From the NCBI GenBank assembly GCA_963730605.1, contig CAVSSM010000002.1, positions 192,001 to 256,000 of the forward strand: 64,000 nucleotides of DNA. The letters run 5' to 3'. Within the stretch, counting starts at the first letter, position 1; each line of letters begins with the position of its first letter. Shown one piece after another: positions 1-64,000 of the stretch. The translations under genes and the position numbers were made by a program. Source of the stretch: an uncultured Chlamydiae bacterium. Its GTDB lineage: Bacteria; Chlamydiota; Chlamydiia; Chlamydiales; SM23-39. Under the pieces are notes generated by a model that had not been told where the DNA came from, searched no databases, and was given only the letters and a program-made list of their open reading frames with translations.

Positions 1-55
1 ATACATTATATAGAAGCCCCCTCGATCGGATCGGGGGGAAGCGAAACAGATGATC

Positions 56-268
56 TTATCTCTTAGCTTTCTTGCTGTGTCCGAAACCCTGGGATTTTTC
101 ATCCACCGGCTTGGTGAAATCTGAAACTGTCCCTTGGTCGTCGTTTGAATTGACAACGACTTCCTTTTCAGTGGAAGAAATGGCAGGGACTTCCGAATTT
201 CTCGAGACAGCAAATGCTCCGGCTGTGGCCAAAGCTGTCAAAGATACGACCATGAGTGTTTTACGCAT
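56..268 (-). CDS. small hypothetical exported protein
   Basis: GGAGG RBS before ATG 268; signal-peptide-like N-terminus MRKTLMVVSLTALATAGAFA. Confidence 0.6.
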   Translation of the reverse strand: MRKTLMVVSLTALATAGAFAVSRNSEVPAISSTEKEVVVNSNDDQGTVSDFTKPVDEKSQGFGHSKKAKR

Positions 269-471
269 AATAACCTCCATTTTGGGGTTTTGGTTGTTAG
301 AGAGTGTCCCAGAATGTGAGATGCTATCTCATTCGAAATATTTCTTTCCATAAAAAATATTTTTCCACCCAACTTACTGAGCCACAGAATATTGTGAATT
401 AATATTATTAATTATATTAATTTATATTATAATTAAATTATTGGCGACCTACGTCTAAATTCAAAGGACTT

Positions 472-786
472 ATGGACAATAACCTATTTAAAAAACCAGA
501 GACTCCCGATTATTCCAACCCGGCTGTCCAACGATCCTTTATCGAAGAAGCTCATTCAGGGGCGGATTTAATCAGGAAGGAATTGGAAGTTAATGGAGTG
601 GAGCAAGTCCTTTTGGATAAACGGATCCAGATGATGCAATCGTTTGTAAACGATCTGCCCTCCAGCGATCCCCAATACAGCATGCTTTTGGCTCAAATTC
701 AGATGGATTGGGTTGAATTGGACGAGTTAAAATTGCGAGGCCAGAACTTGGCGAAAGAATTAAACGATTTGAACCTATCCCACTAA
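472..786 (+). CDS. hypothetical protein
   Basis: 104-aa ORF with AAGGA RBS after an AT-rich intergenic region. Confidence 0.65.
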   Translation: MDNNLFKKPETPDYSNPAVQRSFIEEAHSGADLIRKELEVNGVEQVLLDKRIQMMQSFVNDLPSSDPQYSMLLAQIQMDWVELDELKLRGQNLAKELNDLNLSH

Positions 787-824
787 GAGGGTGTTTACAA
801 TGTGAGGTTCTGTCGATTTTTCGG
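786..824 (+). repeat. truncated copy of palindromic family C
   Basis: AGAGGGTGTTTACAATGTGAGGTTCTGTCGATTTTT resembles the left arm and loop of 40495-40557. Confidence 0.7.
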
Positions 825-931
825 TAAATATTAGTGGGATAGGTTCTAACTAAGAAGAACTTATAACTTTTAGAAGAAAAATAAATAAAATTTCCCTATA
901 TAATAGAAGTAACGATCTCAGGAGGATTTAA

Positions 932-1267
932 ATGGTCACGCGCAAGAGCCGAAAACGTAAAACTCGAAAGGCAGCCCGCAGGCCAGCACCTAAACGAAAA
1001 TCCACCCACAGGAAGCGGACGCGTAAAATGAAAGGGATGGATTCTCCAATCCTAGCCTTCGCTAAAAACAGGAAGGCTCACTGGGAGGTCTTTCGGGATC
1101 TCCAGAGGAAAGCGGACAGGGCATGGGCGAAGCTTCGCTCCGACGTGAACCGGAAGGCCGACCCCGAAGTTCTCGTGGCAGACAGAAACAACCTGCTCCT
1201 ACTCCTCGGAGAATGCAACTACCTCGCTGGGGAATGCATGCGGATGAAACTGATCCGCACCCGGTAA
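932..1267 (+). CDS. basic protein with Lys/Arg-rich histone-like N-terminus
   Basis: AGGAGG RBS; N-terminus RKSRKRKTRKAARRPAPKRKSTHRKRTRK followed by a helical-looking domain. Confidence 0.7.
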   Translation: MVTRKSRKRKTRKAARRPAPKRKSTHRKRTRKMKGMDSPILAFAKNRKAHWEVFRDLQRKADRAWAKLRSDVNRKADPEVLVADRNNLLLLLGECNYLAGECMRMKLIRTR

Positions 1268-1333
1268 GCACCTATCCTTGATGAAAACTATACTGCGACC
1301 GTTCAAAAAGAGTGAAAAATGCCACTGCGAAAT

Positions 1334-1367
1334 CATAAAAAAGGTCCTTGAATGGACCTTTTTTATG
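1334..1367. terminator. bidirectional intrinsic terminator-like hairpin inside element F
   Basis: CATAAAAAAGGTCC-ttgaat-GGACCTTTTTTATG. Confidence 0.65.
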
Positions 1368-1436
1368 CGAAGCAGCGCCCTGCATTTGAGTCAGGCGAAG
1401 CCGATGTCGAAGCAGCTAAACTTGAAAAGGTTAGCG

Positions 1437-1469
1437 CCGGGGTCCCCGAAGATGTATCATCTTTGGGGT
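1437..1469 (+). repeat. 32-bp hairpin module copy
   Basis: GGGGT-CCCCGAAGATG-TAT-CATCTTTGGGG-T. Confidence 0.8.
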
Positions 1470-1578
1470 AGGGCGCCGGCAGATGCACGCTTTTTGAGCG
1501 GGAGCAGTATATTAGTGGGATAGGTTCAAGCAACTTTCTACTAGCCTCCATAGCCCTGTTCCATTAGACTTTACGGAT

Positions 1579-4527
1579 ATGTTACAAGAAGCCTTAGGCA
1601 CCGTCGGCCAAACCTACCGCGACTTTTTCCTTACAAAGTATTTGCCTCTTAGCGAGTTGCAGAGTACATTGGTGGAGCTTACGCACGAACCTTCAGGCGC
1701 GCGGGTCATCCATATCGCAAATAATGACCCCGACAATCTTTTTTGCCTATCGCTTAAGACTCTCCCGGACAGCTCGAATGGAGTCGCCCACATCCTTGAA
1801 CATACTGTCCTCTGCGGATCGAGAAAATACCCGGTGAAAGACCCGTTTTTCGCGATGACCCGCAGAAGTTTGAATACGTTCATGAACGCCCTTACGGGGC
1901 AGGACTTCACCTGCTATCCGGCAAGTTCGCAAGTTGAGAAAGACTTCTACAATCTCCTGGAGGTCTATCTCGACGCTGTCTTCCATCCCGAACTAAAGGA
2001 ATTAAGCTTTCTGCAAGAAGGGCATCGGCTGGAATTTGCCGAACCGAAAAATCCGAAGAGCCCCCTCCAATTCCAAGGGGTGGTCTATAATGAGATGAAG
2101 GGTGGCATGTCTTCGAGCGACAGCCGCCTTTGGAGGGCCGTTTTCAAACACCTTTTTTCAGATCTTCCCTATGCTCACAATACCGGTGGCGACCCAAAAG
2201 AAATCCCCAGCCTGACCTATGAAGAATTGATCGATTTCCACCGCAATTTCTATCATCCCTCTCGCTGTTTGTTCTTTTTTTATGGTAATATCCCCCTCTC
2301 GAAGCACCTCGACTTCATCGAGAAAAAAGCGTTGTCCGGCGTCTCGAAGCTTGCCGCTTTGCCGCCGATGCCGCGCCAAAAGCGGTTTACCGCTCCGATC
2401 TCCCGAATCGAAAAATACCCGGTCAGCAGCTCGGACTCTTTGGAAAAAAAGGCGATCCTCGCCTATGCCTGGCTCACGGCGCCGGTGACAGATCCTGGCG
2501 AGGTCTTGGCTATATCCCTTCTAGAATGCATCCTCATGGACAATGACGCCTCGCCGCTGAGGCAATCTCTCCTCAAATCGAAATTATGCACGCAAGCCTC
2601 CTCATCCATCGATCTGGAAATGAGCGAAATTCCCTGGCTGATCGTCTGTAAGGGATGCGAACCGGAGAATGCAGGCGCGCTCAAAGAACTCCTTTTTCAC
2701 GAACTTGGCAAGATTGCGGCAAACCCCATCCCTAAAGAGCAAATCGAAGCCGCTTTGCACCAACTCGAATTCGAAAGGACCGAAATCAACACCGATGAAG
2801 GTCCCTTTGGACTTACGCTCTTCATGCGCGCCGCCCTCATCGCCCAGCATGGAAGCGCTCCGGAAAGCGGCCTTTTGATCCATACCCACTTCAAGAGCTT
2901 AAGAGAAAAACTCGAAAACCCAGACACTCTGCCCAACTTGATCCGCTTTTATCTTTTAGACAATCCCCATTTTCTCCAACTCACCCTGGCTGCCGACCCG
3001 AATCTTGAAAAAGAGGAAGCCAAAGACGAGAGGAAAACATTGGACGCCATCCGCGCCCACCTCTCTCCCGAGATGGAAGCGAAGATTGTCGCCCAATCCG
3101 AGGCGCTGGCCCTCTATCAAGAAGCAACCGAAAATCAATCTCTCGAGTGCCTGCCCAAAGTGACGCTGCAAGACGTCTCTCCCCACGCCCGCAACATCCC
3201 CCTCGAGGAAACCGTAGCGGGGCAGATGACGGTTTTTCACCATTCCTGCTTTACCAACCAAATTCTTTACGCCGATCTCCTCTTCGATCTTCCCCATCTC
3301 TCGTTTTCCGACCTTCCTCTCGTTTCTCTTTTCGTCCGCTTTTTAAGCGAAGTGGGATGCGGAGGCATTGGCTATGAAAAGACGCTCGAATTTGCCCAAC
3401 GCTATACCGGAGGCGTCAACGCGTCTCTCTCTCTGCATGTCTCTCAAGCCGACCCTGATCGGTGCAGACCGACCCTATCTCTCAAAGGAAAAGCCCTTGC
3501 CCGGAATGGCTCTAAACTTTTCGAGCTTTTCTCTAAGATCATCTCCAGCCCTGATTTCACCGATGAAAGACGTATCCGGGAACTTTTATCCCAGCACGCC
3601 ACAGCTCTCCAAAATCGACTGACGAAAAATGCCCTGAGCTATGCGATCCAAACGTCTTTGAGCGGCTTTTCTTCAGCCTCTTCTGTGTACGATCAATGGC
3701 AGGGGCTTCCCTACTATGCTGCGGTCATGAGATGGGCGAAAAATCCGGGCGTGTTGGCCGAAGACCTCCTCCGGATGCAAAAATCGATCTTAGGCAAGGG
3801 CGCTCCGCATCTCGTCCTCTCCTGCGACAGCCCCTTTTTCCAAGACCTAAGAGTTGCTAGCTTCTTTGGCCTTAGCGAGAACCTGGGAGGAAAACCTTTT
3901 GAACCCTGGACCGGAAACTACCCTATCCCTGAGATTGTCCCCCAAGCGCGGATTTTGAGCGTGCCGGTCGCCAACACTGCTCTCGGGACGAGAACCGTCT
4001 CCTACCGCGATCCCGCATCCCCTCTACTCCTTCTTTCGACCGAGCTGCTCCAAAACGTCATCCTCCATAAGGAGATCCGGGAAAAAGGGGGCGCATATGG
4101 CTCGGAAGCCTCCTACTCCCCGGCTACAGGAAACTTTTATTTCACTTCTTACCGAGATCCCCATCTGGCCAAAACGATCTTGGCTTTTGAAAAAGCGATG
4201 GAAAAAATCGCCGCCGGGGGTTTTAATGAACGGCACCTCGAAGAAGCGAAGCTAGGGATCCTTCAGCAACTGGACGCCCCTATCGCTCCCGGATCCAGAG
4301 CTATGATGGCTTACGCCTGGAAGCGAGCCGAGCGCACGCAAGAAATGCGGGAAGCCTTCCGCAATCAAATCCTCTCAGCGACCCGGGCTGAAGTTTCCTC
4401 TGCGGTTGCGGAACACCTTTTGCCCCAAAAGAAAATCCTCGTCTCTTTTTTGGGCGAGGCCCTCTATGAAAAAGAAAAGAAAAAAATCAAACAGCCCCTT
4501 ACCGTCCTGCCGATCGAGACGACTTGA
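1579..4527 (+). CDS. M16C insulinase-family zinc metalloprotease (PreP-like)
   Basis: Inverted zinc motif HILEH in GVAHILEHTVLCGS; IREKGGAYG; SYRDP; 982 aa. Confidence 0.92.
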   Translation: MLQEALGTVGQTYRDFFLTKYLPLSELQSTLVELTHEPSGARVIHIANNDPDNLFCLSLKTLPDSSNGVAHILEHTVLCGSRKYPVKDPFFAMTRRSLNTFMNALTGQDFTCYPASSQVEKDFYNLLEVYLDAVFHPELKELSFLQEGHRLEFAEPKNPKSPLQFQGVVYNEMKGGMSSSDSRLWRAVFKHLFSDLPYAHNTGGDPKEIPSLTYEELIDFHRNFYHPSRCLFFFYGNIPLSKHLDFIEKKALSGVSKLAALPPMPRQKRFTAPISRIEKYPVSSSDSLEKKAILAYAWLTAPVTDPGEVLAISLLECILMDNDASPLRQSLLKSKLCTQASSSIDLEMSEIPWLIVCKGCEPENAGALKELLFHELGKIAANPIPKEQIEAALHQLEFERTEINTDEGPFGLTLFMRAALIAQHGSAPESGLLIHTHFKSLREKLENPDTLPNLIRFYLLDNPHFLQLTLAADPNLEKEEAKDERKTLDAIRAHLSPEMEAKIVAQSEALALYQEATENQSLECLPKVTLQDVSPHARNIPLEETVAGQMTVFHHSCFTNQILYADLLFDLPHLSFSDLPLVSLFVRFLSEVGCGGIGYEKTLEFAQRYTGGVNASLSLHVSQADPDRCRPTLSLKGKALARNGSKLFELFSKIISSPDFTDERRIRELLSQHATALQNRLTKNALSYAIQTSLSGFSSASSVYDQWQGLPYYAAVMRWAKNPGVLAEDLLRMQKSILGKGAPHLVLSCDSPFFQDLRVASFFGLSENLGGKPFEPWTGNYPIPEIVPQARILSVPVANTALGTRTVSYRDPASPLLLLSTELLQNVILHKEIREKGGAYGSEASYSPATGNFYFTSYRDPHLAKTILAFEKAMEKIAAGGFNERHLEEAKLGILQQLDAPIAPGSRAMMAYAWKRAERTQEMREAFRNQILSATRAEVSSAVAEHLLPQKKILVSFLGEALYEKEKKKIKQPLTVLPIETT

Positions 4528-4577
4528 ACTTATAAGCAAAATTCGCTATATTCTTAGTGAGAAAAGGAGCGGGTTTT

Positions 4578-6038
4578 ATGAAGAAGTTGATTCTCGTCGC
4601 TATTCTAGGCGTTTTCACGCTGACCACATGCTATGGGGGGGCGAATACGGCAGAGGAGCCATCCCAAGCGGCTGCTCGCGGAGCTACTCTTTTGGAGCAA
4701 ACCTCGCAGGCATTTACCCAAATCGCAGACAAAGCGATGCCGGCCACCGTTTTCATCAGAACGGAAATTGCGCAGCCGATGGGCGGCCAAGAGATGCAAA
4801 ACCCTTTTGAGATGTTCGGAGACGATTTCTTCCGCCGGTTTTTTGGCGGCCAGCAATTTTTCAACAACTTCCAATCCCAGCAGCCGCAGCCGCAAATCGC
4901 CGGCGGGTCTGGCTTTCTGGTCACTCAAGATGGTTATGTCGTAACGAACAACCATGTCATCAAAGACGCGTCCAAGATCACCGTCACCCTGAACGACGGC
5001 CGCGAATATCCCGCGACTGTGAAAGGCGCCGATCCCCGTACGGACTTGGCCCTGCTCAAGATCGACGAGAAGAACCTTCCCTTCCTGAGTTTCGGCGATT
5101 CCGACAACTTGAAAATCGGCGAATGGGTCGTTGCGATTGGCAACCCATTCGGAATTGGCGCTACCTTGACCGCTGGGATCGTCAGCGCCAAGGGGCGGCA
5201 AGATTTAGGGATCGCCTCCTATGAGGATTTTATCCAGACCGATGCGGCGATCAATCCGGGCAATTCGGGCGGCCCTCTTTTCAATCTTCAAGGCGAAGTG
5301 ATCGGGGTCAATACCGCCATCTTCACCCGGAGCGGCGGCTACATGGGAATCGGCCTCTCCATCCCGAGCCGGATGGCCCAAAACATCATCGATCAAATCC
5401 TTGAGACCGGAATCGTGAACAGGGCCTATCTCGGCATTATCCTTCAGCCGGTCGACAAAGACCTTGCCTCAGCCCTAGAGCTCGAGAATCAAGAAGGGGT
5501 CCTCATTTCCGATGTCGTGAAAGGATCGCCTGCCGCAAAAGCGGGCTTGCAGCAAGGAGATATCATTCTCCAAACCAACGATAAGCCGGTCAAGACGGTG
5601 ACAAAACTGCGCAATGATATCGCCCTGATGAATCCCGGCTCTGAAATCAAGCTGCAAATCCTCAGGAACAACAAGAAAATGATCTTGACCGCCTCCCTCG
5701 GCTCTATGGATGGGGAAGTGCTTTCAGCCGAGCTGATCCAAAAACTCGGAATCGACATCGAAAATCTCACTGCCGAGACAGCGTCGCGGCTTGGATTTAA
5801 TGGCATTCCCGATGGCATCGCGATCACCCGCGTCAAACCGGGCTCGCCTGCAGCCCAAGCGGGCCTTCGTCCCGGGTTTCTGATTACGGGAGTCGCAGTC
5901 GCCATGAACAACCAAAAGCCGGTCAAGAATACGGCGGAATTCGAAGAAGCGCTGAAGGATCTGGGCGATAAGAAGCATCTGATCCTGATCGTCCGCCAGC
6001 AGAATTTCCAGCGGTACTACACGATCAAAATCAATTGA
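4578..6038 (+). CDS. htrA: DegP/HtrA periplasmic serine protease with PDZ domains
   Basis: TNNHV, TDLAL, IQTDAAINPGNSGGPL; signal peptide; ATG 4578 after AAGGAG. Confidence 0.93.
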   Translation: MKKLILVAILGVFTLTTCYGGANTAEEPSQAAARGATLLEQTSQAFTQIADKAMPATVFIRTEIAQPMGGQEMQNPFEMFGDDFFRRFFGGQQFFNNFQSQQPQPQIAGGSGFLVTQDGYVVTNNHVIKDASKITVTLNDGREYPATVKGADPRTDLALLKIDEKNLPFLSFGDSDNLKIGEWVVAIGNPFGIGATLTAGIVSAKGRQDLGIASYEDFIQTDAAINPGNSGGPLFNLQGEVIGVNTAIFTRSGGYMGIGLSIPSRMAQNIIDQILETGIVNRAYLGIILQPVDKDLASALELENQEGVLISDVVKGSPAAKAGLQQGDIILQTNDKPVKTVTKLRNDIALMNPGSEIKLQILRNNKKMILTASLGSMDGEVLSAELIQKLGIDIENLTAETASRLGFNGIPDGIAITRVKPGSPAAQAGLRPGFLITGVAVAMNNQKPVKNTAEFEEALKDLGDKKHLILIVRQQNFQRYYTIKIN

Positions 6039-6061
6039 CCCTTGTTCATTGGAAATTGCTG

Positions 6062-6586
6062 TCAATCCACTCCCATGGACGAAAAGGAATCGAGCTGCGC
6101 CATGAGCTGCAGGATCCGGTCTAAGACGATCTGGGCTTCATAGACCGACTCGCTGCTGTGGATCATTTTGTGGAGCCTTTCCCTCTCCTCTAAAAAGAGA
6201 TCGGCCGGCTCAAAATCGGCCATCTTGCTCGGTTGCTTGCGGATCAGCTCTTCGTAATTGTCCACCTGCTTGCGGATATAGGCGAGCTCGGCTTCCCTCA
6301 TCTCGTCGCTTAGCCTCTCGACCTGGGCATTCATTTTCCCTTGCTCTTTTTCCGCAAACTGCAGCTTTTTTTGCAAAAGGGCGATTTTTTGCCTCTGTTT
6401 GGTGGGCGCCAGCTCCGCGACATTCGGAGTCGTCCTAAGGCCGCAGGCAGCGAGGAGAAGTAAAAACACGAGTTTCGGATAACAAAGTAGAGCTGATCTG
6501 CAAATCTTCGCTGGCAGATTTGGAGGAGGCGTGCCGCTATGGGCTTCGCCCGGCCGCTTAAACTCTGCAGAGAGATCCCTTTGCAT
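6062..6586 (-). CDS. hypothetical coiled-coil protein, possible lipoprotein (start uncertain)
   Basis: LLLLAAC lipobox-like motif then heptad-rich region. Confidence 0.55.
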   Translation of the reverse strand: MQRDLSAEFKRPGEAHSGTPPPNLPAKICRSALLCYPKLVFLLLLAACGLRTTPNVAELAPTKQRQKIALLQKKLQFAEKEQGKMNAQVERLSDEMREAELAYIRKQVDNYEELIRKQPSKMADFEPADLFLEERERLHKMIHSSESVYEAQIVLDRILQLMAQLDSFSSMGVD

Positions 6587-6716
6587 CTCAGCCTTTATTA
6601 TTCGAAATTCGCGTTAAGAGAATGATCTCATCCACTGATGATCCTAGGAGCCCGCAATTCTATCGGATCATTCTAATGGATTCCGCGATTATTACCCGAG
6701 CTATAAAATAGTATCA

Positions 6717-7859
6717 TCACTTTAAAGGATCAACAAATGCGCGAAATTCAGGATCGCTCTTCAATGAGGCAAATTCCTCTTCGTTGAGGAGGCTCGCGAG
6801 GTCGAAGCTTCCGTGCTGCCAGGCAGTCTGGAGCCAGCCGCCCGCAGGCTTAGCCTGGTGGAGAAAAGCGAAGGCGCGCGCGTTCTGCAGCGCGACATCC
6901 ATTGAGGAAGAAATCTGATAGCACTCGCTCGAGAGCTCGGCGACAAGAGGATAATCTTTTTGGGTCGCCGCGAGTTTGTGGAGTAGGCAAAGGGCGTCTT
7001 CGTCCAGCTGCTTTTTAAAGGGGATGAGGATTTCGTAGGCCTCTTTTTGCCTCCCCTCTTGATTTTCGAGAAATGCGAGATATTGGGAGGCTATTCTCGA
7101 TAAAATCCCCCCTTCTCCCTTTTGGCGCACTTCTTCGAAAAGCTGCTTCGCCTCATCCTTTTTACCATTTTTCAGCATCGTCTCGGCGCGGCTGACCAGC
7201 TCCTTGTTCTCCTCTTCCCGGTCGCCAGCGCTCGCAAACCGGCTCTTTCTCCAGGAGTCGAAACTTTGAAAGGCGAAGAGGAAAAAAATCGCGCCAATAA
7301 GATAGGCCTGGATGATGAAAAAATAAAATGAGATGAGGGCGGCGATGACGGCGCCGGCAAGAAGCGCCGCCTTGAATCCTTTGAGCCCCCACAAAGCTTC
7401 TAAAACGATCCGGAGAAGCTGTCCCCCATCCAGCGGGAGGACGGGAAGCAGATTGACGAATGTCCAAAAAAGGTTGGCGATCTGCGCCGACTTCAAGATC
7501 TTGAAGATGGTAGGCGAACTAGATAAGTCTATTTGAAGAAGGAGAGTAGCGATTAGAAAAAGGAAAAAACCGAACAAGGGGCCATTGAAAGCGATCAGAA
7601 ACTGTTGCCAAAAGCGGAGCTTCGGCCCTTCGTAGGAGGTAAGCCCGCCAAGAGCGACGAGTTGGATTTGGGTTTTTTGCTTGAAGGCAGCCGCGGTCAA
7701 GGCATGTCCGAACTCATGGATCAAAACGGAAAAGAAAATAATCCCGACCCAAATGAGCATGCCGATAAAAGTTTGGGTATAAAACCATCCGATGAACGCG
7801 GCAAAAATCCAAAAAAGCGGATGGATCGCAATCGGGATGCGCCCTGGAATAACGATCAT
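6717..7859 (-). CDS. site-2 protease (M50) with helical TPR-like C-terminus
   Basis: HEFGH and [11 protein letters not shown] motifs; several TM segments; ATG overlaps the sucD stop (ATGA). Confidence 0.85.
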
Positions 7860-8732
7860 TTTTTCATTGCCTTCTTGACAGCCTCTCCCATTTCCGCGGG
7901 GCTCTCGGTAATGACGGCACCCGCGTTCCGGAACGCTTCGTATTTTTGCGCGGCCGTTCCGAGGCCTCCCGAAATGATCGCCCCCGCATGACCCATTCTT
8001 TTGCCGGGAGGGGCGGTAGCTCCGGCGATGAAGACCGCGATCGGCTTTTTGCAGTGCTTGGCCGCCCATTCGGCCGCCTGCTCTTCGGCATCCCCGCCAA
8101 TTTCTCCTATGAGGAGAATCGGCTTGTGTCTCCGGATCGCGCTCGAACTCTTTCATACAATCGATGAAATTCGTGCCGTTCAACGGATCTCCGCCGATCC
8201 CGACGCAGGTCGATTGCCCGAGCCCGAGCTTTGTCGTTTGCCAAACAGCCTCGTAGGTCAAAGTCCCTGACCTTGAAACGATTCCGATCGATCCTTTTTT
8301 ATGGATATAGCCGGGCATGATCCCGATCTTGCATTCGCCGGGTGTAATGATCCCGGGGCAATTGGGGCCGATCAGCCGGGAGATCTTCGAGGCGTTCATC
8401 ACCCGCTTCACTTCGAGCATGTCGCGGATCGGGATCCCTTCCGTGATGCAGACGATAAGAGGTATCCCGGCCTCTTCCGCCTCCAGGATCGCGTCGGCGC
8501 AGTAAGGAGCGGGCACGAAAATCAGCGTCGCATCGGGATGCACCGCCTCTTTTGCCTCCGCGACCGTATCGAATACGGGAACGCCGAAGATCTCTCTGCC
8601 CCCTTTTCCCGGAGTCACTCCGCCGACAAGCCGGGTCCCATATTCCTTGCACTGCTCCGCATGGAACATGCCCGCTTGGCCCGTAATCCCTTGCACGATC
8701 AGTTTCGTCTTTTTATTTACCAGTATGGCCAT
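7856..8732 (-). pseudogene. sucD: succinyl-CoA ligase alpha subunit with a single +1 frameshift near 8120 (pseudogene or sequence error)
   Basis: [22 protein letters not shown]; removing one base restores ILLIGEIGG...GKRMGHAGA to TGA 7856; span 877 bp = 3n+1. Confidence 0.85.
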
Positions 8733-8743
8733 CTGTTCACCGT

Positions 8744-8769
8744 GAACCCTCATTTTGTAGACACCCTCT
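8744..8769 (-). repeat. family C arm at the sucC/sucD junction
   Basis: Reverse complement AGAGGGTGTCTACAAAATGAGGGTTC matches 40495-40520 at 25/26. Confidence 0.8.
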
Positions 8770-9925
8770 TAGACGCCTGGACTGCAAGCTCTGCGCCTTT
8801 GAGGATATTTTCCGCTGTCCCAATCTTCAAATGGCTTTCTTTAAAAAGCCGCCTTCCTTCTTCCACGTTGGTCCCTTCGAGCCGGACGATGATCGGGATT
8901 TTTATGTGCTGCTCTTTGGCCGCATGGATGACTCCCTCGGCAATGGTCGCGCAGTTCATGATCCCGCCGAAGATATTGACCAAGATCGCTTTGACTTTTG
9001 GGTCCGATAGGATGATCCGGAACCCTTCCGCCACTTTTTCTTTGCTCGCTCCGCCTCCCACATCGAGAAAATTCGCAGGCGACCCGCCGCAAAGCTGGAT
9101 GATATCCATCGTCGCCATGGCCAAGCCCGCCCCGTTGACCATGCACCCGATATTCCCCTGCATCGCGATATAGGCCAGATCGAACCGCTTCGCCATCGCC
9201 TCCTGAGGAGAAACCTGGGTGGCATCGTAAAAGGAGGCAATCTCAGGCTGGCGGAAGAGCGCATTGTCGTCGACGCTCAGTTTCGCGTCCAAAGCCAAAA
9301 TCTCTCCCTCAGGCGTTTTCACAAGCGGGTTGATCTCCAAAAGCGAGGCGTCCGTTTCGATAAAACACTTGGCCAAGGCGGACGCAATCTGCGCCCCCTT
9401 TTTTGCCTCGTCGCCCTTCCATCCCATGAATTTAGTCAGACGCAAAAGTTGATAAGTTCTGAGCTTGCCGTCGAAACCGAAGGGCATTTTCAAAATTTTC
9501 TCAGGCATTTTGTGGGCGATCTCTTCGATCTCCATCCCCCCCTCGGGAGACGCAATCAAGGTGGGCACGGCTCTATCTCGGTCAATGACCGCCCCGATGT
9601 AGTATTCCTTTGCGATGTCCGCCGGTTTCGTGATGATCACCCAATTCGCGACCACCCCGTCAGGACCGGTCTGCTGGTTCACCATCTTCATGCCGATAAG
9701 CGCCTTTGCGATTTGAGCGATTTCCTGGCGGGATTTGGCAAATTTCACGCCCCCCGCCTTGCCGCGGCCGCCTGCGTGGACTTGGATCTTCACGACAGCC
9801 CGGTCCAATTTCAGCTCAATGGCTACCTGCTCCGCTTCCTCCACCGAGGCGGCGGTGCCGAAGTCGGGAATGGGGATCCCATAGCGCTTTAAAATTTTTT
9901 TTGCCTGAAATTCGTGCAGGTTCAT
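8750..9925 (-). CDS. sucC: succinyl-CoA ligase beta subunit
   Basis: [40 protein letters not shown]. Confidence 0.96.
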
Positions 9926-9967
9926 CCCCGTAACTCCGGAATTGGGTTATTTGGTACAATATATGGT

Positions 9968-10873
9968 ATGCTTAAATTTTTCAAAAAACTCATCACCCCT
10001 TTTTCAAAAATAAAATCGGCGCTCGGCCAGAAGCTCCGTGCCCTCTTCTCCCGCAAGCTCGACGATGCGATGTTCCAAGAGCTTGAAAAGCTCTTTTATG
10101 AGGCCGATCTAGGGGCCACGATGTCAGCCGAACTCGTCGAAAAGCTCCGCTCTCACGCAAAGCGCAATCCGGATCCAGGTTCCTTTTTAGGGGCCGTGAA
10201 AGAGGAATTGATGAAGGTGTTCCCTGAAAGCGTCGAAGAGACGGCCGCATCGCCATCCCCTCGCGTGATCCTGATCGTCGGGGTCAATGGGTCGGGAAAG
10301 ACGACCACCCTGGCCAAGCTCGCCCACTATTACCGATCGCTTGGCAAGAGCGTCCTGATCGCGGCCGGGGACACATTTCGGGCCGCCGCAATCGAGCAGC
10401 TTGAAATTTGGGGCCAGCGCGTCGGAGTTCCCGTTGTTAAAACGAAGCCAAATGGCGACCCGTCGGCGGTCGCCTTTGACGCGATCGCCTCGGCGAGGGC
10501 AAAATCGATCGACATCGTCCTGATCGATACGGCGGGCCGGCTGCAAACGAAGACCGACCTAATGGGAGAGCTTGCCAAGGTGCAGCGCGTCTGTCAGAAG
10601 CAGATCGAAGCGGCCCCTCACGAAACGCTTCTAGTCCTCGACGCCACGCTTGGGCAAAATGGGCTCGACGCAGCGCGCGTCTTCCATCAATTTACGCCGA
10701 TTACCGGGATTGTCCTGACGAAGCTCGACGGCTCGGCGAAGGGGGGCATCGCGGCCTTGATCCAGAAAGAATTGAAGATCCCCATCCGCTGGGTCGGCCT
10801 TGGCGAAAAGGAGAGCGATCTAGCCCCCTTCGACGCAGAAAGCTACGTCGACGCCCTTCTTTCTATGAGTTAA
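9968..10873 (+). CDS. ftsY: SRP receptor GTPase FtsY
   Basis: GVNGSGKTTT, DTFRAAA, DTAGR, TKLDGSAKGG. Confidence 0.95.
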   Translation: MLKFFKKLITPFSKIKSALGQKLRALFSRKLDDAMFQELEKLFYEADLGATMSAELVEKLRSHAKRNPDPGSFLGAVKEELMKVFPESVEETAASPSPRVILIVGVNGSGKTTTLAKLAHYYRSLGKSVLIAAGDTFRAAAIEQLEIWGQRVGVPVVKTKPNGDPSAVAFDAIASARAKSIDIVLIDTAGRLQTKTDLMGELAKVQRVCQKQIEAAPHETLLVLDATLGQNGLDAARVFHQFTPITGIVLTKLDGSAKGGIAALIQKELKIPIRWVGLGEKESDLAPFDAESYVDALLSMS

Positions 10874-11078
10874 GTTCTAGGACGCGTGCTCAAGGGTTGT
10901 GGCTGCTGGTTGATAATGAATCATATAAATCTCTAAAAGTTAACCGCCAATAGCGCCCTTTATAGGTATACTCAAGGATCCTGAACCACCTCCACCCCCT
11001 CCCTTCTGCCTAGCGATGTCTTAATAATTCTTTTCAGCTTAAGCGGGTTGTGATAACCTCTTCGTCTACGGTTTTTTC

Positions 11079-11798
11079 ATGCGCAGTCTCTACACTTGGC
11101 CTACTTTTCCCCGCGATTTAGAACCACCTGCCGCCAGGTCTCTGTCTTTCCTCTTTGTCCTCCAGGAATTTCTAGCTGCCTGTAGGCTGGTCGAGAGGCT
11201 CGAGAATGCGGCTCCGGAAGGAGACCTCGGCGGCATCTCTTCCCGCTTGGATCTCTTCCTCCTCTCCTCTTTGGATAACCCATTTGCCCAAAAGGGAGGC
11301 GCGCTCGACAAGCTTTGCTTTTATTGCGAAATTTTGCTACAAGGCTCGAAAGTCAGCGATGAGACTATCCTCGTGCTTCTGGAAGAGATGCAAAACGCCG
11401 TCATGAAAATCAGATCGAAACTGATCTTTTGGAAAAAGAAGGCGCCTCTTCGCGAGGAAATCGAAGCGGAATTTATGGAGCTCTACAAGCAGCTCCACCG
11501 GAACCTCGCCTCATTTTTTTCCTCCCTCCATGCTTTCCTCAAAGAATCCCGAACCGACGAGAACGTCCTCCTCTATCTCGTCGAACACCGCAAAGAGTTC
11601 AATCTTTACCTTGGCGAAAATGCGATCGAAAATCTCTTGAGCGTCTTTTTCCCCTCGGGGCCTCATGAACTTCGCGCAATGATCTGCGAAGGCTACACGC
11701 GCCGCGGCTTCGGCGCTTTTTACGCAGAGCAAGAACCGATGCTAGATGCCCTTGAATGGGAGACTCACGGATGTCCTTCCCCATCTCCGACGCGCTAA
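11079..11798 (+). CDS. hypothetical protein
   Basis: 239-aa ORF overlapping the next gene in an apparent operon with priA. Confidence 0.7.
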   Translation: MRSLYTWPTFPRDLEPPAARSLSFLFVLQEFLAACRLVERLENAAPEGDLGGISSRLDLFLLSSLDNPFAQKGGALDKLCFYCEILLQGSKVSDETILVLLEEMQNAVMKIRSKLIFWKKKAPLREEIEAEFMELYKQLHRNLASFFSSLHAFLKESRTDENVLLYLVEHRKEFNLYLGENAIENLLSVFFPSGPHELRAMICEGYTRRGFGAFYAEQEPMLDALEWETHGCPSPSPTR

Positions 11799-12610
11799 CT
11801 TTCATTCGGAGCGCGCTTCTTCTCCTTAAAGAAGAGCCGTTCATCCTCGCCTCGCCCGAAGATGCCGCCTATTTCCGCTTGCGGCATACGCATATGAAGG
11901 CGGCTCTTCACCCCAAAAACGATGCGTTTCTGGGGACCCCGGCGTTGCCTCTAGCGCCCATTGTGAACTCGCCGCCTCCGTCCAAGACGAGCGCGCAAAT
12001 CAAGACCGAGAAGCCGGTTCAAGAAGTTGCAAAGCCTAAAATGGAAGAGCCGCTGCCGGGGTCCCCAGAAACGCATCGTTTTTGGGGTGAAGAGCCGCTG
12101 CAAAAGCAAAGGGAGGGTGGCAAGCGCGAGGGATCCCATTTTTCTGCCATTTTAGAAAAAATCGCCCCAGAGCTTCCGCTCCTCGATGCGATTCCCGATG
12201 ACAAGACCGCAAAACAAATCGCAAACCGCTGGAAGACGAAAAACCAATCGGCGCCCATCTCGATCCTCTCGAGCGGAGAATTGCCCCAGCATAAGGCTCT
12301 TCTTGAGGAGATCGCAGTAGCCCTCGATGTGTACTTTGGAGAAGCGCGCCTGATCGTAGGAGATCCGATCGAAAAAGAAAAAGAGTGGAAAACGTTTCTC
12401 TCCGTCGGTAGCCTCAAGCTGATCGTCATTTGCGATTCGACTCTTTGGCAACTCCACAACCTACGGCAGTTCTACAAAGAGACCCCAGCCACCGGAGTCC
12501 GGACGCTGGGAGACGTGCCGGTCTTCCTTCTCCCAGACCTTTCCCTCTATCTGAAAGATCCTCTCCTCAAGCGCTCTCTTTGGAAAGCTCTATGCTCCAG
12601 ACTTTCGTAG
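11771..12610 (+). CDS. hypothetical protein preceding priA (probably the conserved chlamydial priA neighbour), with two in-frame hairpin modules
   Basis: ORF overlaps the priA start; C-terminus LSLYLKDPLLKRSLWKAL; Pro/Lys-rich linker holds the repeats. Confidence 0.75.
   Translation: MSFPISDALTFIRSALLLLKEEPFILASPEDAAYFRLRHTHMKAALHPKNDAFLGTPALPLAPIVNSPPPSKTSAQIKTEKPVQEVAKPKMEEPLPGSPETHRFWGEEPLQKQREGGKREGSHFSAILEKIAPELPLLDAIPDDKTAKQIANRWKTKNQSAPISILSSGELPQHKALLEEIAVALDVYFGEARLIVGDPIEKEKEWKTFLSVGSLKLIVICDSTLWQLHNLRQFYKETPATGVRTLGDVPVFLLPDLSLYLKDPLLKRSLWKALCSRLS
11900..12098. repeat. perfect 44-bp inverted repeat formed by two hairpin-module copies (11900-11943 and 12055-12098)
   Basis: GCCGGGGTCCCCAGAAACGCATCGTTTTTGGGGTGAAGAGCCGC and its reverse complement. 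Confidence 0.9.
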
Positions 12611-14841
12611 AGGTCCTCCTAGATCAAAATCTTGCGAAGCGGCTCGACTACGCGGTGCCAGAAGAGTGGGCATCCGAGATCGAGATCGGGATGCGGGTCG
12701 AGGTCCCCCTTAAAACTAAGGCGTTAAAAGCAACGGTGGTGAGGATTAAACAAGAATCTCTAGTACCAAACGTACGCCCGATCCTCCGCCTCCTCTCAAG
12801 CCAGTCTGAATTGACAGATGCCCAGTGGAAGCTCGCTCATTGGATGTCCCACTACTACGCCGCCCCTTTGCAGCGGGTGTTGAAATGCTTCATCCCCCCA
12901 AATGTCCGAAAAAACGTCAAAGCGAAGACCCAGATCTTCGTCTCCTTGAATGTGGCGAGGGGCAATGCTTTGAAGATTTGCGAGGTCCTCCGAAGAGAAA
13001 ATCCGGAAGAAGCGGCTGTATTGGAAGCGGTCTTACAAAGGAAAAGCTGTTTTGCGGCGGATCTCTCAAGGGAGCTGGGAGTTCCGATGAGCGCTATTGC
13101 CCGTCTCATGAAGAAAAAGATCCTTTCTTCAAAAAAGGCTCACCGAGAGGATGACATCCTCTTGGAAGAGGAATTTTTCAAAACGAAATCGAAATCACTC
13201 AATGTGGAACAAAAATCATGCTTTGATGCAGTCTCTGATTCTTTGTCAGGAAACCGTTTTGCCGCGCATCTCATCCACGGCGTGACCGGAAGCGGGAAAA
13301 CCGAAATCTACCTCCAGGCGATCACTCACGCGCTCGGGCAAAATAAAAGCGCCATCCTCTTAGTCCCCGAAATTTCTCTCACCTCTCAGACGCTTGCCCA
13401 TTTCCGCGCCCGTTTTTCTGAAAAAATCGCCATCCTCCACCACAAAAGAAGCCTAGGAGAACGGAGCTTAGCTTGGGAAAAGCTGAAATCCGGGGAGATC
13501 CGGATCGTCGTCGGCGCGAGATCGGCCATCTTCGCTCCCGCTCAAAATTTAGGCCTCATCATCGTAGATGAAGAACACGACAGCTCCTATAAACAGGGCG
13601 AAGAGGCCCCTTTCTACCATGCCCGCAACGTCGCCGTCATGCGCGCCCATTTGGAAAATGCCGTCGTTCTCCTCGGAAGCGCTACTCCATCTGTCGAATC
13701 GCGCTACAACGCCGAAATTGGCAAATACCGCCTCCATAAGATCGCCGCTCGCGCCACCTCCGCCCCTCTTCCCAAAGTCACTATCGTCGACATGAAAAAA
13801 GAACTCGAAAAAAGCGGCGGGTTCACCCATTTTTCCGAAGAGCTTTTGCAAGGGATCAAAGAGCGGTGCGATGCGGGAGAGCAAAGCCTCCTTTTTCTCA
13901 ACCGCCGCGGCTATCACCGGCTTCAAATCTGCAGCTCCTGCCGATCCGCCGTCAAATGCCCCCATTGCGACCTGGGGCTGACTTTCCATCGAGGCGAGAC
14001 CTCCGGGATCCCCAAAAAAGCATCGTTTTTGGGGGAGGGCCGCTTGCGGTGCCACCTTTGCGATTACCAGAGAGCGGCCCCGCGGGAGTGTCCCGCATGC
14101 GGGTCCTCGAACAGGCTCCAATTCAAAGGATTTGGGACGGAGCATGTGGAATGGTCGCTCCATGCCCTATTTCCCGATATCCGCACCCTCCGGATGGACC
14201 GGGACACAACGCAAAAAAAAGAGAGCCATGAAGAGATCTTCAAACAATTCCGCGCCCATAAAGCCGACGTGCTCATCGGCACTCAAATGATCGCGAAAGG
14301 CTTCCACTTCCCCTCGGTCACTCTCGTCGGCGTTCTTAATGCCGACGCCCCGCTCAGCATCCCCGATTTCCGCTCCGCCGAATCAGTCTTCCAACTCCTC
14401 ATCCAGGTGTCCGGGCGCTCCGGACGCTTGAACTTGCCGGGAGCTGTGATCCTCCAAACCTTCCTCCCCGACCACCCCGTCTTGAAGCTCGCCGCCGCCC
14501 AGGACTACGACGCCTTCTACAAAGCGGAAATCGAAGAGCGGCGCCTTTTCGGCTTTCCCCCCTTCGCCCACCTCGTAAAATGCCTTTTTTCCTCTCCCGA
14601 TCCCAAAGCCGCTGAGATGGCCGCAACCGAAGCTCATGCCGCCCTTGCCCAATCGCTTCCCCCGTTTGCCCAAGTCTTCCCTCCCGGCCCCTCCGGCCAT
14701 CCGAAAATCAAAGACCAATACAGGTTTCAGTTCCTCATCAAATCTCCCAAAATAGATCCATTAATCCCCATCTTGCAATCTATGCCAAAACTGAACGCTC
14801 AAATAAAAATTGATATAGATCCATTGTCAACATTTTTTTAA
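12592..14841 (+). CDS. priA: primosomal protein N' (replication restart helicase)
   Basis: GVTGSGKTEIY, IVDEEHD, SATPS, four CxxC pairs, GTQMIAKG, QVSGRSGR. Confidence 0.95.
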   Translation: MLQTFVEVLLDQNLAKRLDYAVPEEWASEIEIGMRVEVPLKTKALKATVVRIKQESLVPNVRPILRLLSSQSELTDAQWKLAHWMSHYYAAPLQRVLKCFIPPNVRKNVKAKTQIFVSLNVARGNALKICEVLRRENPEEAAVLEAVLQRKSCFAADLSRELGVPMSAIARLMKKKILSSKKAHREDDILLEEEFFKTKSKSLNVEQKSCFDAVSDSLSGNRFAAHLIHGVTGSGKTEIYLQAITHALGQNKSAILLVPEISLTSQTLAHFRARFSEKIAILHHKRSLGERSLAWEKLKSGEIRIVVGARSAIFAPAQNLGLIIVDEEHDSSYKQGEEAPFYHARNVAVMRAHLENAVVLLGSATPSVESRYNAEIGKYRLHKIAARATSAPLPKVTIVDMKKELEKSGGFTHFSEELLQGIKERCDAGEQSLLFLNRRGYHRLQICSSCRSAVKCPHCDLGLTFHRGETSGIPKKASFLGEGRLRCHLCDYQRAAPRECPACGSSNRLQFKGFGTEHVEWSLHALFPDIRTLRMDRDTTQKKESHEEIFKQFRAHKADVLIGTQMIAKGFHFPSVTLVGVLNADAPLSIPDFRSAESVFQLLIQVSGRSGRLNLPGAVILQTFLPDHPVLKLAAAQDYDAFYKAEIEERRLFGFPPFAHLVKCLFSSPDPKAAEMAATEAHAALAQSLPPFAQVFPPGPSGHPKIKDQYRFQFLIKSPKIDPLIPILQSMPKLNAQIKIDIDPLSTFF
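14003..14035 (+). repeat. hairpin module copy in frame within priA
   Basis: CCGGGAT-CCCCAAAAAAG-CAT-CGTTTTTGGGG; encodes GIPKKASFLG. Confidence 0.75.
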
Positions 14842-14864
14842 TAATAAAATTTAAAACATAACAA

Positions 14865-15024
14865 CTCGACTTTGTACAATTTTTGGCGAGCAGATCCAGA
14901 GGAAGCGCTCTGCAATTTTTTTCTTTTTTTGCGAAATTCATAGCCGAAGGCACTATTTATGAGCAAAAAAAAAAGGGCCAGCGATTCTCTCGGAGATGCC
15001 GTCACAAAATTGTACAAAGTCGAG
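14865..15024. mobile_element. MITE family A (160 bp)
   Basis: TIR CTCGACTTTGTACAATTTT; 5-bp TSD AACAA; near-identical copy at 37661-37825. Confidence 0.9.
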
Positions 15025-15089
15025 AACAACAGAATACAGGAATGCCGTGAACGTTTTCCAATCTGTTCGTTAACTTGCACCATTCAGAT

Positions 15090-15146
15090 CGGAAAACGGA
15101 AACGGAAACGGAAACGGAAACGGAAACGGAAACGGAAACGGAAACG
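15090..15146. repeat. (CGGAAA)n microsatellite
   Basis: 8 perfect units at 15097-15144 plus one imperfect unit. Confidence 0.95.
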
Positions 15147-15206
15147 TTCATGGCATTCCTCTTGTGGGTAACGATCAGCTTCTTGGCCCATTTGGAAATC
15201 TCGATA

Positions 15207-15405
15207 TATACCGCTCGTGATTCAAAAATCGGTTCTGGCGACGGCCCACCCCAAAGACGATGCGTCTTCGTAGACCCCGGACCCGGCGCCGGCAAGGCCT
15301 GGCTCAAATTCAGGTCTGCTTCCCTTAGAAAAAGCTCGAACCCCCGAGCTTTTTCAAGTGTCCGCAGCCTTGCCATATTCCGATTTTTGAATCCCTCTCG
15401 GTATA
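15207..15405. mobile_element. MITE-like element G with TATAC ends, carrying the hairpin module at 15248-15280 (minus)
   Basis: TIRs TATACCG-N5-GATTCAAAAATCGG at 15207-15232 and 15380-15405; internal terminator-like hairpin 15328-15355. Confidence 0.75.
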
Positions 15406-15553
15406 ATTGCAACTCAATGCGTGGTTGATTCTTGACAATGCACATTCAAATAAAAGTTGATATATATCCATCATCAACATTTTTATGAAATTAAATTTGT
15501 TTACATAAATAACCCTAATCTCGCATAATATCACGACAAAAACAAAGGTATTT

Positions 15554-16501
15554 ATGTCAATTCCACCTCTTCGCCACGAGCCCAAAATCCCGCCTTCCGA
15601 TCCTCTTCGCACTCCCCCGCGCACTTTGCCCCTTGATTCGATCCAACGAACGCAGAGCGCCGCCGCAGGAGCCTTGCCTCTAAAGGAAATGGATAAATCT
15701 GCGGATAAAAAAAAACCGATCCATCCGGAACCGCCGCAAAAGCCAAGAAAAGGATCTCCGCAAGGTCGGAGTTTATGGATCCAAAATGCTGAACAAATCT
15801 CATCCAAACTTAGCACAGACAAACCCTTTTGGCTCTCAATAGGGCCCCACGCAGTGACGATCCGACTCCTCAGGCTTATTGGAAGCGGCCGCTATAACGA
15901 TTCATTTCTAGTAGAGACCGATGAAGGCGAGCAAATGATCCTGAAACTCCCGAACCGGCGGATGCGAAATATGCCGAAGAGCGAGATTGCCGAGATTTTG
16001 AAAAACGAGCTTCTCGTCTATAAGAAATTCAAAGCGATCTTAGATAATGAAATCAACGCCGGGCGGGTTGCGACGTTTCACGATCTAGAGCGGTATATCA
16101 ATGTTAACGACTATGAGATTACAGGTGAATGGGCAAATGATCATTTAACACATGGATTTCATCTTATAGAGTACATTCCTCACGAATATCCTCTCGACCC
16201 AAAGGATGGGGAAATCCCAATAAAGGGCGACGGCTTTTTAGCCATCCATCCATCCGACGATGAACTCTCCGCTATGTTTAGGGCCGCATCTTTTGCCAAT
16301 CTGGAAGATCCTGCAGGAAAAACTCTTTCCGTTAACCTACAACGGGATAACATCCGAATGGACAACGATGGAATCCTAGTTCTGCTCGATCCTGCCCAGC
16401 CAGCCTCGGATAAGATCTTCGAAACGTTAGTGGAGAAATTCCTCGCCACCTTCGCGCCGCCAAGCTCCGACCGCTACCGCTTTCTCGACCCAAGGGATTA
16501 A
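15554..16501 (+). CDS. protein kinase-like fold protein, effector-like
   Basis: IGSGRY glycine loop, ILKLP lysine, alphaC Glu, NLQRDNI loop, LLDP; Pro-rich disordered N-terminus. Confidence 0.65.
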   Translation: MSIPPLRHEPKIPPSDPLRTPPRTLPLDSIQRTQSAAAGALPLKEMDKSADKKKPIHPEPPQKPRKGSPQGRSLWIQNAEQISSKLSTDKPFWLSIGPHAVTIRLLRLIGSGRYNDSFLVETDEGEQMILKLPNRRMRNMPKSEIAEILKNELLVYKKFKAILDNEINAGRVATFHDLERYINVNDYEITGEWANDHLTHGFHLIEYIPHEYPLDPKDGEIPIKGDGFLAIHPSDDELSAMFRAASFANLEDPAGKTLSVNLQRDNIRMDNDGILVLLDPAQPASDKIFETLVEKFLATFAPPSSDRYRFLDPRD

Positions 16502-16502
16502 T

Positions 16503-16709
16503 TTATTTTTCTTTCCAGCGGACCCGGATCGATTTCATGTAGATGGCATGATAGATGGCCGCAGCGCCGATGGAGACATAGACGACTCGGTCCCAAAACT
16601 CGTTGGCCAAGAAAAAGTCGATGAGGTTGATGTTAAAGATGCCGATAATTCCCCAGTTGACGGCGCCAATGAAAAGGAGCAGGGCAGAAACGATATCTAA
16701 ATTTCTCAT
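16503..16709 (-). CDS. DUF378-like small membrane protein
   Basis: IGAVNWGIIGIFNINL pattern. Confidence 0.75.
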   Translation of the reverse strand: MRNLDIVSALLLFIGAVNWGIIGIFNINLIDFFLANEFWDRVVYVSIGAAAIYHAIYMKSIRVRWKEK

Positions 16710-16780
16710 GGGTTACTCTTATTCAAGTTTACACCTATTCTTATTCACTAACACAAAAAGGCATTTCGCTCCAAACAAGA

Positions 16781-16996
16781 TTAGTCTTCTTCTTCGAAAT
16801 ACGTCTTCCACCTGCCTGTCCAAAAATAGATAATTTTGAATAAGCCTGCGGATCCGATAAGGAGATAGACAAATCGATCCCAAAACGAATTTTGAAGAAA
16901 CACATCGAAGATATCGATGGTAAAAAGGCCTACAAAACCCCAGGCAATCGCGCCCAATATAATCAGGATCGTTACACCAGCATCTAATTTTCTCAT
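16781..16996 (-). CDS. DUF378-like small membrane protein (tandem paralog)
   Basis: LGAIAWGFVGLFTIDI; shares FWDRxVY with its neighbour. Confidence 0.75.
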   Translation of the reverse strand: MRKLDAGVTILIILGAIAWGFVGLFTIDIFDVFLQNSFWDRFVYLLIGSAGLFKIIYFWTGRWKTYFEEED

Positions 16997-17088
16997 AAAA
17001 GCACACTCGCAGTTAAGGGATAAATGGTACTCATTTTTTTCCTTATCACATCCTTTTTTTTATTGTTAGTGTCTTATAATATGTATTC

Positions 17089-17463
17089 ATGAAAAGCACG
17101 ATCCTATGCCTTTTGCTCCTCCTTTTCAGCTCATGTTCGGTCATCATGGCCTCGGACCGGGGCGGAGTGGGGATCGAAGCGGTGCAATCGGTCCGTAACC
17201 GGATGCAGCTCCTAGCATTAGGTGTAGAACCGGTCTCTTCATCCAAGAACGATCATGGCGAAACAGTCGAAGTCTTCAAGGCCATGACGCAGCGGGGTTC
17301 AGTCGCGCGGGCGTTCATGCATGGACTGCTCGACTTAAGCACAGCCTTTATTTGGGAATTGGCGGGAACTCCCATCGAAAGCGCCCTCGACGAAAAGAAG
17401 TATTTTTCATTGAAGGTGACCTTCGACGCCGAAGAACAAATCAAAAAAATTGAACTCTTTTGA
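17089..17463 (+). CDS. hypothetical lipoprotein
   Basis: Signal peptide with FSSC lipobox. Confidence 0.7.
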   Translation: MKSTILCLLLLLFSSCSVIMASDRGGVGIEAVQSVRNRMQLLALGVEPVSSSKNDHGETVEVFKAMTQRGSVARAFMHGLLDLSTAFIWELAGTPIESALDEKKYFSLKVTFDAEEQIKKIELF

Positions 17464-17468
17464 TTTTT

Positions 17469-18467
17469 TTACAAGCCCTTTAACGCGTGGTAGATGGCTC
17501 GGATCTCCTTCATGAGTTGGGCGAACGCCTCGGGTCCAATCGTCTGCTGGGCGTCGGTCAGAGCTTGGTCTGGCTGAGGATGGATCTCGACGATGATCCC
17601 GTCCGCGCCCGAAGCAATGCTGGCTTTGGCCATCGGCAAGACGAGAGAGCGGCGACCTGTCCCATGGCTTGGGTCTGCGATGACGGGCAAGTGGGTCAAC
17701 TCTTTCAGCGCCGGGACGGCGTTCAAGTCGAGCGTGTTGCGGGTGTAGGTTTCAAACGTCCGGATGCCCCGCTCGCACAGGATCACATTGGGATTGCCTC
17801 CGCTGATGATGTACTCAGCGGCATGAAGCAGGTCTTGATATGTGGCGGCAAACCCCCGTTTTAAAAGGACGGGATTCTTCACTTTCCCAAGCTCTTTGAG
17901 CAGTTCGAAATTGTGCATATTGCGGGCCCCGACCTGCAGGATATCGATGTAGGGAGCGGCCTCTTTGATGCTGGCGGCATCAAGCACTTCGGATACTGTG
18001 ATGAGTCCGTATTTCTTGGCGGCTTTTGCCAGCAGCTTGATCCCCTCGAGACCCATTCCTTGGAACTCGTAGGGAGAGGTGCGGGGCTTGAAAGCGCCTC
18101 CCCTCAATCCTTGAGCGCCGTTTTCGGCTGCGATCCGGGCGCATTCGAAAATTTGAGCCTCCGATTCGATTGAACAGGGACCCGCGATGACGAACGGCTC
18201 CTGATCGCCGCCGATTTTTATCCCCCGGATATCGATCACCGTCCGGGTGGAGCGAGAATGGATGCTAGCCAGTTTTTGCTTCTCTTTGACGAAAGAGACC
18301 TGTTTGACTCCAGGCAGCTTCGAGAAAAGTTCAGGCCGTACGAGGGAATCGATCCCCCTCACGACTGCAAGGTGGTGAGGGCCGTGCAGGGCCGGCTCCA
18401 ATCCCATGGCCCTAAGGCGGGCGGATAGTTTCTCGATATCCGCGCCCGTTTCAAGTTCTAAAATCAT
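17469..18467 (-). CDS. aroF: DAHP synthase, type I-beta
   Basis: [45 protein letters not shown]. Confidence 0.92.
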
Positions 18468-19167
18468 ATACCCTCTCCGGTTTTTCGACAAAATAGGAGC
18501 CGACGACAAAAGCGTCGGCGACCTCTAGGATTTTTTTCGCTGGTTTCGGATCTGCGATCCCAAATCCGACAGCGATCGGCAAACGGGTCGCTTTTCGGAT
18601 CTCGGCGATCTTCTCTTCTAAATCTTCCGGTAGTCCCGCACGTGCGCCCGTCGTCCCTTTCCGGCAAGCATAATAAATAAATCCCCGGCCAAGCGATGCG
18701 ATGCGCGCGATCCTCTCTTTCGGAGTATTTGGCGCTACGACAAAGATCGGGTCGAGGCCCAATTGCAAGCATTGAGCCTGGTAGCCCGCCGCCTCTTCCG
18801 GCGGCAGGTCGACGACGAGAATCCCGTCAACGCCCGCCGTCTTGGCCTCTTTTAAAAAATTGGACAAGTCCTTTTGGATGGGATTGAAATAGGTAAAAAG
18901 GACGATCGGCGCCTCCGATTCCTTCCTTAACAGAGCTACGAGCTCCAATGCGGTTTTAGCGTTCGTTCCCGCCGCGAGCGAGCGGACCATAGCTCTTTGG
19001 ATGACGGGGCCATCGGCCACCGGATCGGAAAAGGGGATCCCGATTTCGAGGAGATCGACTCCACCATTCAGCAGCGTCCGGAATTTCTGAAGCGAATCCC
19101 CATCTCCCGCCGTCAAATATCCGATGAACAATTTCTTTTTTTTGAAACTCTCAGAGATGCGCGACAT
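18451..19167 (-). CDS. trpA: tryptophan synthase alpha chain
   Basis: [27 protein letters not shown]; short C-terminus. Confidence 0.93.
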
Positions 19168-20851
19168 AATTCAAATCCTTTTCGCCTCTTCCTGACAAAT
19201 TCAGGAGAACGACTGTTTCTTTAGGGAGTGTTTTTGCGATGCGCGCCAAATACCCGAGGGCGTGTGAAGATTCGAGCGCCGGGATGATCCCTTCGGTGCG
19301 GGCCAGCAGCTTGAACGCATGAAGCGCTTCTGTATCGGTGCAAGTTTCGTAGCGGGCGCGCCCTTTTTCATGAAGCGCTGCATGCTCTGGGCCGACCGCC
19401 GGATAATCGAGGCCTGCCGATATGGAATGAGTGGGTGAGATTTGCCCGCCCTCGTCTTGCAAAACATACGTGTAGGCGCCGTGAAGGACTCCGGGGCTGC
19501 CGCCATGGAAGCGGGCCGCATGTTCGCCGATCTTAGCTCCCTTGCCTCCCGCTTCCACGCCGATGAGCTCCACATTCGGCTCATCCATATAGGCCGAAAA
19601 GAGGCCGATCGCATTCGATCCGCCTCCGACGCAAGCGATGCAAAGGTCGGGATCCCGTCCGATCCGCTCTTGAAGCTGCCGCTTCGCTTCGCGGCCAATG
19701 CACTCTTGGAAGTGGGCGACAAGGGCCGGGAAAGGATGGGGGCCGAGGGCGGAACCGAGGCAGTAGTGGGTAGAATCAAAGCTCGACGCCCAGTCTCGAA
19801 GCGCCTCGTTGACCGCGTCTTTCAACGTGGCAGAGCCTCCATCGACAGGGACGACTTGAGCTCCGAGGAGCTCCATTTTCATCACATTCGGCGCTTGGCG
19901 CTCCATGTCTTTGCTCCCCATGTAAATCACGCACTCCAATCCGAGAAGGGCGCAAGCGGTCGCTGTCGCAACCCCGTGCTGGCCTGCGCCCGTTTCGGCG
20001 ATGACCCGTTTTTTTTTCATCATTTTTGCAAGGAGGCACTGCCCGATCGCGTTGTTGATCTTATGCGCTCCCGTGTGGAGGAGATCTTCCCGCTTCAAGA
20101 AAATGCGGGGACCGCCGATCGCCTGAGAAAAACGAGGGATCTCCGTTAGGGCCGTCGGGCGTCCGGCATAGGTGTGGAGAAGATAGGAAAACCGCTCTTG
20201 AAACGGCGCCGATTTAACAATCCGTGCGATGGCGTAAGATAGCTCCTGAAGAGGGAGGACCAAAAGCTCAGGGACGTACATGCCGCCGAACGGTCCGAAC
20301 CTGCCCGGGCGCGCGTTTGCGATAAACGCTTCGATTTTTTCCCGGCTTTTTACGGCAAGCCGCTCTTCGACCCCTCTCGACACATCCACGCCGAAAGGCC
20401 TATATTTTTCGATGGCAGCGCCTACATTTTCAGCGTTTAAGCCGCCGGCAACAAAAAAGCGAAAACCTTGAGGGTCTCGGGTCTCTTTCTCAAACAGGAG
20501 ATAATCGCGCGCCCGGTCTAAATGGGCAGGGATTGGCCCATCGCCTACAAAATAAATTTTAGCCATCGGAAGATGGGGGCAGGCTTCTTTAGGAATCTCC
20601 CCATGGAGCTGGACCACCGACAACTCGAGAGCTGAGGAAATGGCCAAGATCTCATCGAGGGTCTCATCGGCAAAGACGCCGACTGGCTCGCCGCCCTCTT
20701 CTCGAACGGCTCTCACGATCGCAAGGGCGGTCTTCAGATCGATTTTTCTCGGGGAGATGTCGGAAAAAAGCAGTCCGATAAAATGGGCCCCCTGTTTCAC
20801 TGCGAACCTGGCCGTTTCGGGATCGGTGATACCGCAAATTTTTATGAGCAT
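19151..20851 (-). CDS. trpB: fused phosphoribosylanthranilate isomerase / tryptophan synthase beta chain (TrpF-TrpB)
   Basis: N-terminal [21 protein letters not shown]; then [31 protein letters not shown]. Confidence 0.93.
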
Positions 20852-22437
20852 GGCAGCCTCCTTAGCTCTCTGAGAAACGCGATTGGGTCTTTAGAGCGGG
20901 TAAGCGCCTCGCCGATCAAAAGAGCTCGGTAGCCGAGCTGAAAGAGCCGGGCTGCATCAACAGGCGATGCGACCCCGGATGCTGCGACGGGCAATGCCGC
21001 TGCCGGGATTTTTCCGATCGCGATTTCATGGATTTCAGGGTGCATCGAAAAGTCATGCAAATTGCGTTGATTCACAGCGATGATTTCGGCTTCCCGGAAA
21101 TAGTCCAATTCTTTGGGGTCATGCACTTCCACGAGCGCTTCCAACCCGATTTTTTTCGCCGCCTCCATCATCTCTGGCAATCGCTCTTTTAAGAACGTCG
21201 CGATCAGCAAGACGGCGTCGGCCCCGTGCGCTGCGGCCTGGGCGATCTGAATGGGCTCAAGGATGAAATCTTTGCGCAAAATCGGCACGTGCGTGAGTCT
21301 TAGGCTTTTCACAACGGCTCCGAGATCTTCGAGCGTACCGTCGAATCTCGCCGACGTGAGGACGGAAATTGCCGCAGCTCCTCCCTGGACATATTGAGAG
21401 GCTTGGACCGCCGGGTCGGGAATGGCCCCGATTTTGCCAAGAGAGGGCGAAGCCCGTTTGATTTCAGCAAGGATGGCATGGGGGGTAGTGGCTAGGGCTT
21501 TTTTCAAGCTTTTTCTCTTCAAAGCCGCTTTGGCGACACTCACTCCTTCTTTCATACTCGCGGCTTTGCCAAAGAGGAAAATTCCGACGCCGGCATTGAG
21601 GACAAGCGTATCGGAAAGAGGCGAAGAGCCGGTAAGGGCGGCTCCAATGAGCATCGCATTCGTTTTCGCATCGCCGCCTTGGAGATCAACTCTCTTGCAA
21701 AGTTTCAGTCCAAGCGTTACCGGATCGATTTTGAGAGGCTCGATCCCCTTTTCAGTTACGAGCAAGGCGTCGGTCGTTCCAAGGCAGGTCAATTCATCAA
21801 GCCCGAATCCGTGAAAGACGAGCGAGCGCTTCGTGCCCAATCGAAAAAGGGTTTCTGCGATCACGGGAACTAATTCGGGCTTGTAGACCCCGATCATCAC
21901 ATGAGAACTTCCCGCTGGATTGAGAAGAGGACATACCAAGTTAAAGAGGGTGGGGATTTTCAATCCTTGGCGAACCGGCCGTATCTTTTGCATCATGGGA
22001 TAGAAGTTGCTGGCAAAACAAAATGCGAATCCCGTTTTTTCCAAACTGAGTTTGGGGTTTTCGAAGGAAAAGCCAAGCGCTTCTAACACGTCCGCCGAAC
22101 CTGAGCTCGAAGAGACGGAGCGGCCGCCATGCTTTACGACTGGTATGCCGCAGCGCGCGGCTAAGAGCGACGATCCGGTCGAGATATTGACCGTCCCCGC
22201 CCCGTCTCCCCCTGTGCCGACGATGTCGAGGACCGGATAATCGATGTCGAAGGGCGCCGCTTGCTTGCGGAGAGCGCGGATAAATCCTAGAAGCTCTTCG
22301 ACGCTCTCGCCTTTCATCCGAAGAAGCGAAAGGAGGGCTCCGGTTTGCGCATTGTTTTCCATTTTCTCTAACGCATCTCCACACTCACCCGGGGTGAGGT
22401 TTTCAAGTCTTACCAACTTTTCTAAATAGGCTTTCAT
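20842..22437 (-). CDS. trpD: fused anthranilate phosphoribosyltransferase / indole-3-glycerol-phosphate synthase (TrpD-TrpC)
   Basis: [19 protein letters not shown]; then [20 protein letters not shown]. Confidence 0.92.
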
Positions 22438-22991
22438 TTGCAGATCTCCACAAAATTGTTGATGAGGATCTCCCCTTCGGGAGTGAGGATGGATTCGGGA
22501 TGAAACTGGACGCCGTAAATAGGATAGACTGGATGTTTGACAGCCATGACGATCCCATCTGCCGTTTCGGCATGAATCTCCAAATCGCCGGGAGCGACTG
22601 CCAGCGAATGGTAGCGGCCGGCTTTAAAGGGAAGCGGCATATCCTTAAAAAGTGCTTTTCGGTTATGGAATATCAGGCTCTCTTTTCCGTGCAAAATCGT
22701 GGGGCTTTGCACCACCTTGCCTCCATAGGCAAGCCCGATCGCTTGATGGCCTAAACAAACGCCGAGGATCGGTACCTTAGCGCCAAAATGGCGGATGACT
22801 TCAACAGAGATCCCCGCGTCCTCTGGCCGCCCTGGGCCAGGAGAGATGATGATCCCTTTTGGATTTAGCCTCTCGATCTCCTCTATTGAAATTTCGCCGC
22901 TCCGCGCCACCATCACGTTGGGATAGCTCACCCTAACCGCTTGGTAGAGGTTGTAGGTAAAACTATCGTAGTTATCGATGATGAGAATCAT
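22434..22991 (-). CDS. trpG: anthranilate synthase component II
   Basis: IDNYDSFTYNL, SPGPG, GVCLGHQ, QFHPES. Confidence 0.93.
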   Translation of the reverse strand: MILIIDNYDSFTYNLYQAVRVSYPNVMVARSGEISIEEIERLNPKGIIISPGPGRPEDAGISVEVIRHFGAKVPILGVCLGHQAIGLAYGGKVVQSPTILHGKESLIFHNRKALFKDMPLPFKAGRYHSLAVAPGDLEIHAETADGIVMAVKHPVYPIYGVQFHPESILTPEGEILINNFVEICK

Positions 22992-24298
22992 TTTGCGCCT
23001 CCGGCCAGTTTCAAAGCATCCAAGACTGTGGACGCTTTCAGCCTTGTTTCATCGGCTTCTTTTTGAGGGTCGGAATCGAGGACGATCCCTGCTCCTGCCC
23101 GAATGTAGGCGATCCCGTCCTTGATGAACGCCATCCGGATCGCAATGCAGCTCTTCAGATTGCCTTTGCCGTCGAGGCAGACAATGCTTCCCCCATAAAG
23201 CCCTCTGCGCGAAACCTCCAGCTCGTCGATCAGCTCCATCGCCCGAACCTTCGGCGCGCCCGTCAAAGTGCCCGCGGGAAAGGATGCCTTGAACGCGTCC
23301 AGGGATGAAAAACGGGGGTCGAGCTTTCCGACGACGCGCGAAACGATGTGGGTGAGATGGGAGAATTGGATGGGTTGTTTGTAAGACGCGACCTTAACCG
23401 TTCCAGGCAAAGAGATCGAACCGAGGTCGTTTCTTGCTAAATCGACCAGCATCACATGTTCAGCGCTCTCTTTCGGGTCGGCAAGGAGCTTTTCAATCGA
23501 TCCCTTAGGCCCGCAAGTTCCGGCGATCGGCATAGATTCGACTTCCCCCTTTTCGACCGAAATGATTTTTTCGGGAGAGGCCCCAGCGATGGCAAAATCA
23601 TCGAACTCGAAAAAGAAGAGGTAGGGAGCTGGGCTCGTTTGCCGCAACGCCCGATAGATTTGGAGCGGCTCTGCATTCGTGTTCACCTTGAAGGTGCGAG
23701 ACGCTACGATTTGGAATATATCGCCGGCCACGAGATGTTTTTTTGCCTTCTCGACGATCCTTCGATATTCGGCGTCGGTGAGATCGCAAGCGACCTCGAT
23801 TTCGGATTTTTCCCCGAAAATAGGGAGCTTTTTTCCCGCCAGCATCTTTTCGATTGCAAGGTCGATCTCAACGTTCGTTTCTGCTGTTACCTTGAAACTG
23901 CCCCGCTCATGGTCGAAAAGAACCGATGTCCGGTAAAATTGGAAAAAGAAGTCAGGCAGATAGAAAAGATCCGGATGGCGCGCCGGGATGTTTTCTTTGC
24001 ATCGAACGGCGTCATACGTGACGAACCCGACCGCAGGGAGGCTGAATCTTTTTTCCAAAAGAGCGAGGATTTCATACGGATCGCCATCGAAAGTCTCTTG
24101 GCAGCCGCCAGTCTGAAGCTCTGACTTTTGCCCTCTTGCAGTAAATGTCGCGACCGGTTCGATTCCGATAAAGGAATGGCGGCCGCCGTCTATTCCGGTG
24201 ACTGTCGATTCGAGCAGGCAAGCCCCTTTTTGCGCGAGGCTTGCGTAGGCCGTCACCGGCGTCAGTTGATCTGCGGGATGCTCCCGTGTGATTGTCAT
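22988..24298 (-). CDS. trpE: anthranilate synthase component I
   Basis: LLES, GASPE, EHVMLVDLARND, FPAGTLTGAPK, AGAGIV. Confidence 0.93.
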   Translation of the reverse strand: MTITREHPADQLTPVTAYASLAQKGACLLESTVTGIDGGRHSFIGIEPVATFTARGQKSELQTGGCQETFDGDPYEILALLEKRFSLPAVGFVTYDAVRCKENIPARHPDLFYLPDFFFQFYRTSVLFDHERGSFKVTAETNVEIDLAIEKMLAGKKLPIFGEKSEIEVACDLTDAEYRRIVEKAKKHLVAGDIFQIVASRTFKVNTNAEPLQIYRALRQTSPAPYLFFFEFDDFAIAGASPEKIISVEKGEVESMPIAGTCGPKGSIEKLLADPKESAEHVMLVDLARNDLGSISLPGTVKVASYKQPIQFSHLTHIVSRVVGKLDPRFSSLDAFKASFPAGTLTGAPKVRAMELIDELEVSRRGLYGGSIVCLDGKGNLKSCIAIRMAFIKDGIAYIRAGAGIVLDSDPQKEADETRLKASTVLDALKLAGGAK

Positions 24299-24316
24299 GC
24301 TTTTCTCCTATCCCTC

Positions 24317-24589
24317 CTAGGAGACGAGCTGCCTCCTCAGTTCGGGATCTAATGTTTTTAATACGTTCGAGCCGCGGCTCACATTGGCGAGGCTGATCGG
24401 CAGGTCCGAGGCAATCTCCCGCTGTGTTCTCTCCCCCCGGATGAGCTCCCGGAAAACCAGCATCCGGAACGCGATCTCATGCCTCTCTGTGTGGGTTAAA
24501 ACCGCCTTGAGAAGCTCGCTGAGCTCTTCGCGAGACGCCCTCTTACAGAGGTCTAAAAACGCCCGCCAACCATCTTCCTCGTTACTCAT
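24317..24589 (-). CDS. trpR: Trp operon repressor
   Basis: LTxxER, TQREIA, VSRGSN helix-turn-helix; first gene of the operon. Confidence 0.9.
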   Translation of the reverse strand: MSNEEDGWRAFLDLCKRASREELSELLKAVLTHTERHEIAFRMLVFRELIRGERTQREIASDLPISLANVSRGSNVLKTLDPELRRQLVS

Positions 24590-24607
24590 AAGATTTCCTG
24601 CAAAACT

Positions 24608-24645
24608 ATAATGTAATAGTACATCATAACATTATTTTTTGTCAA
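24608..24645 (-). promoter_or_regulatory. trp promoter (TTGACA-18-TACTAT) overlapped by a putative TrpR operator
   Basis: Dyad ATAATGT...ACATTAT; core GTAATAGTACATCATAAC at 24613-24630 resembles the chlamydial trp operator as recalled. Confidence 0.75.
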
Positions 24646-24703
24646 CTCTAGACAAAAACCACCTAGTCAGAGTAACTTAAAGCTCATTGAAATTGGGCCT
24701 TTT

Positions 24704-26281
24704 ATGATCCCCGACTATCATCAAAATGAAGAATTCCAGAACCGGTCCCGCAAGTTAGCGGAGATTAGGGAGTTAGGGGTAGAGCCTTATCCCCATAAAT
24801 ATCCGGCCACGGAAAAGGCGGCGCAGCTTGCCCTGGAGACTGAAGGGAAGGACGCGGGGCACCACGACGACGCTGCGACAGGCAATACGCGGAGAGTCTT
24901 TGTGCAAGGGCGCCTTGTCCTTTTCCGCCCGATGGGGAAAAATGCCTTTGCGCATCTTCAGGACGAGACGGGCCGGATCCAGATCATGTGCAACCGCGAC
25001 CTGACTCAAGTCGACGGGTTTACGCCGCAAGGCGAGCTCACCCACCTCAAATTCATCGAGAAGAAGCTCGACCTCGGGGACATCATTGGAGTTGAAGGGA
25101 ATCTTTTCAAAACGCAGCGCGGCGAGCTGACTGTTTTCGCAAAAAAAATGACTCTTCTCTGCAAATCGCTCCTTCCCCTTCCCGACAAGCATAGCGGCCT
25201 TGCGGACAAAGGGGTTCGTTACCGCAAAAGGTGGCTTGATCTCATCACCCATCCCGAATCGCTCGCTAAATTCCGTCTTCGCTCGCGGATCCTCCTCAGC
25301 ATCCGGCGCTATTTCGAAGAGGCGGGTTTTGAAGAAGTGGAAACTCCCGTCCTCCAAAACATCTACGGCGGAGCGGCGGCGCGCCCCTTTACGACCCACC
25401 TTCACGCCCTCCATCAGGACATGTTCCTTCGGATCGCCCTAGAGATTTCCCTGAAAAAGCTGATCGTCGGCGGCATGCAAAAGATCTTCGAGATCGGGAA
25501 AATCTTCCGCAACGAAGGGATCGATAGGACCCATAATCCCGAATTCACCATGCTCGAGGCTTATGCTGCGGGCTGGGATTACAACGACATGATGGAATTT
25601 ACGGAAAACCTCTTCGAGTCGATTGCCATCGAGCTATTCAATGAACCGAAAATCCGCATCGTTTCCGAAACCGAGGCGACCGCACAAGTGATCGACCTCA
25701 AAGCCCCCTGGAAGCGGATGACGATGATAGAGGCGGTCAAAACTTACGGCGGGTTCGATGTGGACCGATTACCTGAGCAAGAGATGCGTGCCCGCCTTCA
25801 AAACGAGCCGCACATTGATCCGAAAAAGATCCAAAACGCCTCTTCGAAAGGGGCTCTCATTGCCCTCTTCTTCGAGGAGTTTGTCGAAAAGCACCTCATC
25901 CAGCCCCATCATATCATCGACCATCCGATCGAGACGACGCCGCTTTGCAAGCTCCATCGAGAGCCTGATCTTCGGAAAATGGGTTTAGTGGAGCGCTTTG
26001 AGAGTTTTATCCTCGGCAGGGAGATGTGCAATTCCTACAGCGAGCTGAACGATCCGGAACTGCAGCGGAAACTCCTCGAGGAACAAGCGGAAAAGCGGGC
26101 CGGAGGGGATCTCGAAGCATGCCCTTTGGATGAAGAATTCATGGAAGCGATCTGCCAGGGCATGCCCCCGACGGCGGGAGTGGGCATCGGCATCGACCGT
26201 CTCGTCATGCTCTTTACAAGCGCCGATTCGATCCGCGACGTCCTCTTCTTCCCGCTCATGAAGCCGGAGGATCATCTCTAA
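24704..26281 (+). CDS. lysS: lysine--tRNA ligase, class II
   Basis: GGAAARPFTTH, FRNEGIDRTHNPEFT, GMPPTAGVGIGIDRL. Confidence 0.96.
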   Translation: MIPDYHQNEEFQNRSRKLAEIRELGVEPYPHKYPATEKAAQLALETEGKDAGHHDDAATGNTRRVFVQGRLVLFRPMGKNAFAHLQDETGRIQIMCNRDLTQVDGFTPQGELTHLKFIEKKLDLGDIIGVEGNLFKTQRGELTVFAKKMTLLCKSLLPLPDKHSGLADKGVRYRKRWLDLITHPESLAKFRLRSRILLSIRRYFEEAGFEEVETPVLQNIYGGAAARPFTTHLHALHQDMFLRIALEISLKKLIVGGMQKIFEIGKIFRNEGIDRTHNPEFTMLEAYAAGWDYNDMMEFTENLFESIAIELFNEPKIRIVSETEATAQVIDLKAPWKRMTMIEAVKTYGGFDVDRLPEQEMRARLQNEPHIDPKKIQNASSKGALIALFFEEFVEKHLIQPHHIIDHPIETTPLCKLHREPDLRKMGLVERFESFILGREMCNSYSELNDPELQRKLLEEQAEKRAGGDLEACPLDEEFMEAICQGMPPTAGVGIGIDRLVMLFTSADSIRDVLFFPLMKPEDHL

Positions 26282-26287
26282 GAGACT

Positions 26288-26803
26288 CTAAGGACCTCGA
26301 TGGACGATCCGGTTAAAAGTCCAAAGCAAAACGCTGGTTAAAATCAACCTCGCCTTCTCGGAAATTGTATTTACGATTCCTTCGACAAAATGCATCTTAG
26401 AATAGATTTTCCTGCAAAAATCGGTTTGTGGAATTGGCTTGCAAGCAGCCGAAATCAAGCATTCTTCAAAGGTCCTATTCTTCAAATCAAGAGGCGGGTT
26501 AGCCAGATCGACAAGGGCTCGTTCTTCCTTGGAATCGATTTCCCAGCGGAAAGATGGATGGGCTCGATCGACAAGAGCCGCCTGCAACTCCTTTTCACGG
26601 CATACTCTAAGAGCTTCGGTAGTGTTGAAACTGCAGATACGAACCTCCGAGCAGACTTGGCTGGTTATCCCCCATTTGACCAACCAAATTCCTAGCTGAG
26701 TCCCAGAAGCTACCAATGCAACTTTCAGAACGGTCGATTCAACTTCTCGCAAAAGATTGTCAGCGATCCTTAGAGCGTCTCGGTACAGCGCATAAATTAT
26801 CAT
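26288..26803 (-). CDS. hypothetical membrane protein with ALVDxAxP repeats (paralog 1)
   Basis: Aligns along its length with 26985-27566 (QLGxWLxKxGI, SQVC, CxPxPQxxFC, HRGP end). Confidence 0.65.
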   Translation of the reverse strand: MIIYALYRDALRIADNLLREVESTVLKVALVASGTQLGIWLVKWGITSQVCSEVRICSFNTTEALRVCREKELQAALVDRAHPSFRWEIDSKEERALVDLANPPLDLKNRTFEECLISAACKPIPQTDFCRKIYSKMHFVEGIVNTISEKARLILTSVLLWTFNRIVHRGP

Positions 26804-26898
26804 AAAATCTTTTAAAGTAAATACTAACAATCTATAGATTGAAACATAAAAACAAAAATGATTATGCTACTACAGCACGAATAAAATCAACCCTGCGC

Positions 26899-26968
26899 GA
26901 GCACTGATTCGATCCGAGGGCGTCCTCTTCTTCCTGCCCATGGAGCCCAGAGGATCATCTTTAAGAGA
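26899..26968 (+). repeat. degenerate copy of the lysS 3' end
   Basis: GATTCGATCCG...CGTCCTCTTCTTCC...GAGGATCATCT..AAGAGA matches 26225-26285. Confidence 0.8.
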
Positions 26969-26984
26969 GGCTCCTAAGAGGGTG

Positions 26985-27566
26985 TCAAGGGCCTCGGTGG
27001 GCGATCCGCTTGAAAACCAAAGCTAACTGTGCAAAACCGTTGACCATGTATTGGAGGAAACTCACGTTGCCTAAAACCGTATAGGCTGTCTTGGAGGTTG
27101 TGCTTACGATTCCTTCGGCATAATTCATTCCCGCATGGAATGCCTTACAAAAGTTGGATTGAGGCACGGGATTGCAAAGCTGAGTGGGGCTCTCCCAACC
27201 CATAGGAGGATTTGCAAGATCGACAAGAGCTGTTTCTCTTTTGAGATCGGCTGCCCACCCAAAAGGTGGTTTGGCGAGATCGACAAAGGCGGTTTCTCTT
27301 TTAGAGGGATCGGCTTCCCAGCCAAAGGGTGGACTCTCAGGATCGATAAGAGAGGTCTCACGCCTCGAAACGGCCGGTTCTTGGCAAGCACCCTCAGGGC
27401 AGACTTGGCTAATTCCCATTTTGGTTAGCCAGAGTCCTAACTGAGCAGCCGCAGCTGCGATCGCAACTCTCATAGCGATCGACGACATTCTCTCCATCAT
27501 ATTGTTGGGCAGGTTCTGCAGAGCCCCCGCGAAATTCCATTGGTTTTGTAATCCAGGTATTGCCAT
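26985..27566 (-). CDS. hypothetical membrane protein with three ~20-aa RETxxVDxxxPPxGW repeats (paralog 2)
   Basis: AGAGGA RBS; two hydrophobic segments flank a Cys-bounded repeat region. Confidence 0.75.
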   Translation of the reverse strand: MAIPGLQNQWNFAGALQNLPNNMMERMSSIAMRVAIAAAAAQLGLWLTKMGISQVCPEGACQEPAVSRRETSLIDPESPPFGWEADPSKRETAFVDLAKPPFGWAADLKRETALVDLANPPMGWESPTQLCNPVPQSNFCKAFHAGMNYAEGIVSTTSKTAYTVLGNVSFLQYMVNGFAQLALVFKRIAHRGP

Positions 27567-27704
27567 AAAAACATCCTCTTTTTTTAATAAATTATAATAT
27601 AAACAATTAAAATTATATCAAACAAACAATTAAAAATCAATAGTAAAAAATTTTATAAAAATCATAACTTGAACTATAAACCGCCTGGAGATATACTACT
27701 ACAT

Positions 27705-28349
27705 ATGATCAGAATCAACAACTCTTATCCCGATCGACTCTATTATCCGATGGCCAACGAGTCAAAAAGGGAATTCCCCTTTCCTTTGGCAAAGATCATC
27801 CTCACGGCTGGACTGCTCTATCTCCATGAACACGGCCACGCTCATGCAGCGAACCTCCTCTATAAAAATGCGAATCCCCAAATTACCTTTTCTGCGACCG
27901 GAGGCAACTGCACCTATAACAGCGCTCGGTTGAGCGAGCTTGGGGGGAAGTTCGGCCCATCTCATGCCAAGGCCCTCGTCGCCTCTGCGGGCTCGATCGT
28001 AGAGATGATTGCAATGCTCGCCATAACGGTGCTGACGCGCTCAGACAAACGGACGGCGCAGCTCATGCTCTCCAAAGCCGCGCACCTATCTATTTATGCT
28101 CTCAGCGGGCTTTTCTCTCGGGCTTGCTTCCCAGGCCATGATTTTTGCATCATTCGGAATAGCTCCGGCGATTTCGCCTATGGCTTGCTTACTGCCGCAT
28201 GCCTGGCCACGACCGCTCTCATCACGAAGAACGCCCTGCAAAGAGAACAGCCGGTCATGCAAAGAGCGAAACATACGTACTATCCTAGAGAGCATCAAAC
28301 AAGACGAGTCGCCCCGATCTCCTACTCCCCTCATCTTCAAGTGATGTAA
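27705..28349 (+). CDS. M50-like membrane metallopeptidase (putative)
   Basis: YLHEHGH next to a TM segment; ASAGS; GHDF. Confidence 0.55.
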   Translation: MIRINNSYPDRLYYPMANESKREFPFPLAKIILTAGLLYLHEHGHAHAANLLYKNANPQITFSATGGNCTYNSARLSELGGKFGPSHAKALVASAGSIVEMIAMLAITVLTRSDKRTAQLMLSKAAHLSIYALSGLFSRACFPGHDFCIIRNSSGDFAYGLLTAACLATTALITKNALQREQPVMQRAKHTYYPREHQTRRVAPISYSPHLQVM

Positions 28350-28424
28350 GATTACATCGTTTCTAACGCAGCTTCAGAGAGTGTCTACAAAGCAGGGTGG
28401 CCCTCCCCCTCCTGCCAAAACTAT

Positions 28425-28593
28425 TAACCTGAGTTTTGGGTTCATTTGCCTGAGCTTCAATTTCTTTCGGCATCTTTTTGACTTTTCGCCTCGGCAAGAT
28501 GCTTGTCCCGATATTGCTCTCGGCTCCAAAGCGCAAAAATATGCTCGAAATATCCTTGAATCTCATAGACAAATGAACCCAAAACTCAGGTTA
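28425..28593. mobile_element. MITE family B (169 bp)
   Basis: Perfect 24-bp TIR TAACCTGAGTTTTGGGTTCATTTG; second copy at 37516-37854. Confidence 0.9.
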
Positions 28594-28735
28594 TTATTTT
28601 GAAACATGCATAGTTTTTATTTTGTTTAGTAAAAAAAATTTCACTTTACTTTCATTAAATTGCCAAAAAAACAGAACATAGGCTAAAATACATAAATGTT
28701 TTCTAAAATAATCTTTAACAAATAGGAGCATAAAG

Positions 28736-29026
28736 ATGACCGCAGGAATCAATAACTTTTCCACCCCCAATCCCCCTTCACTTAAAAAGGAACGGGAAGA
28801 TGCTAAAAATAAGCACCAGATAGAAAAGACTGAGCAGCTGAGATCTGAGCGGCTAAATCGAATAAATTCAGGGGAGAGGCCATCAGCAGCAAAAAGACAG
28901 CTTTTTAAAGATCGGCAAGTGGCCTGGGGATCCGGGTCTTGCAATCCAGATAGCAATCCCCAAGATAAGCGTCCGCCAGATGGGGGATCATCATCTGCTA
29001 GCTACAGTCTCGTTGACAATTCTTAA
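28736..29026 (+). CDS. small hydrophilic hypothetical protein
   Basis: AGGAG RBS; AT-rich upstream region; downstream terminator. Confidence 0.6.
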   Translation: MTAGINNFSTPNPPSLKKEREDAKNKHQIEKTEQLRSERLNRINSGERPSAAKRQLFKDRQVAWGSGSCNPDSNPQDKRPPDGGSSSASYSLVDNS

Positions 29027-29040
29027 CAAGTTTTTGCTTT

Positions 29041-29070
29041 GGCAAGAGTGATTCGCTCTTGCCTTTATTT
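29041..29070 (+). terminator. intrinsic terminator
   Basis: GGCAAGAG-tgattcg-CTCTTGCC-TTTATTT. Confidence 0.7.
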
Positions 29071-29230
29071 AACGCCAGTTTAACGTTAGGATTCAAGTGA
29101 TGTAAGGCAACACCACTCTCATCATTCTGATTACAAATCAGTTTGTTGCACGTTTTTTAAAGCGATCGGGGGTTGGTGAAAAATCCAGATTTATAGGCTT
29201 GAATATAAAATACTTGCTTAACGCGCCAAG

Positions 29231-29482
29231 TCACCCCTCCAACTCATCCACGACGAAATCGGAGCCGTGCGAGGTGAGAAGGATCATCGTGTCATCGACC
29301 TTCGTGATGAAATTAGCCTTGGCGAGTAGCTTGATGATATTTTTTACGGCCGATTCCTTTTGCCCAAGCCTTGCAGCAATTCCGCGGTAATCAATGGCTT
29401 TGTAGGGATCGCCGTTTTGATGGGCGAGCTTATAGAGTTGGATCAAAAACTTCTCGTCGGGAGTGCGTCCTTTTTGGCTCAT
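29231..29482 (-). CDS. small hypothetical protein, winged-helix-like
   Basis: Start overlaps the cysS stop (ATGA); IAARLG..ESAVKNII..L pattern. Confidence 0.65.
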   Translation of the reverse strand: MSQKGRTPDEKFLIQLYKLAHQNGDPYKAIDYRGIAARLGQKESAVKNIIKLLAKANFITKVDDTMILLTSHGSDFVVDELEG

Positions 29483-30891
29483 CGCTTTTTCAACCTCGCT
29501 CCCGTCGGCGTGTCTTCAATGAGATAGCCGCGGGCATGGATGGCGTCCCGCATCTCGTCGCTCAAGGCGAAATCTTTTTGTTTCCGGGCCTCTTCCCTCC
29601 GGGCGAGCATGTCGCGAAGATCCTGCGGCTCCTCCTCTTTTTCGCTAAGAGGCAGAACTGCGAGAACCTCATTCCACTTTTCGAACTGGGCCAATGTTTC
29701 CTCAGCCTCTTCTCGTCCGATCTTTTGGTCATCCGCAAGGACGTTCAACTCCCGGACGAGATCGAAAAGGGCGGCAAGGGCGGCGGAAATATTGAGGTCG
29801 TCAGCTATTGCTGACTTGAATCTTGCAGCGGCCCTTTCAAGAGGGGCTGCGCCAGCGCCGCTTTTTTTCTCTTCCTTGATAGAGCGGAGACGCAAAAACA
29901 GATCCTCGAACCGCTGCAAGCTTGCGCGGGCGGCGTCGAGGCCGGCAAAGGTAAAGTTGAGCTGAGTCCGATAATGGGTGGAAAGGAGAAGGTAGCGCAC
30001 TTCGGGCCCGCTATACTCCTTCTTGAGAAGATCGCGCAAGGTGTAGAAATTGCCGAGGCTTTTCGACATCTTCTTATGGTCGACAAGAAGATGTTCGGCA
30101 TGGACCCAATGGCGGACGAAATGGTGGCCCGTGCATCCTTCCGACTGGGCAATCTCATTTTCATGGTGTGGAAACATGTTGTCGACGCCCCCGCAGTGGA
30201 TATCGATGGTCTCGCCCAAAAGTTTCATGGACATGGCGGAGCATTCGATGTGCCACCCAGGACGCCCCCGTCCGAAGGGGCTTTCCCAAAAGATCTGCCC
30301 GTCGCGCGCCGGATCGTAGGCTTTCCAAAGGACAAAATCGGCGATATGTTCTTTGTCGTACTCATCCGATTCGTTCTCGCCGCTGGCATTGACCTTGAGA
30401 TCGTCAAGGGACAGGTGCGAGAGGCGGCCGTATGTTGAAAACTGCCCAATCTTATAATACACGCTGCCGCTCTCGCTTTTATAGGCGTATCCTTTTTTGA
30501 TGAGGATTTCAATGAGGCGGATCATCTCGGGAATATAATCGGTCGCGGCCGGATAATGTTCGACCCTTTCGATGCCCAGTTTCTTTAGGTCTTCGAAAAA
30601 GGCGATGCGGAACGGCTCAGTAAAGGTTTTCAGAGGAATGTTTTTCTGTATGGCCCCGCGGATCGTCTTGTCGTCGATGTCGGTAATGTTCATCGCCTGA
30701 TCGACCTGAAATCCAAAAAATTTGAGCGAGCGGCGCAATAAATCCTCAAAGACATAGGTCCTGAAATTCCCGATATGGGCAAAATCATAGATCGTCGGTC
30801 CGCAGGTGTACATCCGGATCTTGCCGTCTTGCGAAGCGATGGATTCCTTTTGCCGGGTCTCGGTATTAAATAGATTAAGCCGCATTGCCAT
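29479..30891 (-). CDS. cysS: cysteine--tRNA ligase
   Basis: CGPTIYDFAHIGN, GRPGWHIECSAM, KMSKS. Confidence 0.96.
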   Translation of the reverse strand: MAMRLNLFNTETRQKESIASQDGKIRMYTCGPTIYDFAHIGNFRTYVFEDLLRRSLKFFGFQVDQAMNITDIDDKTIRGAIQKNIPLKTFTEPFRIAFFEDLKKLGIERVEHYPAATDYIPEMIRLIEILIKKGYAYKSESGSVYYKIGQFSTYGRLSHLSLDDLKVNASGENESDEYDKEHIADFVLWKAYDPARDGQIFWESPFGRGRPGWHIECSAMSMKLLGETIDIHCGGVDNMFPHHENEIAQSEGCTGHHFVRHWVHAEHLLVDHKKMSKSLGNFYTLRDLLKKEYSGPEVRYLLLSTHYRTQLNFTFAGLDAARASLQRFEDLFLRLRSIKEEKKSGAGAAPLERAAARFKSAIADDLNISAALAALFDLVRELNVLADDQKIGREEAEETLAQFEKWNEVLAVLPLSEKEEEPQDLRDMLARREEARKQKDFALSDEMRDAIHARGYLIEDTPTGARLKKR

Positions 30892-33583
30892 TTGCTTTAT
30901 TATTGTTCAGTTGCTTTTGCAAACTCCGGTAATCGGTCTTCCCCGTTCCCATGAGCGGAATCTCATTGATTTTTTTCACGGACGATATTTTCACAAGACG
31001 GCTGAACCCTTGGGAGATTAAAATTTGATTCGCCTCTTCTCTGGAAATGGAAGCGGTGGTGAAAAGAACAAGCTGGGGCTGCCCCTCTCTCCTTTCATCG
31101 GCAATGACGGCAAGGGACGTAATATCTGCTGAAATTCTGCCTTGTTCGATGAAGGCCTTGACAAGGACCTCCTCGACCCCTCCCAAGCTGATCATCTCCC
31201 CTCCGACTTTGGTAAAGCGCTTGATCCGCCCAGATATGAGGAGATTTCCCTCACCGTCTAGCTTCCCGATGTCGCCGGTCCGATACCAACGGCGGCCGCC
31301 GATTTCGATAAAAGGGTCTCTGGGGTGTCCCAAATAGCCCTGGAAGACGTTGGGGCCCCGGACGCAGATCTCCCCTTCTTCTCCTTTCGGCAATAATTCT
31401 TGGGTTTCCAGATGGATCGTGCAAACTTCCACATCAGGCAGCGGCTGTCCGACTCCAACAGCCGGAAGATTCGGGCGGGTGAGCGTCAAGACGGGAGCGC
31501 ATTCGGTGATCCCATATCCTTCAATGAGACGCGCTCTCGTCCCTAGTTTTTCGACCCGTTCGTAGAGTTCGGACGGAGCTTTTTCTGCGCCGGAAATAAA
31601 CCAGCGGACTGTTTTGAGCTGCTCTACCTTTGCCGAATTGAGGAGCCCTTTGAGGAAGCTCGGCGGACTGCAAAAGAGCGTGATTTTCCATCTCTCCACC
31701 CCTTCAGCAAGGGCAAATCCGTCGGTCGGATCTGGGTAGAAGGCGACTTTCATACCGATAAAGAGGGGAAATAAACCGACGACCGAAAACCCGAAAGAAT
31801 GGAACGGAGGAAGGATCCCATAGAGGATATCCTGTTCGGTCACCTTGAGGCATTGGAGAGCAGAGCGCTGGTTCGAAATGATATTCTTATGCGTTAGGGG
31901 AACCCCTTTCGGTTTGGCCTCGGTGCCGCTCGTGTAAAGGATCACGGCCGCCTGATTCTCGTCGATTTTATCGAGATGGAGCGATCTTAAAATACCCTGA
32001 ACCGAACGTATCGAGATAAAGCTTCCTTGAAGTTTAGCTTTCCAGGTAAGCTGTTCCTTGATCTCTTCGAGAAGCTCGATCTTGTCGATCAAGGCGCCGA
32101 AATCGACATGGGAAAGCCGGTCTAGGAATCGCCAGGAGCTGATCACGGTTTTCGCGCCTGTCTCATTCACCATCTCTTCAAGATAGCGGGGGCCAAGCGT
32201 CCAGTTCAATATGACCGGGACTTTACCCGCAAACTGCAAAGCGAGAATTACGAGATAGACGCCGGCAGACGCCGGCAGAAGCACTGCGACATGCTGGCCT
32301 GGCAGCTTTTGAAAATGCAAACTCAAAACGATTGCAGCCCGCTTCATCTTTTTATAGCTTAAGACGCCGATTAAATCATCTCCGCAGGCGGCGAAATTCT
32401 TCATCCGTTCGCAAGATTTCAAAAAGACTTCCGGAAAAATCTTGCCCACGGGCGCTTCGGGGTCGGGCCGCCCTGTCTCTTTGGGCCAATGAAAAACCCC
32501 CGCTTCCCGAAATCTTCCGGTAGACCGGGAACCCTCGGCGATCTCCAAAACGCTCTGCACGGTTTCGATATCTTCAGGGTGGAGTTCTTGGACGTCGTAA
32601 TTATTTGAGATGAAGACGATGAGCTCGGCGATGTTCAAAGAATCTAGTCCTAAATCGGTCGCGAGGTTCATTTCGGGTTTGATCTCGATGCCGGGGTTGT
32701 TCACGATGCGGCGGATCTCCGCATAGACTTTCGCGCTCAGTTCATCCGAAATTTCGATTTCCTGATCCTGCCTTTTCTTTTTTGGCTGATATACTTTGGG
32801 GATCTCTTTTTTCCACCTTCTATAAGAAACGAGGTATAATGGCTCGGTGTCGACGATTTTGCCTTTCCCATCGGGATAGCGGTTGTACCAATTCTCAAGA
32901 TAGTGATTAAAGTCGAGCCTTGCGGCCTCTTTGGGAATGTCGGTTAAGCCCGCCGCGATCTCGATCTCCACCTGGCGCCGCGGGGCGAAAAAAATGGCGT
33001 TCTTTAAAATCGTCTTGATCCCATGCCAAATGACTTCAGGCAGATGCGGGGACTTTCCCAAAAGGGCGCGAGAAAAGCTGCTCCCCCAAAGTCCTGTTGT
33101 GCGCACGAGGACGATATGCGCCTCAGGACATCCCAAGACAAGGCCATGAGCTCCAGATGCCGCTCCAATGACCTCCCTTCCCGAATTCTTGAGCTTTCCG
33201 GCCGGGTAGACGACAAAGTTTTCCCCTTTTTTCAATCCTTCTCCGATCTTCTGGAGGGCGTCATTCGCTTTTTTCACTTTGAGCTGATTGATCGAGGTAT
33301 CAAAATTCGGGATAGAGACCGCTCCGACCAGCTTCATAAAGGGCTTCAGGAGGGGAAGGCGGTAAATATATTCAATGACGACAGGCCGCATCCTATACTT
33401 GGGCCAAAGGAGGAGAAAGAGAAAAAGCGGGTCCATATGGGCCGGATGGTTCGGCAGGAACAGGATCCCCTTTTGGTTGCGTACGGCGTCAAGCTGCTCC
33501 AACCCCTTGACTCGGATTTTGTACCTAAGGGCGAGGAGAAACCGGCAACATTTCGCGACGCAATTCCAAAAAAAAGTGGGCAT
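30875..33583 (-). CDS. aas: Aas-like acyltransferase / acyl-ACP synthetase with an internal carrier domain
   Basis: NHPAHMD acyltransferase motif; LGLDSL; YTSGTEAKPKG; EGYGITEC; YRTGD. Confidence 0.85.
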   Translation of the reverse strand: MPTFFWNCVAKCCRFLLALRYKIRVKGLEQLDAVRNQKGILFLPNHPAHMDPLFLFLLLWPKYRMRPVVIEYIYRLPLLKPFMKLVGAVSIPNFDTSINQLKVKKANDALQKIGEGLKKGENFVVYPAGKLKNSGREVIGAASGAHGLVLGCPEAHIVLVRTTGLWGSSFSRALLGKSPHLPEVIWHGIKTILKNAIFFAPRRQVEIEIAAGLTDIPKEAARLDFNHYLENWYNRYPDGKGKIVDTEPLYLVSYRRWKKEIPKVYQPKKKRQDQEIEISDELSAKVYAEIRRIVNNPGIEIKPEMNLATDLGLDSLNIAELIVFISNNYDVQELHPEDIETVQSVLEIAEGSRSTGRFREAGVFHWPKETGRPDPEAPVGKIFPEVFLKSCERMKNFAACGDDLIGVLSYKKMKRAAIVLSLHFQKLPGQHVAVLLPASAGVYLVILALQFAGKVPVILNWTLGPRYLEEMVNETGAKTVISSWRFLDRLSHVDFGALIDKIELLEEIKEQLTWKAKLQGSFISIRSVQGILRSLHLDKIDENQAAVILYTSGTEAKPKGVPLTHKNIISNQRSALQCLKVTEQDILYGILPPFHSFGFSVVGLFPLFIGMKVAFYPDPTDGFALAEGVERWKITLFCSPPSFLKGLLNSAKVEQLKTVRWFISGAEKAPSELYERVEKLGTRARLIEGYGITECAPVLTLTRPNLPAVGVGQPLPDVEVCTIHLETQELLPKGEEGEICVRGPNVFQGYLGHPRDPFIEIGGRRWYRTGDIGKLDGEGNLLISGRIKRFTKVGGEMISLGGVEEVLVKAFIEQGRISADITSLAVIADERREGQPQLVLFTTASISREEANQILISQGFSRLVKISSVKKINEIPLMGTGKTDYRSLQKQLNNNKANGNAA

Positions 33584-33741
33584 AAGCTCATTTTTACACT
33601 TAATATGGATTTTCCTCCACCTTTTTCTTTTGTGGATAGATATACTTAAGTATCTTAAAATAAACACGTTATCAATAAATTGGTAAAGATTTATCTTGAA
33701 TTAGTAATTAAAAAATGATATTATTAATACAAAGGATAATT

Positions 33742-34229
33742 ATGGATGCAGTTTCAGGAATTAGAAATTTTGTAGTGAATGAATATAACAGGAAACTCCG
33801 TTTAGGAGACCTGGGGGACGGCCTGTAGAAAACCTCCCTGCATCTCAACCGGAATCCGAGCCGATCCGCGAAGTTGCCTCTAGCCAATTAAATGCCCAGC
33901 CTATAGTTTAAAAATAGTCCTTAACCTAGGAGAGAATGATGGAAAACAGAATCCCCGGCGACATAATCCGCGTCGTCGACCCATCGAGGGCGTGTCTTGA
34001 AGGCGCCGATTTGATCAAATGGAACACGCCCGATACCTTTGGCGCCCCTTTAACAGTGCTCACGGGAAGGACGCTGAGAGGCGAGCGTTGGGAAACTGGC
34101 GAGAAGTTCTCCTTTTCGACGACCCCTACTGATGAAAACGCCAGAGGGAAAACCCAGCTTCTCGGGAACCGCACCCTGCTCAAACCGCAAGGGCCCCAAG
34201 CGCCAAATCTAGGCAACCACAGTAAATGA
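33742..34229 (+). pseudogene. fragmented hypothetical gene
   Basis: Promoter-like TTGAAT-17-TATTAT and AAGGA RBS lead to a 28-aa ORF, followed by out-of-frame pieces ending in the 97-aa ORF 33936-34229. Confidence 0.4.
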
Positions 34230-34230
34230 G

Positions 34231-34261
34231 AAAAACCCGAATCTTTCGATTCGGGTTTTTT
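34231..34261. terminator. bidirectional intrinsic terminator
   Basis: AAAAACCCGAATC-tttc-GATTCGGGTTTTT between convergent genes. Confidence 0.8.
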
Positions 34262-34289
34262 ATCCCAAAAACTTTTTGACTTTTCGAGA

Positions 34290-34712
34290 CTAGCGGTTGT
34301 AGAACCCGCCGCTCCGATCGCGATCTCCGCCGCCGCGATATTCGCGACGCTCGCCACGATCTCCACCACCCCATCCTCCACCACCTTCGCGGCGCGGACG
34401 GAATTCACCTGCCGGACGCTCGCGGCGCTCGCCCATTGGACGATCGCGCTGCTCAGTGCGCGCCCAGTCGATGACTAAAGCTTTTCCTTGAAAAGGTTGG
34501 CCGTTGAGAGCTTCTTTCGCTTTGCCTGCGGAATCTGAAGAGTCCATGCGGACAAAGGCAAATCCACGAGATCTGCCAGAGAAGCGATCCATGACAATTT
34601 TCACATCTTCGACTGTGCCGAAGCTGCTGAACAGCTCGCGGACTTGATCTTCGTTCGCGTCGAAGTTAAGATTGCCTACATAAAGTTTTTGAGTCTGTGC
34701 TTGTTGATTCAT
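34290..34712 (-). CDS. RRM RNA-binding protein with Gly/Arg-rich tail
   Basis: RNP2 LYVGNL; RNP1 RGFAFV. Confidence 0.92.
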   Translation of the reverse strand: MNQQAQTQKLYVGNLNFDANEDQVRELFSSFGTVEDVKIVMDRFSGRSRGFAFVRMDSSDSAGKAKEALNGQPFQGKALVIDWARTEQRDRPMGERRERPAGEFRPRREGGGGWGGGDRGERREYRGGGDRDRSGGFYNR

Positions 34713-34897
34713 TTAATCTCCAAAAAATAAAATAATCCCTAACTGTATCTTACGGCCAAAACCTTTCATTGGAAATGCTCAGAGAAAGACGTAGACAAGA
34801 TCAGGACAGGTTCCTAGTTTAGTAAGAAGGCAGGCGTTCCTACCCTCTTATAACACCCATTGTACCGCGTTGCCCCAATGTTGTAAAGTAGATTTGT

Positions 34898-35296
34898 ATG
34901 AGTTATCCCGATGAAAAACGAAAGCTTGAGGAGCGGATGGAGCGTCTGGGGATCCGAGAGGAAGATCTCGTCGAAAAGTTCATTCTCGGCTCGGGTAGCG
35001 GAGGTCAAAAGATCAATAAGACCTCTTCCTGCGTCTATCTGAAACACCTGCCCACCGGCATAGAGGTGAAATGCCAAAGAGACCGTTCGCGCGAACTCAA
35101 CCGCATCAAAGCCCGGCGCGAGCTGTGCGATAAGCTCGAAGAGATCCTCTTTCAAGAAAAGAGTAAAAAGCGGCAGGCGATCGAAAAAATCCGGCGGCAG
35201 AAAAGGCGCCGCTCCCGCCGGGCGCAAGAAAAAATTTTAGCTTCCAAGAAACACCGCTCTGAAATCAAGAATTTAAGGAAACGGAATCAGGAATAG
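34898..35296 (+). CDS. peptide chain release factor-like protein (ArfB-type GGQ domain)
   Basis: GSGSGGQKINKT; basic C-terminal tail. Confidence 0.85.
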   Translation: MSYPDEKRKLEERMERLGIREEDLVEKFILGSGSGGQKINKTSSCVYLKHLPTGIEVKCQRDRSRELNRIKARRELCDKLEEILFQEKSKKRQAIEKIRRQKRRRSRRAQEKILASKKHRSEIKNLRKRNQE

Positions 35297-35313
35297 GATA
35301 TACTCGCCGGCCT

Positions 35314-36153
35314 ATGCAATATACGCTGCCGAAACCAATGACCGTCCGAGAGACGCTTGCGTGCCTTTATCCTGACAGCTCGCGGCGGACTCTCCAAAAC
35401 TGGCTGAAACGCGGCCGGTTTTCCGTAAACGGAATCCGTCTGAGCCGAGAAGATACCCCTTTAGAAACAGGGCAGGTCTTTTCTTCGCAAGTAACTTGTA
35501 AAGCTCCGAAGGTTCCCGGTTTGAAAATCCTTTTCGAAGACCGGCATCTGATTGTCATCGAAAAGCCATCTGGCCTTTTGAGCGTTCCCCTCGATGAGGG
35601 CGATGGGCAAAAGGACGCTCTTGGATTACTGAGGGTTGGGCTGCAAACCCCCTCGATTTTCGCCGTCCACCGGATCGACCGCGATGTCTCCGGGGTCTTG
35701 GTGTTTGCCCGAGGCAAGGAGTCGGAAGAACGGCTGAAAATTCTTTTCGAAAAGCATGATTTAAAGAGGCAATATTTTGCGATCGTCGAAGGGCGGATGA
35801 GAGATGACGTTGGGACTTGGCAAAGCCATCTTTCCGAACTTTCTTCTTACGACGTCGTCCCCTCTTCGGACGGGAAAGAGGCGATCACCCATTTCAAAGT
35901 GCTGCGCCGATCCATGAAATTCACCTATCTTCGAGTCATTCTTGAAACAGGGCGCAAACACCAGATCCGCGTCCATTGCCAAATGGCTGGCCATCCAGTT
36001 CTTGGCGACGAACGCTATGGCGCCCGCGAAAATCCGATCCGCCGCATCTGCCTCCATGCCGTCCGTCTCGAACTCGTCCATCCCTTTACGGGACGGCCGC
36101 TTGTTTTCAACTCCCCGCTCCCAAGCAGCTTCAAAGCTCTCGGCGCTTACTAA
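35314..36153 (+). CDS. RluA-family RNA pseudouridine synthase
   Basis: KPSGL, HRIDRDVSG, TGRKHQIRVH, GDERYG. Confidence 0.9.
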   Translation: MQYTLPKPMTVRETLACLYPDSSRRTLQNWLKRGRFSVNGIRLSREDTPLETGQVFSSQVTCKAPKVPGLKILFEDRHLIVIEKPSGLLSVPLDEGDGQKDALGLLRVGLQTPSIFAVHRIDRDVSGVLVFARGKESEERLKILFEKHDLKRQYFAIVEGRMRDDVGTWQSHLSELSSYDVVPSSDGKEAITHFKVLRRSMKFTYLRVILETGRKHQIRVHCQMAGHPVLGDERYGARENPIRRICLHAVRLELVHPFTGRPLVFNSPLPSSFKALGAY

Positions 36154-36157
36154 GATC

Positions 36158-36820
36158 TTAGAGCGGGAGGGAGCGGCGCGATTTGGCTCTATCCCAATCC
36201 TGGGAAAACCGATTGACGCTCTCTACAGTCAATGGGTTGTTCTCGATCAGGCTATTAAAAATGTCTTCCTTCAACGTGACTGCGTGGGCGCCCATCTCGG
36301 TAAGCTCTTTGATTTGTTCAGGAGAGCGAAGGGACGCTGCGAGAAGCTGCGAAAGAAAAGAATACCTCCGCAAGAGGCCCAGCATCTCGCGGATCGCATT
36401 GATCCCATCGATCTCGGCTTCGCAAATCCGTGAATAATAGGGAGCGATATAGGAAGCTCCGGCCTTGGCAGAGAGGAGCGCTTGATTGACGTCGAAGACC
36501 GCAGTAGCCATCGTGGGGATTTTACCTGATAAGGCGTGGATGGCCATGAGGCCGTCTTCCGTCACAGGGATTTTCACGATGATTCGTCCGGAAAATAGAT
36601 GAAGCGCTTCCGCTTGCCGGATCATTGTCTTGGCGTCATTTGCAGTCACTTGCACTGCGAGCGGCCCTTTTTGGATCTTGAGGAGAGCTTCGATTAGGTC
36701 TTCCAGGGGCAGATTGCATTGGGCCACGATCGAGGGATTCGTAGTCACTCCGTAAAGGATTCCCATTTTTACCGCTTTCTCAATGATCGGAAATTCAGCG
36801 GTATCGAGCCAGATTTGCAT
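36158..36820 (-). CDS. transaldolase / fructose-6-phosphate aldolase family
   Basis: LDTA, GVTTNPS, VKIP, AASLR. Confidence 0.88.
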   Translation of the reverse strand: MQIWLDTAEFPIIEKAVKMGILYGVTTNPSIVAQCNLPLEDLIEALLKIQKGPLAVQVTANDAKTMIRQAEALHLFSGRIIVKIPVTEDGLMAIHALSGKIPTMATAVFDVNQALLSAKAGASYIAPYYSRICEAEIDGINAIREMLGLLRRYSFLSQLLAASLRSPEQIKELTEMGAHAVTLKEDIFNSLIENNPLTVESVNRFSQDWDRAKSRRSLPL

Positions 36821-36871
36821 ATTTCCCCGACTTATTTTAGAATAGTTGAACGCTTTCAGTTTGGCCTAAGT

Positions 36872-37507
36872 TTGAATTTTGAACAATTCTTCAACATCTT
36901 CATCGCGCTTCTCGTTATCTCCAATCCCCTTTCAGCACTTCCGGCTGTTTTGAAAATCACTCGCAATCAAACCCTTGGAGACAAAAAAAAAACGGGACTT
37001 GTCGCCGCTTTTGCCGTTCTCGTCATCCTTCTTATTTCGACATGGGTAGGGACCCCGCTCCTTATAGTCTTAGGAATCAAGATTCCCTCTTTCCAAGTGG
37101 CGGGAGGCGCCATTATTTTCATGATGGCGATGTCGATGCTGAACGCGGAAGAAAGCCCCATCAAACAAACCGCCGAGGAGCAGAAAGAAAAAGTCAGAGG
37201 AGAGGAAGGGGCGATCGTGCCGCTTGCGATTCCCATCATCGCTGGGCCCGGATCCATTAGCACGATCATCGTCACCGTCAATGAATTTCCGGGCATTTAC
37301 AACCTACTTATTTTAAGCGTCGCAGTGATTCTAGTCTCTCTTTTAATGGGAATGCTGCTCTATTTCGCGAGCAACTTGGAAAAGCTGCTCGGGCAGTCAA
37401 GGATCAATATCATCAATAGACTGGGAGGTTTGATCCTCGCCGCGATCGCGATCCAAACCCTTGCAAACGGACTACTCGGGCTTTTTCCCAGACTTGCAGT
37501 TCCTTAG
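36872..37507 (+). CDS. MarC family membrane protein
   Basis: VPLAIPIIAGPGSI, RLGGLIL; probable TTG start. Confidence 0.88.
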   Translation: MNFEQFFNIFIALLVISNPLSALPAVLKITRNQTLGDKKKTGLVAAFAVLVILLISTWVGTPLLIVLGIKIPSFQVAGGAIIFMMAMSMLNAEESPIKQTAEEQKEKVRGEEGAIVPLAIPIIAGPGSISTIIVTVNEFPGIYNLLILSVAVILVSLLMGMLLYFASNLEKLLGQSRINIINRLGGLILAAIAIQTLANGLLGLFPRLAVP

Positions 37508-37515
37508 CATGCTAT

Positions 37516-37854
37516 TAACCTGAGTTTTGGGTTCATTTGCCTGAGCTTCAATTTCTTTCGGCATCTTTTTGACTTTTCGCCTCGGCAAGATGCTCGTCCC
37601 GATATTGCTCTCGGCTCCAAAGCGCAAAAATATGCTCGAAATATCCTTGAATCTCATAGACTCGACTTTGTACAATTTTTGGCGAGCAGATCCAGAGGAA
37701 GCGCTCTGCAATTTTTTTCTTTTTTTGCGAAATTCATAGCCGAAGGCACTATTTATGAGCAAAAAAAGGAAAAAAGGGCCAGCGATTCTCTCGGAGATGC
37801 CGTCACAAAATTGTACAAAGTCGAGATAGACAAATGAACCCAAAACTCAGGTTA
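37516..37854. mobile_element. MITE family B copy interrupted by a family A copy
   Basis: 339 bp = 169 + 165 + 5-bp duplication. Confidence 0.9.
37661..37825. mobile_element. MITE family A (nested copy)
   Basis: TIR CTCGACTTTGTACAATTTT; TSD ATAGA. Confidence 0.9.
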
Positions 37855-37933
37855 TTATTCATTCTTCTGAAAAAAAACTTGAATTTGCTATCGAATTTTC
37901 TTACTCTGCGGATACCCACCATAGGTATCCACA

Positions 37934-39001
37934 ATGAAATGGTTGTGCTATTCGGCCCTTGCGGCGGTCGCGCTTGCTTTGCCCCTCTTTGGAGATAAAC
38001 AGAAATTGCCCCCCGAGAAAGTTTCCAAAGTAGAGCCGCCGCCGTTCGATGCGGATCTCTATCGCCGCGATACCCAAGTGTTCTCAGTCGATGCCGCATT
38101 CCTCTATTGGGGAGTGCAAGAAGGAGCGCTCGATTATGCGATTCAGATGAAAGAAAGCGGATGGGGCCCCTCGGAATGTTTCGCTCAAGGTAACTTCAAA
38201 AATGCGACCTTCAGTGGAAATCCTGGATTCCGGGCAGTTCTCCGATTTTTCCGGGCTCCGAGGTATTGGGAATTTTGGACCGTGTACACGCGTCTGACCG
38301 CAACCGGTACGCAAATGGCGGAAAAACCATCTCCTCCCGGGAATTTCTTAACGGGAACGTGGCCTCAGATCTTTTCGAACCCGATGGCTTCGGCCAAGAG
38401 CACCATCCATATGAACTACAATGTGGCGGATCTTTTGATCACCCGGGTGTTTTTTCCAAACCCACATCTACGGCTCCGGATAACGGGAGGCGGCTCAGTT
38501 CCATGGATCAATCAATTCTGGAAAATCCTCTATGCAGATTGGATGGGCTTCCAAACGAAGATTGCCAACCGCTGGAGTTTCATAGGGGGAGGTCTCAAGA
38601 TGGGTACGACTTTCGACTGGTATTGGTTTACCGATATCTACATGACAGGCGGAACCACCTTGGGAGCGTTTTTGGGCTCCTACAAAAATTCAGCGGTCCA
38701 GAGAACGAACTTCCAGCCGCCGAGTCCAGGCTTCAATCCAAATCTACCTGTCCGCGATGCCCATTTTAGCGATGTGCGGCCTGCTTTCCTAGCCCAATTT
38801 TATTTAGGGCCCGCTTACGAAAAGAACTACACGAACCAACGTTTTGAACTCTTTGTCGGATATGAGCTAGCTACCTGGCTGAACCTCCAAGAAATCTACC
38901 GTTCTACCAGCGGAGCGCCGTCCGATGCGAAAGAAACGCGGATTAACACGGGCGCTCTCGCCCTGCAGGGATTGACAATGCGCGCAACCCTCGACTTTTA
39001 A
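37934..39001 (+). CDS. MOMP-like outer-membrane beta-barrel protein
   Basis: Signal peptide; FLYW motif; aromatic-rich strands; C-terminal LQGLT...LDF. Confidence 0.8.
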   Translation: MKWLCYSALAAVALALPLFGDKQKLPPEKVSKVEPPPFDADLYRRDTQVFSVDAAFLYWGVQEGALDYAIQMKESGWGPSECFAQGNFKNATFSGNPGFRAVLRFFRAPRYWEFWTVYTRLTATGTQMAEKPSPPGNFLTGTWPQIFSNPMASAKSTIHMNYNVADLLITRVFFPNPHLRLRITGGGSVPWINQFWKILYADWMGFQTKIANRWSFIGGGLKMGTTFDWYWFTDIYMTGGTTLGAFLGSYKNSAVQRTNFQPPSPGFNPNLPVRDAHFSDVRPAFLAQFYLGPAYEKNYTNQRFELFVGYELATWLNLQEIYRSTSGAPSDAKETRINTGALALQGLTMRATLDF

Positions 39002-39170
39002 AAAAAAATATACACAGAGATCACAGAGCGCTAGCGAGAAAAAATGCCTCGCGCGCACCCCCGTTTCTTTAAGTCCTGAACAAAAATTGCAGCCGGACAC
39101 CCTCTTAGAGGCTCTTAATATATTAATTAAAAATTTAATTTAATAGTTTTTTGCACCGACCAATAAACTA

Positions 39171-39199
39171 TTGACATAAATTGATATTTTTTGTAAAAT
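39171..39199 (+). promoter_or_regulatory. sigma66/70-type promoter
   Basis: TTGACA-17-TAAAAT upstream of the LRR gene. Confidence 0.7.
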
Positions 39200-39241
39200 T
39201 GTGAAAATATTTAAAACATTTTAATTACAAGGATTGTTTAT

Positions 39242-40465
39242 ATGACATATAATCCCGTTATAGGAATTGGAACCGGTGCACCAGGAATGGGAGCCGCTGC
39301 CCCCCAAGATTTTTTTTCACCATTGCCCGAGTTGCCAATGGAGCTCATCCAGTCATTCTTAGGTCCAAAAAGCAACGATGCCCTCTCGCGGACAAATACA
39401 AGACTACGCGCGGTTTCATGCCCTTTTAGAGCCGCCGTTCTTCGCTTTGAATACAAAATTGCAGAGAACAAACCCATTACCCTACAAGAGCTAATAGAAC
39501 TAAAAAATCTCAATCCGGATTTTTCAAGTAGAATACCATTCAAACTTGATTTATCAAACAGCAATATTTCTGATGTCGGGCTGCAAGAGCTTATTGTATG
39601 CTTTCCTAATATTATTGAAATTAATGCACAACACTGTCAGGGTTTAACCGATGCCGGGCTGCAGCACCTGGCACATTTGAAAAATCTCACAAGCCTCGAC
39701 TTGACAGAATGCACCCAGGTCACCGACAACGGACTGCAGTTCCTGGCAAGTTTGATAAATCTCACAAGCCTCAGCCTGGAGGGATGCTCCCGGATCACCG
39801 ACGTCGGACTGCGGTGCCTGGCAAGTTTGAAAAATCTCACCACCCTCAACCTGGCATGGTGCCGCCGGATCCCCGACATCGGGCTGCAGTGCCTGGCAAA
39901 TTTGCCAAATCTCACTAACCTCAGCCTAGCACAGTGCACCCAAGTCACCGACATCGTGCTGCAGAGCCTGGCAGGTTTGATACATCTTACAAGCCTCGAC
40001 CTAGAAGGGTGCCACCAGATCACTGACGGGGGGCTGCGGCACTTGGCAGGTTTGATAAATCTCATAAGCCTCAACCTGACATGGTGCCCCAAGATCACCG
40101 ATACCGGGCTGCAGTACTCGGCAAGTTTGAAAAATCTCACAAACCTCAGTCTGAAGGGGTGCAACCGGATCACCGACAACGGACTGCAGTTCCTGGCAAG
40201 TTTGATAAATCTCACAAGCCTCAGCCTGGAGGGATGCTACCAGATCACCGACGGGGGGCTGCGGTACCTGGCGGCAGGTTTGGCAAAGCTCACACGTCTC
40301 AGCCTGAAGGGGTGCTTCCAGGTCACCAACATCGGACTGCAGCACCTGGCAGGTTTGGCCAAGCTCACAAGCCTTGACCTGTCAGAATGCCAACAGATTA
40401 CTGACGCCGGGCTGCAGTGCCTGGCAGGTTGTCGTATTATCCGATTTTTCGGTGTGTTCAGATAA
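39242..40465 (+). CDS. F-box-like / cysteine-containing LRR protein, effector-like
   Basis: LPELPMELIQSFL...LSRTN; about 11 repeats of 25 aa, LTSLxLxxCxxITDxGLxxLA. Confidence 0.85.
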   Translation: MTYNPVIGIGTGAPGMGAAAPQDFFSPLPELPMELIQSFLGPKSNDALSRTNTRLRAVSCPFRAAVLRFEYKIAENKPITLQELIELKNLNPDFSSRIPFKLDLSNSNISDVGLQELIVCFPNIIEINAQHCQGLTDAGLQHLAHLKNLTSLDLTECTQVTDNGLQFLASLINLTSLSLEGCSRITDVGLRCLASLKNLTTLNLAWCRRIPDIGLQCLANLPNLTNLSLAQCTQVTDIVLQSLAGLIHLTSLDLEGCHQITDGGLRHLAGLINLISLNLTWCPKITDTGLQYSASLKNLTNLSLKGCNRITDNGLQFLASLINLTSLSLEGCYQITDGGLRYLAAGLAKLTRLSLKGCFQVTNIGLQHLAGLAKLTSLDLSECQQITDAGLQCLAGCRIIRFFGVFR

Positions 40466-40494
40466 CTCTTTGAAACGGTAGCAGCGATCGCTTG

Positions 40495-40557
40495 AGAGGG
40501 TGTCTACAAAGTGAGGGTTCGTCGAGTTTTTGGAACCTCACTTTGTAGACACCCTCT
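40495..40557. repeat. complete 63-bp palindromic element, family C
   Basis: AGAGGGTGTCTACAAAGTGAGG(G)TTC...GAACCTCACTTTGTAGACACCCTCT between convergent genes. Confidence 0.85.
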
Positions 40558-40577
40558 AACCGCCGCGCGGTATAATT

Positions 40578-42395
40578 CTATCTCTTCGGTTTTGCAGAAA
40601 AAGCGCCATAGGGCTGCACTAGCAAAACCTCCTCTACTTTTTGAACCTGGTCCATCAAGAACCGAACCGTGTATCCCGCCAGCGATTTGACCGAAAATTC
40701 GTTTTTCGATTCGGGGACGAGTTCATAGCAGGGCTGCCCGGGAACAAGGGCGCAAAGGACCCCTTTGTTCAAAACGATCTCTACGATATAACCGTAAATT
40801 TCATAAACTCCCGTAAATTGCTTCAGATAGGCTTGCCCCGACAGGGATTCGGATGCTAACTTCCTGAACACCACATCGCCCGACTTTGGCTCGAAAGGAA
40901 TGATGAGCTTCTCAATTTCGCCGCTCACGCCGTTTTGAAAAGAGATCTTCGCTCCTTCGCGTGTGCGGAACATGTCTTGAGCTTCCTCGGAAATGACAAA
41001 CACGTCGTAATGCCAATGGTCGAGTAGGCATTCGAGGCCGTTCATAAAAATGGAGAGCTTTCCGTCCTTCTCCGTGATCGTGAGAGTTCCGTACCCCTCA
41101 TGGGAATACTCGCCGGCGTAGTCCTCGATCGGATGTGAGGGGTGCGTCCCCATTTTTTGCGCAAGGCCATCTTTTTTCATCGACTCGGCTTTAGCGTTCT
41201 TTGTTTTTTCAAGGGCGTCGACCCCTTCTTGCAGCCAATCGATGTATGGCAAACCGAGGAGGCTGTCGATGATTTGAAGGGATAAATAGCGAGGCAGAGT
41301 CGAAAGATTCTTGTTCGAAAGCACAATCATCCCAAGATCGCTTTTTGGCAAAAACCCGATGACCGAAGTGAAGCCGTCGACCCCTCCGTCATGGCTGATG
41401 TAGTAGTGTCCCCGGTAAGTTACAATGTTCCATCCCAAGCCAGTCGTAAAGATGGGCGATTCGTTCGTTTCGGGAGTTCCAGGGACGATCATTTGAGGGG
41501 TGTGCATCTCTTGCAAAGTAGCCGGGCTGATCAAAGATTTCCCTCCAAATAGGCCGCCGCTGAGATGGAGTTCTACCCATTTCGCAAGATCGATGACGCT
41601 CGAATTGATCCCTCCTGCAGGAGCGATCAGGCTAATGTCGCGAAACGTCATCCTTTTCAATGCGCCATCCTTTTTTTCCAAATAGGGCACTGCGAAATCG
41701 ACTTGCCTTTGCATGTCAGCGATCCTGAAACTGGTATGGGTCATTCCCAGAGGGCCTAGAATCCGCTCGGCGATGAGGTCTTCCCAGGACCTTGCCATCA
41801 AATGTTCCATGGCAAATCCGGCGACGAGATACATGAGGTTGTTATATTGATAGCGCTCCCTAATATCGCAAGAGGGTTGCAAATGCCGGAGGCGGCGCAT
41901 AACCTCCATCCGGGTCAAGGTGGAAGAATTATACCACATCAAATCATGCTGGGGCATGCCTGATCTGTGGCTCATGAGATCCCTCATCGTCAAATTCAAG
42001 GTGGCATGGCCGTCCCAAAGGCGAAATTCCGGATAGATATCGATGATCCGCTGATCCCAACGGATGCGCCCTTCGTCGACGAGAGTCCCGGCAAGAAACG
42101 AGGTAAAGGCCTTAGAGCAGGAGCCGATCGAATAAACAGTTTCGGCGCTCGCCGGAAGTAGGTTCTCCGCATCCCGCCAGCCGAACCCTTTAGCGTAGAC
42201 GAGCCGCCCTTCCGAGACGATCCCCAGAGATACTGCGGGCACTTGGAAATCTTTGAGCGCCGTGACGATCGCCGGCTCGAGTTCCTGCATGAGTTGGCCG
42301 ATCCTTTTTGCTTTAGGCGAAGAGGCATCGAGCCAGTCGAACTCTCCGGCATAGCAATGCGCAAGCGTCGCAACGAATAAAAAAAGGATTTTCAT
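40578..42395 (-). CDS. serine hydrolase (class C beta-lactamase/AmpH-like fold) with C-terminal extension
   Basis: SCSK, YNN, HDGG motifs; signal peptide. Confidence 0.85.
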   Translation of the reverse strand: MKILFLFVATLAHCYAGEFDWLDASSPKAKRIGQLMQELEPAIVTALKDFQVPAVSLGIVSEGRLVYAKGFGWRDAENLLPASAETVYSIGSCSKAFTSFLAGTLVDEGRIRWDQRIIDIYPEFRLWDGHATLNLTMRDLMSHRSGMPQHDLMWYNSSTLTRMEVMRRLRHLQPSCDIRERYQYNNLMYLVAGFAMEHLMARSWEDLIAERILGPLGMTHTSFRIADMQRQVDFAVPYLEKKDGALKRMTFRDISLIAPAGGINSSVIDLAKWVELHLSGGLFGGKSLISPATLQEMHTPQMIVPGTPETNESPIFTTGLGWNIVTYRGHYYISHDGGVDGFTSVIGFLPKSDLGMIVLSNKNLSTLPRYLSLQIIDSLLGLPYIDWLQEGVDALEKTKNAKAESMKKDGLAQKMGTHPSHPIEDYAGEYSHEGYGTLTITEKDGKLSIFMNGLECLLDHWHYDVFVISEEAQDMFRTREGAKISFQNGVSGEIEKLIIPFEPKSGDVVFRKLASESLSGQAYLKQFTGVYEIYGYIVEIVLNKGVLCALVPGQPCYELVPESKNEFSVKSLAGYTVRFLMDQVQKVEEVLLVQPYGAFSAKPKR

Positions 42396-42467
42396 GAAAG
42401 CCCCCCGATATTTCCTTTTTAAGGTGGGCTATCTTAGTTTAGCGTAAAGATAAAAACAAAGAACTTT

Positions 42468-42614
42468 TTACATAGAATTGAGATAGCTCAGAATGCCTGT
42501 CAAGATCAGCCAGATCGCGATGACATAGTTCAAAATCGCGGGCCAAACCAAGATGATAACGCCGGCGACGATCGAAAGCAGAGGATGAAGAACGGTATGT
42601 GTAGACCACTCCAT
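42468..42614 (-). CDS. 48-aa two-helix membrane protein (DUF3096-like), absent from the ORF track
   Basis: AGGAG RBS; MEWSTHTVLHPLLSIVAGVIILVWPAILNYVIAIWLILTGILSYLNSM. Confidence 0.75.
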   Translation of the reverse strand: MEWSTHTVLHPLLSIVAGVIILVWPAILNYVIAIWLILTGILSYLNSM

Positions 42615-42734
42615 AATGAAGGCTCCTTTCTTCTCGGATACTAAATGGGTCCATTGCCGTCATTAAAAAAAATTATATTGCAAAATTATCTGAGATGATG
42701 TTAAAAGTCCCTCTATTTTCAACCTGGTGGGTCT

Positions 42735-43403
42735 ATGCGAATCAAATCGGTTTTCCTTTTTGCCCTATTCTTCTTATTGTCGGTTTATGGGGAGGTTGTT
42801 GTGAAGGAATTGAGCGGCAAGCCGAGGATCTACCTGTTGCCGAATTTCCTGACGGATGCAGAATGCGATCACTTGATTGAACTTTCCAGAAGGTTCCTGA
42901 CCCAGTCGACCGTGGTCGACGAGGAGAGTCCCGGCGTTGGGAAATTGGACTCGAGGCGATCGAGCAAGGGATATTTTTTGACGGCGGAAGATAGAGACCG
43001 GAAGGTGAGAAAGATCGAGCAGCGGATCGCTGATGTGACGGAGCTGCCGGTGGAAAATGGAGAAGCGCTCCACGTCCTCCATTATCCGAAAGGGGCCGAA
43101 TACCAGCCACATTTTGACTGGTTTAACCCGGACACCCCAGGCGGGGCCGCTGCCATGAACAACCGGGGCGGGCAACGGGCAGCGAGCGTGATCATGTATC
43201 TCAATACACCGCTCGCGGGGGGAGAGACGGTCTTTCCATCGGCGATGGCCTCGGTCACGCCGAAAAAAGGGGACGCAGTCCTTTTCTATAATATCTTACC
43301 GAGCGGGGATGTCGACCCTTTGACCCTTCACGGCGGAGCTCCTGTCCTCGAAGGGGAAAAGTGGATCGCGACCAAGTGGATCCGCATCGGCGTGTTCCGT
43401 TAG
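42735..43403 (+). CDS. 2OG-Fe(II) prolyl 4-hydroxylase-like protein with signal peptide
   Basis: PRIYLLPNFLT.ECDHLI, YQPHFD, GGETVFP, LHGGAPV, KWIATKW. Confidence 0.88.
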   Translation: MRIKSVFLFALFFLLSVYGEVVVKELSGKPRIYLLPNFLTDAECDHLIELSRRFLTQSTVVDEESPGVGKLDSRRSSKGYFLTAEDRDRKVRKIEQRIADVTELPVENGEALHVLHYPKGAEYQPHFDWFNPDTPGGAAAMNNRGGQRAASVIMYLNTPLAGGETVFPSAMASVTPKKGDAVLFYNILPSGDVDPLTLHGGAPVLEGEKWIATKWIRIGVFR

Positions 43404-43405
43404 AT

Positions 43406-44046
43406 AGAACTGACGCATTAAAAAAATCAAAGAAGAATAGACGGTCGGGTTGCTTCCGTGCGCAGATCGCCGCCTGCTACGCGGCGGCCTTGTTCCGATT
43501 GTAGTATTTATTAAAATTTTAATAAACATACGCTCTATAATCAAAAAATCAGAGCCTTTATTTCATCATAAAATAAACTGAATGTTCTTATTCCACAGCA
43601 TTTCGTAATCGATATTTAAAAAACGCTGCTGCGTAGCAGGCGGCGATCTGCGCACGGAAGGGGCCCGCGAAGCGGGAACACGTGTGCAGCCGATGGCGGG
43701 TTCGGACAAAGAGCAATCCGCGCCGCAAAAGCGAGGAGGCGCACTCTGTGCGACGCACGAGCAAGGCGCGCCCCTAGGGGTCCCCGACGATGCATCATCG
43801 TTGGGGAATGGGGGTAGGGAGCGCTTCTGCCGCCGCGAGCAAGGGGTCCCAAAAAACGCATCGTTTTTGGGGTTCGCGTGGCAGGCGGCTATGCTATACC
43901 CGCGCGATCGGTGCTCGAAGTCCCAATCCCGCCACCTGGGCGTGCGGGGGCGGAGCGGAAAGGGGCCCCAAATCGTTTCGTTTGGGGAAAGTCCGCGAAG
44001 CAACTCGACCGTCTCTGGTTCTTTACCATTTTAATGCGTCAGATCT
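43406..44046. mobile_element. ~640-bp non-autonomous composite element E
   Basis: TIR AGAWCTGACGCATTAAAA, imperfect to ~50 bp; flanking direct repeat GTTCCGTTAGAT(AGAAC); internal 30-bp IR; three hairpin modules. Confidence 0.8.
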
Positions 44047-44117
44047 GTTCCGTTAGATAGAACATCTTCTTGGGAATCGGCGAGATCTGATATGATAGCT
44101 CGCTCAAAGGAGCTTCC

Positions 44118-45272
44118 TTGAAACATAAGTCGATCGTCTTATCAACCGGCATGGCCATGTTCTCCATGTTCTTCGGCTCGGGGAACCTCGTATTCCCCCT
44201 AGTCATAGGACAGTTAAGCCAAGGACACTATCTGGTTGCGGCCGCCGGCATTATTTTGACGGGCGTCCTCGTCCCCTTCCTCGGCATCCTAGCTATGCTT
44301 CTTTTCGACGGGAATCAAAAAGAATTCTTTTTGCGTCTTGGAAAACCAGCCACATTCTGGTTTCCCCTCCTCGCCATCTCGATCATGGGCCCCTTCGGAG
44401 TCTTGGCCCGCTGCCTCACGGTCGCGCACGGCGCCTTCCGCCTGATTCTCCCCGAGATCCCTCTTGCGGCTTTCAGCCTCGTGGCTTGCGGGGTGATTTT
44501 CCTCTTAAGCATTAGAAAAAGCAGGATCGTGCAGATTCTCGGCTCTATCCTCACCCCGCTTTTGATCCTAAGTCTTGCCGCGGTGGTCTGTTTTGCGATG
44601 GCTCGAGTAGACTTTCCCGTTGTTGCAGGGAGGGCGGGATCGGCCTGGACGAGCTTCAAAGAGGGAATCTTCCAGGGATACCAGACGATGGATCTCCTGG
44701 CCGCCTTTTTCTTCTCGGCTTTCATCATCAAGCATCTTAAAAGCCAGAATGCGATGCAGGAAACTCCCGCAAGGCCCCTTTCCGTCTTTTTGAAATCTTC
44801 CCTGATCGGCGCAAGCCTCCTTGCAGCCGTCTACTGCTTCCTCGTTTTGATCGGGGCCATGTACGCTCATGAACTAGGTTCGGTCCCTCCCCAAGAGATA
44901 CTCGGTTTCATCGCTCAAAAATCCCTGGGGCCCTTAGGGGCTCCCATCGTCTGCGCCACCATTATCCTCGCTTGCATAACGACGGCTGTCGTTCTGACCG
45001 TTCTTTTCGCTGACTTCCTTCGCATCGAAATCTCCAAGGAGCGGATTTCTCCCGCCCTTGCCCTTGGAGCGACTCTCGCAATCGCCTTTTTGATCTCAAC
45101 TCTCGAATTTTCAGGCATTGCCAAGATCATTGGGCCGATCCTCGAAATCTGCTATCCTGCATTGATTGTCATGGTTGTGTTGAGCATTTTTCAAAAGCTC
45201 TGGGGATGGAAATCGGTCCGTGGGCCGACCGCTGTCGCCTTCCTCATTAAACTCATTTCGCTCGGAATTTAA
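44118..45272 (+). CDS. brnQ: branched-chain amino acid transporter
   Basis: FSMFFGSGNLVFP, GYQTMDLLAA, ACITTA. Confidence 0.9.
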   Translation: MKHKSIVLSTGMAMFSMFFGSGNLVFPLVIGQLSQGHYLVAAAGIILTGVLVPFLGILAMLLFDGNQKEFFLRLGKPATFWFPLLAISIMGPFGVLARCLTVAHGAFRLILPEIPLAAFSLVACGVIFLLSIRKSRIVQILGSILTPLLILSLAAVVCFAMARVDFPVVAGRAGSAWTSFKEGIFQGYQTMDLLAAFFFSAFIIKHLKSQNAMQETPARPLSVFLKSSLIGASLLAAVYCFLVLIGAMYAHELGSVPPQEILGFIAQKSLGPLGAPIVCATIILACITTAVVLTVLFADFLRIEISKERISPALALGATLAIAFLISTLEFSGIAKIIGPILEICYPALIVMVVLSIFQKLWGWKSVRGPTAVAFLIKLISLGI

Positions 45273-45287
45273 AAGGCGGGTTAGTAA

Positions 45288-45686
45288 ATGCTTTGCCCTT
45301 GCTCTACCGGTCTCGATTATGACAAGTGTTGCGAGCCTTATCACATGGAATGGACTATGCCTCCCACGGCGCTCGCCTTGATGCGCTCCCGCTACTCAGC
45401 CTACGCTCTCGGCCTCGTCGATTATATTATCCAGACGACGCATCCGGAAAATACACGAAAAAAACCGGTGGACGAGATCCGCCGGTTCTCCCAGGAGACC
45501 CAATTCGTCAAGCTCGAGATCGAGGGCTATGGTGAGGATTGGGTGGCCTTCACCGCTCATCTGGTGCAAGGAGGGCATCCCGTCCTCCTGAAGGAGAAGA
45601 GCCGATTCGCCAAACTCAATGGCAAATGGCTCTACCTATCAGGCGTCGCCTTAACGGAAGCAAAATCCCGCGACGCCAAGGACTAA
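45288..45686 (+). CDS. YchJ family (SEC-C motif) protein
   Basis: CPC...YxxCC; ALMRSRYSAY; WLY. Confidence 0.85.
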   Translation: MLCPCSTGLDYDKCCEPYHMEWTMPPTALALMRSRYSAYALGLVDYIIQTTHPENTRKKPVDEIRRFSQETQFVKLEIEGYGEDWVAFTAHLVQGGHPVLLKEKSRFAKLNGKWLYLSGVALTEAKSRDAKD

Positions 45687-46844
45687 AGCGACAAAGACGG
45701 GCGCTCTGAGGGGCTTTACCTGGTAGAATGCGTAGGCGATATTCAAAAGGCAGAGGACGATCAGCCCGGGATAGAGGATTTCGAGGATAGGTCCCATGAT
45801 GCGGAGGATCCCCGAAAAGCCGAGGTTCGTGACCGCTGCCGTAACACCTAACGTCATGGCAAGTGAAGCTGTTGGAGAAATTCGGCCTCTGAAGAGATCT
45901 TGCCTCAAATAGTTCGAGAACACGGCCGCAAGAGAGATCGCCGTCGTCAAGCAGGCAAGAAACACCGTGGCCGCTGCGATGATGCCTCCCCATGGACCTA
46001 AGATCTTGATCGAGATGGCTTGCAAAAGATCTTCGGGTTGGACGTGCGGTAACTTCGCGCTGTGATGCGCTGAGAGCCAAGTGAGGCCAATGTAAGAGAT
46101 CGCCAAAAGTCCTGCGGCAACCAAGCTCGCCCCTGTCATTTTGCGCCGAACGAGCTGTTCTGTCGATGCATCAGCGCCCATCCCCGCAGCCAGGTGAGGC
46201 ACCACCATGGTGGCAAAAAGAAGCGCGGAAATTAGGTCCATCGTCATATATCCTCCCCGCAGGCCTTGCATGAAATGGAAAGCGGCCCCGTCTGGAACTT
46301 GCGGGGCAGGGGGTGCGACGACGATGCCAACGACCACTAAAACCCCAAGCGAGAGGAGAAATATCGGCGTCAGAACAACGCCCAAGAGGGCGACGAGCCT
46401 CTGGGGACGATAGACAAGGATGAACGAGAGCGCCGCGATGAAGACGCTCGCTACCGGAAGGGTAGCCCAAGAAAAATATCCTTTGATACTCGCGTGCATC
46501 AGGGTAAAAAGCCGGGACATGCAAAGAGGGCCTTGGGCGATCTGGAGCACGAGCAAAAGACAAAAGGCGGGGCCTTTGCCGAGACGCTCCAAAAACCGAT
46601 GGAGGCTTCCTTGGTAAAACATCATTGAAATCAAACCGAGAAGAGGAAATGCGACTGCGGAAATAGTGAATCCGAAGAGGGCGGCTGGGGTTTGAGATCC
46701 GGCCGATTTGCCGACTAGGAGAGGGAAAATCAGATTTCCTGCGCCAAAGAACATGCAGTAAAGAGCCATGCCTGTAAAAAAGATGCCGGCGCGCTCCTTG
46801 AGTTTCTTTCGGGGTTTCTCATGAATTGTTGCGGTTGTTGCCAT
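45651..46844 (-). CDS. brnQ: branched-chain amino acid transporter (second paralog)
   Basis: MFFGAGNLIFP, GYMTMDL, ACLTTA. Confidence 0.88.
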   Translation of the reverse strand: MATTATIHEKPRKKLKERAGIFFTGMALYCMFFGAGNLIFPLLVGKSAGSQTPAALFGFTISAVAFPLLGLISMMFYQGSLHRFLERLGKGPAFCLLLVLQIAQGPLCMSRLFTLMHASIKGYFSWATLPVASVFIAALSFILVYRPQRLVALLGVVLTPIFLLSLGVLVVVGIVVAPPAPQVPDGAAFHFMQGLRGGYMTMDLISALLFATMVVPHLAAGMGADASTEQLVRRKMTGASLVAAGLLAISYIGLTWLSAHHSAKLPHVQPEDLLQAISIKILGPWGGIIAAATVFLACLTTAISLAAVFSNYLRQDLFRGRISPTASLAMTLGVTAAVTNLGFSGILRIMGPILEILYPGLIVLCLLNIAYAFYQVKPLRAPVFVALVLGVAGFCFR

Positions 46845-46915
46845 AAAGTCTCCTTAAGCAGTTCTCCCGCCGGAGCTTCTTTGGTCTTACTTGGGTTTTT
46901 GGGATCTTGAGAAGG

Positions 46916-47062
46916 TCAGGCGAGAAGGGGGTTAGGTTGAGCCAGCGGTGCAACCCGTGGACACGCCCATCCCCGTTGTGGAGTTACCCACGCCGGCTCT
47001 GAAACTGGAGGTGGAATTGGCGTTCCCGTTATGCATCATCAACTCAAGGCCATTGCCTGATG
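46916..47062 (-). ncRNA. rod-shaped structured RNA, candidate 6S-like RNA or brnQ leader
   Basis: Nested minus-strand helices UCAGGC/GCCUGA, UUGAGUUG/UGGCUCAA, UGCA/UGCA, GGA-ACGCC/GGCGU-UCC with an asymmetric bubble; begins at the predicted TSS. Confidence 0.55.
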
Positions 47063-47068
47063 GTAGCC

Positions 47069-47097
47069 ATTCTAACACACACACCCCATATCGTCAA
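47069..47097 (-). promoter_or_regulatory. sigma66/70-type promoter
   Basis: TTGACG-17-TAGAAT with extended TG. Confidence 0.75.
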
Positions 47098-47105
47098 ACC
47101 CCCCG

Positions 47106-48122
47106 TTAGCCTTTTCGTTTTTTGAGGGTGTCCTGAAAAAATTCGATGGCAAATGCAGCAACTTCGCGATGGAGCTCTTCGCGGTCGCAGCAAGGGGGAT
47201 CGCTTTGCAGCGGTTTATTGAGGATGACTTTTCCGGTGTCGGTAACCCGGTTTAGAAGAGCATAATGGGAAATTTCTGCCCTGAGCATTTTTAGTTTTTT
47301 TGGGACCAAGTAGTGGATGATCTGAAAGGCGTGATCTTTAAAGGGAAGCACCTCGTCGCCAATGGCAGCGACAAGCCCGATCGGGGTTGTGATTTGTTTC
47401 AGCGAATCGGGAGTGTAAACGAAAACCGCGGGGCAAAGAAGAAGCATCGCCTTGATGCGGGGATCTTTGTACGACCTTGCGGCAGGAGACAAATCAAAGC
47501 GGTCGATCAGCTTCTCAGGCAGGGCGCTCCGGGTTAATTTCAGGGCAGCTTGCTTCACTCTGGCATTCTGGGCTTGTCCGCCGGCTAAAGCAAGGCCTGT
47601 CATCCCTCCCATCGAATATCCGATAAATCCGATCCGGTTGAAGTCGATGTCGGCTTGAAAGAGGTTGTCTTTTTTCAACTGGTTGAGAAGAAATGTAAAA
47701 TCAAGAGGCCGGTTCCAAAAACGGAGGCTCTCCAAGATATCGGAATGAAATCGCATGTCCCCGTAATGATCGACCGCCGCGACCAGGTAGCCCGCCTGGA
47801 CCAAACTTGCCGCAAGCCAGCTCGTTTCGCGCCGTCCTCCACAATGGCCATGGGATACGAGGATGAGAGGATATTTTGCCTTCGCTTTCAAGAGAGGCGC
47901 GTTGCGTACTTCCTTGGGATGCACCCAAATATGATCAGCCGATTCATCGATGGGCTTCAGGGCCGCGGTAGGATACCAAAGCTCGACGACGACAGGACGG
48001 TTGCGGGACGTGTCTAAATAGTCGATCGTCCGGACGCCGAGCGATTTCTCTGGATGCGAACGGTGCATCGCAAGAAGAGGCTGGCAAAATGCGAGGACAA
48101 GGAAAAGAAAAATCCTGACCAT
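47106..48122 (-). CDS. exported alpha/beta hydrolase
   Basis: Signal peptide; SHG; GYSMGG nucleophile elbow. Confidence 0.8.
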   Translation of the reverse strand: MVRIFLFLVLAFCQPLLAMHRSHPEKSLGVRTIDYLDTSRNRPVVVELWYPTAALKPIDESADHIWVHPKEVRNAPLLKAKAKYPLILVSHGHCGGRRETSWLAASLVQAGYLVAAVDHYGDMRFHSDILESLRFWNRPLDFTFLLNQLKKDNLFQADIDFNRIGFIGYSMGGMTGLALAGGQAQNARVKQAALKLTRSALPEKLIDRFDLSPAARSYKDPRIKAMLLLCPAVFVYTPDSLKQITTPIGLVAAIGDEVLPFKDHAFQIIHYLVPKKLKMLRAEISHYALLNRVTDTGKVILNKPLQSDPPCCDREELHREVAAFAIEFFQDTLKKRKG

Positions 48123-48136
48123 AAATGGAGTTTAAT

Positions 48137-48838
48137 TTATCGGGAGATTGGCAACAAGGCTACGACGCGTGAAAAGGCTTCCGTGGCGTCCCTCAGCTTG
48201 GGAGGCAGACAAAGGGCATAGGCGCCAGATTCTGGGATGAGGTCGAGGTGGGCAAGGTTTTCGAGGATGTATTTCCCCGCTCCCAAAATGCATTGGTGAA
48301 CTGGGAATGCATCGGTGTTCGAACCATCGGGCGATAAGGTGTCGATCCCAATGCCGGCGACTTTTTTGCGAAGGAGGAGTTTGGCTGCGTCTTCGGAAAA
48401 TCCCGGAAAATGCATTTTGCCTGCAACGTCAGGATTGCGGAAGCGTTGCGGCTCGGTCCAAAACTGCTCCCATCCAGTGCGAGCGATCACGAGAGCGTTT
48501 TGCGGGATGGAACCGCACCGCTTTTCATACTCTTCGATATCTTGAGGAAGAACAAAGAGATCGGGATCCATTCTGCTCCTCAGGTCGAGAACGCAGGCCG
48601 GAGTGAACAAGTTCTCGATCTCCAGATCTCCAATGTTTTTGCCGCCAGGGACAAAATGGCTCGGCGCGTCCATGTGGGTCCCCACGCCAGCATGGCTCTT
48701 GATATTTTGGACGCGAAGACCCTTTTCATAGTCCAATTTAACTTCGAGGCGAAATCCGCATCCTCCCGACCACGTAGGCGCCCCTTCATGCAAGGAATGA
48801 GTCAAGTCGACAAGGCGAAAATTTTTTAAAACATCCAT
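48137..48838 (-). CDS. cyclase family metallohydrolase (kynurenine formamidase-like)
   Basis: GTHMDAPSH, GIGIDT, ILENL. Confidence 0.85.
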   Translation of the reverse strand: MDVLKNFRLVDLTHSLHEGAPTWSGGCGFRLEVKLDYEKGLRVQNIKSHAGVGTHMDAPSHFVPGGKNIGDLEIENLFTPACVLDLRSRMDPDLFVLPQDIEEYEKRCGSIPQNALVIARTGWEQFWTEPQRFRNPDVAGKMHFPGFSEDAAKLLLRKKVAGIGIDTLSPDGSNTDAFPVHQCILGAGKYILENLAHLDLIPESGAYALCLPPKLRDATEAFSRVVALLPISR

Positions 48839-49698
48839 GAGCTGAAAAAGCGGACCGTTTTTTCCCAGGCGTCGGTTTTTGCCCGCTCATTATCGCGCGG
48901 ATTGCCGCCGAAGGCAAACCAAATTTTCGCGATCGGGTGCAACTCGGCGACGCCCTCCGTTGACGAGATGCCGTGGCCTGCCCTTGGATAGCTCAAATGA
49001 ACGCAGGAGATCGATGAACCCTTGGCTTGCAGCCTCTCTTGAATCAGCTCTGCGAAGAGAGTCGATGGCCACATTTGGTCATCTTCGGCCGAGATGAGGA
49101 GCAGCGGGCAATCGATTTTTTCCACAGGGATCTGCGATGCGGCGAAAGCGGCTTTGTCTTTCATCCCTTCGAGAAAAAAAGGAGTCAAGGCTAAAGCCGA
49201 CTCGGGAGTTTGGCCGAGGAGAGCACCGCTCGGAACCCCCGGAAAAGGAGCGCTAGGTCCAAGCGGCCGGCCCCGGTAGACCCAAGCCGGAGCGGGGCTT
49301 TGGATCGATCCGTAGATCGCGCTCGTCGGAACGGTCGCAGCGATCGCGGAGAACTTGGCAGGAAAAGTCGATCCAAGGAGAAGGGAAAGCTCTGCGCCGC
49401 GGGATACTCCCCATAAAGCGATCCGCCTCGGATCGATAGAGGGATGACGCATCGCCCAGTCGATCGCCTTGTCGAAATATTCGAGAGGGATTTCTTGCAG
49501 TGATGGAGGAAGTCCAGGGGTTCCGAAATAAGCGAGGCTGAGCGCCGCAAAGCCAGAGGAAGAGAGCTTTTCGGCTCTCGACTCATTGATCCCTCCCCGA
49601 AACCCTCCCAAAGTGATGATGAATGGATGGGGACCTTGTTTTTCGGGGAGATACAACGCGCCGACAAGGCCGAAATCTTGTACAGGTATCCGGTGCAT
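48826..49698 (-). CDS. acyl-CoA thioesterase / BAAT-family hydrolase
   Basis: EIPLEYF, GVSRGAE, DDQMWPS, YPRAGH. Confidence 0.85.
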   Translation of the reverse strand: MHRIPVQDFGLVGALYLPEKQGPHPFIITLGGFRGGINESRAEKLSSSGFAALSLAYFGTPGLPPSLQEIPLEYFDKAIDWAMRHPSIDPRRIALWGVSRGAELSLLLGSTFPAKFSAIAATVPTSAIYGSIQSPAPAWVYRGRPLGPSAPFPGVPSGALLGQTPESALALTPFFLEGMKDKAAFAASQIPVEKIDCPLLLISAEDDQMWPSTLFAELIQERLQAKGSSISCVHLSYPRAGHGISSTEGVAELHPIAKIWFAFGGNPRDNERAKTDAWEKTVRFFSSWMF

Positions 49699-49763
49699 TT
49701 ATAAGATTATCGAAAAAATTACGACACTCGTCAAGAATCAGTCTTTGGTTTATGGGAAGGGGT

Positions 49764-50657
49764 ATGGCCAGTCGAGAATACGAAACTTTTTACGGGGATG
49801 CCTTTTCCAAAAGGACAACCTCCCTCACTCCTTTGGAAGAAACGAGGGAAAACTTTGCAGCGTACTTGTTGGAATTCCCACCTGAGCCCGAGGTGCGCTT
49901 CGAGCCTTTTTCCATCGGCGAGCTTCCTGGAGCTTGGGCTTTTGCCCCCGAGGTGAACCGCCGCAGGATTCTTCTATTTTTTATGGCAGGTGGTTTTACC
50001 GCGGGATCGATCGAGTCGCATAAAAACCTAATCGGAAGGCTCTCCGCCGTAGCTGGCGCCGCCGTCTGCGCTATCCAGTATAGGCTGGCTCCCGAACATC
50101 CCTACCCCGCAGCTCTCGACGACGCCTTGACCGCATACCGGTGGCTTCTGCATCATCCGTATGCCCGCTCGAAAATCCTCTTCAGCGGCATTTCGGCAGG
50201 CGGCGGGCTGTCCCTATCGCTCCTCCTCCGACTCAAACTCGAAAAGATCGCGATGCCGGCGGGCGCCCTTGTCTTTTGCCCTTGGTTCGATCTCAAATTA
50301 AGCGGCGAAAGTTATAGGTCAAATAAAGAAAGAGACCTTCTTTCAACAGAAAGACTTTCTTGGTGCGCTGAAAAATACGCTGCTGGCAAAGATCTTGCAG
50401 ACCCGCTTCTTTCTCCCATTTATGGAGATCTTAGCGGACTGCCTCCCCTCTTCATCCAGGCGGGAACTAGAGATCTTCTTTACAGCGACGCTACAGAGCT
50501 CGTAAAAAAGGCTGAAAAGCAGGGAGTCTCGGTCACTCTCGACGTATGGCCGGATATGATCCACGCCTGGCAGATTTGCGCTCCACGATTTCCAGAGGCG
50601 CAAGAGGCGCTCGAGCGGGCCGGAGAGTTCGTGGACAAACTGTTCAAACTTCTTTAA
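49764..50657 (+). CDS. HSL-family esterase/lipase
   Basis: YRLAPEHPYPAALDD, GISAGG, MIHAW. Confidence 0.85.
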   Translation: MASREYETFYGDAFSKRTTSLTPLEETRENFAAYLLEFPPEPEVRFEPFSIGELPGAWAFAPEVNRRRILLFFMAGGFTAGSIESHKNLIGRLSAVAGAAVCAIQYRLAPEHPYPAALDDALTAYRWLLHHPYARSKILFSGISAGGGLSLSLLLRLKLEKIAMPAGALVFCPWFDLKLSGESYRSNKERDLLSTERLSWCAEKYAAGKDLADPLLSPIYGDLSGLPPLFIQAGTRDLLYSDATELVKKAEKQGVSVTLDVWPDMIHAWQICAPRFPEAQEALERAGEFVDKLFKLL

Positions 50658-51808
50658 AGGTAAATCCGCGGAAGCCGCTCGTTGAGCGATGCGAGCATTT
50701 CGTGGGGGATTGAATCGGCGTAGCGCGAGAGCTCAGAGAGAGTGATCTCATCTCCCCCCTGTTTGCCGATGAGCACCACAACATCTCCCACATAAGCTTC
50801 CCCTTTGCCGATATCGACCATGAATTGGTCCATGCAGATCGTTCCCGCGATGGGAAAACGCTCGCCCCGAATGAGCGCCGCGGCCTTTCTAAAAAGGCAC
50901 CTTCGGTACCCATCCCCATACCCCACGGGCACTGTCGCGATCCGCGTCTCTTCTTGCGTCCGATACGCATGGCCATAGCCGATTCCCGCCCCTTTTTGAA
51001 CGACTTTGAAATAGGAGACTTTTGCTTTCAGGCTCAAGGCTGGGGCGATCTCGCCTGCCGGATCAGTGTTGCCGTCGGGATAATAGCCATAGGCAAGAAG
51101 GCCGGGCCTTACCATATCGAAATAGGAATCCGGATAGTAGGCCACTCCTCCCGAGTTGGCCAGATGGCAAAGAGGGACGCGCCCTTTGACCTCGGCTGCA
51201 ATGGAACGAAACACCTCGATTTGATAGAAGGCAAAAGGATCGTTCGGGACGTCGGATGTGGCCAAATGGGAATAGATCCCTAGGATATCGAAACATCCCA
51301 GCCGTTCGACAAAAGAGAGAAGCGAGAGGGCATTTTCCGCCCGCACCCCGGTGCGCCGCATCCCTGTGTCGATTTCGATATGGACCTTGCATTTTCGGCA
51401 ATCCTTTCCCCTTTTTTTCGCTACCAGTTCCGCCTTGTACTTGGAGCTGATCGAAAACTCGAGATCGAATTCGATCAAATCCCCGATCTGGTCCTCATGA
51501 ATGGCGCCGAAAATCACGATCGGAATGGAAATTCCGGCTAGCCTGAGCTCTACGGCTTCTTTCAAACAAGAGACCCCGAGCGAATCGACTCCGGACTCCT
51601 CGGCGATTTTTCCCATCCGGCAAAGCCCATGTCCATAGGCGTTGGCCTTCACCGGAAGGCAAAAACGGCTCTTTCCAACGATCTTACGAACGCGCGCGAG
51701 GTTTTTCCTAAATTGCCCCGTATCGATCTCGATCCAGGCCGGATGGGCGCATACAGGCCGTAAATGTGTGACGACCCGGTTGCCCTCGATCATTTTCTGC
51801 AACGTCAT
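50654..51808 (-). CDS. alr: alanine racemase
   Basis: VKANAYGHG, DTGMRR.G, HLANS, VGYGDG, CMDQ. Confidence 0.93.
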   Translation of the reverse strand: MTLQKMIEGNRVVTHLRPVCAHPAWIEIDTGQFRKNLARVRKIVGKSRFCLPVKANAYGHGLCRMGKIAEESGVDSLGVSCLKEAVELRLAGISIPIVIFGAIHEDQIGDLIEFDLEFSISSKYKAELVAKKRGKDCRKCKVHIEIDTGMRRTGVRAENALSLLSFVERLGCFDILGIYSHLATSDVPNDPFAFYQIEVFRSIAAEVKGRVPLCHLANSGGVAYYPDSYFDMVRPGLLAYGYYPDGNTDPAGEIAPALSLKAKVSYFKVVQKGAGIGYGHAYRTQEETRIATVPVGYGDGYRRCLFRKAAALIRGERFPIAGTICMDQFMVDIGKGEAYVGDVVVLIGKQGGDEITLSELSRYADSIPHEMLASLNERLPRIYL

Positions 51809-51947
51809 GATCTCAGCATAGACTATACCTCGCGCAGGAAGGTTTTGTGAATTTTGACTCTGCGAGCTAAAGCATAATCGATTCGCATTTTGAGCATACT
51901 GCTATTTTTGAAAAAATTGAACAGTCTGATATCATGCCCCAATCCAT

Positions 51948-52427
51948 ATGGAAGAGCTAATTGGCATCCTCGAAGAAACCCCATGGTGGGTTTTTGTGGT
52001 CTTCTTCTATTTGGTTGTGATTGGCGTAAAGGCGCTGCAACCAAGTACAGTATCTATCTATAGACTCATTATCCTACCCGTTATCCTAACGGTCTGGGGG
52101 CTCGTAGGCATCAAATGGAGCCTCTCTCCCCTCCTCGCATGGGGTGTTTCTGTTGCCCTGGGAATCGGCCTCGGCTGGCTTTTTGTCCGCAAATGGAAAA
52201 TCCGTTACGACCGGAGGCGCGCCACTCTCCATCTTCCGGGCACCTGGTCAACCCTTGTCTTTGCGCTGACGTTCTTCGGCATCAAATACTTCTTCGGGTT
52301 CTACAACGCGACCCATACTGAGATCCCCTTCGAGTTAATGGTCGCAGAAAGCGCTGCCGCTGGCGTCATCGCGGGAATGTTCCTCGGGCGTCTTGCCTTC
52401 TTCTGGAAAAGGTACGAGGAAGTGTGA
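51948..52427 (+). CDS. hypothetical integral membrane protein
   Basis: TPWWVF start; about five TM segments. Confidence 0.75.
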   Translation: MEELIGILEETPWWVFVVFFYLVVIGVKALQPSTVSIYRLIILPVILTVWGLVGIKWSLSPLLAWGVSVALGIGLGWLFVRKWKIRYDRRRATLHLPGTWSTLVFALTFFGIKYFFGFYNATHTEIPFELMVAESAAAGVIAGMFLGRLAFFWKRYEEV

Positions 52428-52437
52428 AACTAAATCA

Positions 52438-52731
52438 TCAAGTAGAGAATAAATCTTCGTAGAGTCTTTTCGCGAAAAGCTGCACCTTTTGACTCAATAC
52501 GGCTGCATTTTGGTTCTGGTCGAAAAGACGGAGATCCTTTTCTTTGAGCCGCACGCGATTCATGGCATTTGCGGCGATCCATTTATGGATTTTGTCGATC
52601 GTGTCGGCCAAAGCGGATTCCGTGATCAGCAGATCTTGGTCTTCCCATTGCTTTCTTAGCTTTTCTCTCGCGCGCTTCGTCTTGATGCTCTCCGGAGCGA
52701 TGCGGCTCCGCTTCTCCTGTTTGCTTTGCAT
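52438..52731 (-). CDS. hypothetical protein
   Basis: GGAGG RBS before ATG 52731. Confidence 0.55.
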   Translation of the reverse strand: MQSKQEKRSRIAPESIKTKRAREKLRKQWEDQDLLITESALADTIDKIHKWIAANAMNRVRLKEKDLRLFDQNQNAAVLSQKVQLFAKRLYEDLFST

Positions 52732-52853
52732 GCGACCTCCAGTCACCGATCTCATCCTAGTAAAAAATCCTTTAAAGATCCAGTGGAAAGAAGGTTCATT
52801 TAAATCTGGAATTTAATACCCGCACTCTTTAGAATTATCGGCTAACTCTCTCC

Positions 52854-53143
52854 GAGACTGTCCACAAACTCAGGCGGCAACAAGTGGCTGAGCGAGACGC
52901 ACGGGGTCCCCCCCACCGACGCATCGTCGGAAGGGGTGTGAAAGCCAGATCGAAAGAGCGAAGCTCCGGTTCGAGAGAGGAAGACATTCTTGAATACGAA
53001 GGATTCCGAGCGAGAATCGATATGGCTGCGGAAACGCGAGAAGATCCAGTGGACCTTCGCAGCGCAGAGCAGATGAGCGAATGCGAATCGGCCCGGAGGG
53101 AGTCGCAGCCAGCCAATTGTCGCCTGAGTTTGTGGACAGTCTC
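52854..53143. mobile_element. MITE-like element D (290 bp) carrying the hairpin module at 52903-52937
   Basis: Perfect 23-bp TIR GAGACTGTCCACAAACTCAGGCG. Confidence 0.85.
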
Positions 53144-53214
53144 TGAGGTGCGCTACGGAAAAAGCAGCCAAACACACAAATTATTTAATTACAAAAATTA
53201 TAATTTTTTTTAAA

Positions 53215-53243
53215 TTGAAAGATTATGATTTTTCTGTTACAAT
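53215..53243 (+). promoter_or_regulatory. sigma66/70-type promoter
   Basis: TTGAAA-17-TACAAT with extended TG, upstream of ATG 53270. Confidence 0.6.
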
Positions 53244-53269
53244 GATTGCATTCTTAATAAGGGAAAAAC

Positions 53270-55401
53270 ATGGCATCCATAACACCAACTAAAACTTACG
53301 AATACAAATTTCAGTCGCCGGCCCAAAGTTACATTGGTCAAAACAGCAGACAGGATCTTCCTAAGCAAAATTTGAACGGTAGAGTCAACGCTCTTCCTCC
53401 AAAAACGAATCGAATTCCGTCGTGTGGGTCACACCGGTTTGTTATGCAACTCTGATCCTAGCCGCCGGAATGGGAATGATGGCTTTGTTGGGCAATCCAG
53501 GTGCCAATCCAACTCCTAATCCTAAACCATCGCCAACTCCAACTCCCATGCCTAATCCAACTCCAACTCCAAAGTCATCGCCATCTCCAACTCCCATGCC
53601 TAATCCAACTCCAACTCCAAAGTCATCGCCATCTCCAACTCCCATGCCTAATCCAACTCCAACTCCCAAGTCATCGCCATCTCCAACTCCATCGCCAACG
53701 CCGTCTCTAACTCCCCTCTCTCCAGATGCTAACGCCAACATCGGCGTCTCCGTTACAACTTTCAATTCCAAGCTCGATGCCACTTCTGAGAACGACATCA
53801 ATGCAAGAATATATAAGTTGGGCGGGGACAATGTAGGTTCTATGAATTCCTTCGGATTCCCTTCGTATAATCAGTCGCATTTTTGCTTAGTTGAGGGAAA
53901 TGCCTCTACATTTCCAACTCTAGAATCAAGCGCATCTCCAACACCGGTTCCTTCTTCGAACTCACTACTAGTACTGTCGCCGATAGCATCGACTACCGAG
54001 TTCCCGATTTCGAGTGAGCCAAACCCGACACCGATACAAACACAACAAACGCAGTGGACCAAGAATGTCTTGGGGGTAATCCTTCCTGAATCCCTCGGGC
54101 ATGATGTGACACTTGCGCCTTGTGCAGCAAATGTAGCTGCAGTAGCCATAATTCCAACTCCAACTCCCAAGTCATCGCCATCTCCAACTCCAACTCCAAC
54201 TCCCATGCCTAATCCAACTCCAACTCCCAAGTCATCGCCATCTCCAACTCTCATGCCTAATCCAACTCCAACTCCCAAGTCATCGCCATCTCCAACTCCC
54301 ATGCCTAATCCAACTCCAACTCCCAAGTCATCGCCATCTCCAACTCCCATGCCTAATCCAACTCCAACTCCCAAGTCATCGCCATCTCCAACTCCCATGC
54401 CTAATCCAACTCCAACTCCCAAGTCATCGCCATCTCCAACTCCCATGCCTAATCCAACTCCAACTCCCAAGTCATCGCCATCTCCAACTCCCATGCCTAA
54501 TCCAACTCCACCGTCGCTATCGCCAATGGCTCTAACACCCGTGCCAACGCCGGAGGCGAAGCCATCGTCAACTCCGGTAGAGCCAACAAAACAAAAAGAA
54601 GAATCTTCCTTCACAGATCCTCGGCACGTTTTTATAAAGGAGACGGCCATGAATGGCGATCCCTTTTACATGGACCTCATTGTAAGCTACTGGAAAGAAG
54701 GGACCATTTCTTCTTCAGACGAAGAGAAATCTGTCATTATAAATGCTTTTCACTCAAATCTCTTAAAGCAAGCCAGGCAAGGCTACCCTATCGCTATGAA
54801 TAGATTACAATCCCTTTGGAAGGATGGGACGCTTTCCGCTTCAGAAGAAGAAAAATTGTCCATCAGGACTGATTGTAATGCAGTCACACAGCAGAACTTT
54901 GAAAAACACCTCAAAGTAAATGCCATGAATGGCGATCCCTTTTACATGGACCTCATTGTAAGCTACTGGAAAGAAGGGACCATTTCTTCTTCAGACGAAG
55001 AGAAATCTGTCATTATAAATGCTTTTCACTCAAATCTCTCAAAGCAAGCCAGGCAAGGCTACCCTATCGCTATGAATAGATTACAATCCCTTTGGAAGGA
55101 TGGGACGCTTTCCGCTTCAGAAGAAGAAAAATTGTCCATCAGGACTGATTGTAATGCAGTCACACAGCAGAACTTTGAAAAACACCTCAAAGTAAATGCC
55201 ATGAATGGCGATCCCTTTTACATGAACCTCATTGTAAGCTACTGGAAAGAAGGGTTCATTTCCTCTACAGACCAAGAGATAGCCGCCATCAGAGACGCTT
55301 GCGACCGGGCAAGAGGGAAAAAGTATTCCAAACCTTGTATTTCTTCTTCAGATGAAAGGGAATCTACCATCAGAGATGCTCACCTGGCAACCTCAATGTA
55401 A
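53270..55401 (+). CDS. membrane-anchored Pro/Thr/Ser-rich repeat protein with C-terminal helical repeats; apparent frameshift near 53420
   Basis: ORF 53270-53455 has the promoter and RBS and overlaps ORF 53422-55401 out of frame; TM segment; ([16 protein letters not shown])n. Confidence 0.65.
53511..54510 (+). repeat. 48-bp coding tandem repeats in two blocks (about 3 and 7 units)
   Basis: CCAACTCCAACTCCCAAGTCATCGCCATCTCCAACTCCCATGCCTAAT units near 53511-53690 and 54154-54510. Confidence 0.92.
54646..55252 (+). repeat. 276-bp near-perfect tandem duplication (about 2.2 units)
   Basis: Units start at 54646, 54922 and 55198. Confidence 0.92.
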
Positions 55402-55617
55402 AACGATTTTTTAAATTTTTGTTTAAAACCTAGATCCCTCGTGAGTGAAAAAACGGCTTGATAGAAATTTCGCTCGACGTGCGATCAAGCCAAGATTTGA
55501 AAACAAGTAGTTGCAAAATTGAAGATATATTAAAGAAAATATTTAACTTTATGATTTATTTAAAATAAAAATTAATTATTTAAATTATTTATTTTAATAT
55601 ATTCTGGATAATTTTAC

Positions 55618-55647
55618 TTGGCATAATTAGCAAAAACATGCTATAAT
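55618..55647 (+). promoter_or_regulatory. sigma66/70-type promoter
   Basis: TTGGCA-18-TATAAT with extended TG. Confidence 0.6.
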
Positions 55648-55676
55648 CCATGCGAATTTAAGGGGAAAATCCACGT

Positions 55677-57515
55677 ATGTCAACTTCAACCATCTCTCGC
55701 CGCACGGCGCCGGCTCCCGCTATAGCAAAAGGGCGGTCGTTGCAAAGCATCTCCCTCTCCGATCTCCAAAAAAGGACGGCTGCAGCTGCGAAATTGGAAA
55801 GCATCTTTAATGGGATTAAACCGGGACAAAAGCTCGGCAATGCTGGAGTTTATTTGGATAAACTCAAAAGCCTCGAAGTTCAAGCCATCCAAGATTATCG
55901 CAAACTCTTTGATCCCAAAATAACCGTGACCGAACCGGTCAAAAAAGCGCGCGCCGCTCTCGAACAGCAAGTCGCTGTCTTGCGGAAAGCGATCGCCGCC
56001 GCAAGGTCGGCCAACGTCATCCCTGCGGCTCCGCAGGAGCTTCCTTGGTCGGGACAATTACGGGATGCGAAAGATACCCCTCTTCATTGGGCGGTGAGAA
56101 AACGGGACTATCAGACAGCCCTCCTCATCAGAGAGCAAATGCGCCTCCGAAGCTTGGCAAGGATCTGCCAACACTATGCGGGAACCGTCAAGAATGGGCA
56201 GATCTCCGCTATCCTGAAAAAACAAGGGTTTGCGCCAAAACTGATCCTGGCGCTCGAAAAACTCCATATTCTCAACTATAAGACGCTCGATGCCAAAACG
56301 CTCCAGAAAATCTGCGCAGATGCGGAAGTCGTCAAAGTTGTCCAAGACCCCGATTTCCGGAAAATCTTCGCCGATCCAACCGCGATCGACGTGTTCAACG
56401 GCCTTGATATTCTCATGTATGAAGACTCTCGCGGGCTGAATCCTCTCGATGAGGCAGAGCTGCAGCAAGACACGAATATGAAGAATCTTCTCCGCTTTCC
56501 CCATCTCGTCATGAACAAGGAACTGAACAATTTATTCTGGGGCCGCATCAATGAAATCAGGGGCCGCATCGCCGAGGCGCGCCAAATCGATCCGGACACC
56601 CTCTCGGACATTTGCAGAGCCGCCTATCTCGGCGATATGGATCAGCTCATAACGGAGACCGACTTCAACGTGAAAGATGAAAAAGGATTGACGCCGCTCC
56701 ATTACGCCCTTTTAGGAAGCCAGGAAGAAGCGGTCGTCTTTTTATTGAACCGCTGCGACAATTATACCCTCACTCCGCAAGGTCTCTCCTACTTCGATTA
56801 TGCCCTCTTTTCAGGACATCCCGGCATGGTCAACCTCTTCGAGAAGCTCAACATTCCATTCCGGCTAGGCGGGGACCGAGAAAAGTTCAGTTATCTCCTC
56901 GCAAGCGGCACCGCCGACCGAGGATTGGCTATGATGGCCCGCTCCAAAGATCCCATCGGCATGGGAGGGAAGGACCAAGACTTTTTGGGAGGCAATCTCA
57001 ATGCCCTTTGGGCCGGAACCGCTCTTTTCAACCGGGCTGTTTTTGGGGTCAATCCTTCCACTCTTAACCTCAGCTGGCCGCCCTATATAAGCACATCTTT
57101 CGAATCTATATTCTATTCATTCAATCACCACATTGTGGGAGTAGGTCAGGTTTTCAAGCTTCTTCCCAGTTGGGCAATCACGCCCGCTGCCGCAACCGTT
57201 GATCTCGTCAGGACCGTGTCGCTGTGGGCCGCTCCCCTTTATTTGCTGGGCAGCCAAGCAGCAGCCCTAGCGCAGGTGGATCTGCCAAAACTCTTGAACG
57301 ACCGCGGCCTCGGTACTGCTCTAAAAGCTTGGGGCGTGGCGGGACAAGTTTTCTCCGTGATCAGATTATGGGCAGCGATCAAACCCGTGATCGATCGAGT
57401 GCCCGCCTATTACGAGGCCTATGCAACCCGTCCGAAACAAGTGAGGAAAGCCCTTGCATGGGATGTTTTCAACATCGGAACTCAAGGCTTGATGACGCTC
57501 AGCGCTTTCGCCTAA
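55677..57515 (+). CDS. ankyrin-repeat protein, effector-like
   Basis: DTPLHWAV, GLNPLDEA, GLTPLHYA, GLSYFDYA; hydrophobic C-terminal region. Confidence 0.75.
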   Translation: MSTSTISRRTAPAPAIAKGRSLQSISLSDLQKRTAAAAKLESIFNGIKPGQKLGNAGVYLDKLKSLEVQAIQDYRKLFDPKITVTEPVKKARAALEQQVAVLRKAIAAARSANVIPAAPQELPWSGQLRDAKDTPLHWAVRKRDYQTALLIREQMRLRSLARICQHYAGTVKNGQISAILKKQGFAPKLILALEKLHILNYKTLDAKTLQKICADAEVVKVVQDPDFRKIFADPTAIDVFNGLDILMYEDSRGLNPLDEAELQQDTNMKNLLRFPHLVMNKELNNLFWGRINEIRGRIAEARQIDPDTLSDICRAAYLGDMDQLITETDFNVKDEKGLTPLHYALLGSQEEAVVFLLNRCDNYTLTPQGLSYFDYALFSGHPGMVNLFEKLNIPFRLGGDREKFSYLLASGTADRGLAMMARSKDPIGMGGKDQDFLGGNLNALWAGTALFNRAVFGVNPSTLNLSWPPYISTSFESIFYSFNHHIVGVGQVFKLLPSWAITPAAATVDLVRTVSLWAAPLYLLGSQAAALAQVDLPKLLNDRGLGTALKAWGVAGQVFSVIRLWAAIKPVIDRVPAYYEAYATRPKQVRKALAWDVFNIGTQGLMTLSAFA

Positions 57516-57596
57516 TCAACGCGTGTTAATAAATTTATTTTCCGAAAAATTTGCCGCATGTATTCTTGCCGTTCACGAAAATTCGAGCGGCGTGGA

Positions 57597-58538
57597 ATGA
57601 TGCTTTTGATTTTCTTTATCTTCGTTGGCTCCCTATTCGGCGTCGATTACGACTGTGCCATCGTAGGGACCAGCCCAGCGCCGCTCTTCGAAGCGCTCTA
57701 TAGGCACTACTCAGGGGAGCGGGTGCTCCTCCTTGAAGCGGCCCATGAATGCGGCGGGGCTTGGAAATCGATCGATATCTGTGGGATCGCTCACGTCGAT
57801 ATGGGGTGCCATGAGCTTAATAGCCCTCCGGAACTTACCCAATTTTTAGAACAATACGCCGGCTGCCGCATGATCTCATGCCACAAGAGTGTTTACTTCT
57901 CGAAGGGATGTTTTGAACTCATCGGCAACTTACTCAAACGAATCAAGGACGCCGGCATCCCCCTGTTGACCGTTTGCCGAGTCGAATCGGTGTATTTGGA
58001 CCAGGATAAAAAGGTAGCCTTCCTCAAAACGCAAATGGGAACATTCACTGCCCGCAAAATTGTGGTTACTCAGGGAAGCTCCTTTGAAATCGACGGGATC
58101 GGCAGGGAAAAAGCCTCTCAAAAATTCTATCATCTTTACCTCTTGCTCCAAGATCCAACTCCAAGCCGCTTTTCCTATCAAGAGGGGACGGTGCCAGGAG
58201 TTATGAGGATGATGAACTTGACTCCGTTTCTTGGGCTAGCAGAAACCGGCCGGCAGCTCATCGTCTTGCAAACTCGCTCGGATACAGAGGTCCATAAAGT
58301 GAATTCTTTCGTCTCGGGTCTAAAGCTTGCCAGTCTGATCGACCCTGGAGCCTATTTGCTAAAGGCCGAACCGTATGTTTACGAACAAGGGCCTCCTTTT
58401 CCAATGAACCAGCTGAGCCAGAACCTGAAGATGTTCTTCGAGATGCTGAACGCATCCCATTTCAATGCGATTGCCAGTTATATGCCGAAATGGAAAATGA
58501 TATTACCTCCTTACGTGGAAGGACACCTATCCAAATAA
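57597..58538 (+). CDS. FAD/NAD(P)-binding oxidoreductase-like protein
   Basis: YDCAIVG...LLLE...CGGAW degenerate Rossmann motif; signal-like N-terminus. Confidence 0.6.
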   Translation: MMLLIFFIFVGSLFGVDYDCAIVGTSPAPLFEALYRHYSGERVLLLEAAHECGGAWKSIDICGIAHVDMGCHELNSPPELTQFLEQYAGCRMISCHKSVYFSKGCFELIGNLLKRIKDAGIPLLTVCRVESVYLDQDKKVAFLKTQMGTFTARKIVVTQGSSFEIDGIGREKASQKFYHLYLLLQDPTPSRFSYQEGTVPGVMRMMNLTPFLGLAETGRQLIVLQTRSDTEVHKVNSFVSGLKLASLIDPGAYLLKAEPYVYEQGPPFPMNQLSQNLKMFFEMLNASHFNAIASYMPKWKMILPPYVEGHLSK

Positions 58539-58562
58539 TTCCCGTTTTGCGATCCTAAACTC

Positions 58563-59183
58563 ATGGATCTTCTCTTTTTCTTCAAGGGGGCCGCTCTTGG
58601 TTTTGCCATAGCGGCTCCCGTCGGGCCGATCGGCATTCTCTGCATCCGTAAAACGGTCCAGTTCGGAAGATTCTCGGGGTTTTGCTCAGGGCTTGGAGCC
58701 GCGGTCGCAGACGCGATCTATGCGATCATCGCCGCCTTTGGGCTGACATTTGTCTCTGACTTTCTCATCCAGGGGCAATTTTGGCTTCGGCTCGTCGGAG
58801 GAGCCTTTCTGATCTATCTTGGACTCAGGACCTTTTTCGCCCACCCCCATGAACCCCACGTAACGGCCACCACCCGCAGGACGCTCTTTTCCGATTTCCT
58901 TTCGACCTTTTTGCTGACCCTCACCAATCCCTTGACGGTGCTCTCCTTCCTCGCCGTGTTCGCGGGGCTTGGGCTGACCACATTTTCAGGAAGCTACGCG
59001 AGCGCATCCTTACTCGTGCTTGGAGTCCTTCTCGGCTCGACGTTATGGTGGCTGATCCTGAGCGAGGGCGTCACCCTTTTCCGTAAAAAAGTCAGTGAAA
59101 GAGTGATGGGCTGGATCAATCGGATCGCAGGCATCTTGATCATGATCTTCGGGCTTCTCGCCTGGAGCAGCGTCAGCTGGTGA
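58563..59183 (+). CDS. LysE family translocator
   Basis: IAAPVGP, LTLTNP, TM helices. Confidence 0.88.
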   Translation: MDLLFFFKGAALGFAIAAPVGPIGILCIRKTVQFGRFSGFCSGLGAAVADAIYAIIAAFGLTFVSDFLIQGQFWLRLVGGAFLIYLGLRTFFAHPHEPHVTATTRRTLFSDFLSTFLLTLTNPLTVLSFLAVFAGLGLTTFSGSYASASLLVLGVLLGSTLWWLILSEGVTLFRKKVSERVMGWINRIAGILIMIFGLLAWSSVSW

Positions 59184-59201
59184 TCCTTCAGATCTAAATG
59201 G

Positions 59202-60008
59202 TCAATCGTCCATGTAAGGAATGACCAAGGGAGCGCAGTAGTGGCATCCCATGTCTAGCGTTCGGATTTTTTGCATCTCTTCTTTGGATAAGCGAAAATC
59301 GAAAACGTCCAGATTGGCCTTGAGATGTTTTAGGCTCGATGCCTTCGGGATGGCGGCGATGTCTTGCTGGACAAGCCACCTGAGCGCTACCTGGGACGCG
59401 GTTTTGCCGTGGGCTCTTCCGATCTCTCGCAACACCGGATCTTTTTCTAAAGCGCCTTTTGCAAGAGGCCGGTAGGCCACGATTCCGATGCCCTGTTTCT
59501 TGCAGTAAGCGGCGAGGGCTTTTCGTTGCAGATAAGGGTGCATTTCGATTTGATTGGCAAGGATCGGAAACTCTAGAAAATTCCTGAGATGATTCCGGAC
59601 GAAATTGCTGACGCCGATGGCGCGGACAACCCCAGTTTCTAACAATCGGCACATCGCTTTGAGAGTCTTTCCCATGTCCACATCTGGATTTGGCCAGTGG
59701 ATGAGAAGAAGATCCAGGTAGTCCGCCTTTAGCTCCTTCAAAAACCGGGCTACCGCTTTTCGTACTTGGCTTGGCGCAAGGTCTTCTTGACGGATCTTCG
59801 TCGTAAGGAAAAGCTGTTCTCTTGAGAAGCGCCGGATGGAGCGGCCAATAGCCTCATGGTTTTCATAGTAATCGGCGGTGTCGATGTGGCGATAGCCAAG
59901 ATCCAAGCTCTTCGACAGAACCGACTCGCATTCTTTGCCGCGGAGCCTCCAAGTGCCAAGTCCGATCAATGGGATCCCTGTCTTTTTCTGGATGGGGGCG
60001 GGTTTCAT
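59202..60008 (-). CDS. aldo/keto reductase
   Basis: GLGTW, GYRHIDTA, DLLLIHWP, IGVSNF, IPKAS. Confidence 0.92.
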   Translation of the reverse strand: MKPAPIQKKTGIPLIGLGTWRLRGKECESVLSKSLDLGYRHIDTADYYENHEAIGRSIRRFSREQLFLTTKIRQEDLAPSQVRKAVARFLKELKADYLDLLLIHWPNPDVDMGKTLKAMCRLLETGVVRAIGVSNFVRNHLRNFLEFPILANQIEMHPYLQRKALAAYCKKQGIGIVAYRPLAKGALEKDPVLREIGRAHGKTASQVALRWLVQQDIAAIPKASSLKHLKANLDVFDFRLSKEEMQKIRTLDMGCHYCAPLVIPYMDD

Positions 60009-60013
60009 GCTTG

Positions 60014-61783
60014 TTACAATATTCCTTTAGATAGAGCTTCTAGCTCTTCGTAGAGACGATCGATCTCTTTTTGACGATGGCCTAAAGAGCGGAGCAGTTC
60101 TGGAGAATGGTCGCCCTCTTCGAGTGCTTTTTGGGCCGCTGTTTGCTCCGCTTCGAGCGCAATGATCCTCTCCTCGCACTCCTTGATTTTTTTCTCGCTG
60201 CCCTTTTTAGGAGGCATCGTTTGCCTGCGGGCGGCAGGCTTGGCAGCTTTGGGAGGAAGAGCATTGGTCGGCGGCGCCTTTTTTTTCTCCTCTTCCCAGC
60301 CGATCTTCTCCAAGAAAAGATCGTAATCGCCCAAAAAGGAGATTTGCCTTCCCTCTTGACAGAGGATGATCCGGTCGAGTTTGAGACGCCTTAAGATGAG
60401 CTCGCTATGGGTGACGATGACCACGGTGCCGGCAAAATCTTCGAGGGCGTCGATGAGCGCTTCCACCGATTCAATGTCAAGATGGTGGGTCGGCTCGTCG
60501 AGCAATAGGAGGTTGCAGGGTTTCGCGAGGATTTTGCCCAAGAGGACCCGGCTTTTTTCCCCGCCGGAGAGTACCGAGATCTTTTTCATCGCCCTGTCTC
60601 CGCCAAACAGCATCTTTCCGGCAATCCCTTTGACTTCGGTCAAATTGAGCTTCGGGTTGGCAAGGGCAATCTCCTCTTCGACTCTGTGATCCGGATTGAG
60701 CCTGCCGATATGAGTCTGGCCAAAATAGCCTACTATGGTGTTTTCTGAGAACTCCAGGCTCCCTTTTTGCGGGACTAAATCGCCGGCGAGCAGTCTAAGG
60801 AGAGTCGACTTCCCCCGGCCGTTCTTTCCGATGATGGCGATCCGCTGCTTCTTTTCCACTTCGAGAAAAACCCCATCGATCAAGGGAGCCTCGGTGTAAG
60901 AAAAATGGATATCCGACATGTCGAGCATCTTTCTTCCGGGAAAAGGGGCTTCATGGAAATGAAACGTAAGATGAGCTAAAGCGTTCAATTTTTCGAGAAC
61001 CGGCTCCCTTTCCAACATCTTTAGGCGGGATTGGGCTTGGACCGCCTTGGTCGCCTTTGCCCCGAACCTCTCGACGAAGCTCATCATATGCGCCTTTTTT
61101 TTCTCCGTCTTGACGCGGGTTCTTTCGTGGACCTCTTCCTCGAGGAATACTTTAGCGAAAAAATCGATCGAGGATCCTTGGATCTTGCGCACCTTGTTTC
61201 GGTGGATTCCCATCGTATGGGTGGAAACTGCGTCCATGAATTCGCGGTCGTGAGTAATGAGGATGAACTCCCCTTTCCACTGCCTCAAAAACCTCTCGAG
61301 AAAGCGGATCGAAAGGATATCGAGGTAGTTTGTCGGTTCATCCAAAAGAAGACAATCGGGCTCAGAAACCAGGACCTTTGCCAGGTGAAGCCTGAGGTGA
61401 TACCCTCCCGAAAAATCGGCCGGATTCTTCTCGAGGTCAGGTTCTGTGAACCCAAGTCCGAAGAGGATCTTTTCCGCCTTGTAAAGATGCTCGGCTTCCC
61501 TCTCGGTCAAGCCGAGCGCCGCTTCTTCCAACAAAGTGGGCTGGGTAAAGCGGATGTGCTGCTGCAGGTAGCCGATCCGGTAGTCGTTCGGGATCGAAAT
61601 CGCCCCCCGGTCAGGTTCCATTTCCCCGACGATCAAACGGAAAAGGGTCGATTTTCCAGAGCCGTTGCGGCCGACAAAGCCGCACCGCTCCGCCCGCTGC
61701 AATGAGAAGGAGACGTTCTCAAAAAGAGGCTCCCCGGAAAAAGAAAGGCTGACATCATCCAATTGAATCATAGATTGAATCAT
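60014..61783 (-). CDS. ABC-F family ATPase
   Basis: Two ABC domains (GRNGSGKS, GKNGRGKS, LLDEPT x2); no TM segments. Confidence 0.92.
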   Translation of the reverse strand: MIQSMIQLDDVSLSFSGEPLFENVSFSLQRAERCGFVGRNGSGKSTLFRLIVGEMEPDRGAISIPNDYRIGYLQQHIRFTQPTLLEEAALGLTEREAEHLYKAEKILFGLGFTEPDLEKNPADFSGGYHLRLHLAKVLVSEPDCLLLDEPTNYLDILSIRFLERFLRQWKGEFILITHDREFMDAVSTHTMGIHRNKVRKIQGSSIDFFAKVFLEEEVHERTRVKTEKKKAHMMSFVERFGAKATKAVQAQSRLKMLEREPVLEKLNALAHLTFHFHEAPFPGRKMLDMSDIHFSYTEAPLIDGVFLEVEKKQRIAIIGKNGRGKSTLLRLLAGDLVPQKGSLEFSENTIVGYFGQTHIGRLNPDHRVEEEIALANPKLNLTEVKGIAGKMLFGGDRAMKKISVLSGGEKSRVLLGKILAKPCNLLLLDEPTHHLDIESVEALIDALEDFAGTVVIVTHSELILRRLKLDRIILCQEGRQISFLGDYDLFLEKIGWEEEKKKAPPTNALPPKAAKPAARRQTMPPKKGSEKKIKECEERIIALEAEQTAAQKALEEGDHSPELLRSLGHRQKEIDRLYEELEALSKGIL

Positions 61784-61821
61784 GGTATAGAAAAAACAGG
61801 AGAAAAACCAAGGGGAAAATC

Positions 61822-62166
61822 ATGAATCTCAAACGAATCATCGGTATTGTAATCTGCATCGGAGGGATCGTTCTGATCTTCGTTTCCAACTACATCAAAA
61901 ACCAAGTCGAGTCGGGAAAAATGCAAATCTCGAGCGCGGAGAGCCAAGTCAGCCAAGGCAAGACTCTTTTCGGCTTGAATCCCGTCTCGAAACAAGTAGG
62001 AAACCAAGTCTTTTTCAATTCGGCTGAAGAGCAAATCAACGCCGGCAAGAAGGATGTCGCCTACTATGAATCGCTCGCAAGCCAGCTTCAGATCGCAGGG
62101 ATCATCGCAATCGTAGTAGGGCTCGGGATCGTCTTCATCCCCTTTCCCAGCCAAAAGAGGAAGTAG
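61822..62166 (+). CDS. small two-TM hypothetical protein
   Basis: Hydrophobic N- and C-terminal helices; AAGGGG RBS. Confidence 0.7.
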   Translation: MNLKRIIGIVICIGGIVLIFVSNYIKNQVESGKMQISSAESQVSQGKTLFGLNPVSKQVGNQVFFNSAEEQINAGKKDVAYYESLASQLQIAGIIAIVVGLGIVFIPFPSQKRK

Positions 62167-62175
62167 GTTCAAGAG

Positions 62176-62331
62176 ATGGTGATCAGAAAACTCTCGACTG
62201 GGCAATACCGGCTCTATTCGCGCAAAAAAAATCCTAAGACGGGAAAGCGGAGGAATTTAGGCACCTTTTCAACGCTCTCCGCTGCGAAACAGCATGAAAG
62301 GGAAGTCCAATTCTTCAAAAGACGCGGCTAA
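62176..62331 (+). CDS. 51-aa basic hypothetical protein, absent from the ORF track
   Basis: MVIRKLSTGQYRLYSRKKNPKTGKRRNLGTFSTLSAAKQHEREVQFFKRRG exactly fills the intergenic gap. Confidence 0.75.
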   Translation: MVIRKLSTGQYRLYSRKKNPKTGKRRNLGTFSTLSAAKQHEREVQFFKRRG

Positions 62332-63626
62332 TAGAGTTCATTCAAATTTAAAAGAAAGGCCTTCATTTTTTCCTTCACCAATTTGGAGTCGGCGCATTGG
62401 CTGACCAAGACGGCAAAGGTAATTTGATCCGTATATCCCGCATAGGTCAAGAGGAGGGACATGGAGCCCGATTTTGCCCTCATGCCGCTTTTCTGTTGAG
62501 GGAGCGATTCAAAAAAAATGGAGAAGTGGTCCGAGCTTTTCATTTTGAGGAGCATCTGGACCAGTTGTTTGGCGGTGATCAGGTTTTTTCTGGAAAGACC
62601 CGATCCATCGGCTATTTTGAAGCCGCCGAGTTCAATGAACTCTCTCCAAAAATCAGTTACGGCTCTGATCCCCGCGGCCGTTGAGCCTTCGCCCTGCACG
62701 GCCAGGCCCATTTGCTTTAAGAGATGCTCGGCATAGAGATTGACGCTCTTTTGATTTGTCCAGTGGACGATCTCCCCGATGGTCGGAGAGGATGTGACAT
62801 GGAATGCCATCCGTTTTTCTTGGCAGCTCAGCTCTTTGCGTTCTAGACGCACGCCTGCCTTTTGCAGCGCTGCCTCGAGAAAATCAGCGGCAGCCTGAGC
62901 GGGGTCAGGAATGGCTCCTTTGATCGAAAACTCAGGCAAGGCTGCAGGGATTGTCCCGCGGATAAACTGGCGAGGAGAGAATTCCGATCCATAAATACAA
63001 GCCTGGTCGCCTGAACCCGCCGGGCCGGTCTTTACCTCGTTTTGAAAAACGACCCCTGTCAGGGGAGGCTCGGTGCGTAAGATCAATGCAGGATCGCCCA
63101 CCTTGACGCCCGGCTTGAAGACGAGAGAATAACTATTCTCATGGAAGGAAAGGGCAGAAGATCCTGCGCCGTAGTAATTCCCCAAATCTTCCCAGGACCA
63201 GCTAGGGACTGCGAGGGCTTTTTCCCATCTGCTTGCATCTCCTATGACCTTCCCTTCGATTCTCCGTATCCCCAGTTTTAGGACCGCATCTTTCCATGCC
63301 GCAATTTGTTTTTCCCAGGGAAGCGAACCGGAGATCCGATCCGAACCGAGGCTTGGGTCCCCTCCTCCTTTGATGTAGAGATTGCCGTGAAGGATCCCGC
63401 CCTCGATCGAGCCGTCGTATTCCAGAAGAGTTGAGAAGCGGCTCTCGGCTCCGAGGATATGAAGAGCCGCGCCGGTCGTCGCGATTTTCATGCAAGAGCC
63501 GGGGGTCAGGCTCAAATCGCTGTTCTGATCGATCAAAACTTCTTGGGTATCGGTTCGCACGGCATAGACGCTGACGAGGGCGTGGTCAATCGTTATTGCT
63601 GCGGCGAGGAGCATGGGGAGCAACAT
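62328..63626 (-). CDS. dacB: D-Ala-D-Ala carboxypeptidase/endopeptidase (PBP4, S13)
   Basis: SCMK, SVN, KSG; GGGDPSL; DGSGLSRKN. Confidence 0.9.
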   Translation of the reverse strand: MLLPMLLAAAITIDHALVSVYAVRTDTQEVLIDQNSDLSLTPGSCMKIATTGAALHILGAESRFSTLLEYDGSIEGGILHGNLYIKGGGDPSLGSDRISGSLPWEKQIAAWKDAVLKLGIRRIEGKVIGDASRWEKALAVPSWSWEDLGNYYGAGSSALSFHENSYSLVFKPGVKVGDPALILRTEPPLTGVVFQNEVKTGPAGSGDQACIYGSEFSPRQFIRGTIPAALPEFSIKGAIPDPAQAAADFLEAALQKAGVRLERKELSCQEKRMAFHVTSSPTIGEIVHWTNQKSVNLYAEHLLKQMGLAVQGEGSTAAGIRAVTDFWREFIELGGFKIADGSGLSRKNLITAKQLVQMLLKMKSSDHFSIFFESLPQQKSGMRAKSGSMSLLLTYAGYTDQITFAVLVSQCADSKLVKEKMKAFLLNLNELY

Positions 63627-63715
63627 ACCGAAAGGTTACGCGATTCTTTGAAAACCCTTCAAGGAGAGCCTAAAAATTTTTTGCCTAGATTTGACCGATG
63701 ATTGAATCCTAGAAC

Positions 63716-64000
63716 TTAAAAATAAGCGTTCAGGGAAAAAAGGCCGTTGATAAACTGGGGCGTGTTCCTTCCCGCCGCTGTAAACCAGATCCCTCCGATC
63801 AATCCAAGGTTCTTTTTAAAATTATACTCGAGCGCTGGAGCCAGGCTGAATTGCTCAGTGGAAGGAAGCCCGGCAGGGGCAGTCGTGCGGCCGGAAAATC
63901 GGCTTCGGTCTCGGTGTTGGTAATGAATGTCGCAGGCCAGAGCCCAATTTAATGAGAGGTTGTATTGGACGGCAATATCGACAAAGAAGATGTTGCCTGG
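63716..64000 (-). CDS. 3' end of a probable outer-membrane beta-barrel protein (partial)
   Basis: Open frame ...FSLAPALEYNF...GGIWFTAAGRN...FSLNAYF stop, terminal Phe. Confidence 0.65.
   Translation of the reverse strand, partial: PGNIFFVDIAVQYNLSLNWALACDIHYQHRDRSRFSGRTTAPAGLPSTEQFSLAPALEYNFKKNLGLIGGIWFTAAGRNTPQFINGLFSLNAYF

Follow-up and report, generated by a model that had tools for sequence, protein, structure and literature searches.

A GC-rich hairpin module of about 36 nt, here termed M1, is very probably a separate micro-element that inserted independently and secondarily into MITE shells, spacers and protein genes of this uncultured Chlamydiae genome (G000). On balance we favour an explanation in which this independent element is spread by host copy-in from existing copies. 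The window, the whole 64,000-nt stretch of DNA analysed here, had been credited in a preliminary description with four different MITE shells, elements F, G, E and D, all carrying the module. The coordinates and inverted ends of these elements were borne out, and each contains M1, in two copies in E and in degenerate form in D. The shells, however, number three instead of four, since F and G align and both derive from one module-free element.

M1 is built from a GGGG(T/C) leader and a CCCC...GGGG hairpin with a CAT loop. The unit of about 36-38 nt comprises a 25-nt hairpin behind the leader, and this hairpin length was found in 85 of 102 structure-based matches. A PWM scan of the G000 genome revealed 170-171 copies at thresholds of at least 16-20 bits. 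As the reversed genome gave no match even at 12 bits, these are not chance matches. About 92 of 171 copies lie within F/G shells, at three sites, and 72 of about 170 are found at 44 sites with unique flanks; these shell and solo figures come from context counts, automatic shell classification being noisy. Four to five of the five free stem positions are paired in 63 of 64 metagenome matches. Stem pairing amounts to 94% compared with 86% after shuffling, and G-U pairs are tolerated. Five stem variants are common to shell-borne and solo copies, including the D-type variant in the NAD-kinase gene. Most copies appear to be single or in tandem, with a few inverted pairs (e.g. 11910/12058 and C1:625329/625405). 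The ends of M1 are loosely fixed. Flank tallies read AA/AAAA or CC/GG, and at class-A sites AA precedes and AAAA trails the module in 14-19 of 21 cases. A long outer stem was rejected as a fixed part of M1 because only the first two flanking pairs exceeded permutation (0.59 vs 0.40 and 0.57 vs 0.44); at solo sites the outer duplex energy was borderline (15/500 permutations). Rfam returned no match in the window at the gathering score and none in six loci at E<=0.5, which speaks against a known structured RNA family.

Beyond this genome, M1 is patchy within genera and absent from all 254 genomes of other families that were searched. Variants with other stems occur within repeats of probable Acidobacteria. 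Across the two phyla leader, hairpin length and loop are constant while the stem varies, and additional unrelated host repeats carry the module in other genomes. Viral contigs yielded no match to two M1 patterns, and plasmids matched at chance level only (E 1-5).

MITE shells with and without M1

The features of the F/G shell family in the window are:

1289..1511, forward strand: element F, an IS630-type TA-ended MITE; loaded form of the F/G shell, which is 165-175 bp long, with a collapse between two earlier module copies
1324..1375, forward strand: M2, a second optional hairpin module, in F; missing from empty shells
1439..1469, forward strand: M1 in F; its 5' half resembles copies at shell site a, its 3' half copies at site b
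15207..15405, reverse strand: element G, a member of the F/G shell family
15248..15278, reverse strand: M1 in G
15314..15368, reverse strand: variant of the optional hairpin module M2 in G

With one of the two reversed, F and G align (75% over 76 nt and 79% over 43 nt), and both are loaded derivatives of one module-free 165-175-bp element. The end of G at 15207 is identical over 21 nt (21/21) to the left end of a resident IS630, and the other end matches at 17/21. The ends of F match more weakly (13/21 and 15/21). The resident IS630 is present in 14 copies, and its 347-aa protein passes NF033545. F/G shells have TATA...TATA ends and no transposase coding capacity, and whole elements found in the relative G003 are missing from the G000 ortholog, for instance at loci L014 and L024. 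By their IS630-matching TIRs, TA ends, insertion polymorphism and non-coding nature, they qualify as IS630-linked MITEs. The A/T-flanked hairpins earlier called terminator-like are present in both F and G, but a terminator scan over the two regions made no call in either.

M1 load varies among 32 paired F/G elements: 10 carry none, 14 one copy, seven two and one three. Module-free F/G shells also occur in genomes G002, G017, G018 and G059, and a loaded shell identical in kind was found in other genera. A single shell site can be filled by different M1 variants, and at site c the module lies in opposite orientation in L132 and L167. Some empty sites read GCG^AT or C^GA. Much of what looks like MITE diversity among these chlamydiae is one shell with optional modules. 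Recombination between repeated modules within a shell may generate its many lengths, including those of F and G.

The other two shells, E and D, comprise:

43406..44046, forward strand: element E, an unrelated shell; target duplication of 12 nt at 43394-43405 and 44047-44058
43777..43807, forward strand: first M1 in E; a 43-nt indel relative to the module-free homolog L039
43843..43873, forward strand: second M1 in E; an indel of about 42 nt relative to L039
43960..43991, forward strand: shorter hairpin of M1-like build that belongs to E-type ends as a fixed component
52854..53143, forward strand: element D, an unrelated shell whose interior is also found with other outer ends
52899..52940, forward strand: 42-nt block with degenerate M1 (52903-52937), cleanly missing from the copy G000:C1:443243-443418
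53024..53099, forward strand: M3, a third optional module; a 72-nt indel relative to the C1 copy, also present in G-type and E-type shells

The degenerate M1 in D has three extra C and one extra base in the 3' arm and scores 7.3 bits ungapped, compared with 24-29 bits for six D-like copies elsewhere. The short hairpin at 43960..43991 is a possible relative or source of M1. Matching of the terminal repeats to IS ends, as had been suggested, linked F/G to the resident IS630; the ends of D and E yielded no autonomous partner. The search for shell copies with and without the module produced both forms for F/G, D and E. Module-free shells of the three kinds share no mutual similarity (best E 0.57). 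Because such empty and mutually unrelated shells exist, M1 is a later insertion that entered three shells separately, not a trace of shared ancestry. MITE families A, B and C had been said to lack the module. In agreement with this, no PWM match was obtained at 14864-15025, 28421-28596, 37512-37857 and 40495-40557 (presumably A-C).

Solo copies in genes and spacers

Three M1 copies in the window lie outside any MITE and had been overlooked:

11910..11940, reverse strand: solo M1, lying in frame within ORF 11756-12610; a young copy of the 12058 module in inverted orientation, missing in G003
12058..12088, forward strand: solo M1, in frame in ORF 11756-12610; in G003 this site is filled with a different stem variant
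14005..14035, forward strand: solo M1 in priA; a 39-nt (13-residue) in-frame insertion, missing in four of four site-spanning congeners

G003 is 90% identical to G000; in its priA a contig break falls on the module site, splitting the gene. In three of four runs, identical DNA contigs span the priA module. Aligned DNA contigs, at low cover and for regions outside D and E, showed no empty allele. Of the 44 unique-flank sites, 24 have a counterpart in G003, of which 16 are empty, seven filled and one unclear; most comparable sites are thus empty in the relative, and most of these comparisons rest on this one outgroup. At GGGG^A sites, slippage loss rather than gain may be involved.

Insertion into genes respects the reading frame. 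Where an empty ortholog is available, M1 is in frame at 12 of 13 coding sites, the exception being C1:664484 with 26 nt beside an A-run, and at 11 coding sites the alignment is in frame across the gap. Splicing or ribosomal bypass was rejected: coding indels are multiples of three and those in spacers and shells are not (35, 38, 43 and 46 nt). Pfam families were assigned to 16 of 22 host ORFs. Each copy adds 8-16 residues, and PriA, MurC-Ddl and NAD kinase are predicted to contain 8-44 extra residues from M1. Copies occur on either strand of host genes, some near gene starts or after tRNA genes, and the solo in-frame copies are devoid of any shell sequence.

Mode of spread

Empty and filled pairs define M1 inserts of 24-48 nt without a consistent target duplication. 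Instead, they are blunt, as in the clean 36-nt insert at C11:108949, or show small target losses or GGGG overlap; often 0-6 target bases are replaced. With neither terminal inverted repeats of its own nor a constant target-site duplication, M1 was rejected as a MITE or DDE transposition unit. Empty sites share no common word, and solo sites vary. Solo sites are clustered, 15 of 44 having another within 3 kb compared with 4.7 at random (7/5000 draws), and near pairs differ at 3.7 versus 6.8 of 31 bases, although the pairs are not independent. The copy at 11910 is identical to its neighbour at 12058, 117 bases away, includes the flank of that copy and shows microhomology of 4 nt at each junction; donor microhomology was observed at this one site only. 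Co-conversion of the flank occurs, and between orthologous copies the whole stem has been exchanged or the loop flipped.

In the favoured explanation, host replication or repair would copy M1 in from existing copies by template switch or conversion, with no enzyme of its own. We give this copying step about an even chance. Template switch or conversion is favoured because no Y1, RT or GIY-YIG gene tracks with M1 and because of the microhomologies at 11910. Where MITEs and other palindromes expose single strands able to form hairpins, these could be favoured landing or survival sites. A loaded shell with its M1 passenger would then be multiplied by IS630 and other transposases and carried between genomes. 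Mini-transposons thus probably act as carriers: that MITEs disperse the module agrees with shells holding over half of the copies and with the loaded shell in other genera, but M1 also lives outside MITEs. Conversely, the refilling of one shell site by different variants in both orientations indicates repeated entry, in partial agreement with targeting of MITEs, whereas protein genes and spacers are common hosts as well. Targeting is a preference at most, and survival bias could also give the pattern.

Descent from one ancestral MITE interior, with the copies as remnants or hitch-hikers, holds for F versus G and would suit the majority share of F/G shells among copies. For D and E it is refuted by the D copy lacking the 42-nt block and the E homolog lacking both modules. 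Widespread empty shells, mutually unrelated interiors, solo copies free of shell sequence and unrelated hosts in other genomes make such passive carriage extremely improbable. Selection by the host, keeping M1 as a signal for protein binding or RNA stability, would explain the preserved stem pairing and the copies near gene starts or tRNA genes. We judge it very improbable, as it conflicts with the patchiness within genera, the absence from other families, the mostly empty solo sites in G003 and the lack of an Rfam match.

Recurring defined ends at distant sites, together with a leader, hairpin length and loop kept across two phyla, run counter to host copying and fit protein recognition better than passive slippage. 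M1 might be a REP-like substrate of a dedicated single-strand transposase, HUH/Y1-type or other, that recognises the leader together with the hairpin and pastes the unit into hairpin loops. The ends of IS200/IS605 resemble its leader-plus-hairpin build, and the fixed hairpin length, the conserved leader and loop beside a freely covarying stem, and the missing target duplication would suit such an enzyme. It is nevertheless rather unlikely given the variable insert sizes and the gene screens, which covered three families (Y1, RT and GIY-YIG) in draft genomes, and such drafts lose mobile genes. The sole Y1 match in G000 is fragmentary and adjoins a broken TnpB-like frame, no M1 lying nearby; full-length Y1 was found in 3/11 module-positive and 2/19 module-negative genomes, and none of ten scanned Y1 loci contained M1. 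The sole GIY-YIG match in G000 lies within a frame of 608 aa that has its like in nearly all relatives. Without co-occurrence, RAYT/Y1, RT and stand-alone GIY-YIG were rejected as movers. Movement via RNA, in which transcribed MITEs or genes and a group II intron RT convert the hairpin into new sites, draws on three group II intron RT copies in G000, tolerated G-U pairs and flank co-conversion. It is improbable, as RT occurs in 3/11 module-positive versus 7/19 module-negative genomes, M1 lies on either host-gene strand and the intron copies do not adjoin it. A broader possibility, less likely than not, is that M1 represents an uncatalogued cross-phylum family (about 36 nt; G-run leader, 11-pair hairpin, CAT loop) actively pasted by some factor into loops of structured repeats such as IS630 MITEs, IS605-like minis and REP-like palindromes. 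In that case it would be a genuine parasite of other parasites, contributing to MITE diversity and supplying core proteins with additional peptide loops.

Comparison with known short repeats

A word-based literature search, which could not query sequences and missed most subscription journals, returned no description of the M1 hairpin. SDRs, CGTC repeats, RPEs and GC clusters all raise the question of how repeats of less than 50 nt can spread when no transposase is evident. In M1, dozens of empty/filled pairs (90-95% identity) are available, along with young copies whose donors can be traced and variants from two phyla. Thus, template switch, single-strand transposase and RNA routes become directly testable.

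Small dispersed repeats of Nostocaceae are 21-27 nt long and occur inside mini-transposons. M1 resembles this type in being shorter than 50 nt, dispersed and present or absent at orthologous sites. SDR5, reported by Elhai et al. 2008, inserts precisely between bases 3 and 4 of HIP1 in Nostocaceae according to two later accounts (PMC5861425, PMC4390886). On this description both SDR5 and M1 are very short mobile repeats with no known mover, inserted into another repeat. M1, found in Chlamydiae and probable Acidobacteria instead of Nostocaceae, is not tied to one target word and its ends vary, a distinction drawn from the descriptions.

In the REP/REPIN, GTAG and CGTC repeats, a hairpin of 20-40 nt tagged at one end by unpaired bases, clustering and some intragenic copies are features shared with M1, and CGTC repeats likewise have no dedicated transposase (PMC3116915, PMC3733652). 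Their tag at the hairpin foot is GTAG or CGTC and their doublets are inverted, whereas M1 has its GGGG(T/C) leader and appears mostly single or head-to-tail. No RAYT gene flanked by M1 was found in G000, which is rated 83% complete. The F/G shell has its counterparts in RUP/IS630-Spn1 and BOX of pneumococcus (PMC3049150): it is a MITE with TA ends that match a resident IS630, and its internal modules vary in number, including 45-nt tandem arrays. The boxB module is described as arrayed in tandem, with boxA on one side and boxC on the other (PMC3049150), whereas M1 occupies several sites, shells and genes.

Yeast mitochondrial GC clusters (e.g. GC42) share with M1 the format of GC-rich palindromes of about 40 nt, constrained stems, presence/absence turnover, merger or shuffling, horizontal exchange and an unresolved mechanism, for which reverse transcription was proposed in GC42 (PMC4478555). 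They differ in being organellar and in having AG or ACT direct repeats on their flanks (PMC4478555); M1 has no such repeats. Rickettsia palindromic elements are, in the passages available, likewise in-frame palindromes in unrelated housekeeping genes (PMC10969869, PMC3733652). Going by these passages, RPE-1 spans about 150 bp, while M1 measures 36-38 nt, adds few residues per copy and nests in MITEs; by size, 36-38 nt rather than 100-150 nt, M1 was rejected as an RPE. In its workings M1 resembles SDR5 of cyanobacteria, the GC clusters of yeast and RPEs.

The module M1 and its copies

A profile seeded by six copies from the window (G000:C2:192001-256000) and searched across the 2.2-Mb source genome (G000, 12 contigs) converged on a 31-nt module, M1, consisting of the leader GGGG(T/C), CCCC, a 7-nt arm, a CAT loop, the complementary arm, GGGG and one further base. 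It matched 170-171 copies in G000 and none in the reversed genome used as control. Among 95 distinct copies, 94% of the stem cells are paired versus 86% with shuffled arms, a control that ignores relatedness, and several stem pairs show double changes. The common variants (130/171 copies) are free of stop triplets on both strands, which allows M1 to survive in any frame. About 92 of the 171 copies occupy sites in F/G-type shells, nine belong to two D-type sites and the other 70 lie elsewhere. Head-to-tail arrays reach nine units at C7:8766-9082 and, the longest, ten units at C5:65878-66232, where the array precedes a SelR domain in the same frame. The window holds the following features, the ends of the four MITE-like elements being those of the preliminary description:

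1289-1511, element F, one M1 copy
15207-15405, element G, one M1 copy
43406-44046, element E, two M1 copies
52854-53143, element D, one degenerate M1 copy
11910, 12058 and 14005, M1 copies outside any MITE

All four elements are predicted to form strong RNA folds (z −7 to −14). The window also encodes a Pro/Thr/Ser tandem-repeat protein whose gene contains an exact duplication of 276 nt (53422-55401), a leucine-rich-repeat protein of 75-nt period (39242-40465) and, at 6717-8753, a presumably succinyl-CoA-synthetase-alpha-like ORF that leaves its frame and is joined to the following gene, possibly by an assembly frameshift.

Shells of the F/G, D and E types

The proposal that four different MITE shells carry the same hairpin was correct as to the hairpin, degenerate in D, and partly misread as to the shells, which number three since F and G align in reverse orientation. 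An alignment of TATAC-ended elements reveals three sites for the module (a, b, c) along with further optional hairpins. Among 32 paired TATAC-ended elements, ten have no M1, 14 have one, seven two and one three; 71 additional ends stayed unpaired. A module-free F/G shell of 165-175 bp is present in four other genomes (G002, G017, G018, G059); scan output for 19 of the 20 loci contained no M1 match, and a pattern search of G017 and G059 found none in either genome. F would correspond to this shell plus the hairpin M2, collapsed between the modules at sites a and b, and G looks like an F/G shell collapsed between sites c and b. One G end shares a 21-nt identity with a 14-copy IS630 of G000. Forms without the module likewise exist for D and E: one D copy lacks a clean 42-nt block that holds it, and E, flanked by a 12-nt target duplication, is represented in G000 by short relatives free of the module and in G003, the closest relative, by a homolog lacking both M1 copies. 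Without the module, the F/G, D and E shells are mutually dissimilar (best match at an E-value of 0.57), and common ancestry, envisaged as an explanation of the shared cargo, therefore accounts for F and G alone. Our verdict is that three unrelated shells were each loaded secondarily with a micro-element that colonises genes too.

The D interior recurs with different outer ends; comparison of 52854-53143 with C2:257562, C3:53871, C11:23660 and C1:690612 revealed at least two other outer-end pairs, i.e. end swapping. M2 occupies site a of some F/G copies and M1 that of others. A third hairpin, M3 (~72-76 nt; window 53024-53099; C1:12817, C2:152383, C4:69240; L096), is common to D-, G- and E-type shells, where it can substitute for M1 or sit alongside it. 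From their sequences, the shells look assembled from a hairpin kit. In two G017 loci (L223, L226), one F/G shell end is swapped for a hairpin repeat which we take to be IS200/IS605-like. Whole G-type elements lie within long ORFs in one reading frame (C1:12931, C1:448918, C4:3289, C7:30706, C9:103348, C9:107418). Upstream of G, a short-unit repeat is bounded by GTGAACG...CGTTCA (15046-15153); repeats of this kind are frequent M1 hosts in another assembly (L124, L137, L145 and others). At C10:9300-10860, a near-perfect inverted repeat of ~700 bases each side encloses two D-type elements and is either a genuine palindrome or an assembly artefact.

Insertion sites and route of spread

Grouping by unique flanks assigns 72 copies to 44 solo clusters, of which a few are E-type. 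Comparison with G003 (~90% identical; ~1.0 of 1.7 Mb covered) gave 16 empty, seven filled and one unclear site, 20 having no counterpart in the compared part; two empty sites are paralogous E-type comparisons and two represent a single duplicated locus. The reverse case, M1 in G003 and an empty site in G000, occurs at L015, L023 and L029. On these alignments, M1 moves independently. In priA it forms a 13-residue insertion relative to 4/4 congeners and is spanned by identical DNA contigs in 3/4 runs. At eleven further coding sites the alignment to G003 stays in frame, the exception being C1:664484, a 26-nt insert adjoining an A-run near the start of what is presumably, by its motif, the triosephosphate isomerase gene. 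Pfam families were assigned to 16 of 22 host ORFs, including PriA, MurC-Ddl, MurG-type glycosyltransferase, DnaX, acetate kinase, NAD kinase, inositol monophosphatase, TamB and SelR.

Each M1 copy adds 24 to 48 nt, and filled/empty comparisons revealed no constant target duplication. There are two recurrent units, AA-module-AAA (36 nt; a blunt insert at C11:108949) and NCC-module-GGGG (~38 nt). At the 21 sites of class A, each of the five flanking positions is A in 14-19 cases. Some targets already read GGGG then A, with a gain of 26-27 nt; slippage loss in the relative instead of gain is possible there. In L132 and L167, site c is occupied by a module in the opposite orientation, and the units at site b have different flanks in L130 and G000, an indication of repeated entry into F/G shells. 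Flank-flank pairing exceeds that of permuted flanks in shell-borne copies (0/500) and weakly in solo copies (15/500), the signal being confined to the first two pairs.

The copy at 11910 is missing from G003, is identical to its neighbour at 12058 and brings the neighbour's flank along, with 4-nt target/donor matches at both junctions. This combination is what a template switch would be expected to leave, and the copy at this one site may have arisen in that way. Solo sites have another within 3 kb in 15/44 cases (4.7 expected). Five variants, one of them the D-type variant of the NAD-kinase gene, are common to shells and solo sites, from which we infer that shells can serve as donors. Orthologous copies show whole-stem swaps or a flipped loop. 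M1 might be copied passively; recurring unit ends and the conserved leader, length and loop argue against this. As to candidate movers, neither full-length Y1 (3/11 M1-positive, 2/19 negative genomes) nor RT (3/11 versus 7/19) tracks M1, absence being weak evidence in these drafts; ten scanned Y1 loci contained no M1, and GIY-YIG has one match in G000, in a 608-aa frame. G000 carries many other multi-copy IS elements and a group II intron present at three loci (C1:286485-288431, C4:1-1953, C8:29770-31722) whose RT passes TIGR04416.

Distribution and relation to known elements

Motif-bearing assemblies whose titles give a taxon are named as Chlamydiae, Chlamydiia, Chlamydiales or Parachlamydiales; one titled Verrucomicrobia has the same shell. 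Within the class, the pattern occurs in 5/46 genomes of the same family and 0/254 others, and is absent from congeners G002, G004 and G005 (93-96% complete). Combined with a second search, this gives ten M1-positive relatives across eight genera. At least 80 loci from 14 assemblies carry M1 in F/G shells and additional hosts; among the loci listed, the latter are a mini element whose ends look IS605-like, further palindromes, repeats of short units and hairpins that follow tRNA genes. A metagenome search with ten stem positions left free gave 64 matches, 63 of which pair at four or five of the five free positions. Of these matches, 18 combine GC-rich stems with the absence of a protein match to G000, many representing a single conserved locus; at two such loci, neighbour genes are 72-74% identical to named relatives from Pyrinomonadaceae or Acidobacteria. 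L267 and L289 each show M1 inserted, as 39 nt, into a palindromic repeat that is also present in empty form at the same locus.

M1 was rejected as a REP/REPIN on the tag and RAYT tests, as far as the consulted parts of the sources describe these elements (PMC3733652, PMC3116915), and as a MITE on the tests of own ends and target duplication. A word-based literature search listed no published description of the hairpin, and PMC2884548 contained nothing pertinent to it. According to the sections consulted, M1 works like SDR5 of Nostocaceae (PMC5861425, PMC4390886), yeast GC clusters (PMC4478555) and RPEs (PMC10969869), and its shells resemble RUP and BOX (PMC3049150) and ERIC (PMC3184786). The kind of element is already known; the M1 family is a useful variant of it, being nested in several repeats of unrelated origin across two phyla and tracked by none of the candidate movers screened.

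Follow-up and report, generated by a model that had tools for sequence, protein, structure and literature searches.

We found that a stretch of 64 kb from the genome of an uncultured Chlamydiae bacterium (hereafter the window) carries copies of a hairpin whose fold is conserved over two phyla, on one strand, and which occurs as a discrete insertion with filled and empty alleles. Our tentative reading, to which we give a probability of roughly 45%, is that this hairpin of about 35 nt is a mobile module without genes of its own, likely spread by a protein that recognises the folded strand together with nick-primed copying from a nearby copy.

The window was searched with the hairpin pattern at up to three mismatches and 7 matches were obtained, against 0.12 expected; 100 shuffled sequences gave at most 3. 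A covariance model, the training set of which included six of the window copies, added one further copy, in which the C run is expanded (E 3e-5). The preliminary description had counted nine copies, of which eight stand. The ninth, at 43962, is a shorter sibling and not a true copy; it was left unscored by the covariance model at E<=1, and two further copies of this sibling are present in the source genome. The location of the hairpin in both MITEs and coding sequence was borne out, as copies were found in three multi-copy elements with inverted ends, twice in an open reading frame and once in priA (Table 1). The younger of the two copies in the open reading frame shares its inner stem and 6-nt tail with the older one, which lies about 150 nt away in inverted orientation and is its likely donor, and short G/C matches are seen at both of its joints.

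Table 1. Hairpin copies and the genes that contain them in the 64-kb window
Feature	Position	Strand	Pattern match	Remarks
Hairpin, TAT loop	1437..1471	+	1439-1468	inside TA-flanked MITE 1289-1511
Chlamydial ORF, function not assigned	11771..12610	+		two inverted copies in low-complexity linker; no NCBIfam match
Young solo copy	11908..11942	-	11911-11940	absent from the sister species G003
Older solo copy	12056..12090	+	12058-12087	common to G003
priA	12592..14841	+		TIGR00595 match; host of the copy at 14003
Solo copy in priA	14003..14037	+	14005-14034	13 additional codons between two cysteine pairs, compared with four relatives
Hairpin copy	15246..15280	-	15249-15278	inside multi-copy TA-ended element (about 15207-15400)
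Hairpin copy	43775..43809	+	43777-43806	in composite repeat region 43406-44036
Hairpin copy, other stem	43841..43875	+	43843-43872	in composite repeat region 43406-44036
Shorter sibling hairpin	43960..43992	+		GGGGC leader, 21-nt stem-loop, different loop
Copy with expanded C run	52899..52941	+		inside MITE 52850-53147

The unit is 35 nt in length: a basal stem of 2 bp and a main stem of 11 bp are separated by a GGGGY bulge that lies opposite a T, and the loop is CAT. The module of about 32 bp described previously is a genuine hairpin that has to be extended by this basal stem, formed by S-C ahead of the leader and T-G-S behind the main stem. Most copies have GGGGT or GGGGC as the leader, and the loop, given before as CAT or TAT, is nearly always CAT and seldom TAT. 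The inner-stem sequences were correct as given. The basal pair (n=95) is G-C 48 times and C-G 43 times. In the metagenome scan the identical fold was recovered with 62 distinct inner stems, in which pairing is retained (91%, versus 55% with the arms shuffled) and the covariation score is 0.597 versus 0.160 (0 of 500 shuffles). These values uphold the earlier suggestion that structure is kept while the stem letters vary. Fold-back correction is able to produce such compensatory changes in DNA palindromes even without selection. The G-T pairs noted on the same strand were also recovered, G.T exceeding A.C on the leader strand by 83:30 and 31:5, which supports the conclusion that one strand of the hairpin matters. 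The loop, the bulge and the stem length are constant, and the six inner pairs are fully turned over across the two phyla. We infer that the folded hairpin is recognised by a protein.

The source genome harbours about 150-175 copies, compared with 0-1 in shuffled genomes. Among 177 copies, 95 are inside multi-copy repeats and 82 have unique flanks, standing singly or in tandem; about twenty genes contain the hairpin. It is present in 21 of the 103 genomes of one chlamydial family. The scan of the genome collection used a chlamydia-type stem pattern, which is blind to other phyla. Most of the metagenome matches have GC-rich stems, and all six metagenome loci that could be placed belong to Acidobacteriota. 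The framing of the hairpin in terms of a chlamydial family was thus too narrow, since the acidobacterial loci carry the same fold. Its occurrence in an environmental chlamydial family and in soil Acidobacteria implies that it was transferred from phylum to phylum or that the hosts have a factor in common. No hairpin match was found in viral contigs (three scans) or in plasmid and phage records, and no copy matched any Rfam covariance model at E<=1. Nor was there a match to the IS and intron loci examined. An acidobacterial copy compared with plasmids gave weak partial matches only.

Comparison with the sister species provided orthologous flanks for 58 of 175 genome copies and yielded 20 clean pairs of filled and empty sites, with a net gain of 24-114 nt (26-51 for single insertions); these lengths are uncertain by one base, because the source genome seems to carry indel errors. 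Four DNA sequencing runs, in which the window is covered by short pieces, gave no joint spanning a copy, and no weight is placed on this. Since empty sites exist in the sister species, the hairpin inserts on its own. All 12 pairs inside called genes differ by multiples of 3, so the reading frame is preserved, as the alignments of priA and menE also show; in genes such as these the hairpin adds loops of 11-17 residues. Pairs of paralogues, obtained for 80 of 324 copies and including many tandem self-matches, gave net lengths of 26-54 nt; target overlaps were lacking in some pairs and reached about 8 nt or more in others. The ends are thus imprecise, and there is no fixed target duplication. The joints examined have no common motif, and they may have drifted; GCATC is not over-represented. 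In the metagenome set, self-nesting was seen at 6 of 120 loci; in each of them the loop of the outer copy is the site of an insert of 39 or 40 nt. Targeting of loops, which host repeats had suggested, was not borne out in the chlamydial set, in which 6 of 17 targets are in hairpin loops against 6.3 expected (p 0.67).

It could be supposed that the hairpin is no more than an internal segment of MITEs, whose DDE transposases would move it, and the 95 copies within multi-copy repeats would fit such a role. MITEs of the same kind occur with and without the hairpin, which is found at several internal sites; unrelated host repeats also carry it, and the remaining 82 copies stand singly or in tandem. 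As the whole story, this explanation is refuted by the MITE alleles that lack the hairpin together with the solo insertions, and we regard it as highly improbable. What is observed is that about half of the source-genome copies travel inside MITEs afterwards.

Recently gained copies are similar to neighbours no more than 300 nt away. Outside larger repeats, 15 of 54 events have another within 300 nt, whereas 0.77 are expected and at most 6 were obtained in 3000 simulations; this clustering could partly reflect tolerant genes. All 17 inner letters are identical in 4 of the 14 close pairs, two of the four being inverted, compared with 2.3% of all pairs. Such local and often inverted copying, the short matches at joints and the tandem arrays with periods of 36-63 would also be expected if no dedicated protein were involved, that is, if the hairpin stalled replication, the copies arose through switches of template and through slippage from one G/C run to another, and the shared features came from common descent. 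That the searches found no partner gene is in keeping with this explanation. A purely physical process should let the loop letters drift too, yet loop, bulge and stem length are fixed, and the G.T bias is confined to one strand; we consider template switching unlikely. The copies have no leading or lagging bias (GC-skew orientation 71 versus 86, 20 ambiguous).

Variable duplications, a subfamily with A-rich tails, and a stem whose 11 bp equal one A-form turn might instead suggest a short structured RNA that a group II intron, or another reverse transcriptase acting in trans, copies into nicks as DNA. The source genome does have three intact group II introns, but all are without a hairpin copy. 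Reverse transcriptase genes were found in 4 of 21 hairpin-positive and 17 of 82 negative genomes, without association, a count from which multi-copy introns may be missing as they may drop out of assemblies. Moreover, with 15 copies in sense and 11 in antisense orientation, there is no relation to the transcription of host genes, and very local hops suit a DNA donor in cis better. This route is decidedly doubtful.

The preliminary description had likened the hairpin to REP sequences and pointed to a RAYT or TnpA gene. A REP-like substrate of HUH (Y1) enzymes, in which the G-rich leader guides a RAYT, class 3 or IS200/IS605 TnpA protein that peels and pastes the single strand, would account for the leader-plus-hairpin design and the strand specificity, both as in the HUH substrates described in PMC8266576. 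Among the metagenome loci, the four bases that follow the element are similar to the four that precede it (70 pairs, p<0.0005), which would be compatible with a left and a right cleavage site, but this likeness is absent from the chlamydial set (p 0.37). Several acidobacterial host repeats start with a CnGA foot, as class 3 repeats do. Against these points, the searches, which covered the genomes of the chlamydial family, found RAYT above the NF047646 cut-off in none of the 103 genomes. Y1 genes occur in 8 of 21 hairpin-positive and 32 of 82 negative genomes (p 1); they are ordinary IS200/IS605 TnpA genes with their own ends, and none of 30 loci carries the hairpin. The source genome has only a broken IS605 tnpA/tnpB. 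IS91-type Y2 genes are found in 5 of 21 positive versus 4 of 82 negative genomes (p 0.016), but they were not found in the source genome and the hairpin is at 0 of 14 loci. The proposed link with RAYT or TnpA was thus not sustained, and we judge an HUH substrate quite unlikely.

Among the other candidates, counted over genomes that are not independent, GxxExxY genes were detected in 19 of the 21 genomes with the hairpin and in 30 of the 82 without it (p 1e-5; strong matches in 16 of 21 versus 29 of 82). GxxExxY is the only tested candidate that is both present in the source genome and co-occurring with the hairpin, although none of 30 GxxExxY loci carries it. A four-helix-bundle family co-occurs equally strongly (10 of 21 versus 5 of 82) yet has no match in the source genome or the sister species; the GxxExxY co-occurrence may therefore reflect shared ecology or kinship. 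No association was seen for IS110 (2 of 21 versus 11 of 82; one fragment in the source genome, without hairpin) or Ku (5 of 21 versus 8 of 82, p 0.13; not found in the source genome). The source genome has one GIY-YIG match, in a 608-codon frame, and no DUF559. The neighbouring ORFs scanned (150 of 257 and 110 of 207) include no transposase, recombinase or reverse transcriptase, and no recurring gene family adjoins the hairpin copies.

The preferred reading, movement by a strand-recognising protein and nick-primed copying, can be outlined as follows. The module inserts alone into other repeats, into its own copies and, in frame, into genes. The fold would act in single-stranded DNA rather than in mRNA, with the loop and the bulge, one helical turn apart, as the putative protein-binding site. 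The protein would recognise the folded single strand and start nick-primed copying from a nearby copy, and host synthesis primed on short matches would probably copy the hairpin plus a few bases of donor flank. As a guess, the protein could be a small nuclease of the GxxExxY type (PD-(D/E)XK). It is conceivable, if improbable, that the hairpin founds a minimal, structure-defined, cross-phylum class of mobile elements, spread by a GxxExxY-type nicking nuclease (or another enzyme) and host repair synthesis and not by HUH enzymes, and that SDR- and RPE-like insertions elsewhere use the same route. How repeats shorter than 40 bases move without a gene, terminal repeats or a fixed target is a question dating from the SDR and RPE reports. 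The hairpin offers a sharply defined substrate, in which loop, bulge and stem length are constant and the stem letters vary freely, and it has datable empty and filled alleles in a sister species. It is active in a family without RAYT, and, if spread by short local copying steps, it would be a well-defined test case for the movement of the smallest mobile DNAs.

The motif is undescribed in the literature searched, which included the supplements of PMC6006769 and PMC3733652; figures and the SDR paper lie outside this scope and may bear on its novelty. Unlike MITEs, the hairpin has a 2-bp basal stem in place of terminal inverted repeats of 15-30 bp, and no fixed target duplication. Unlike IS200/IS605-derived (PATE-type) elements, which have left and right end hairpins matching an IS and a fixed target tetranucleotide, it is a single hairpin, and the ends of the TnpA elements in the family differ from it. 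REPs and REPINs with RAYT (TnpA-REP), including the class 3 TnpA-Y1 repeats of Acidobacteria (PMC3733652, PMC6006769, PMC8266576), resemble it in being hairpins of 20-50 nt that bear a conserved 5' tag, reach high copy numbers, are asymmetric between strands, form inverted pairs and sometimes lie inside genes. In REPs as described there, the tag (GTAG/GTGG, CGTC or CnGA) is at a free foot, whereas the GGGGY tag of the hairpin is in a bulge closed by the basal stem. Judged by the features that define REPs, the hairpin does not belong to them, having no GTAG tag, no RAYT in the 103 family genomes and no copy beside 30 Y1 transposases, and it parasitises REP-like repeats. TIRYT-associated repeats (consensus GGGGWSAS; PMC3733652 and PMC6006769, subclass 2.1) likewise start with a G4 motif; there they flank a Y1 gene as terminal inverted repeats, whereas no such gene was found for the hairpin, which departs from the consensus at the eighth base. 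The intrastrand triplex motifs TM and BoxC share with it G and C tracts able to give a third strand. According to PMC4666352, these motifs have three tracts and a minimum stem of 6 nt, and TM-ECO is always intergenic, whereas the tracts of the hairpin are 4 nt and it is also intragenic. RPEs, about 150 bp long with a conserved peptide, are similar as in-frame palindromic insertions, in their case in housekeeping genes of an intracellular bacterial lineage (PMC10969869). The hairpin differs in its length of 35 nt and its variable flanks, and both of its strands are read, in several frames.

The nearest known kind, compared by description, is the cyanobacterial SDR repeats (SDR1-8, Nostocaceae; Elhai et al. 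2008, Genome Res 18:1484). SDRs are reportedly 21-27 nt in length, insert in frame and are nested in other repeats. PMC4390886 and PMC5861425 state that SDR5 inserts precisely into HIP1, and report SDRs from Nostocaceae only. Both SDRs and the hairpin are very small gene-less mobile modules without a known enzyme, with empty and filled alleles; unlike the SDRs, the hairpin has 35 nt, imprecise ends, variable targets, a defined bulged fold and a distribution over two distant phyla.

With as many as 3 mismatches allowed, a pattern search of the window found the hairpin 7 times, where chance would give 0.12. The whole genome to which the window belongs (2.22 Mb, 83% complete) holds 54, 122, 152 and 167 matches at 0, 1, 2 and 3 mismatches, respectively, and a structure-only descriptor found 149 CAT-loop hairpins there, whereas three order-5 Markov genomes gave 0-1 each; the motif reported in the preliminary description is therefore real. 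A covariance model hit 144 of the 150 candidates scored in this genome. It also scored eight of the nine copies originally listed; the remaining one, at 43962, is a shorter sibling hairpin (see the table of repeats). An Rfam search showed no match on any hairpin copy.

The hairpin is 35 nt long. Its basal stem of 2 bp is followed by a G-rich bulge of five bases that faces a single T, and then by a stem of 11 bp capped by a triloop; in sequence it is laid out as S-C, GGGGY, CCCC, six free bases, G, CAT, C, the six partners, GGGG, T and G-S. The basal pair is G-C in 48 and C-G in 43 of 95 metagenome copies. That structure rather than sequence is kept, as had been proposed, is supported by 62 distinct metagenome inner stems, which are paired at 90.9% versus 54.7% with the arms permuted, and by a covariation score that was 0.597 versus 0.160 and that none of 500 shuffles attained (35 chosen copies, relatedness uncontrolled). 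On the leader strand G.T pairs outnumber A.C pairs by 83:30 in 96 distinct chlamydial hairpins and by 31:5 in the metagenome stems, and this strand is the more stable one in four of the five window copies folded. With 15 sense and 11 antisense copies, hairpin orientation is unrelated to that of the host gene. This speaks against selection at the mRNA level and makes single-stranded DNA the probable form in which the fold acts.

Of the 177 relaxed matches in this genome, larger multi-copy repeats account for 95 and tandem arrays for 33; the other 49 are solitary. Tandem and solo copies within well-scoring ORFs number 31, in 24 ORFs (two are doubtful matches); menE carries five copies, and priA has a 13-codon hairpin insert absent from four relatives. 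The host MITEs exist with and without the hairpin, which sits at several internal sites, indicating that it is a passenger inserting on its own. Some solo copies adjoin tRNA genes and directly follow a sequence resembling an rnpB 3' end (contig C4:67.0-67.5 kb; loci L080 and L006). At window position 6525-6528, contigs of three runs carry another palindromic insert, 38-39 nt long and absent from the window, which points to a second tiny mobile family.

Sibling hairpins and other repeats
Feature	Sequence	Position	Remarks
Shorter sibling hairpin	window	43960-43992	21-nt; same G4 leader, different loop
Further sibling hairpin	own genome, C2	348537	21-nt; G4 leader kept, loop different
Further sibling hairpin	own genome, C7	149642	21-nt; G4 leader kept, loop different
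Long ORF of tandem repeats	window	53422-55401	24-nt repeats
Long ORF of tandem repeats	window	39242-40465	75-nt repeats
MITE family without hairpin	window	14864-15025/37660-37826	
MITE family without hairpin	window	28418-28600/37512-37857	
MITE family without hairpin	window	786/8744/40495	

Empty sites were sought in a sister species (G003; 86-91% identity), of whose genome of roughly 1.7 Mb the comparison covered 1.19 Mb. Orthologous flanks were present for 58 of 175 hairpin copies and gave twenty clean filled/empty pairs, in which the filled site is longer by a net 24-114 nt. All 12 pairs within called genes gained a multiple of three, so that the frame, whose keeping in intragenic copies had been put forward for checking, is kept in each; the two exceptions are gains of 38 nt (intergenic) and 26 nt (past the start codon of tpiA, C1:664483). 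At tpiA the gain may shift the frame, mark a slippage site or result from a homopolymer or assembly error. Frame keeping is explained by selection, and the length of the element is not fixed. At L012:12166-15979, aspS and pnp are split into several frames, which suggests assembly indel errors. Overlap with the target can be absent or reach about 8 nt, with longer overlaps in other genomes; at several filled sites (L057, L131, L050, L056 and L074) an AA of the duplicated target reads TT in its second copy. The usual metagenome insert is 39 nt, its last four bases resembling the four that precede the element, a likeness absent from the chlamydial set.

Outside the larger repeats, 15 of 54 events have another event no more than 300 nt away, where 0.77 would be expected; of the 14 close pairs, 4 are identical over all 17 inner letters, compared with 2.3% overall. 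The clearest case of local copying lies in the window. The copy at 11908-11942, which G003 lacks, has the stem and six-base tail of an older copy at 12056, inverted relative to it and about 150 nt away, and both joints of the younger copy show short G/C matches. Self-nesting, with one copy inside another's loop, occurs in 6 of the 120 metagenome loci listed; hairpin loops are not enriched as targets in the chlamydial set (6/17 versus 6.3 expected).

The element thus inserts autonomously, with imprecise ends and from local donors, and has a one-strand structure in which loop and bulge are fixed and the stem is free. Our preferred reading, held at a probability of about 0.45, is protein-guided, nick-primed local copying of the folded single strand. 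A protein would bind the loop and bulge, which lie one helical turn from each other, while the DNA is transiently single-stranded. A 3' end made available by a nick or gap nearby could then anneal to a short match next to the donor, prime synthesis of the hairpin plus a few flanking bases and go back to the target, where a small duplication or deletion would remain. Tandem arrays would then arise by slippage, and MITEs would carry copies further.

No mobilising enzyme was found by gene-family co-occurrence in the 103 genomes of the family or in ORFs adjoining copies, where those scanned (150 of 257 and 110 of 207) held no mobility gene. Movement by enzyme-free template switching is nevertheless unlikely in our judgement. 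Movement by an HUH enzyme seems slightly less probable again: no RAYT exceeded the cut-off in any of the 103 genomes and Y1 genes do not co-occur with the hairpin, so the suggested link to REP/RAYT is not supported. IS91-type Y2 genes co-occur weakly with it and were not found in the own genome, which has a broken IS605 tnpA/tnpB pair (C2:395.5-396.8 kb; L001). Less probable still is a route through RNA and reverse transcriptase (RT), since RT genes lack co-occurrence with the hairpin in the family; copies are present at 1 of 31 RT loci, in a MITE about 1.4 kb off. The own genome also holds an intact group II intron with a 445-aa RT frame, whose three near-identical copies (C1:286.5-288.4 kb, C4:1-1952 and C8:29.8-31.7 kb) indicate recent mobility. 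Co-occurrence was likewise absent for IS110 and Ku; Ku is found in 13 of the 103 genomes, and G003 has a Ku gene (L219:7650-8618).

As to the protein of the copying reading, genes for GxxExxY nucleases, of PD-(D/E)XK type, occur in 19/21 hairpin-positive versus 30/82 negative genomes, and four-helix-bundle genes, not found in the own genome, in 10/21 versus 5/82. The hairpin was seen at none of 30 GxxExxY and none of 20 four-helix-bundle loci, and both associations could stem from kinship and habitat. GxxExxY genes (L322-L351) are flanked by long inverted repeats of 7-nt units, the right one running from the stop codon, and each gene has its own repeat.

Exact-pattern matches occur in 21 of the 103 genomes, representing 12 of 53 genera. 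Among 291 genomes sampled from other chlamydial families a looser pattern was met in 10, and none of its 15 strings is the hairpin. There are at least 120 metagenome loci; of the 120 listed, 117 keep at least 9 of the 11 pairs, and proteins sharing at least 60% identity with those of the own genome are encoded at only 6. Look-ups of 22 neighbouring proteins gave a taxon for six: four fall in 90% clusters with Pyrinomonadaceae, and the remaining two are closest, one each, to Vicinamibacterales and Blastocatellia. Judging from these six, the same fold occurs in Acidobacteriota as well as in Chlamydiota, on stems that are AT-rich or GC-rich.

We conclude that the hairpin is a very small mobile element with an unusually well-defined fold, a two-phylum range and no known enzyme. 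No published description was found in the portions searched of the literature, including the supplements of PMC3733652 and PMC6006769, and PMC3184786, PMC2703918 and 10.64898/2026.09.22.753630. It fails the defining tests of an IS605-derived element and of a MITE and, as far as the consulted parts of the sources define them, of REP/RAYT members (PMC3733652, PMC6006769, PMC8266576) and triplex motifs (PMC4666352). From the sections consulted, it works like the SDR modules of Nostoc (PMC4390886, PMC5861425) and, like RPE, gives rise to protein loops (PMC10969869).

Follow-up and report, generated by a model that had tools for sequence, protein, structure and literature searches.

The priA gene in a 64,000-nucleotide stretch of a chlamydial genome (hereafter the window) carries a net insertion of 39 nt that keeps the reading frame, lengthens the β-hairpin pin of the PriA helicase by 13 residues and is one copy of a dispersed hairpin repeat. 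This is a case in the Chlamydiota that resembles the Rickettsia palindromic elements, and it does not represent a novel type of system. We consider it probable that the hairpin was amplified within MITEs by an IS630 transposase, was copied alone into priA and is translated there as a tolerated, functionless extension of the pin. The observed parts of this account are the insert, the repeat family, its MITE context, the identity of a MITE end with an IS630 end, the in-frame copies in other genes and the signature of purifying selection on priA. In-frame palindromic repeats are known, and the question they pose is by what route they enter genes. The insert also provides a naturally occurring PriA whose pin is longer by 13 residues; the pin has so far been studied in E. 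coli.

An in-frame insertion in the PriA pin

The insert and the hairpin within it are placed as follows:
12595..14841, plus strand: priA, 748 aa, from the ATG at 12595 to the stop at 14841, intact and with all PriA domains
13957..14061, plus strand: CPHC...CHLC segment of the Cys-rich region, which bears the β-hairpin pin, with a 27-aa spacer
13999..14037, plus strand: in-frame insertion of net 39 nt, encoding residues 469-481 (TSGIPKKASFLGE), with junctions placed to within a few codons
14000..14047, plus strand: 48-nt tract resembling MITE-borne copies, reaching 9 nt beyond the net insert, possibly microhomology
14005..14034, plus strand: hairpin module, with tag 14005-14009, stem 14010-14020 paired with 14024-14034, and loop 14021-14023

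Between CPHC (13957) and CHLC (14050) the protein reads DLGLTFHRGETSGIPKKASFLGEGRLR, a spacer of 27 residues. The extra residues are T469-E481 (13 aa, 39 nt), and the Pfam match to the Cys-rich region ends at residue 468, where the insert starts. An assembly artefact was rejected on the strength of a contig from the public sequencing run X5, which bridges both junctions (13866-14079) with 0 differences to the window; contigs of the public runs X1 and X2 also cover the insert with 0 differences and extend less than 31 nt beyond the left junction (the source study is possibly among these three runs).

The spacer is 14 residues long in 28/28 orthologues with a readable Cys-rich region. The orthologue set comprised 30 loci from 41 genomes, namely the window, these 28 and the closest relative, G003, which is about 90% identical and whose priA contigs stop at residues 425 and 507. 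E. coli PriA (8FAK) also has a 14-residue spacer, and its alignment shows a 13-residue gap at the place of the insert. An order-wide search matched 282 of 300 genomes, and the 149 non-self matches listed, whose spans were read by eye, cover 12-14 residues fewer than the query (134 others fall outside this list). Of 80 metagenome PriA loci, 44 have a spacer of 13 aa, 5 of 14 aa and 31 of 18 aa; the 18-aa spacers, the longest seen otherwise, come from gut metagenomes and represent three near-identical variants. The PriA tip can thus vary a little, and none of these loci reaches 27. Among the genus orthologues, the metagenome loci and the listed order-wide matches, the 27-aa spacer occurs in one species only. 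The initial annotation had proposed a lineage-specific indel of about 13 residues encoded by a repeat. The 13-residue gap and the repeat family described below confirm the origin of the residues, the orthologues and the listed matches bear out the lineage specificity, and orthologue loops of equal length, which it had named as contrary evidence, were looked for and not found among the 28. The many further in-frame copies and the tie to MITEs and IS630, set out below, go beyond that annotation. Because no close relative with an empty priA site was found (G003 is gapped there and the best metagenome matches are 65-68% identical), the junctions and the age of the insertion are not fixed.

The insert belongs to a family of short hairpin repeats

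The priA hairpin (14010-14034) has an 11-bp stem with 10/11 positions paired, a CAT loop and a GGGAT tag 5' of the stem. Taken alone, its fold stands out only moderately (z = -2.4 over 13992-14047, -1.5 when the cut is wider), and it is the repeat family rather than the fold statistics that carries the evidence. A search of the 2.2-Mb genome with an HMM of the hairpin gave 154 non-overlapping copies at E<0.01; at E<1 the count rose to 169, and the reversed genome yielded 1. The unit, which we call the module, measures 30-45 nt and consists of a 5-nt G-rich tag, an 11-bp stem and the CAT loop; the tags in 63 units include GGGGC (28), GGGGT (15) and GGGAT (8). Rfam covariance models gave 0 matches at E<=0.1 in window positions 11000-16000. 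The module pattern was present in 25/103 family genomes with zero control matches, and a scan of a species collection returned 77 module loci, of which the 12 with a taxon name are all chlamydial.

At stem positions 5-10 of 54 distinct cores, 276/324 pairs are Watson-Crick, against 209 +/- 6 (maximum 228) with the arms shuffled, a significance that is overstated since the copies are related and self-correction of the palindrome could yield pairing without selection. On one strand G.T pairs outnumber C.A pairs by 50 to 14 in 68 distinct cores, or by 27 to 14 when one lineage-defining position is left aside, a bias that is suggestive only. The idea that the module is stop-free in all frames was rejected as a general rule, as it holds for 34/54 distinct cores only (17% of random 30-mers are stop-free). 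A target-site duplication for lone modules was likewise rejected: direct repeats of at least 8 nt flank 3/63 units, against 5.6% in shuffled pairings, none is present at the PriA insert, and the shorter repeats are mostly spacers of tandem arrays.

The size, the 5' tag, the invariant loop and the covarying stem recall REP sequences, and the module might be a REP-like unit moved by an HUH transposase (RAYT or IS200/IS605 TnpA) that also invaded MITEs. Intragenic GTAG/CGTC REPs, as described in PMC3733652, are tagged stem-loops of 20-40 bp, occur inside ORFs as singles, dimers and tandem groups, and often lie in ORFs for DNA replication and repair; priA does not appear in the text of that study or in its 4 text supplements. 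The lack of a target duplication, the excess of G.T over C.A pairs on one strand and the presence of the module in several unrelated MITE types and several genera would all suit such a route. However, the module tag is GGGG(T/C) rather than GTAG or CGTC, no RAYT associated with or flanked by the module was found in the 6 incomplete genomes searched, and stem covariation is also obtainable by palindrome self-correction. G000 holds only a decayed IS605-type element (G000:C2:394036-397197, a tnpA remnant with a frameshifted tnpB-like gene), a Y1 transposase is present in 2/5 module-rich relatives, and 0/4 Y1 loci have a module within about 1.5 kb. We therefore regard this route as an unlikely source of the priA copy.

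Modules also occur in tandem, repeating about every 36 nt, in arrays of 10 (G000:C5:65873-66233) and 9 copies (G000:C7:8767-9086), the first of which makes up the N-terminal part of an MsrB ORF. Four lone modules at G000:C4:66417-67457 are intergenic, by eye in the tuf / tRNA / secE / nusG / rplK region, and a role at the RNA level in this highly expressed operon is possible. Another module (G000:C2:451773-451799) sits between convergent genes, 5 and 8 nt from the gene ends, a position like that of a terminator.

Modules lie in frame in other conserved genes

Of 39 module-bearing ORFs scanned, nine were aligned to orthologues from the genus, as were priA and the gene upstream of it. In 11/11 aligned hosts (priA, the upstream gene, murC-ddl, murG, dnaX, plsX, nadK, ackA, recD2, menE and suhB) the extra residues are the module, in frame, although the hosts were chosen for location in long ORFs, which makes the set circular as proof of being in frame. 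The weakest of the 11 is dnaX, because its linker is variable; a one-ended MITE fragment lies in this gene. The sites in murG, nadK and suhB are unoccupied in G003, as are one site in the upstream gene and one in menE; plsX, ackA, murC-ddl, the other upstream-gene site and two sites in menE are occupied there, and in murC-ddl there is one copy against two between G003 and G000. This mix suggests that insertion was ongoing around the G000/G003 split. The MurC-Ddl fusion and a CT351-family match in the genome agree with its place in the Chlamydiota.

The 19 copies read use five of the six frames and both orientations. In plsX the same site is occupied in G000 and G003 and the module frame differs between them through compensating one-base indels that keep the host frame, accompanied by a compensated change in the stem. 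The five frames and the plsX frame switch indicate that what is conserved is the shape of the DNA and the frame of the host, and not the peptide. Eight lone module sites lie outside any ORF of 100 aa, apparently between genes, and none visibly splits a gene. Selection would retain, within loops of proteins, only those copies that preserve the frame.

Whole elements are found in genes as well. In recD2 (G000:C7:29293-31989) a 313-bp MITE with its TA duplication adds 105 aa, and G002 retains the empty F-I-W site. Members of this 313-bp family also lie within long ORFs for an RlmKL-like protein, a secretin GspD and a sulfatase. In other genomes, modules were seen in long ORFs with SMC/RecN-like, IPP transferase, GHMP kinase and pseudouridine synthase domains (12/16 host ORFs scanned).

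The priA hairpin stands between two identical Glu codons, the GAGs at 13996 and 14035, exactly 39 nt apart, so that excision or bypass at the RNA level could in principle restore a normal pin. Bypass elements are known from yeast mitochondria and T4 gene 60. Against such skipping, the first GAG has no stop codon after it, all verified inserts preserve the frame (plsX by its compensating indels), and no frame-breaking module copy was seen in a gene, with both orientations in use; we consider it very improbable. Contigs of 8 DNA runs contain no join that skips the insert, a comparison in which contigs cannot show absence.

MITE carriers and a resident IS630 element

Besides the priA copy, the window contains modules in longer repeats:
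15199..15406, minus strand: 208-bp TA-ended MITE with the module, one end matching the IS630 left end at 21/21 nt
1282..1528, plus strand: TA-ended MITE of another end type, with the module
43685..43888, plus strand: two more copies of the module, within another repeat context

Across the genome, 163 module matches at E<0.05 group into 103 loci, of which 63 belong to repeats of 150-399 bp, 26 stand alone at <70 bp and 14 have other sizes. The long repeats, mostly 200-350 bp, are mosaics of hairpins with TATAC..GTATA ends that are usually complementary at 20-28 of 30 nt; these carriers have terminal inverted repeats and a TA target duplication. In a test for the end motifs, 16/66 end-bearing loci lay inside ORFs of at least 200 aa, compared with 24/37 other loci, one of the latter being a MITE outside the motif list and some of the ORF overlaps probably being spurious 5' extensions. 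In other genomes, 8/77 module loci had paired ends in a strict test; the module may therefore predate these MITEs and not depend on them.

The genome has 29 DDE_3 (IS630-like) matches, and three multi-copy elements account for 14, 6 and about 9 copies. The 14-copy element is 1121 bp long, is TA-flanked (13/14 aligned) and has identical DDE_3 matches, which points to recent activity. Its left 21 nt recur at non-IS sites once exactly (15199-15406), 18 times with at most 1 mismatch and 23 times with at most 2, against 0 in the reversed control; its right end has 0 non-IS sites within 2 mismatches in the genome. The identity thus concerns the left end and one MITE family, and for several MITE end types no counterpart was seen among the transposases examined. 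Insertion of IS630 is almost confined to TA, which is duplicated in the process (34/39 products; PMC2170065). We infer that the carriers were likely amplified by an IS630 transposase, this one being the candidate. The link between RUP and IS630-Spn1, as presented in PMC2229807, rests on the same kind of indirect end similarity.

Other near-identical dispersed repeats with inverted ends occur in the window at 14864-15025 / 37660-37826 and 28421-28570 / 37512-37661, the first of them starting just past the priA stop.

Entry of the lone copy into priA

A gene next to priA preserves the clearest trace of how a lone module may move:
11756..12610, plus strand: upstream gene, 284 aa, no Pfam match, two in-frame module copies
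11900..11943, minus strand: module copy missing from G003; its 44 nt equal the reverse complement of 12055-12098, host flank included
12055..12098, plus strand: module copy shared with G003, with flanking direct repeats of 13-14 nt

The 36-nt insert that G003 lacks thus has its donor about 110 nt away in inverted orientation, and it sits between two short host motifs that are found both in the empty site and in the flanks of the donor. The 44-nt identity and the shared motifs are as template switching or short-patch conversion would leave. We consider short-patch copying the likely entry route of lone modules, judging from this one clear case, in the upstream gene rather than in priA.

At the PriA insert there is no TA dinucleotide, transposon end or end remnant within 13975-14065, nor a flanking direct repeat or target duplication. 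In sequence the PriA copy belongs with the MITE-type variant, and its 48-nt MITE-like tract exceeds the 39-nt net insert, which fits copying at microhomologies; its right flank matches MITE flanks at 9/15, a weak resemblance reached by 2% of random sites. The lone module was likely copied into priA by such short-patch (microhomology or template-switch) copying and not by transposition. Since it is an internal module with no ends, inverted repeats or TA duplication, the insert is not itself a MITE.

The MITE-type sequence of the copy could also mean that a whole MITE first transposed to a TA among the codons of the pin and later lost all but its hairpin through deletions. Whole MITEs do occur in frame, as the 105 aa in RecD2 attest, dnaX carries a one-ended fragment, and some priA orthologues have a TA in nearby codons. 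Such a history is nevertheless unlikely: both arms and both TA copies must have been lost from priA, the lengths of lone inserts in different genes group around 33-51 nt or multiples thereof, and an intermediate of 100 aa in the pin would probably have been costly.

Beyond short-patch copying as such, we tentatively raise the possibility that the hairpin of 36-39 nt is a transposase-free replicator, amplified in MITEs and then copying itself by template switching at microhomologies. If so, it would offer a concrete and testable route by which coding palindromes of the Rickettsia type enter genes.

Consequences for PriA

A structural model of the window PriA (mean pLDDT 85, pTM 0.82) has the full PriA fold, with TM scores of 0.79/0.91 to 8FAK. 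It places residues 468-480 between strands 463-466 and 482-485, and by alignment the insert falls near E. coli PriA residues 456-459, at the turn of the β-hairpin; this agrees with the initial annotation, which had put the insert in the β-hairpin wedge. Low pLDDT at 468-480 was not taken as disorder, as the input alignment had no rows there. The E. coli pin (PMC10175261, PMC13594977; PDB 8FAK, 4NL4) has the 14-residue spacer of the orthologues, and that of the window, at 27 aa, is nearly doubled.

The gene is under purifying selection. Against G003, dN/dS is 0.155 over 424 codons and 0.108 over 241 codons, with the Cys-rich region outside the measured codons, and five other module hosts gave 0.07-0.33 (priA 0.11-0.16). 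The window PriA departs from 4 conserved columns, compared with 0-20 in the 28 orthologues, which is no more than its close orthologues do. The possibility that priA is a pseudogene or a relaxed gene was rejected on these grounds. Together with the match of the model to 8FAK, selection and conserved columns suggest that PriA is likely functional. The earlier proposal that the repeat was tolerated holds as far as survival of the gene, as read from its codon substitutions.

The β-hairpin pin of E. coli PriA is essential for unwinding, and its tip crosslinks to lagging-strand DNA (PMC10175261). In vivo, the helicase activity is dispensable for PriA-PriB restart in that organism (PMC10175261, PMC13594977). 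No PriB of the gammaproteobacterial type was found in 7/7 genus genomes, a weak negative for a diverged family, and dispensability may therefore not carry over. If the replicator reading is true, this PriA would be a natural variant with a nearly doubled pin in a lineage with no recognisable PriB. The RPE insert of the Rickettsia Gmk is translated, and the enzyme is active with altered affinity, as reported in PMC2229807. The priA insert is likely translated too, as a tolerated and functionless 13-residue extension, and PriA presumably still performs its essential function, with unwinding that is normal or somewhat weakened.

The insert places basic and aromatic residues at the pin tip, the part that contacts lagging-strand DNA in E. 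coli, and some gut-metagenome PriAs have 18-aa spacers, from which one could argue that the extension is adaptive and changes fork specificity or unwinding. The extension occurs in one species only, however, and its peptide is a generic frame product also seen in unrelated genes, which makes adaptation very hard to credit.

Relation to known palindromic elements

In-frame palindromic elements are known from Rickettsia (RPE) and Wolbachia (WPE) (PMC10969869, PMC2229807, PMC3767692). As described there, these share with the module a palindromic repeat that is intergenic as well as in frame in unrelated housekeeping genes, in a host-associated lineage and with host genes intact. The module likewise is a multi-copy palindrome, intergenic and intragenic, in frame in the conserved genes of all 11 aligned hosts. 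It differs from RPEs proper, which are 100-150 bp long with one conserved peptide, in its length of 30-45 nt and its five frames, and also in its presence in the Chlamydiota and in a multi-copy IS630 that shares an end with a carrier MITE. RPE models gave no match at E<=1e-8 in an NCBIfam scan of the 39 host ORFs, a scan that is insensitive for 13 aa. The priA insert is thus RPE-like in mode and lies outside the RPE and GTAG/CGTC REP families by their defining features.

The carriers, for their part, resemble the IS630-type MITEs (RUP of Streptococcus pneumoniae, ERIC, Correia/NEMIS) described in PMC2229807, with TA duplication, terminal inverted repeats and, as in RUP, an end similar to that of a resident IS630; ERIC also forms in-frame fusions. 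The carriers here differ in being 200-350 bp mosaics of several hairpins. Within the literature covered, from which most subscription journals and bioRxiv supplements were absent, we found no chlamydial case of an in-frame palindrome of the MITE/IS630 kind.

This one genome brings together identical IS630 copies, MITEs that share an end with them, genes that hold whole MITEs or lone modules, and sites that prove filled or empty when compared with a sister species, which makes the route by which palindromes enter genes testable. The window also contains coding tandem repeats at 39572-40426 (75 nt), 53458-54621 (24/48 nt) and 54646-55380 (276 nt).
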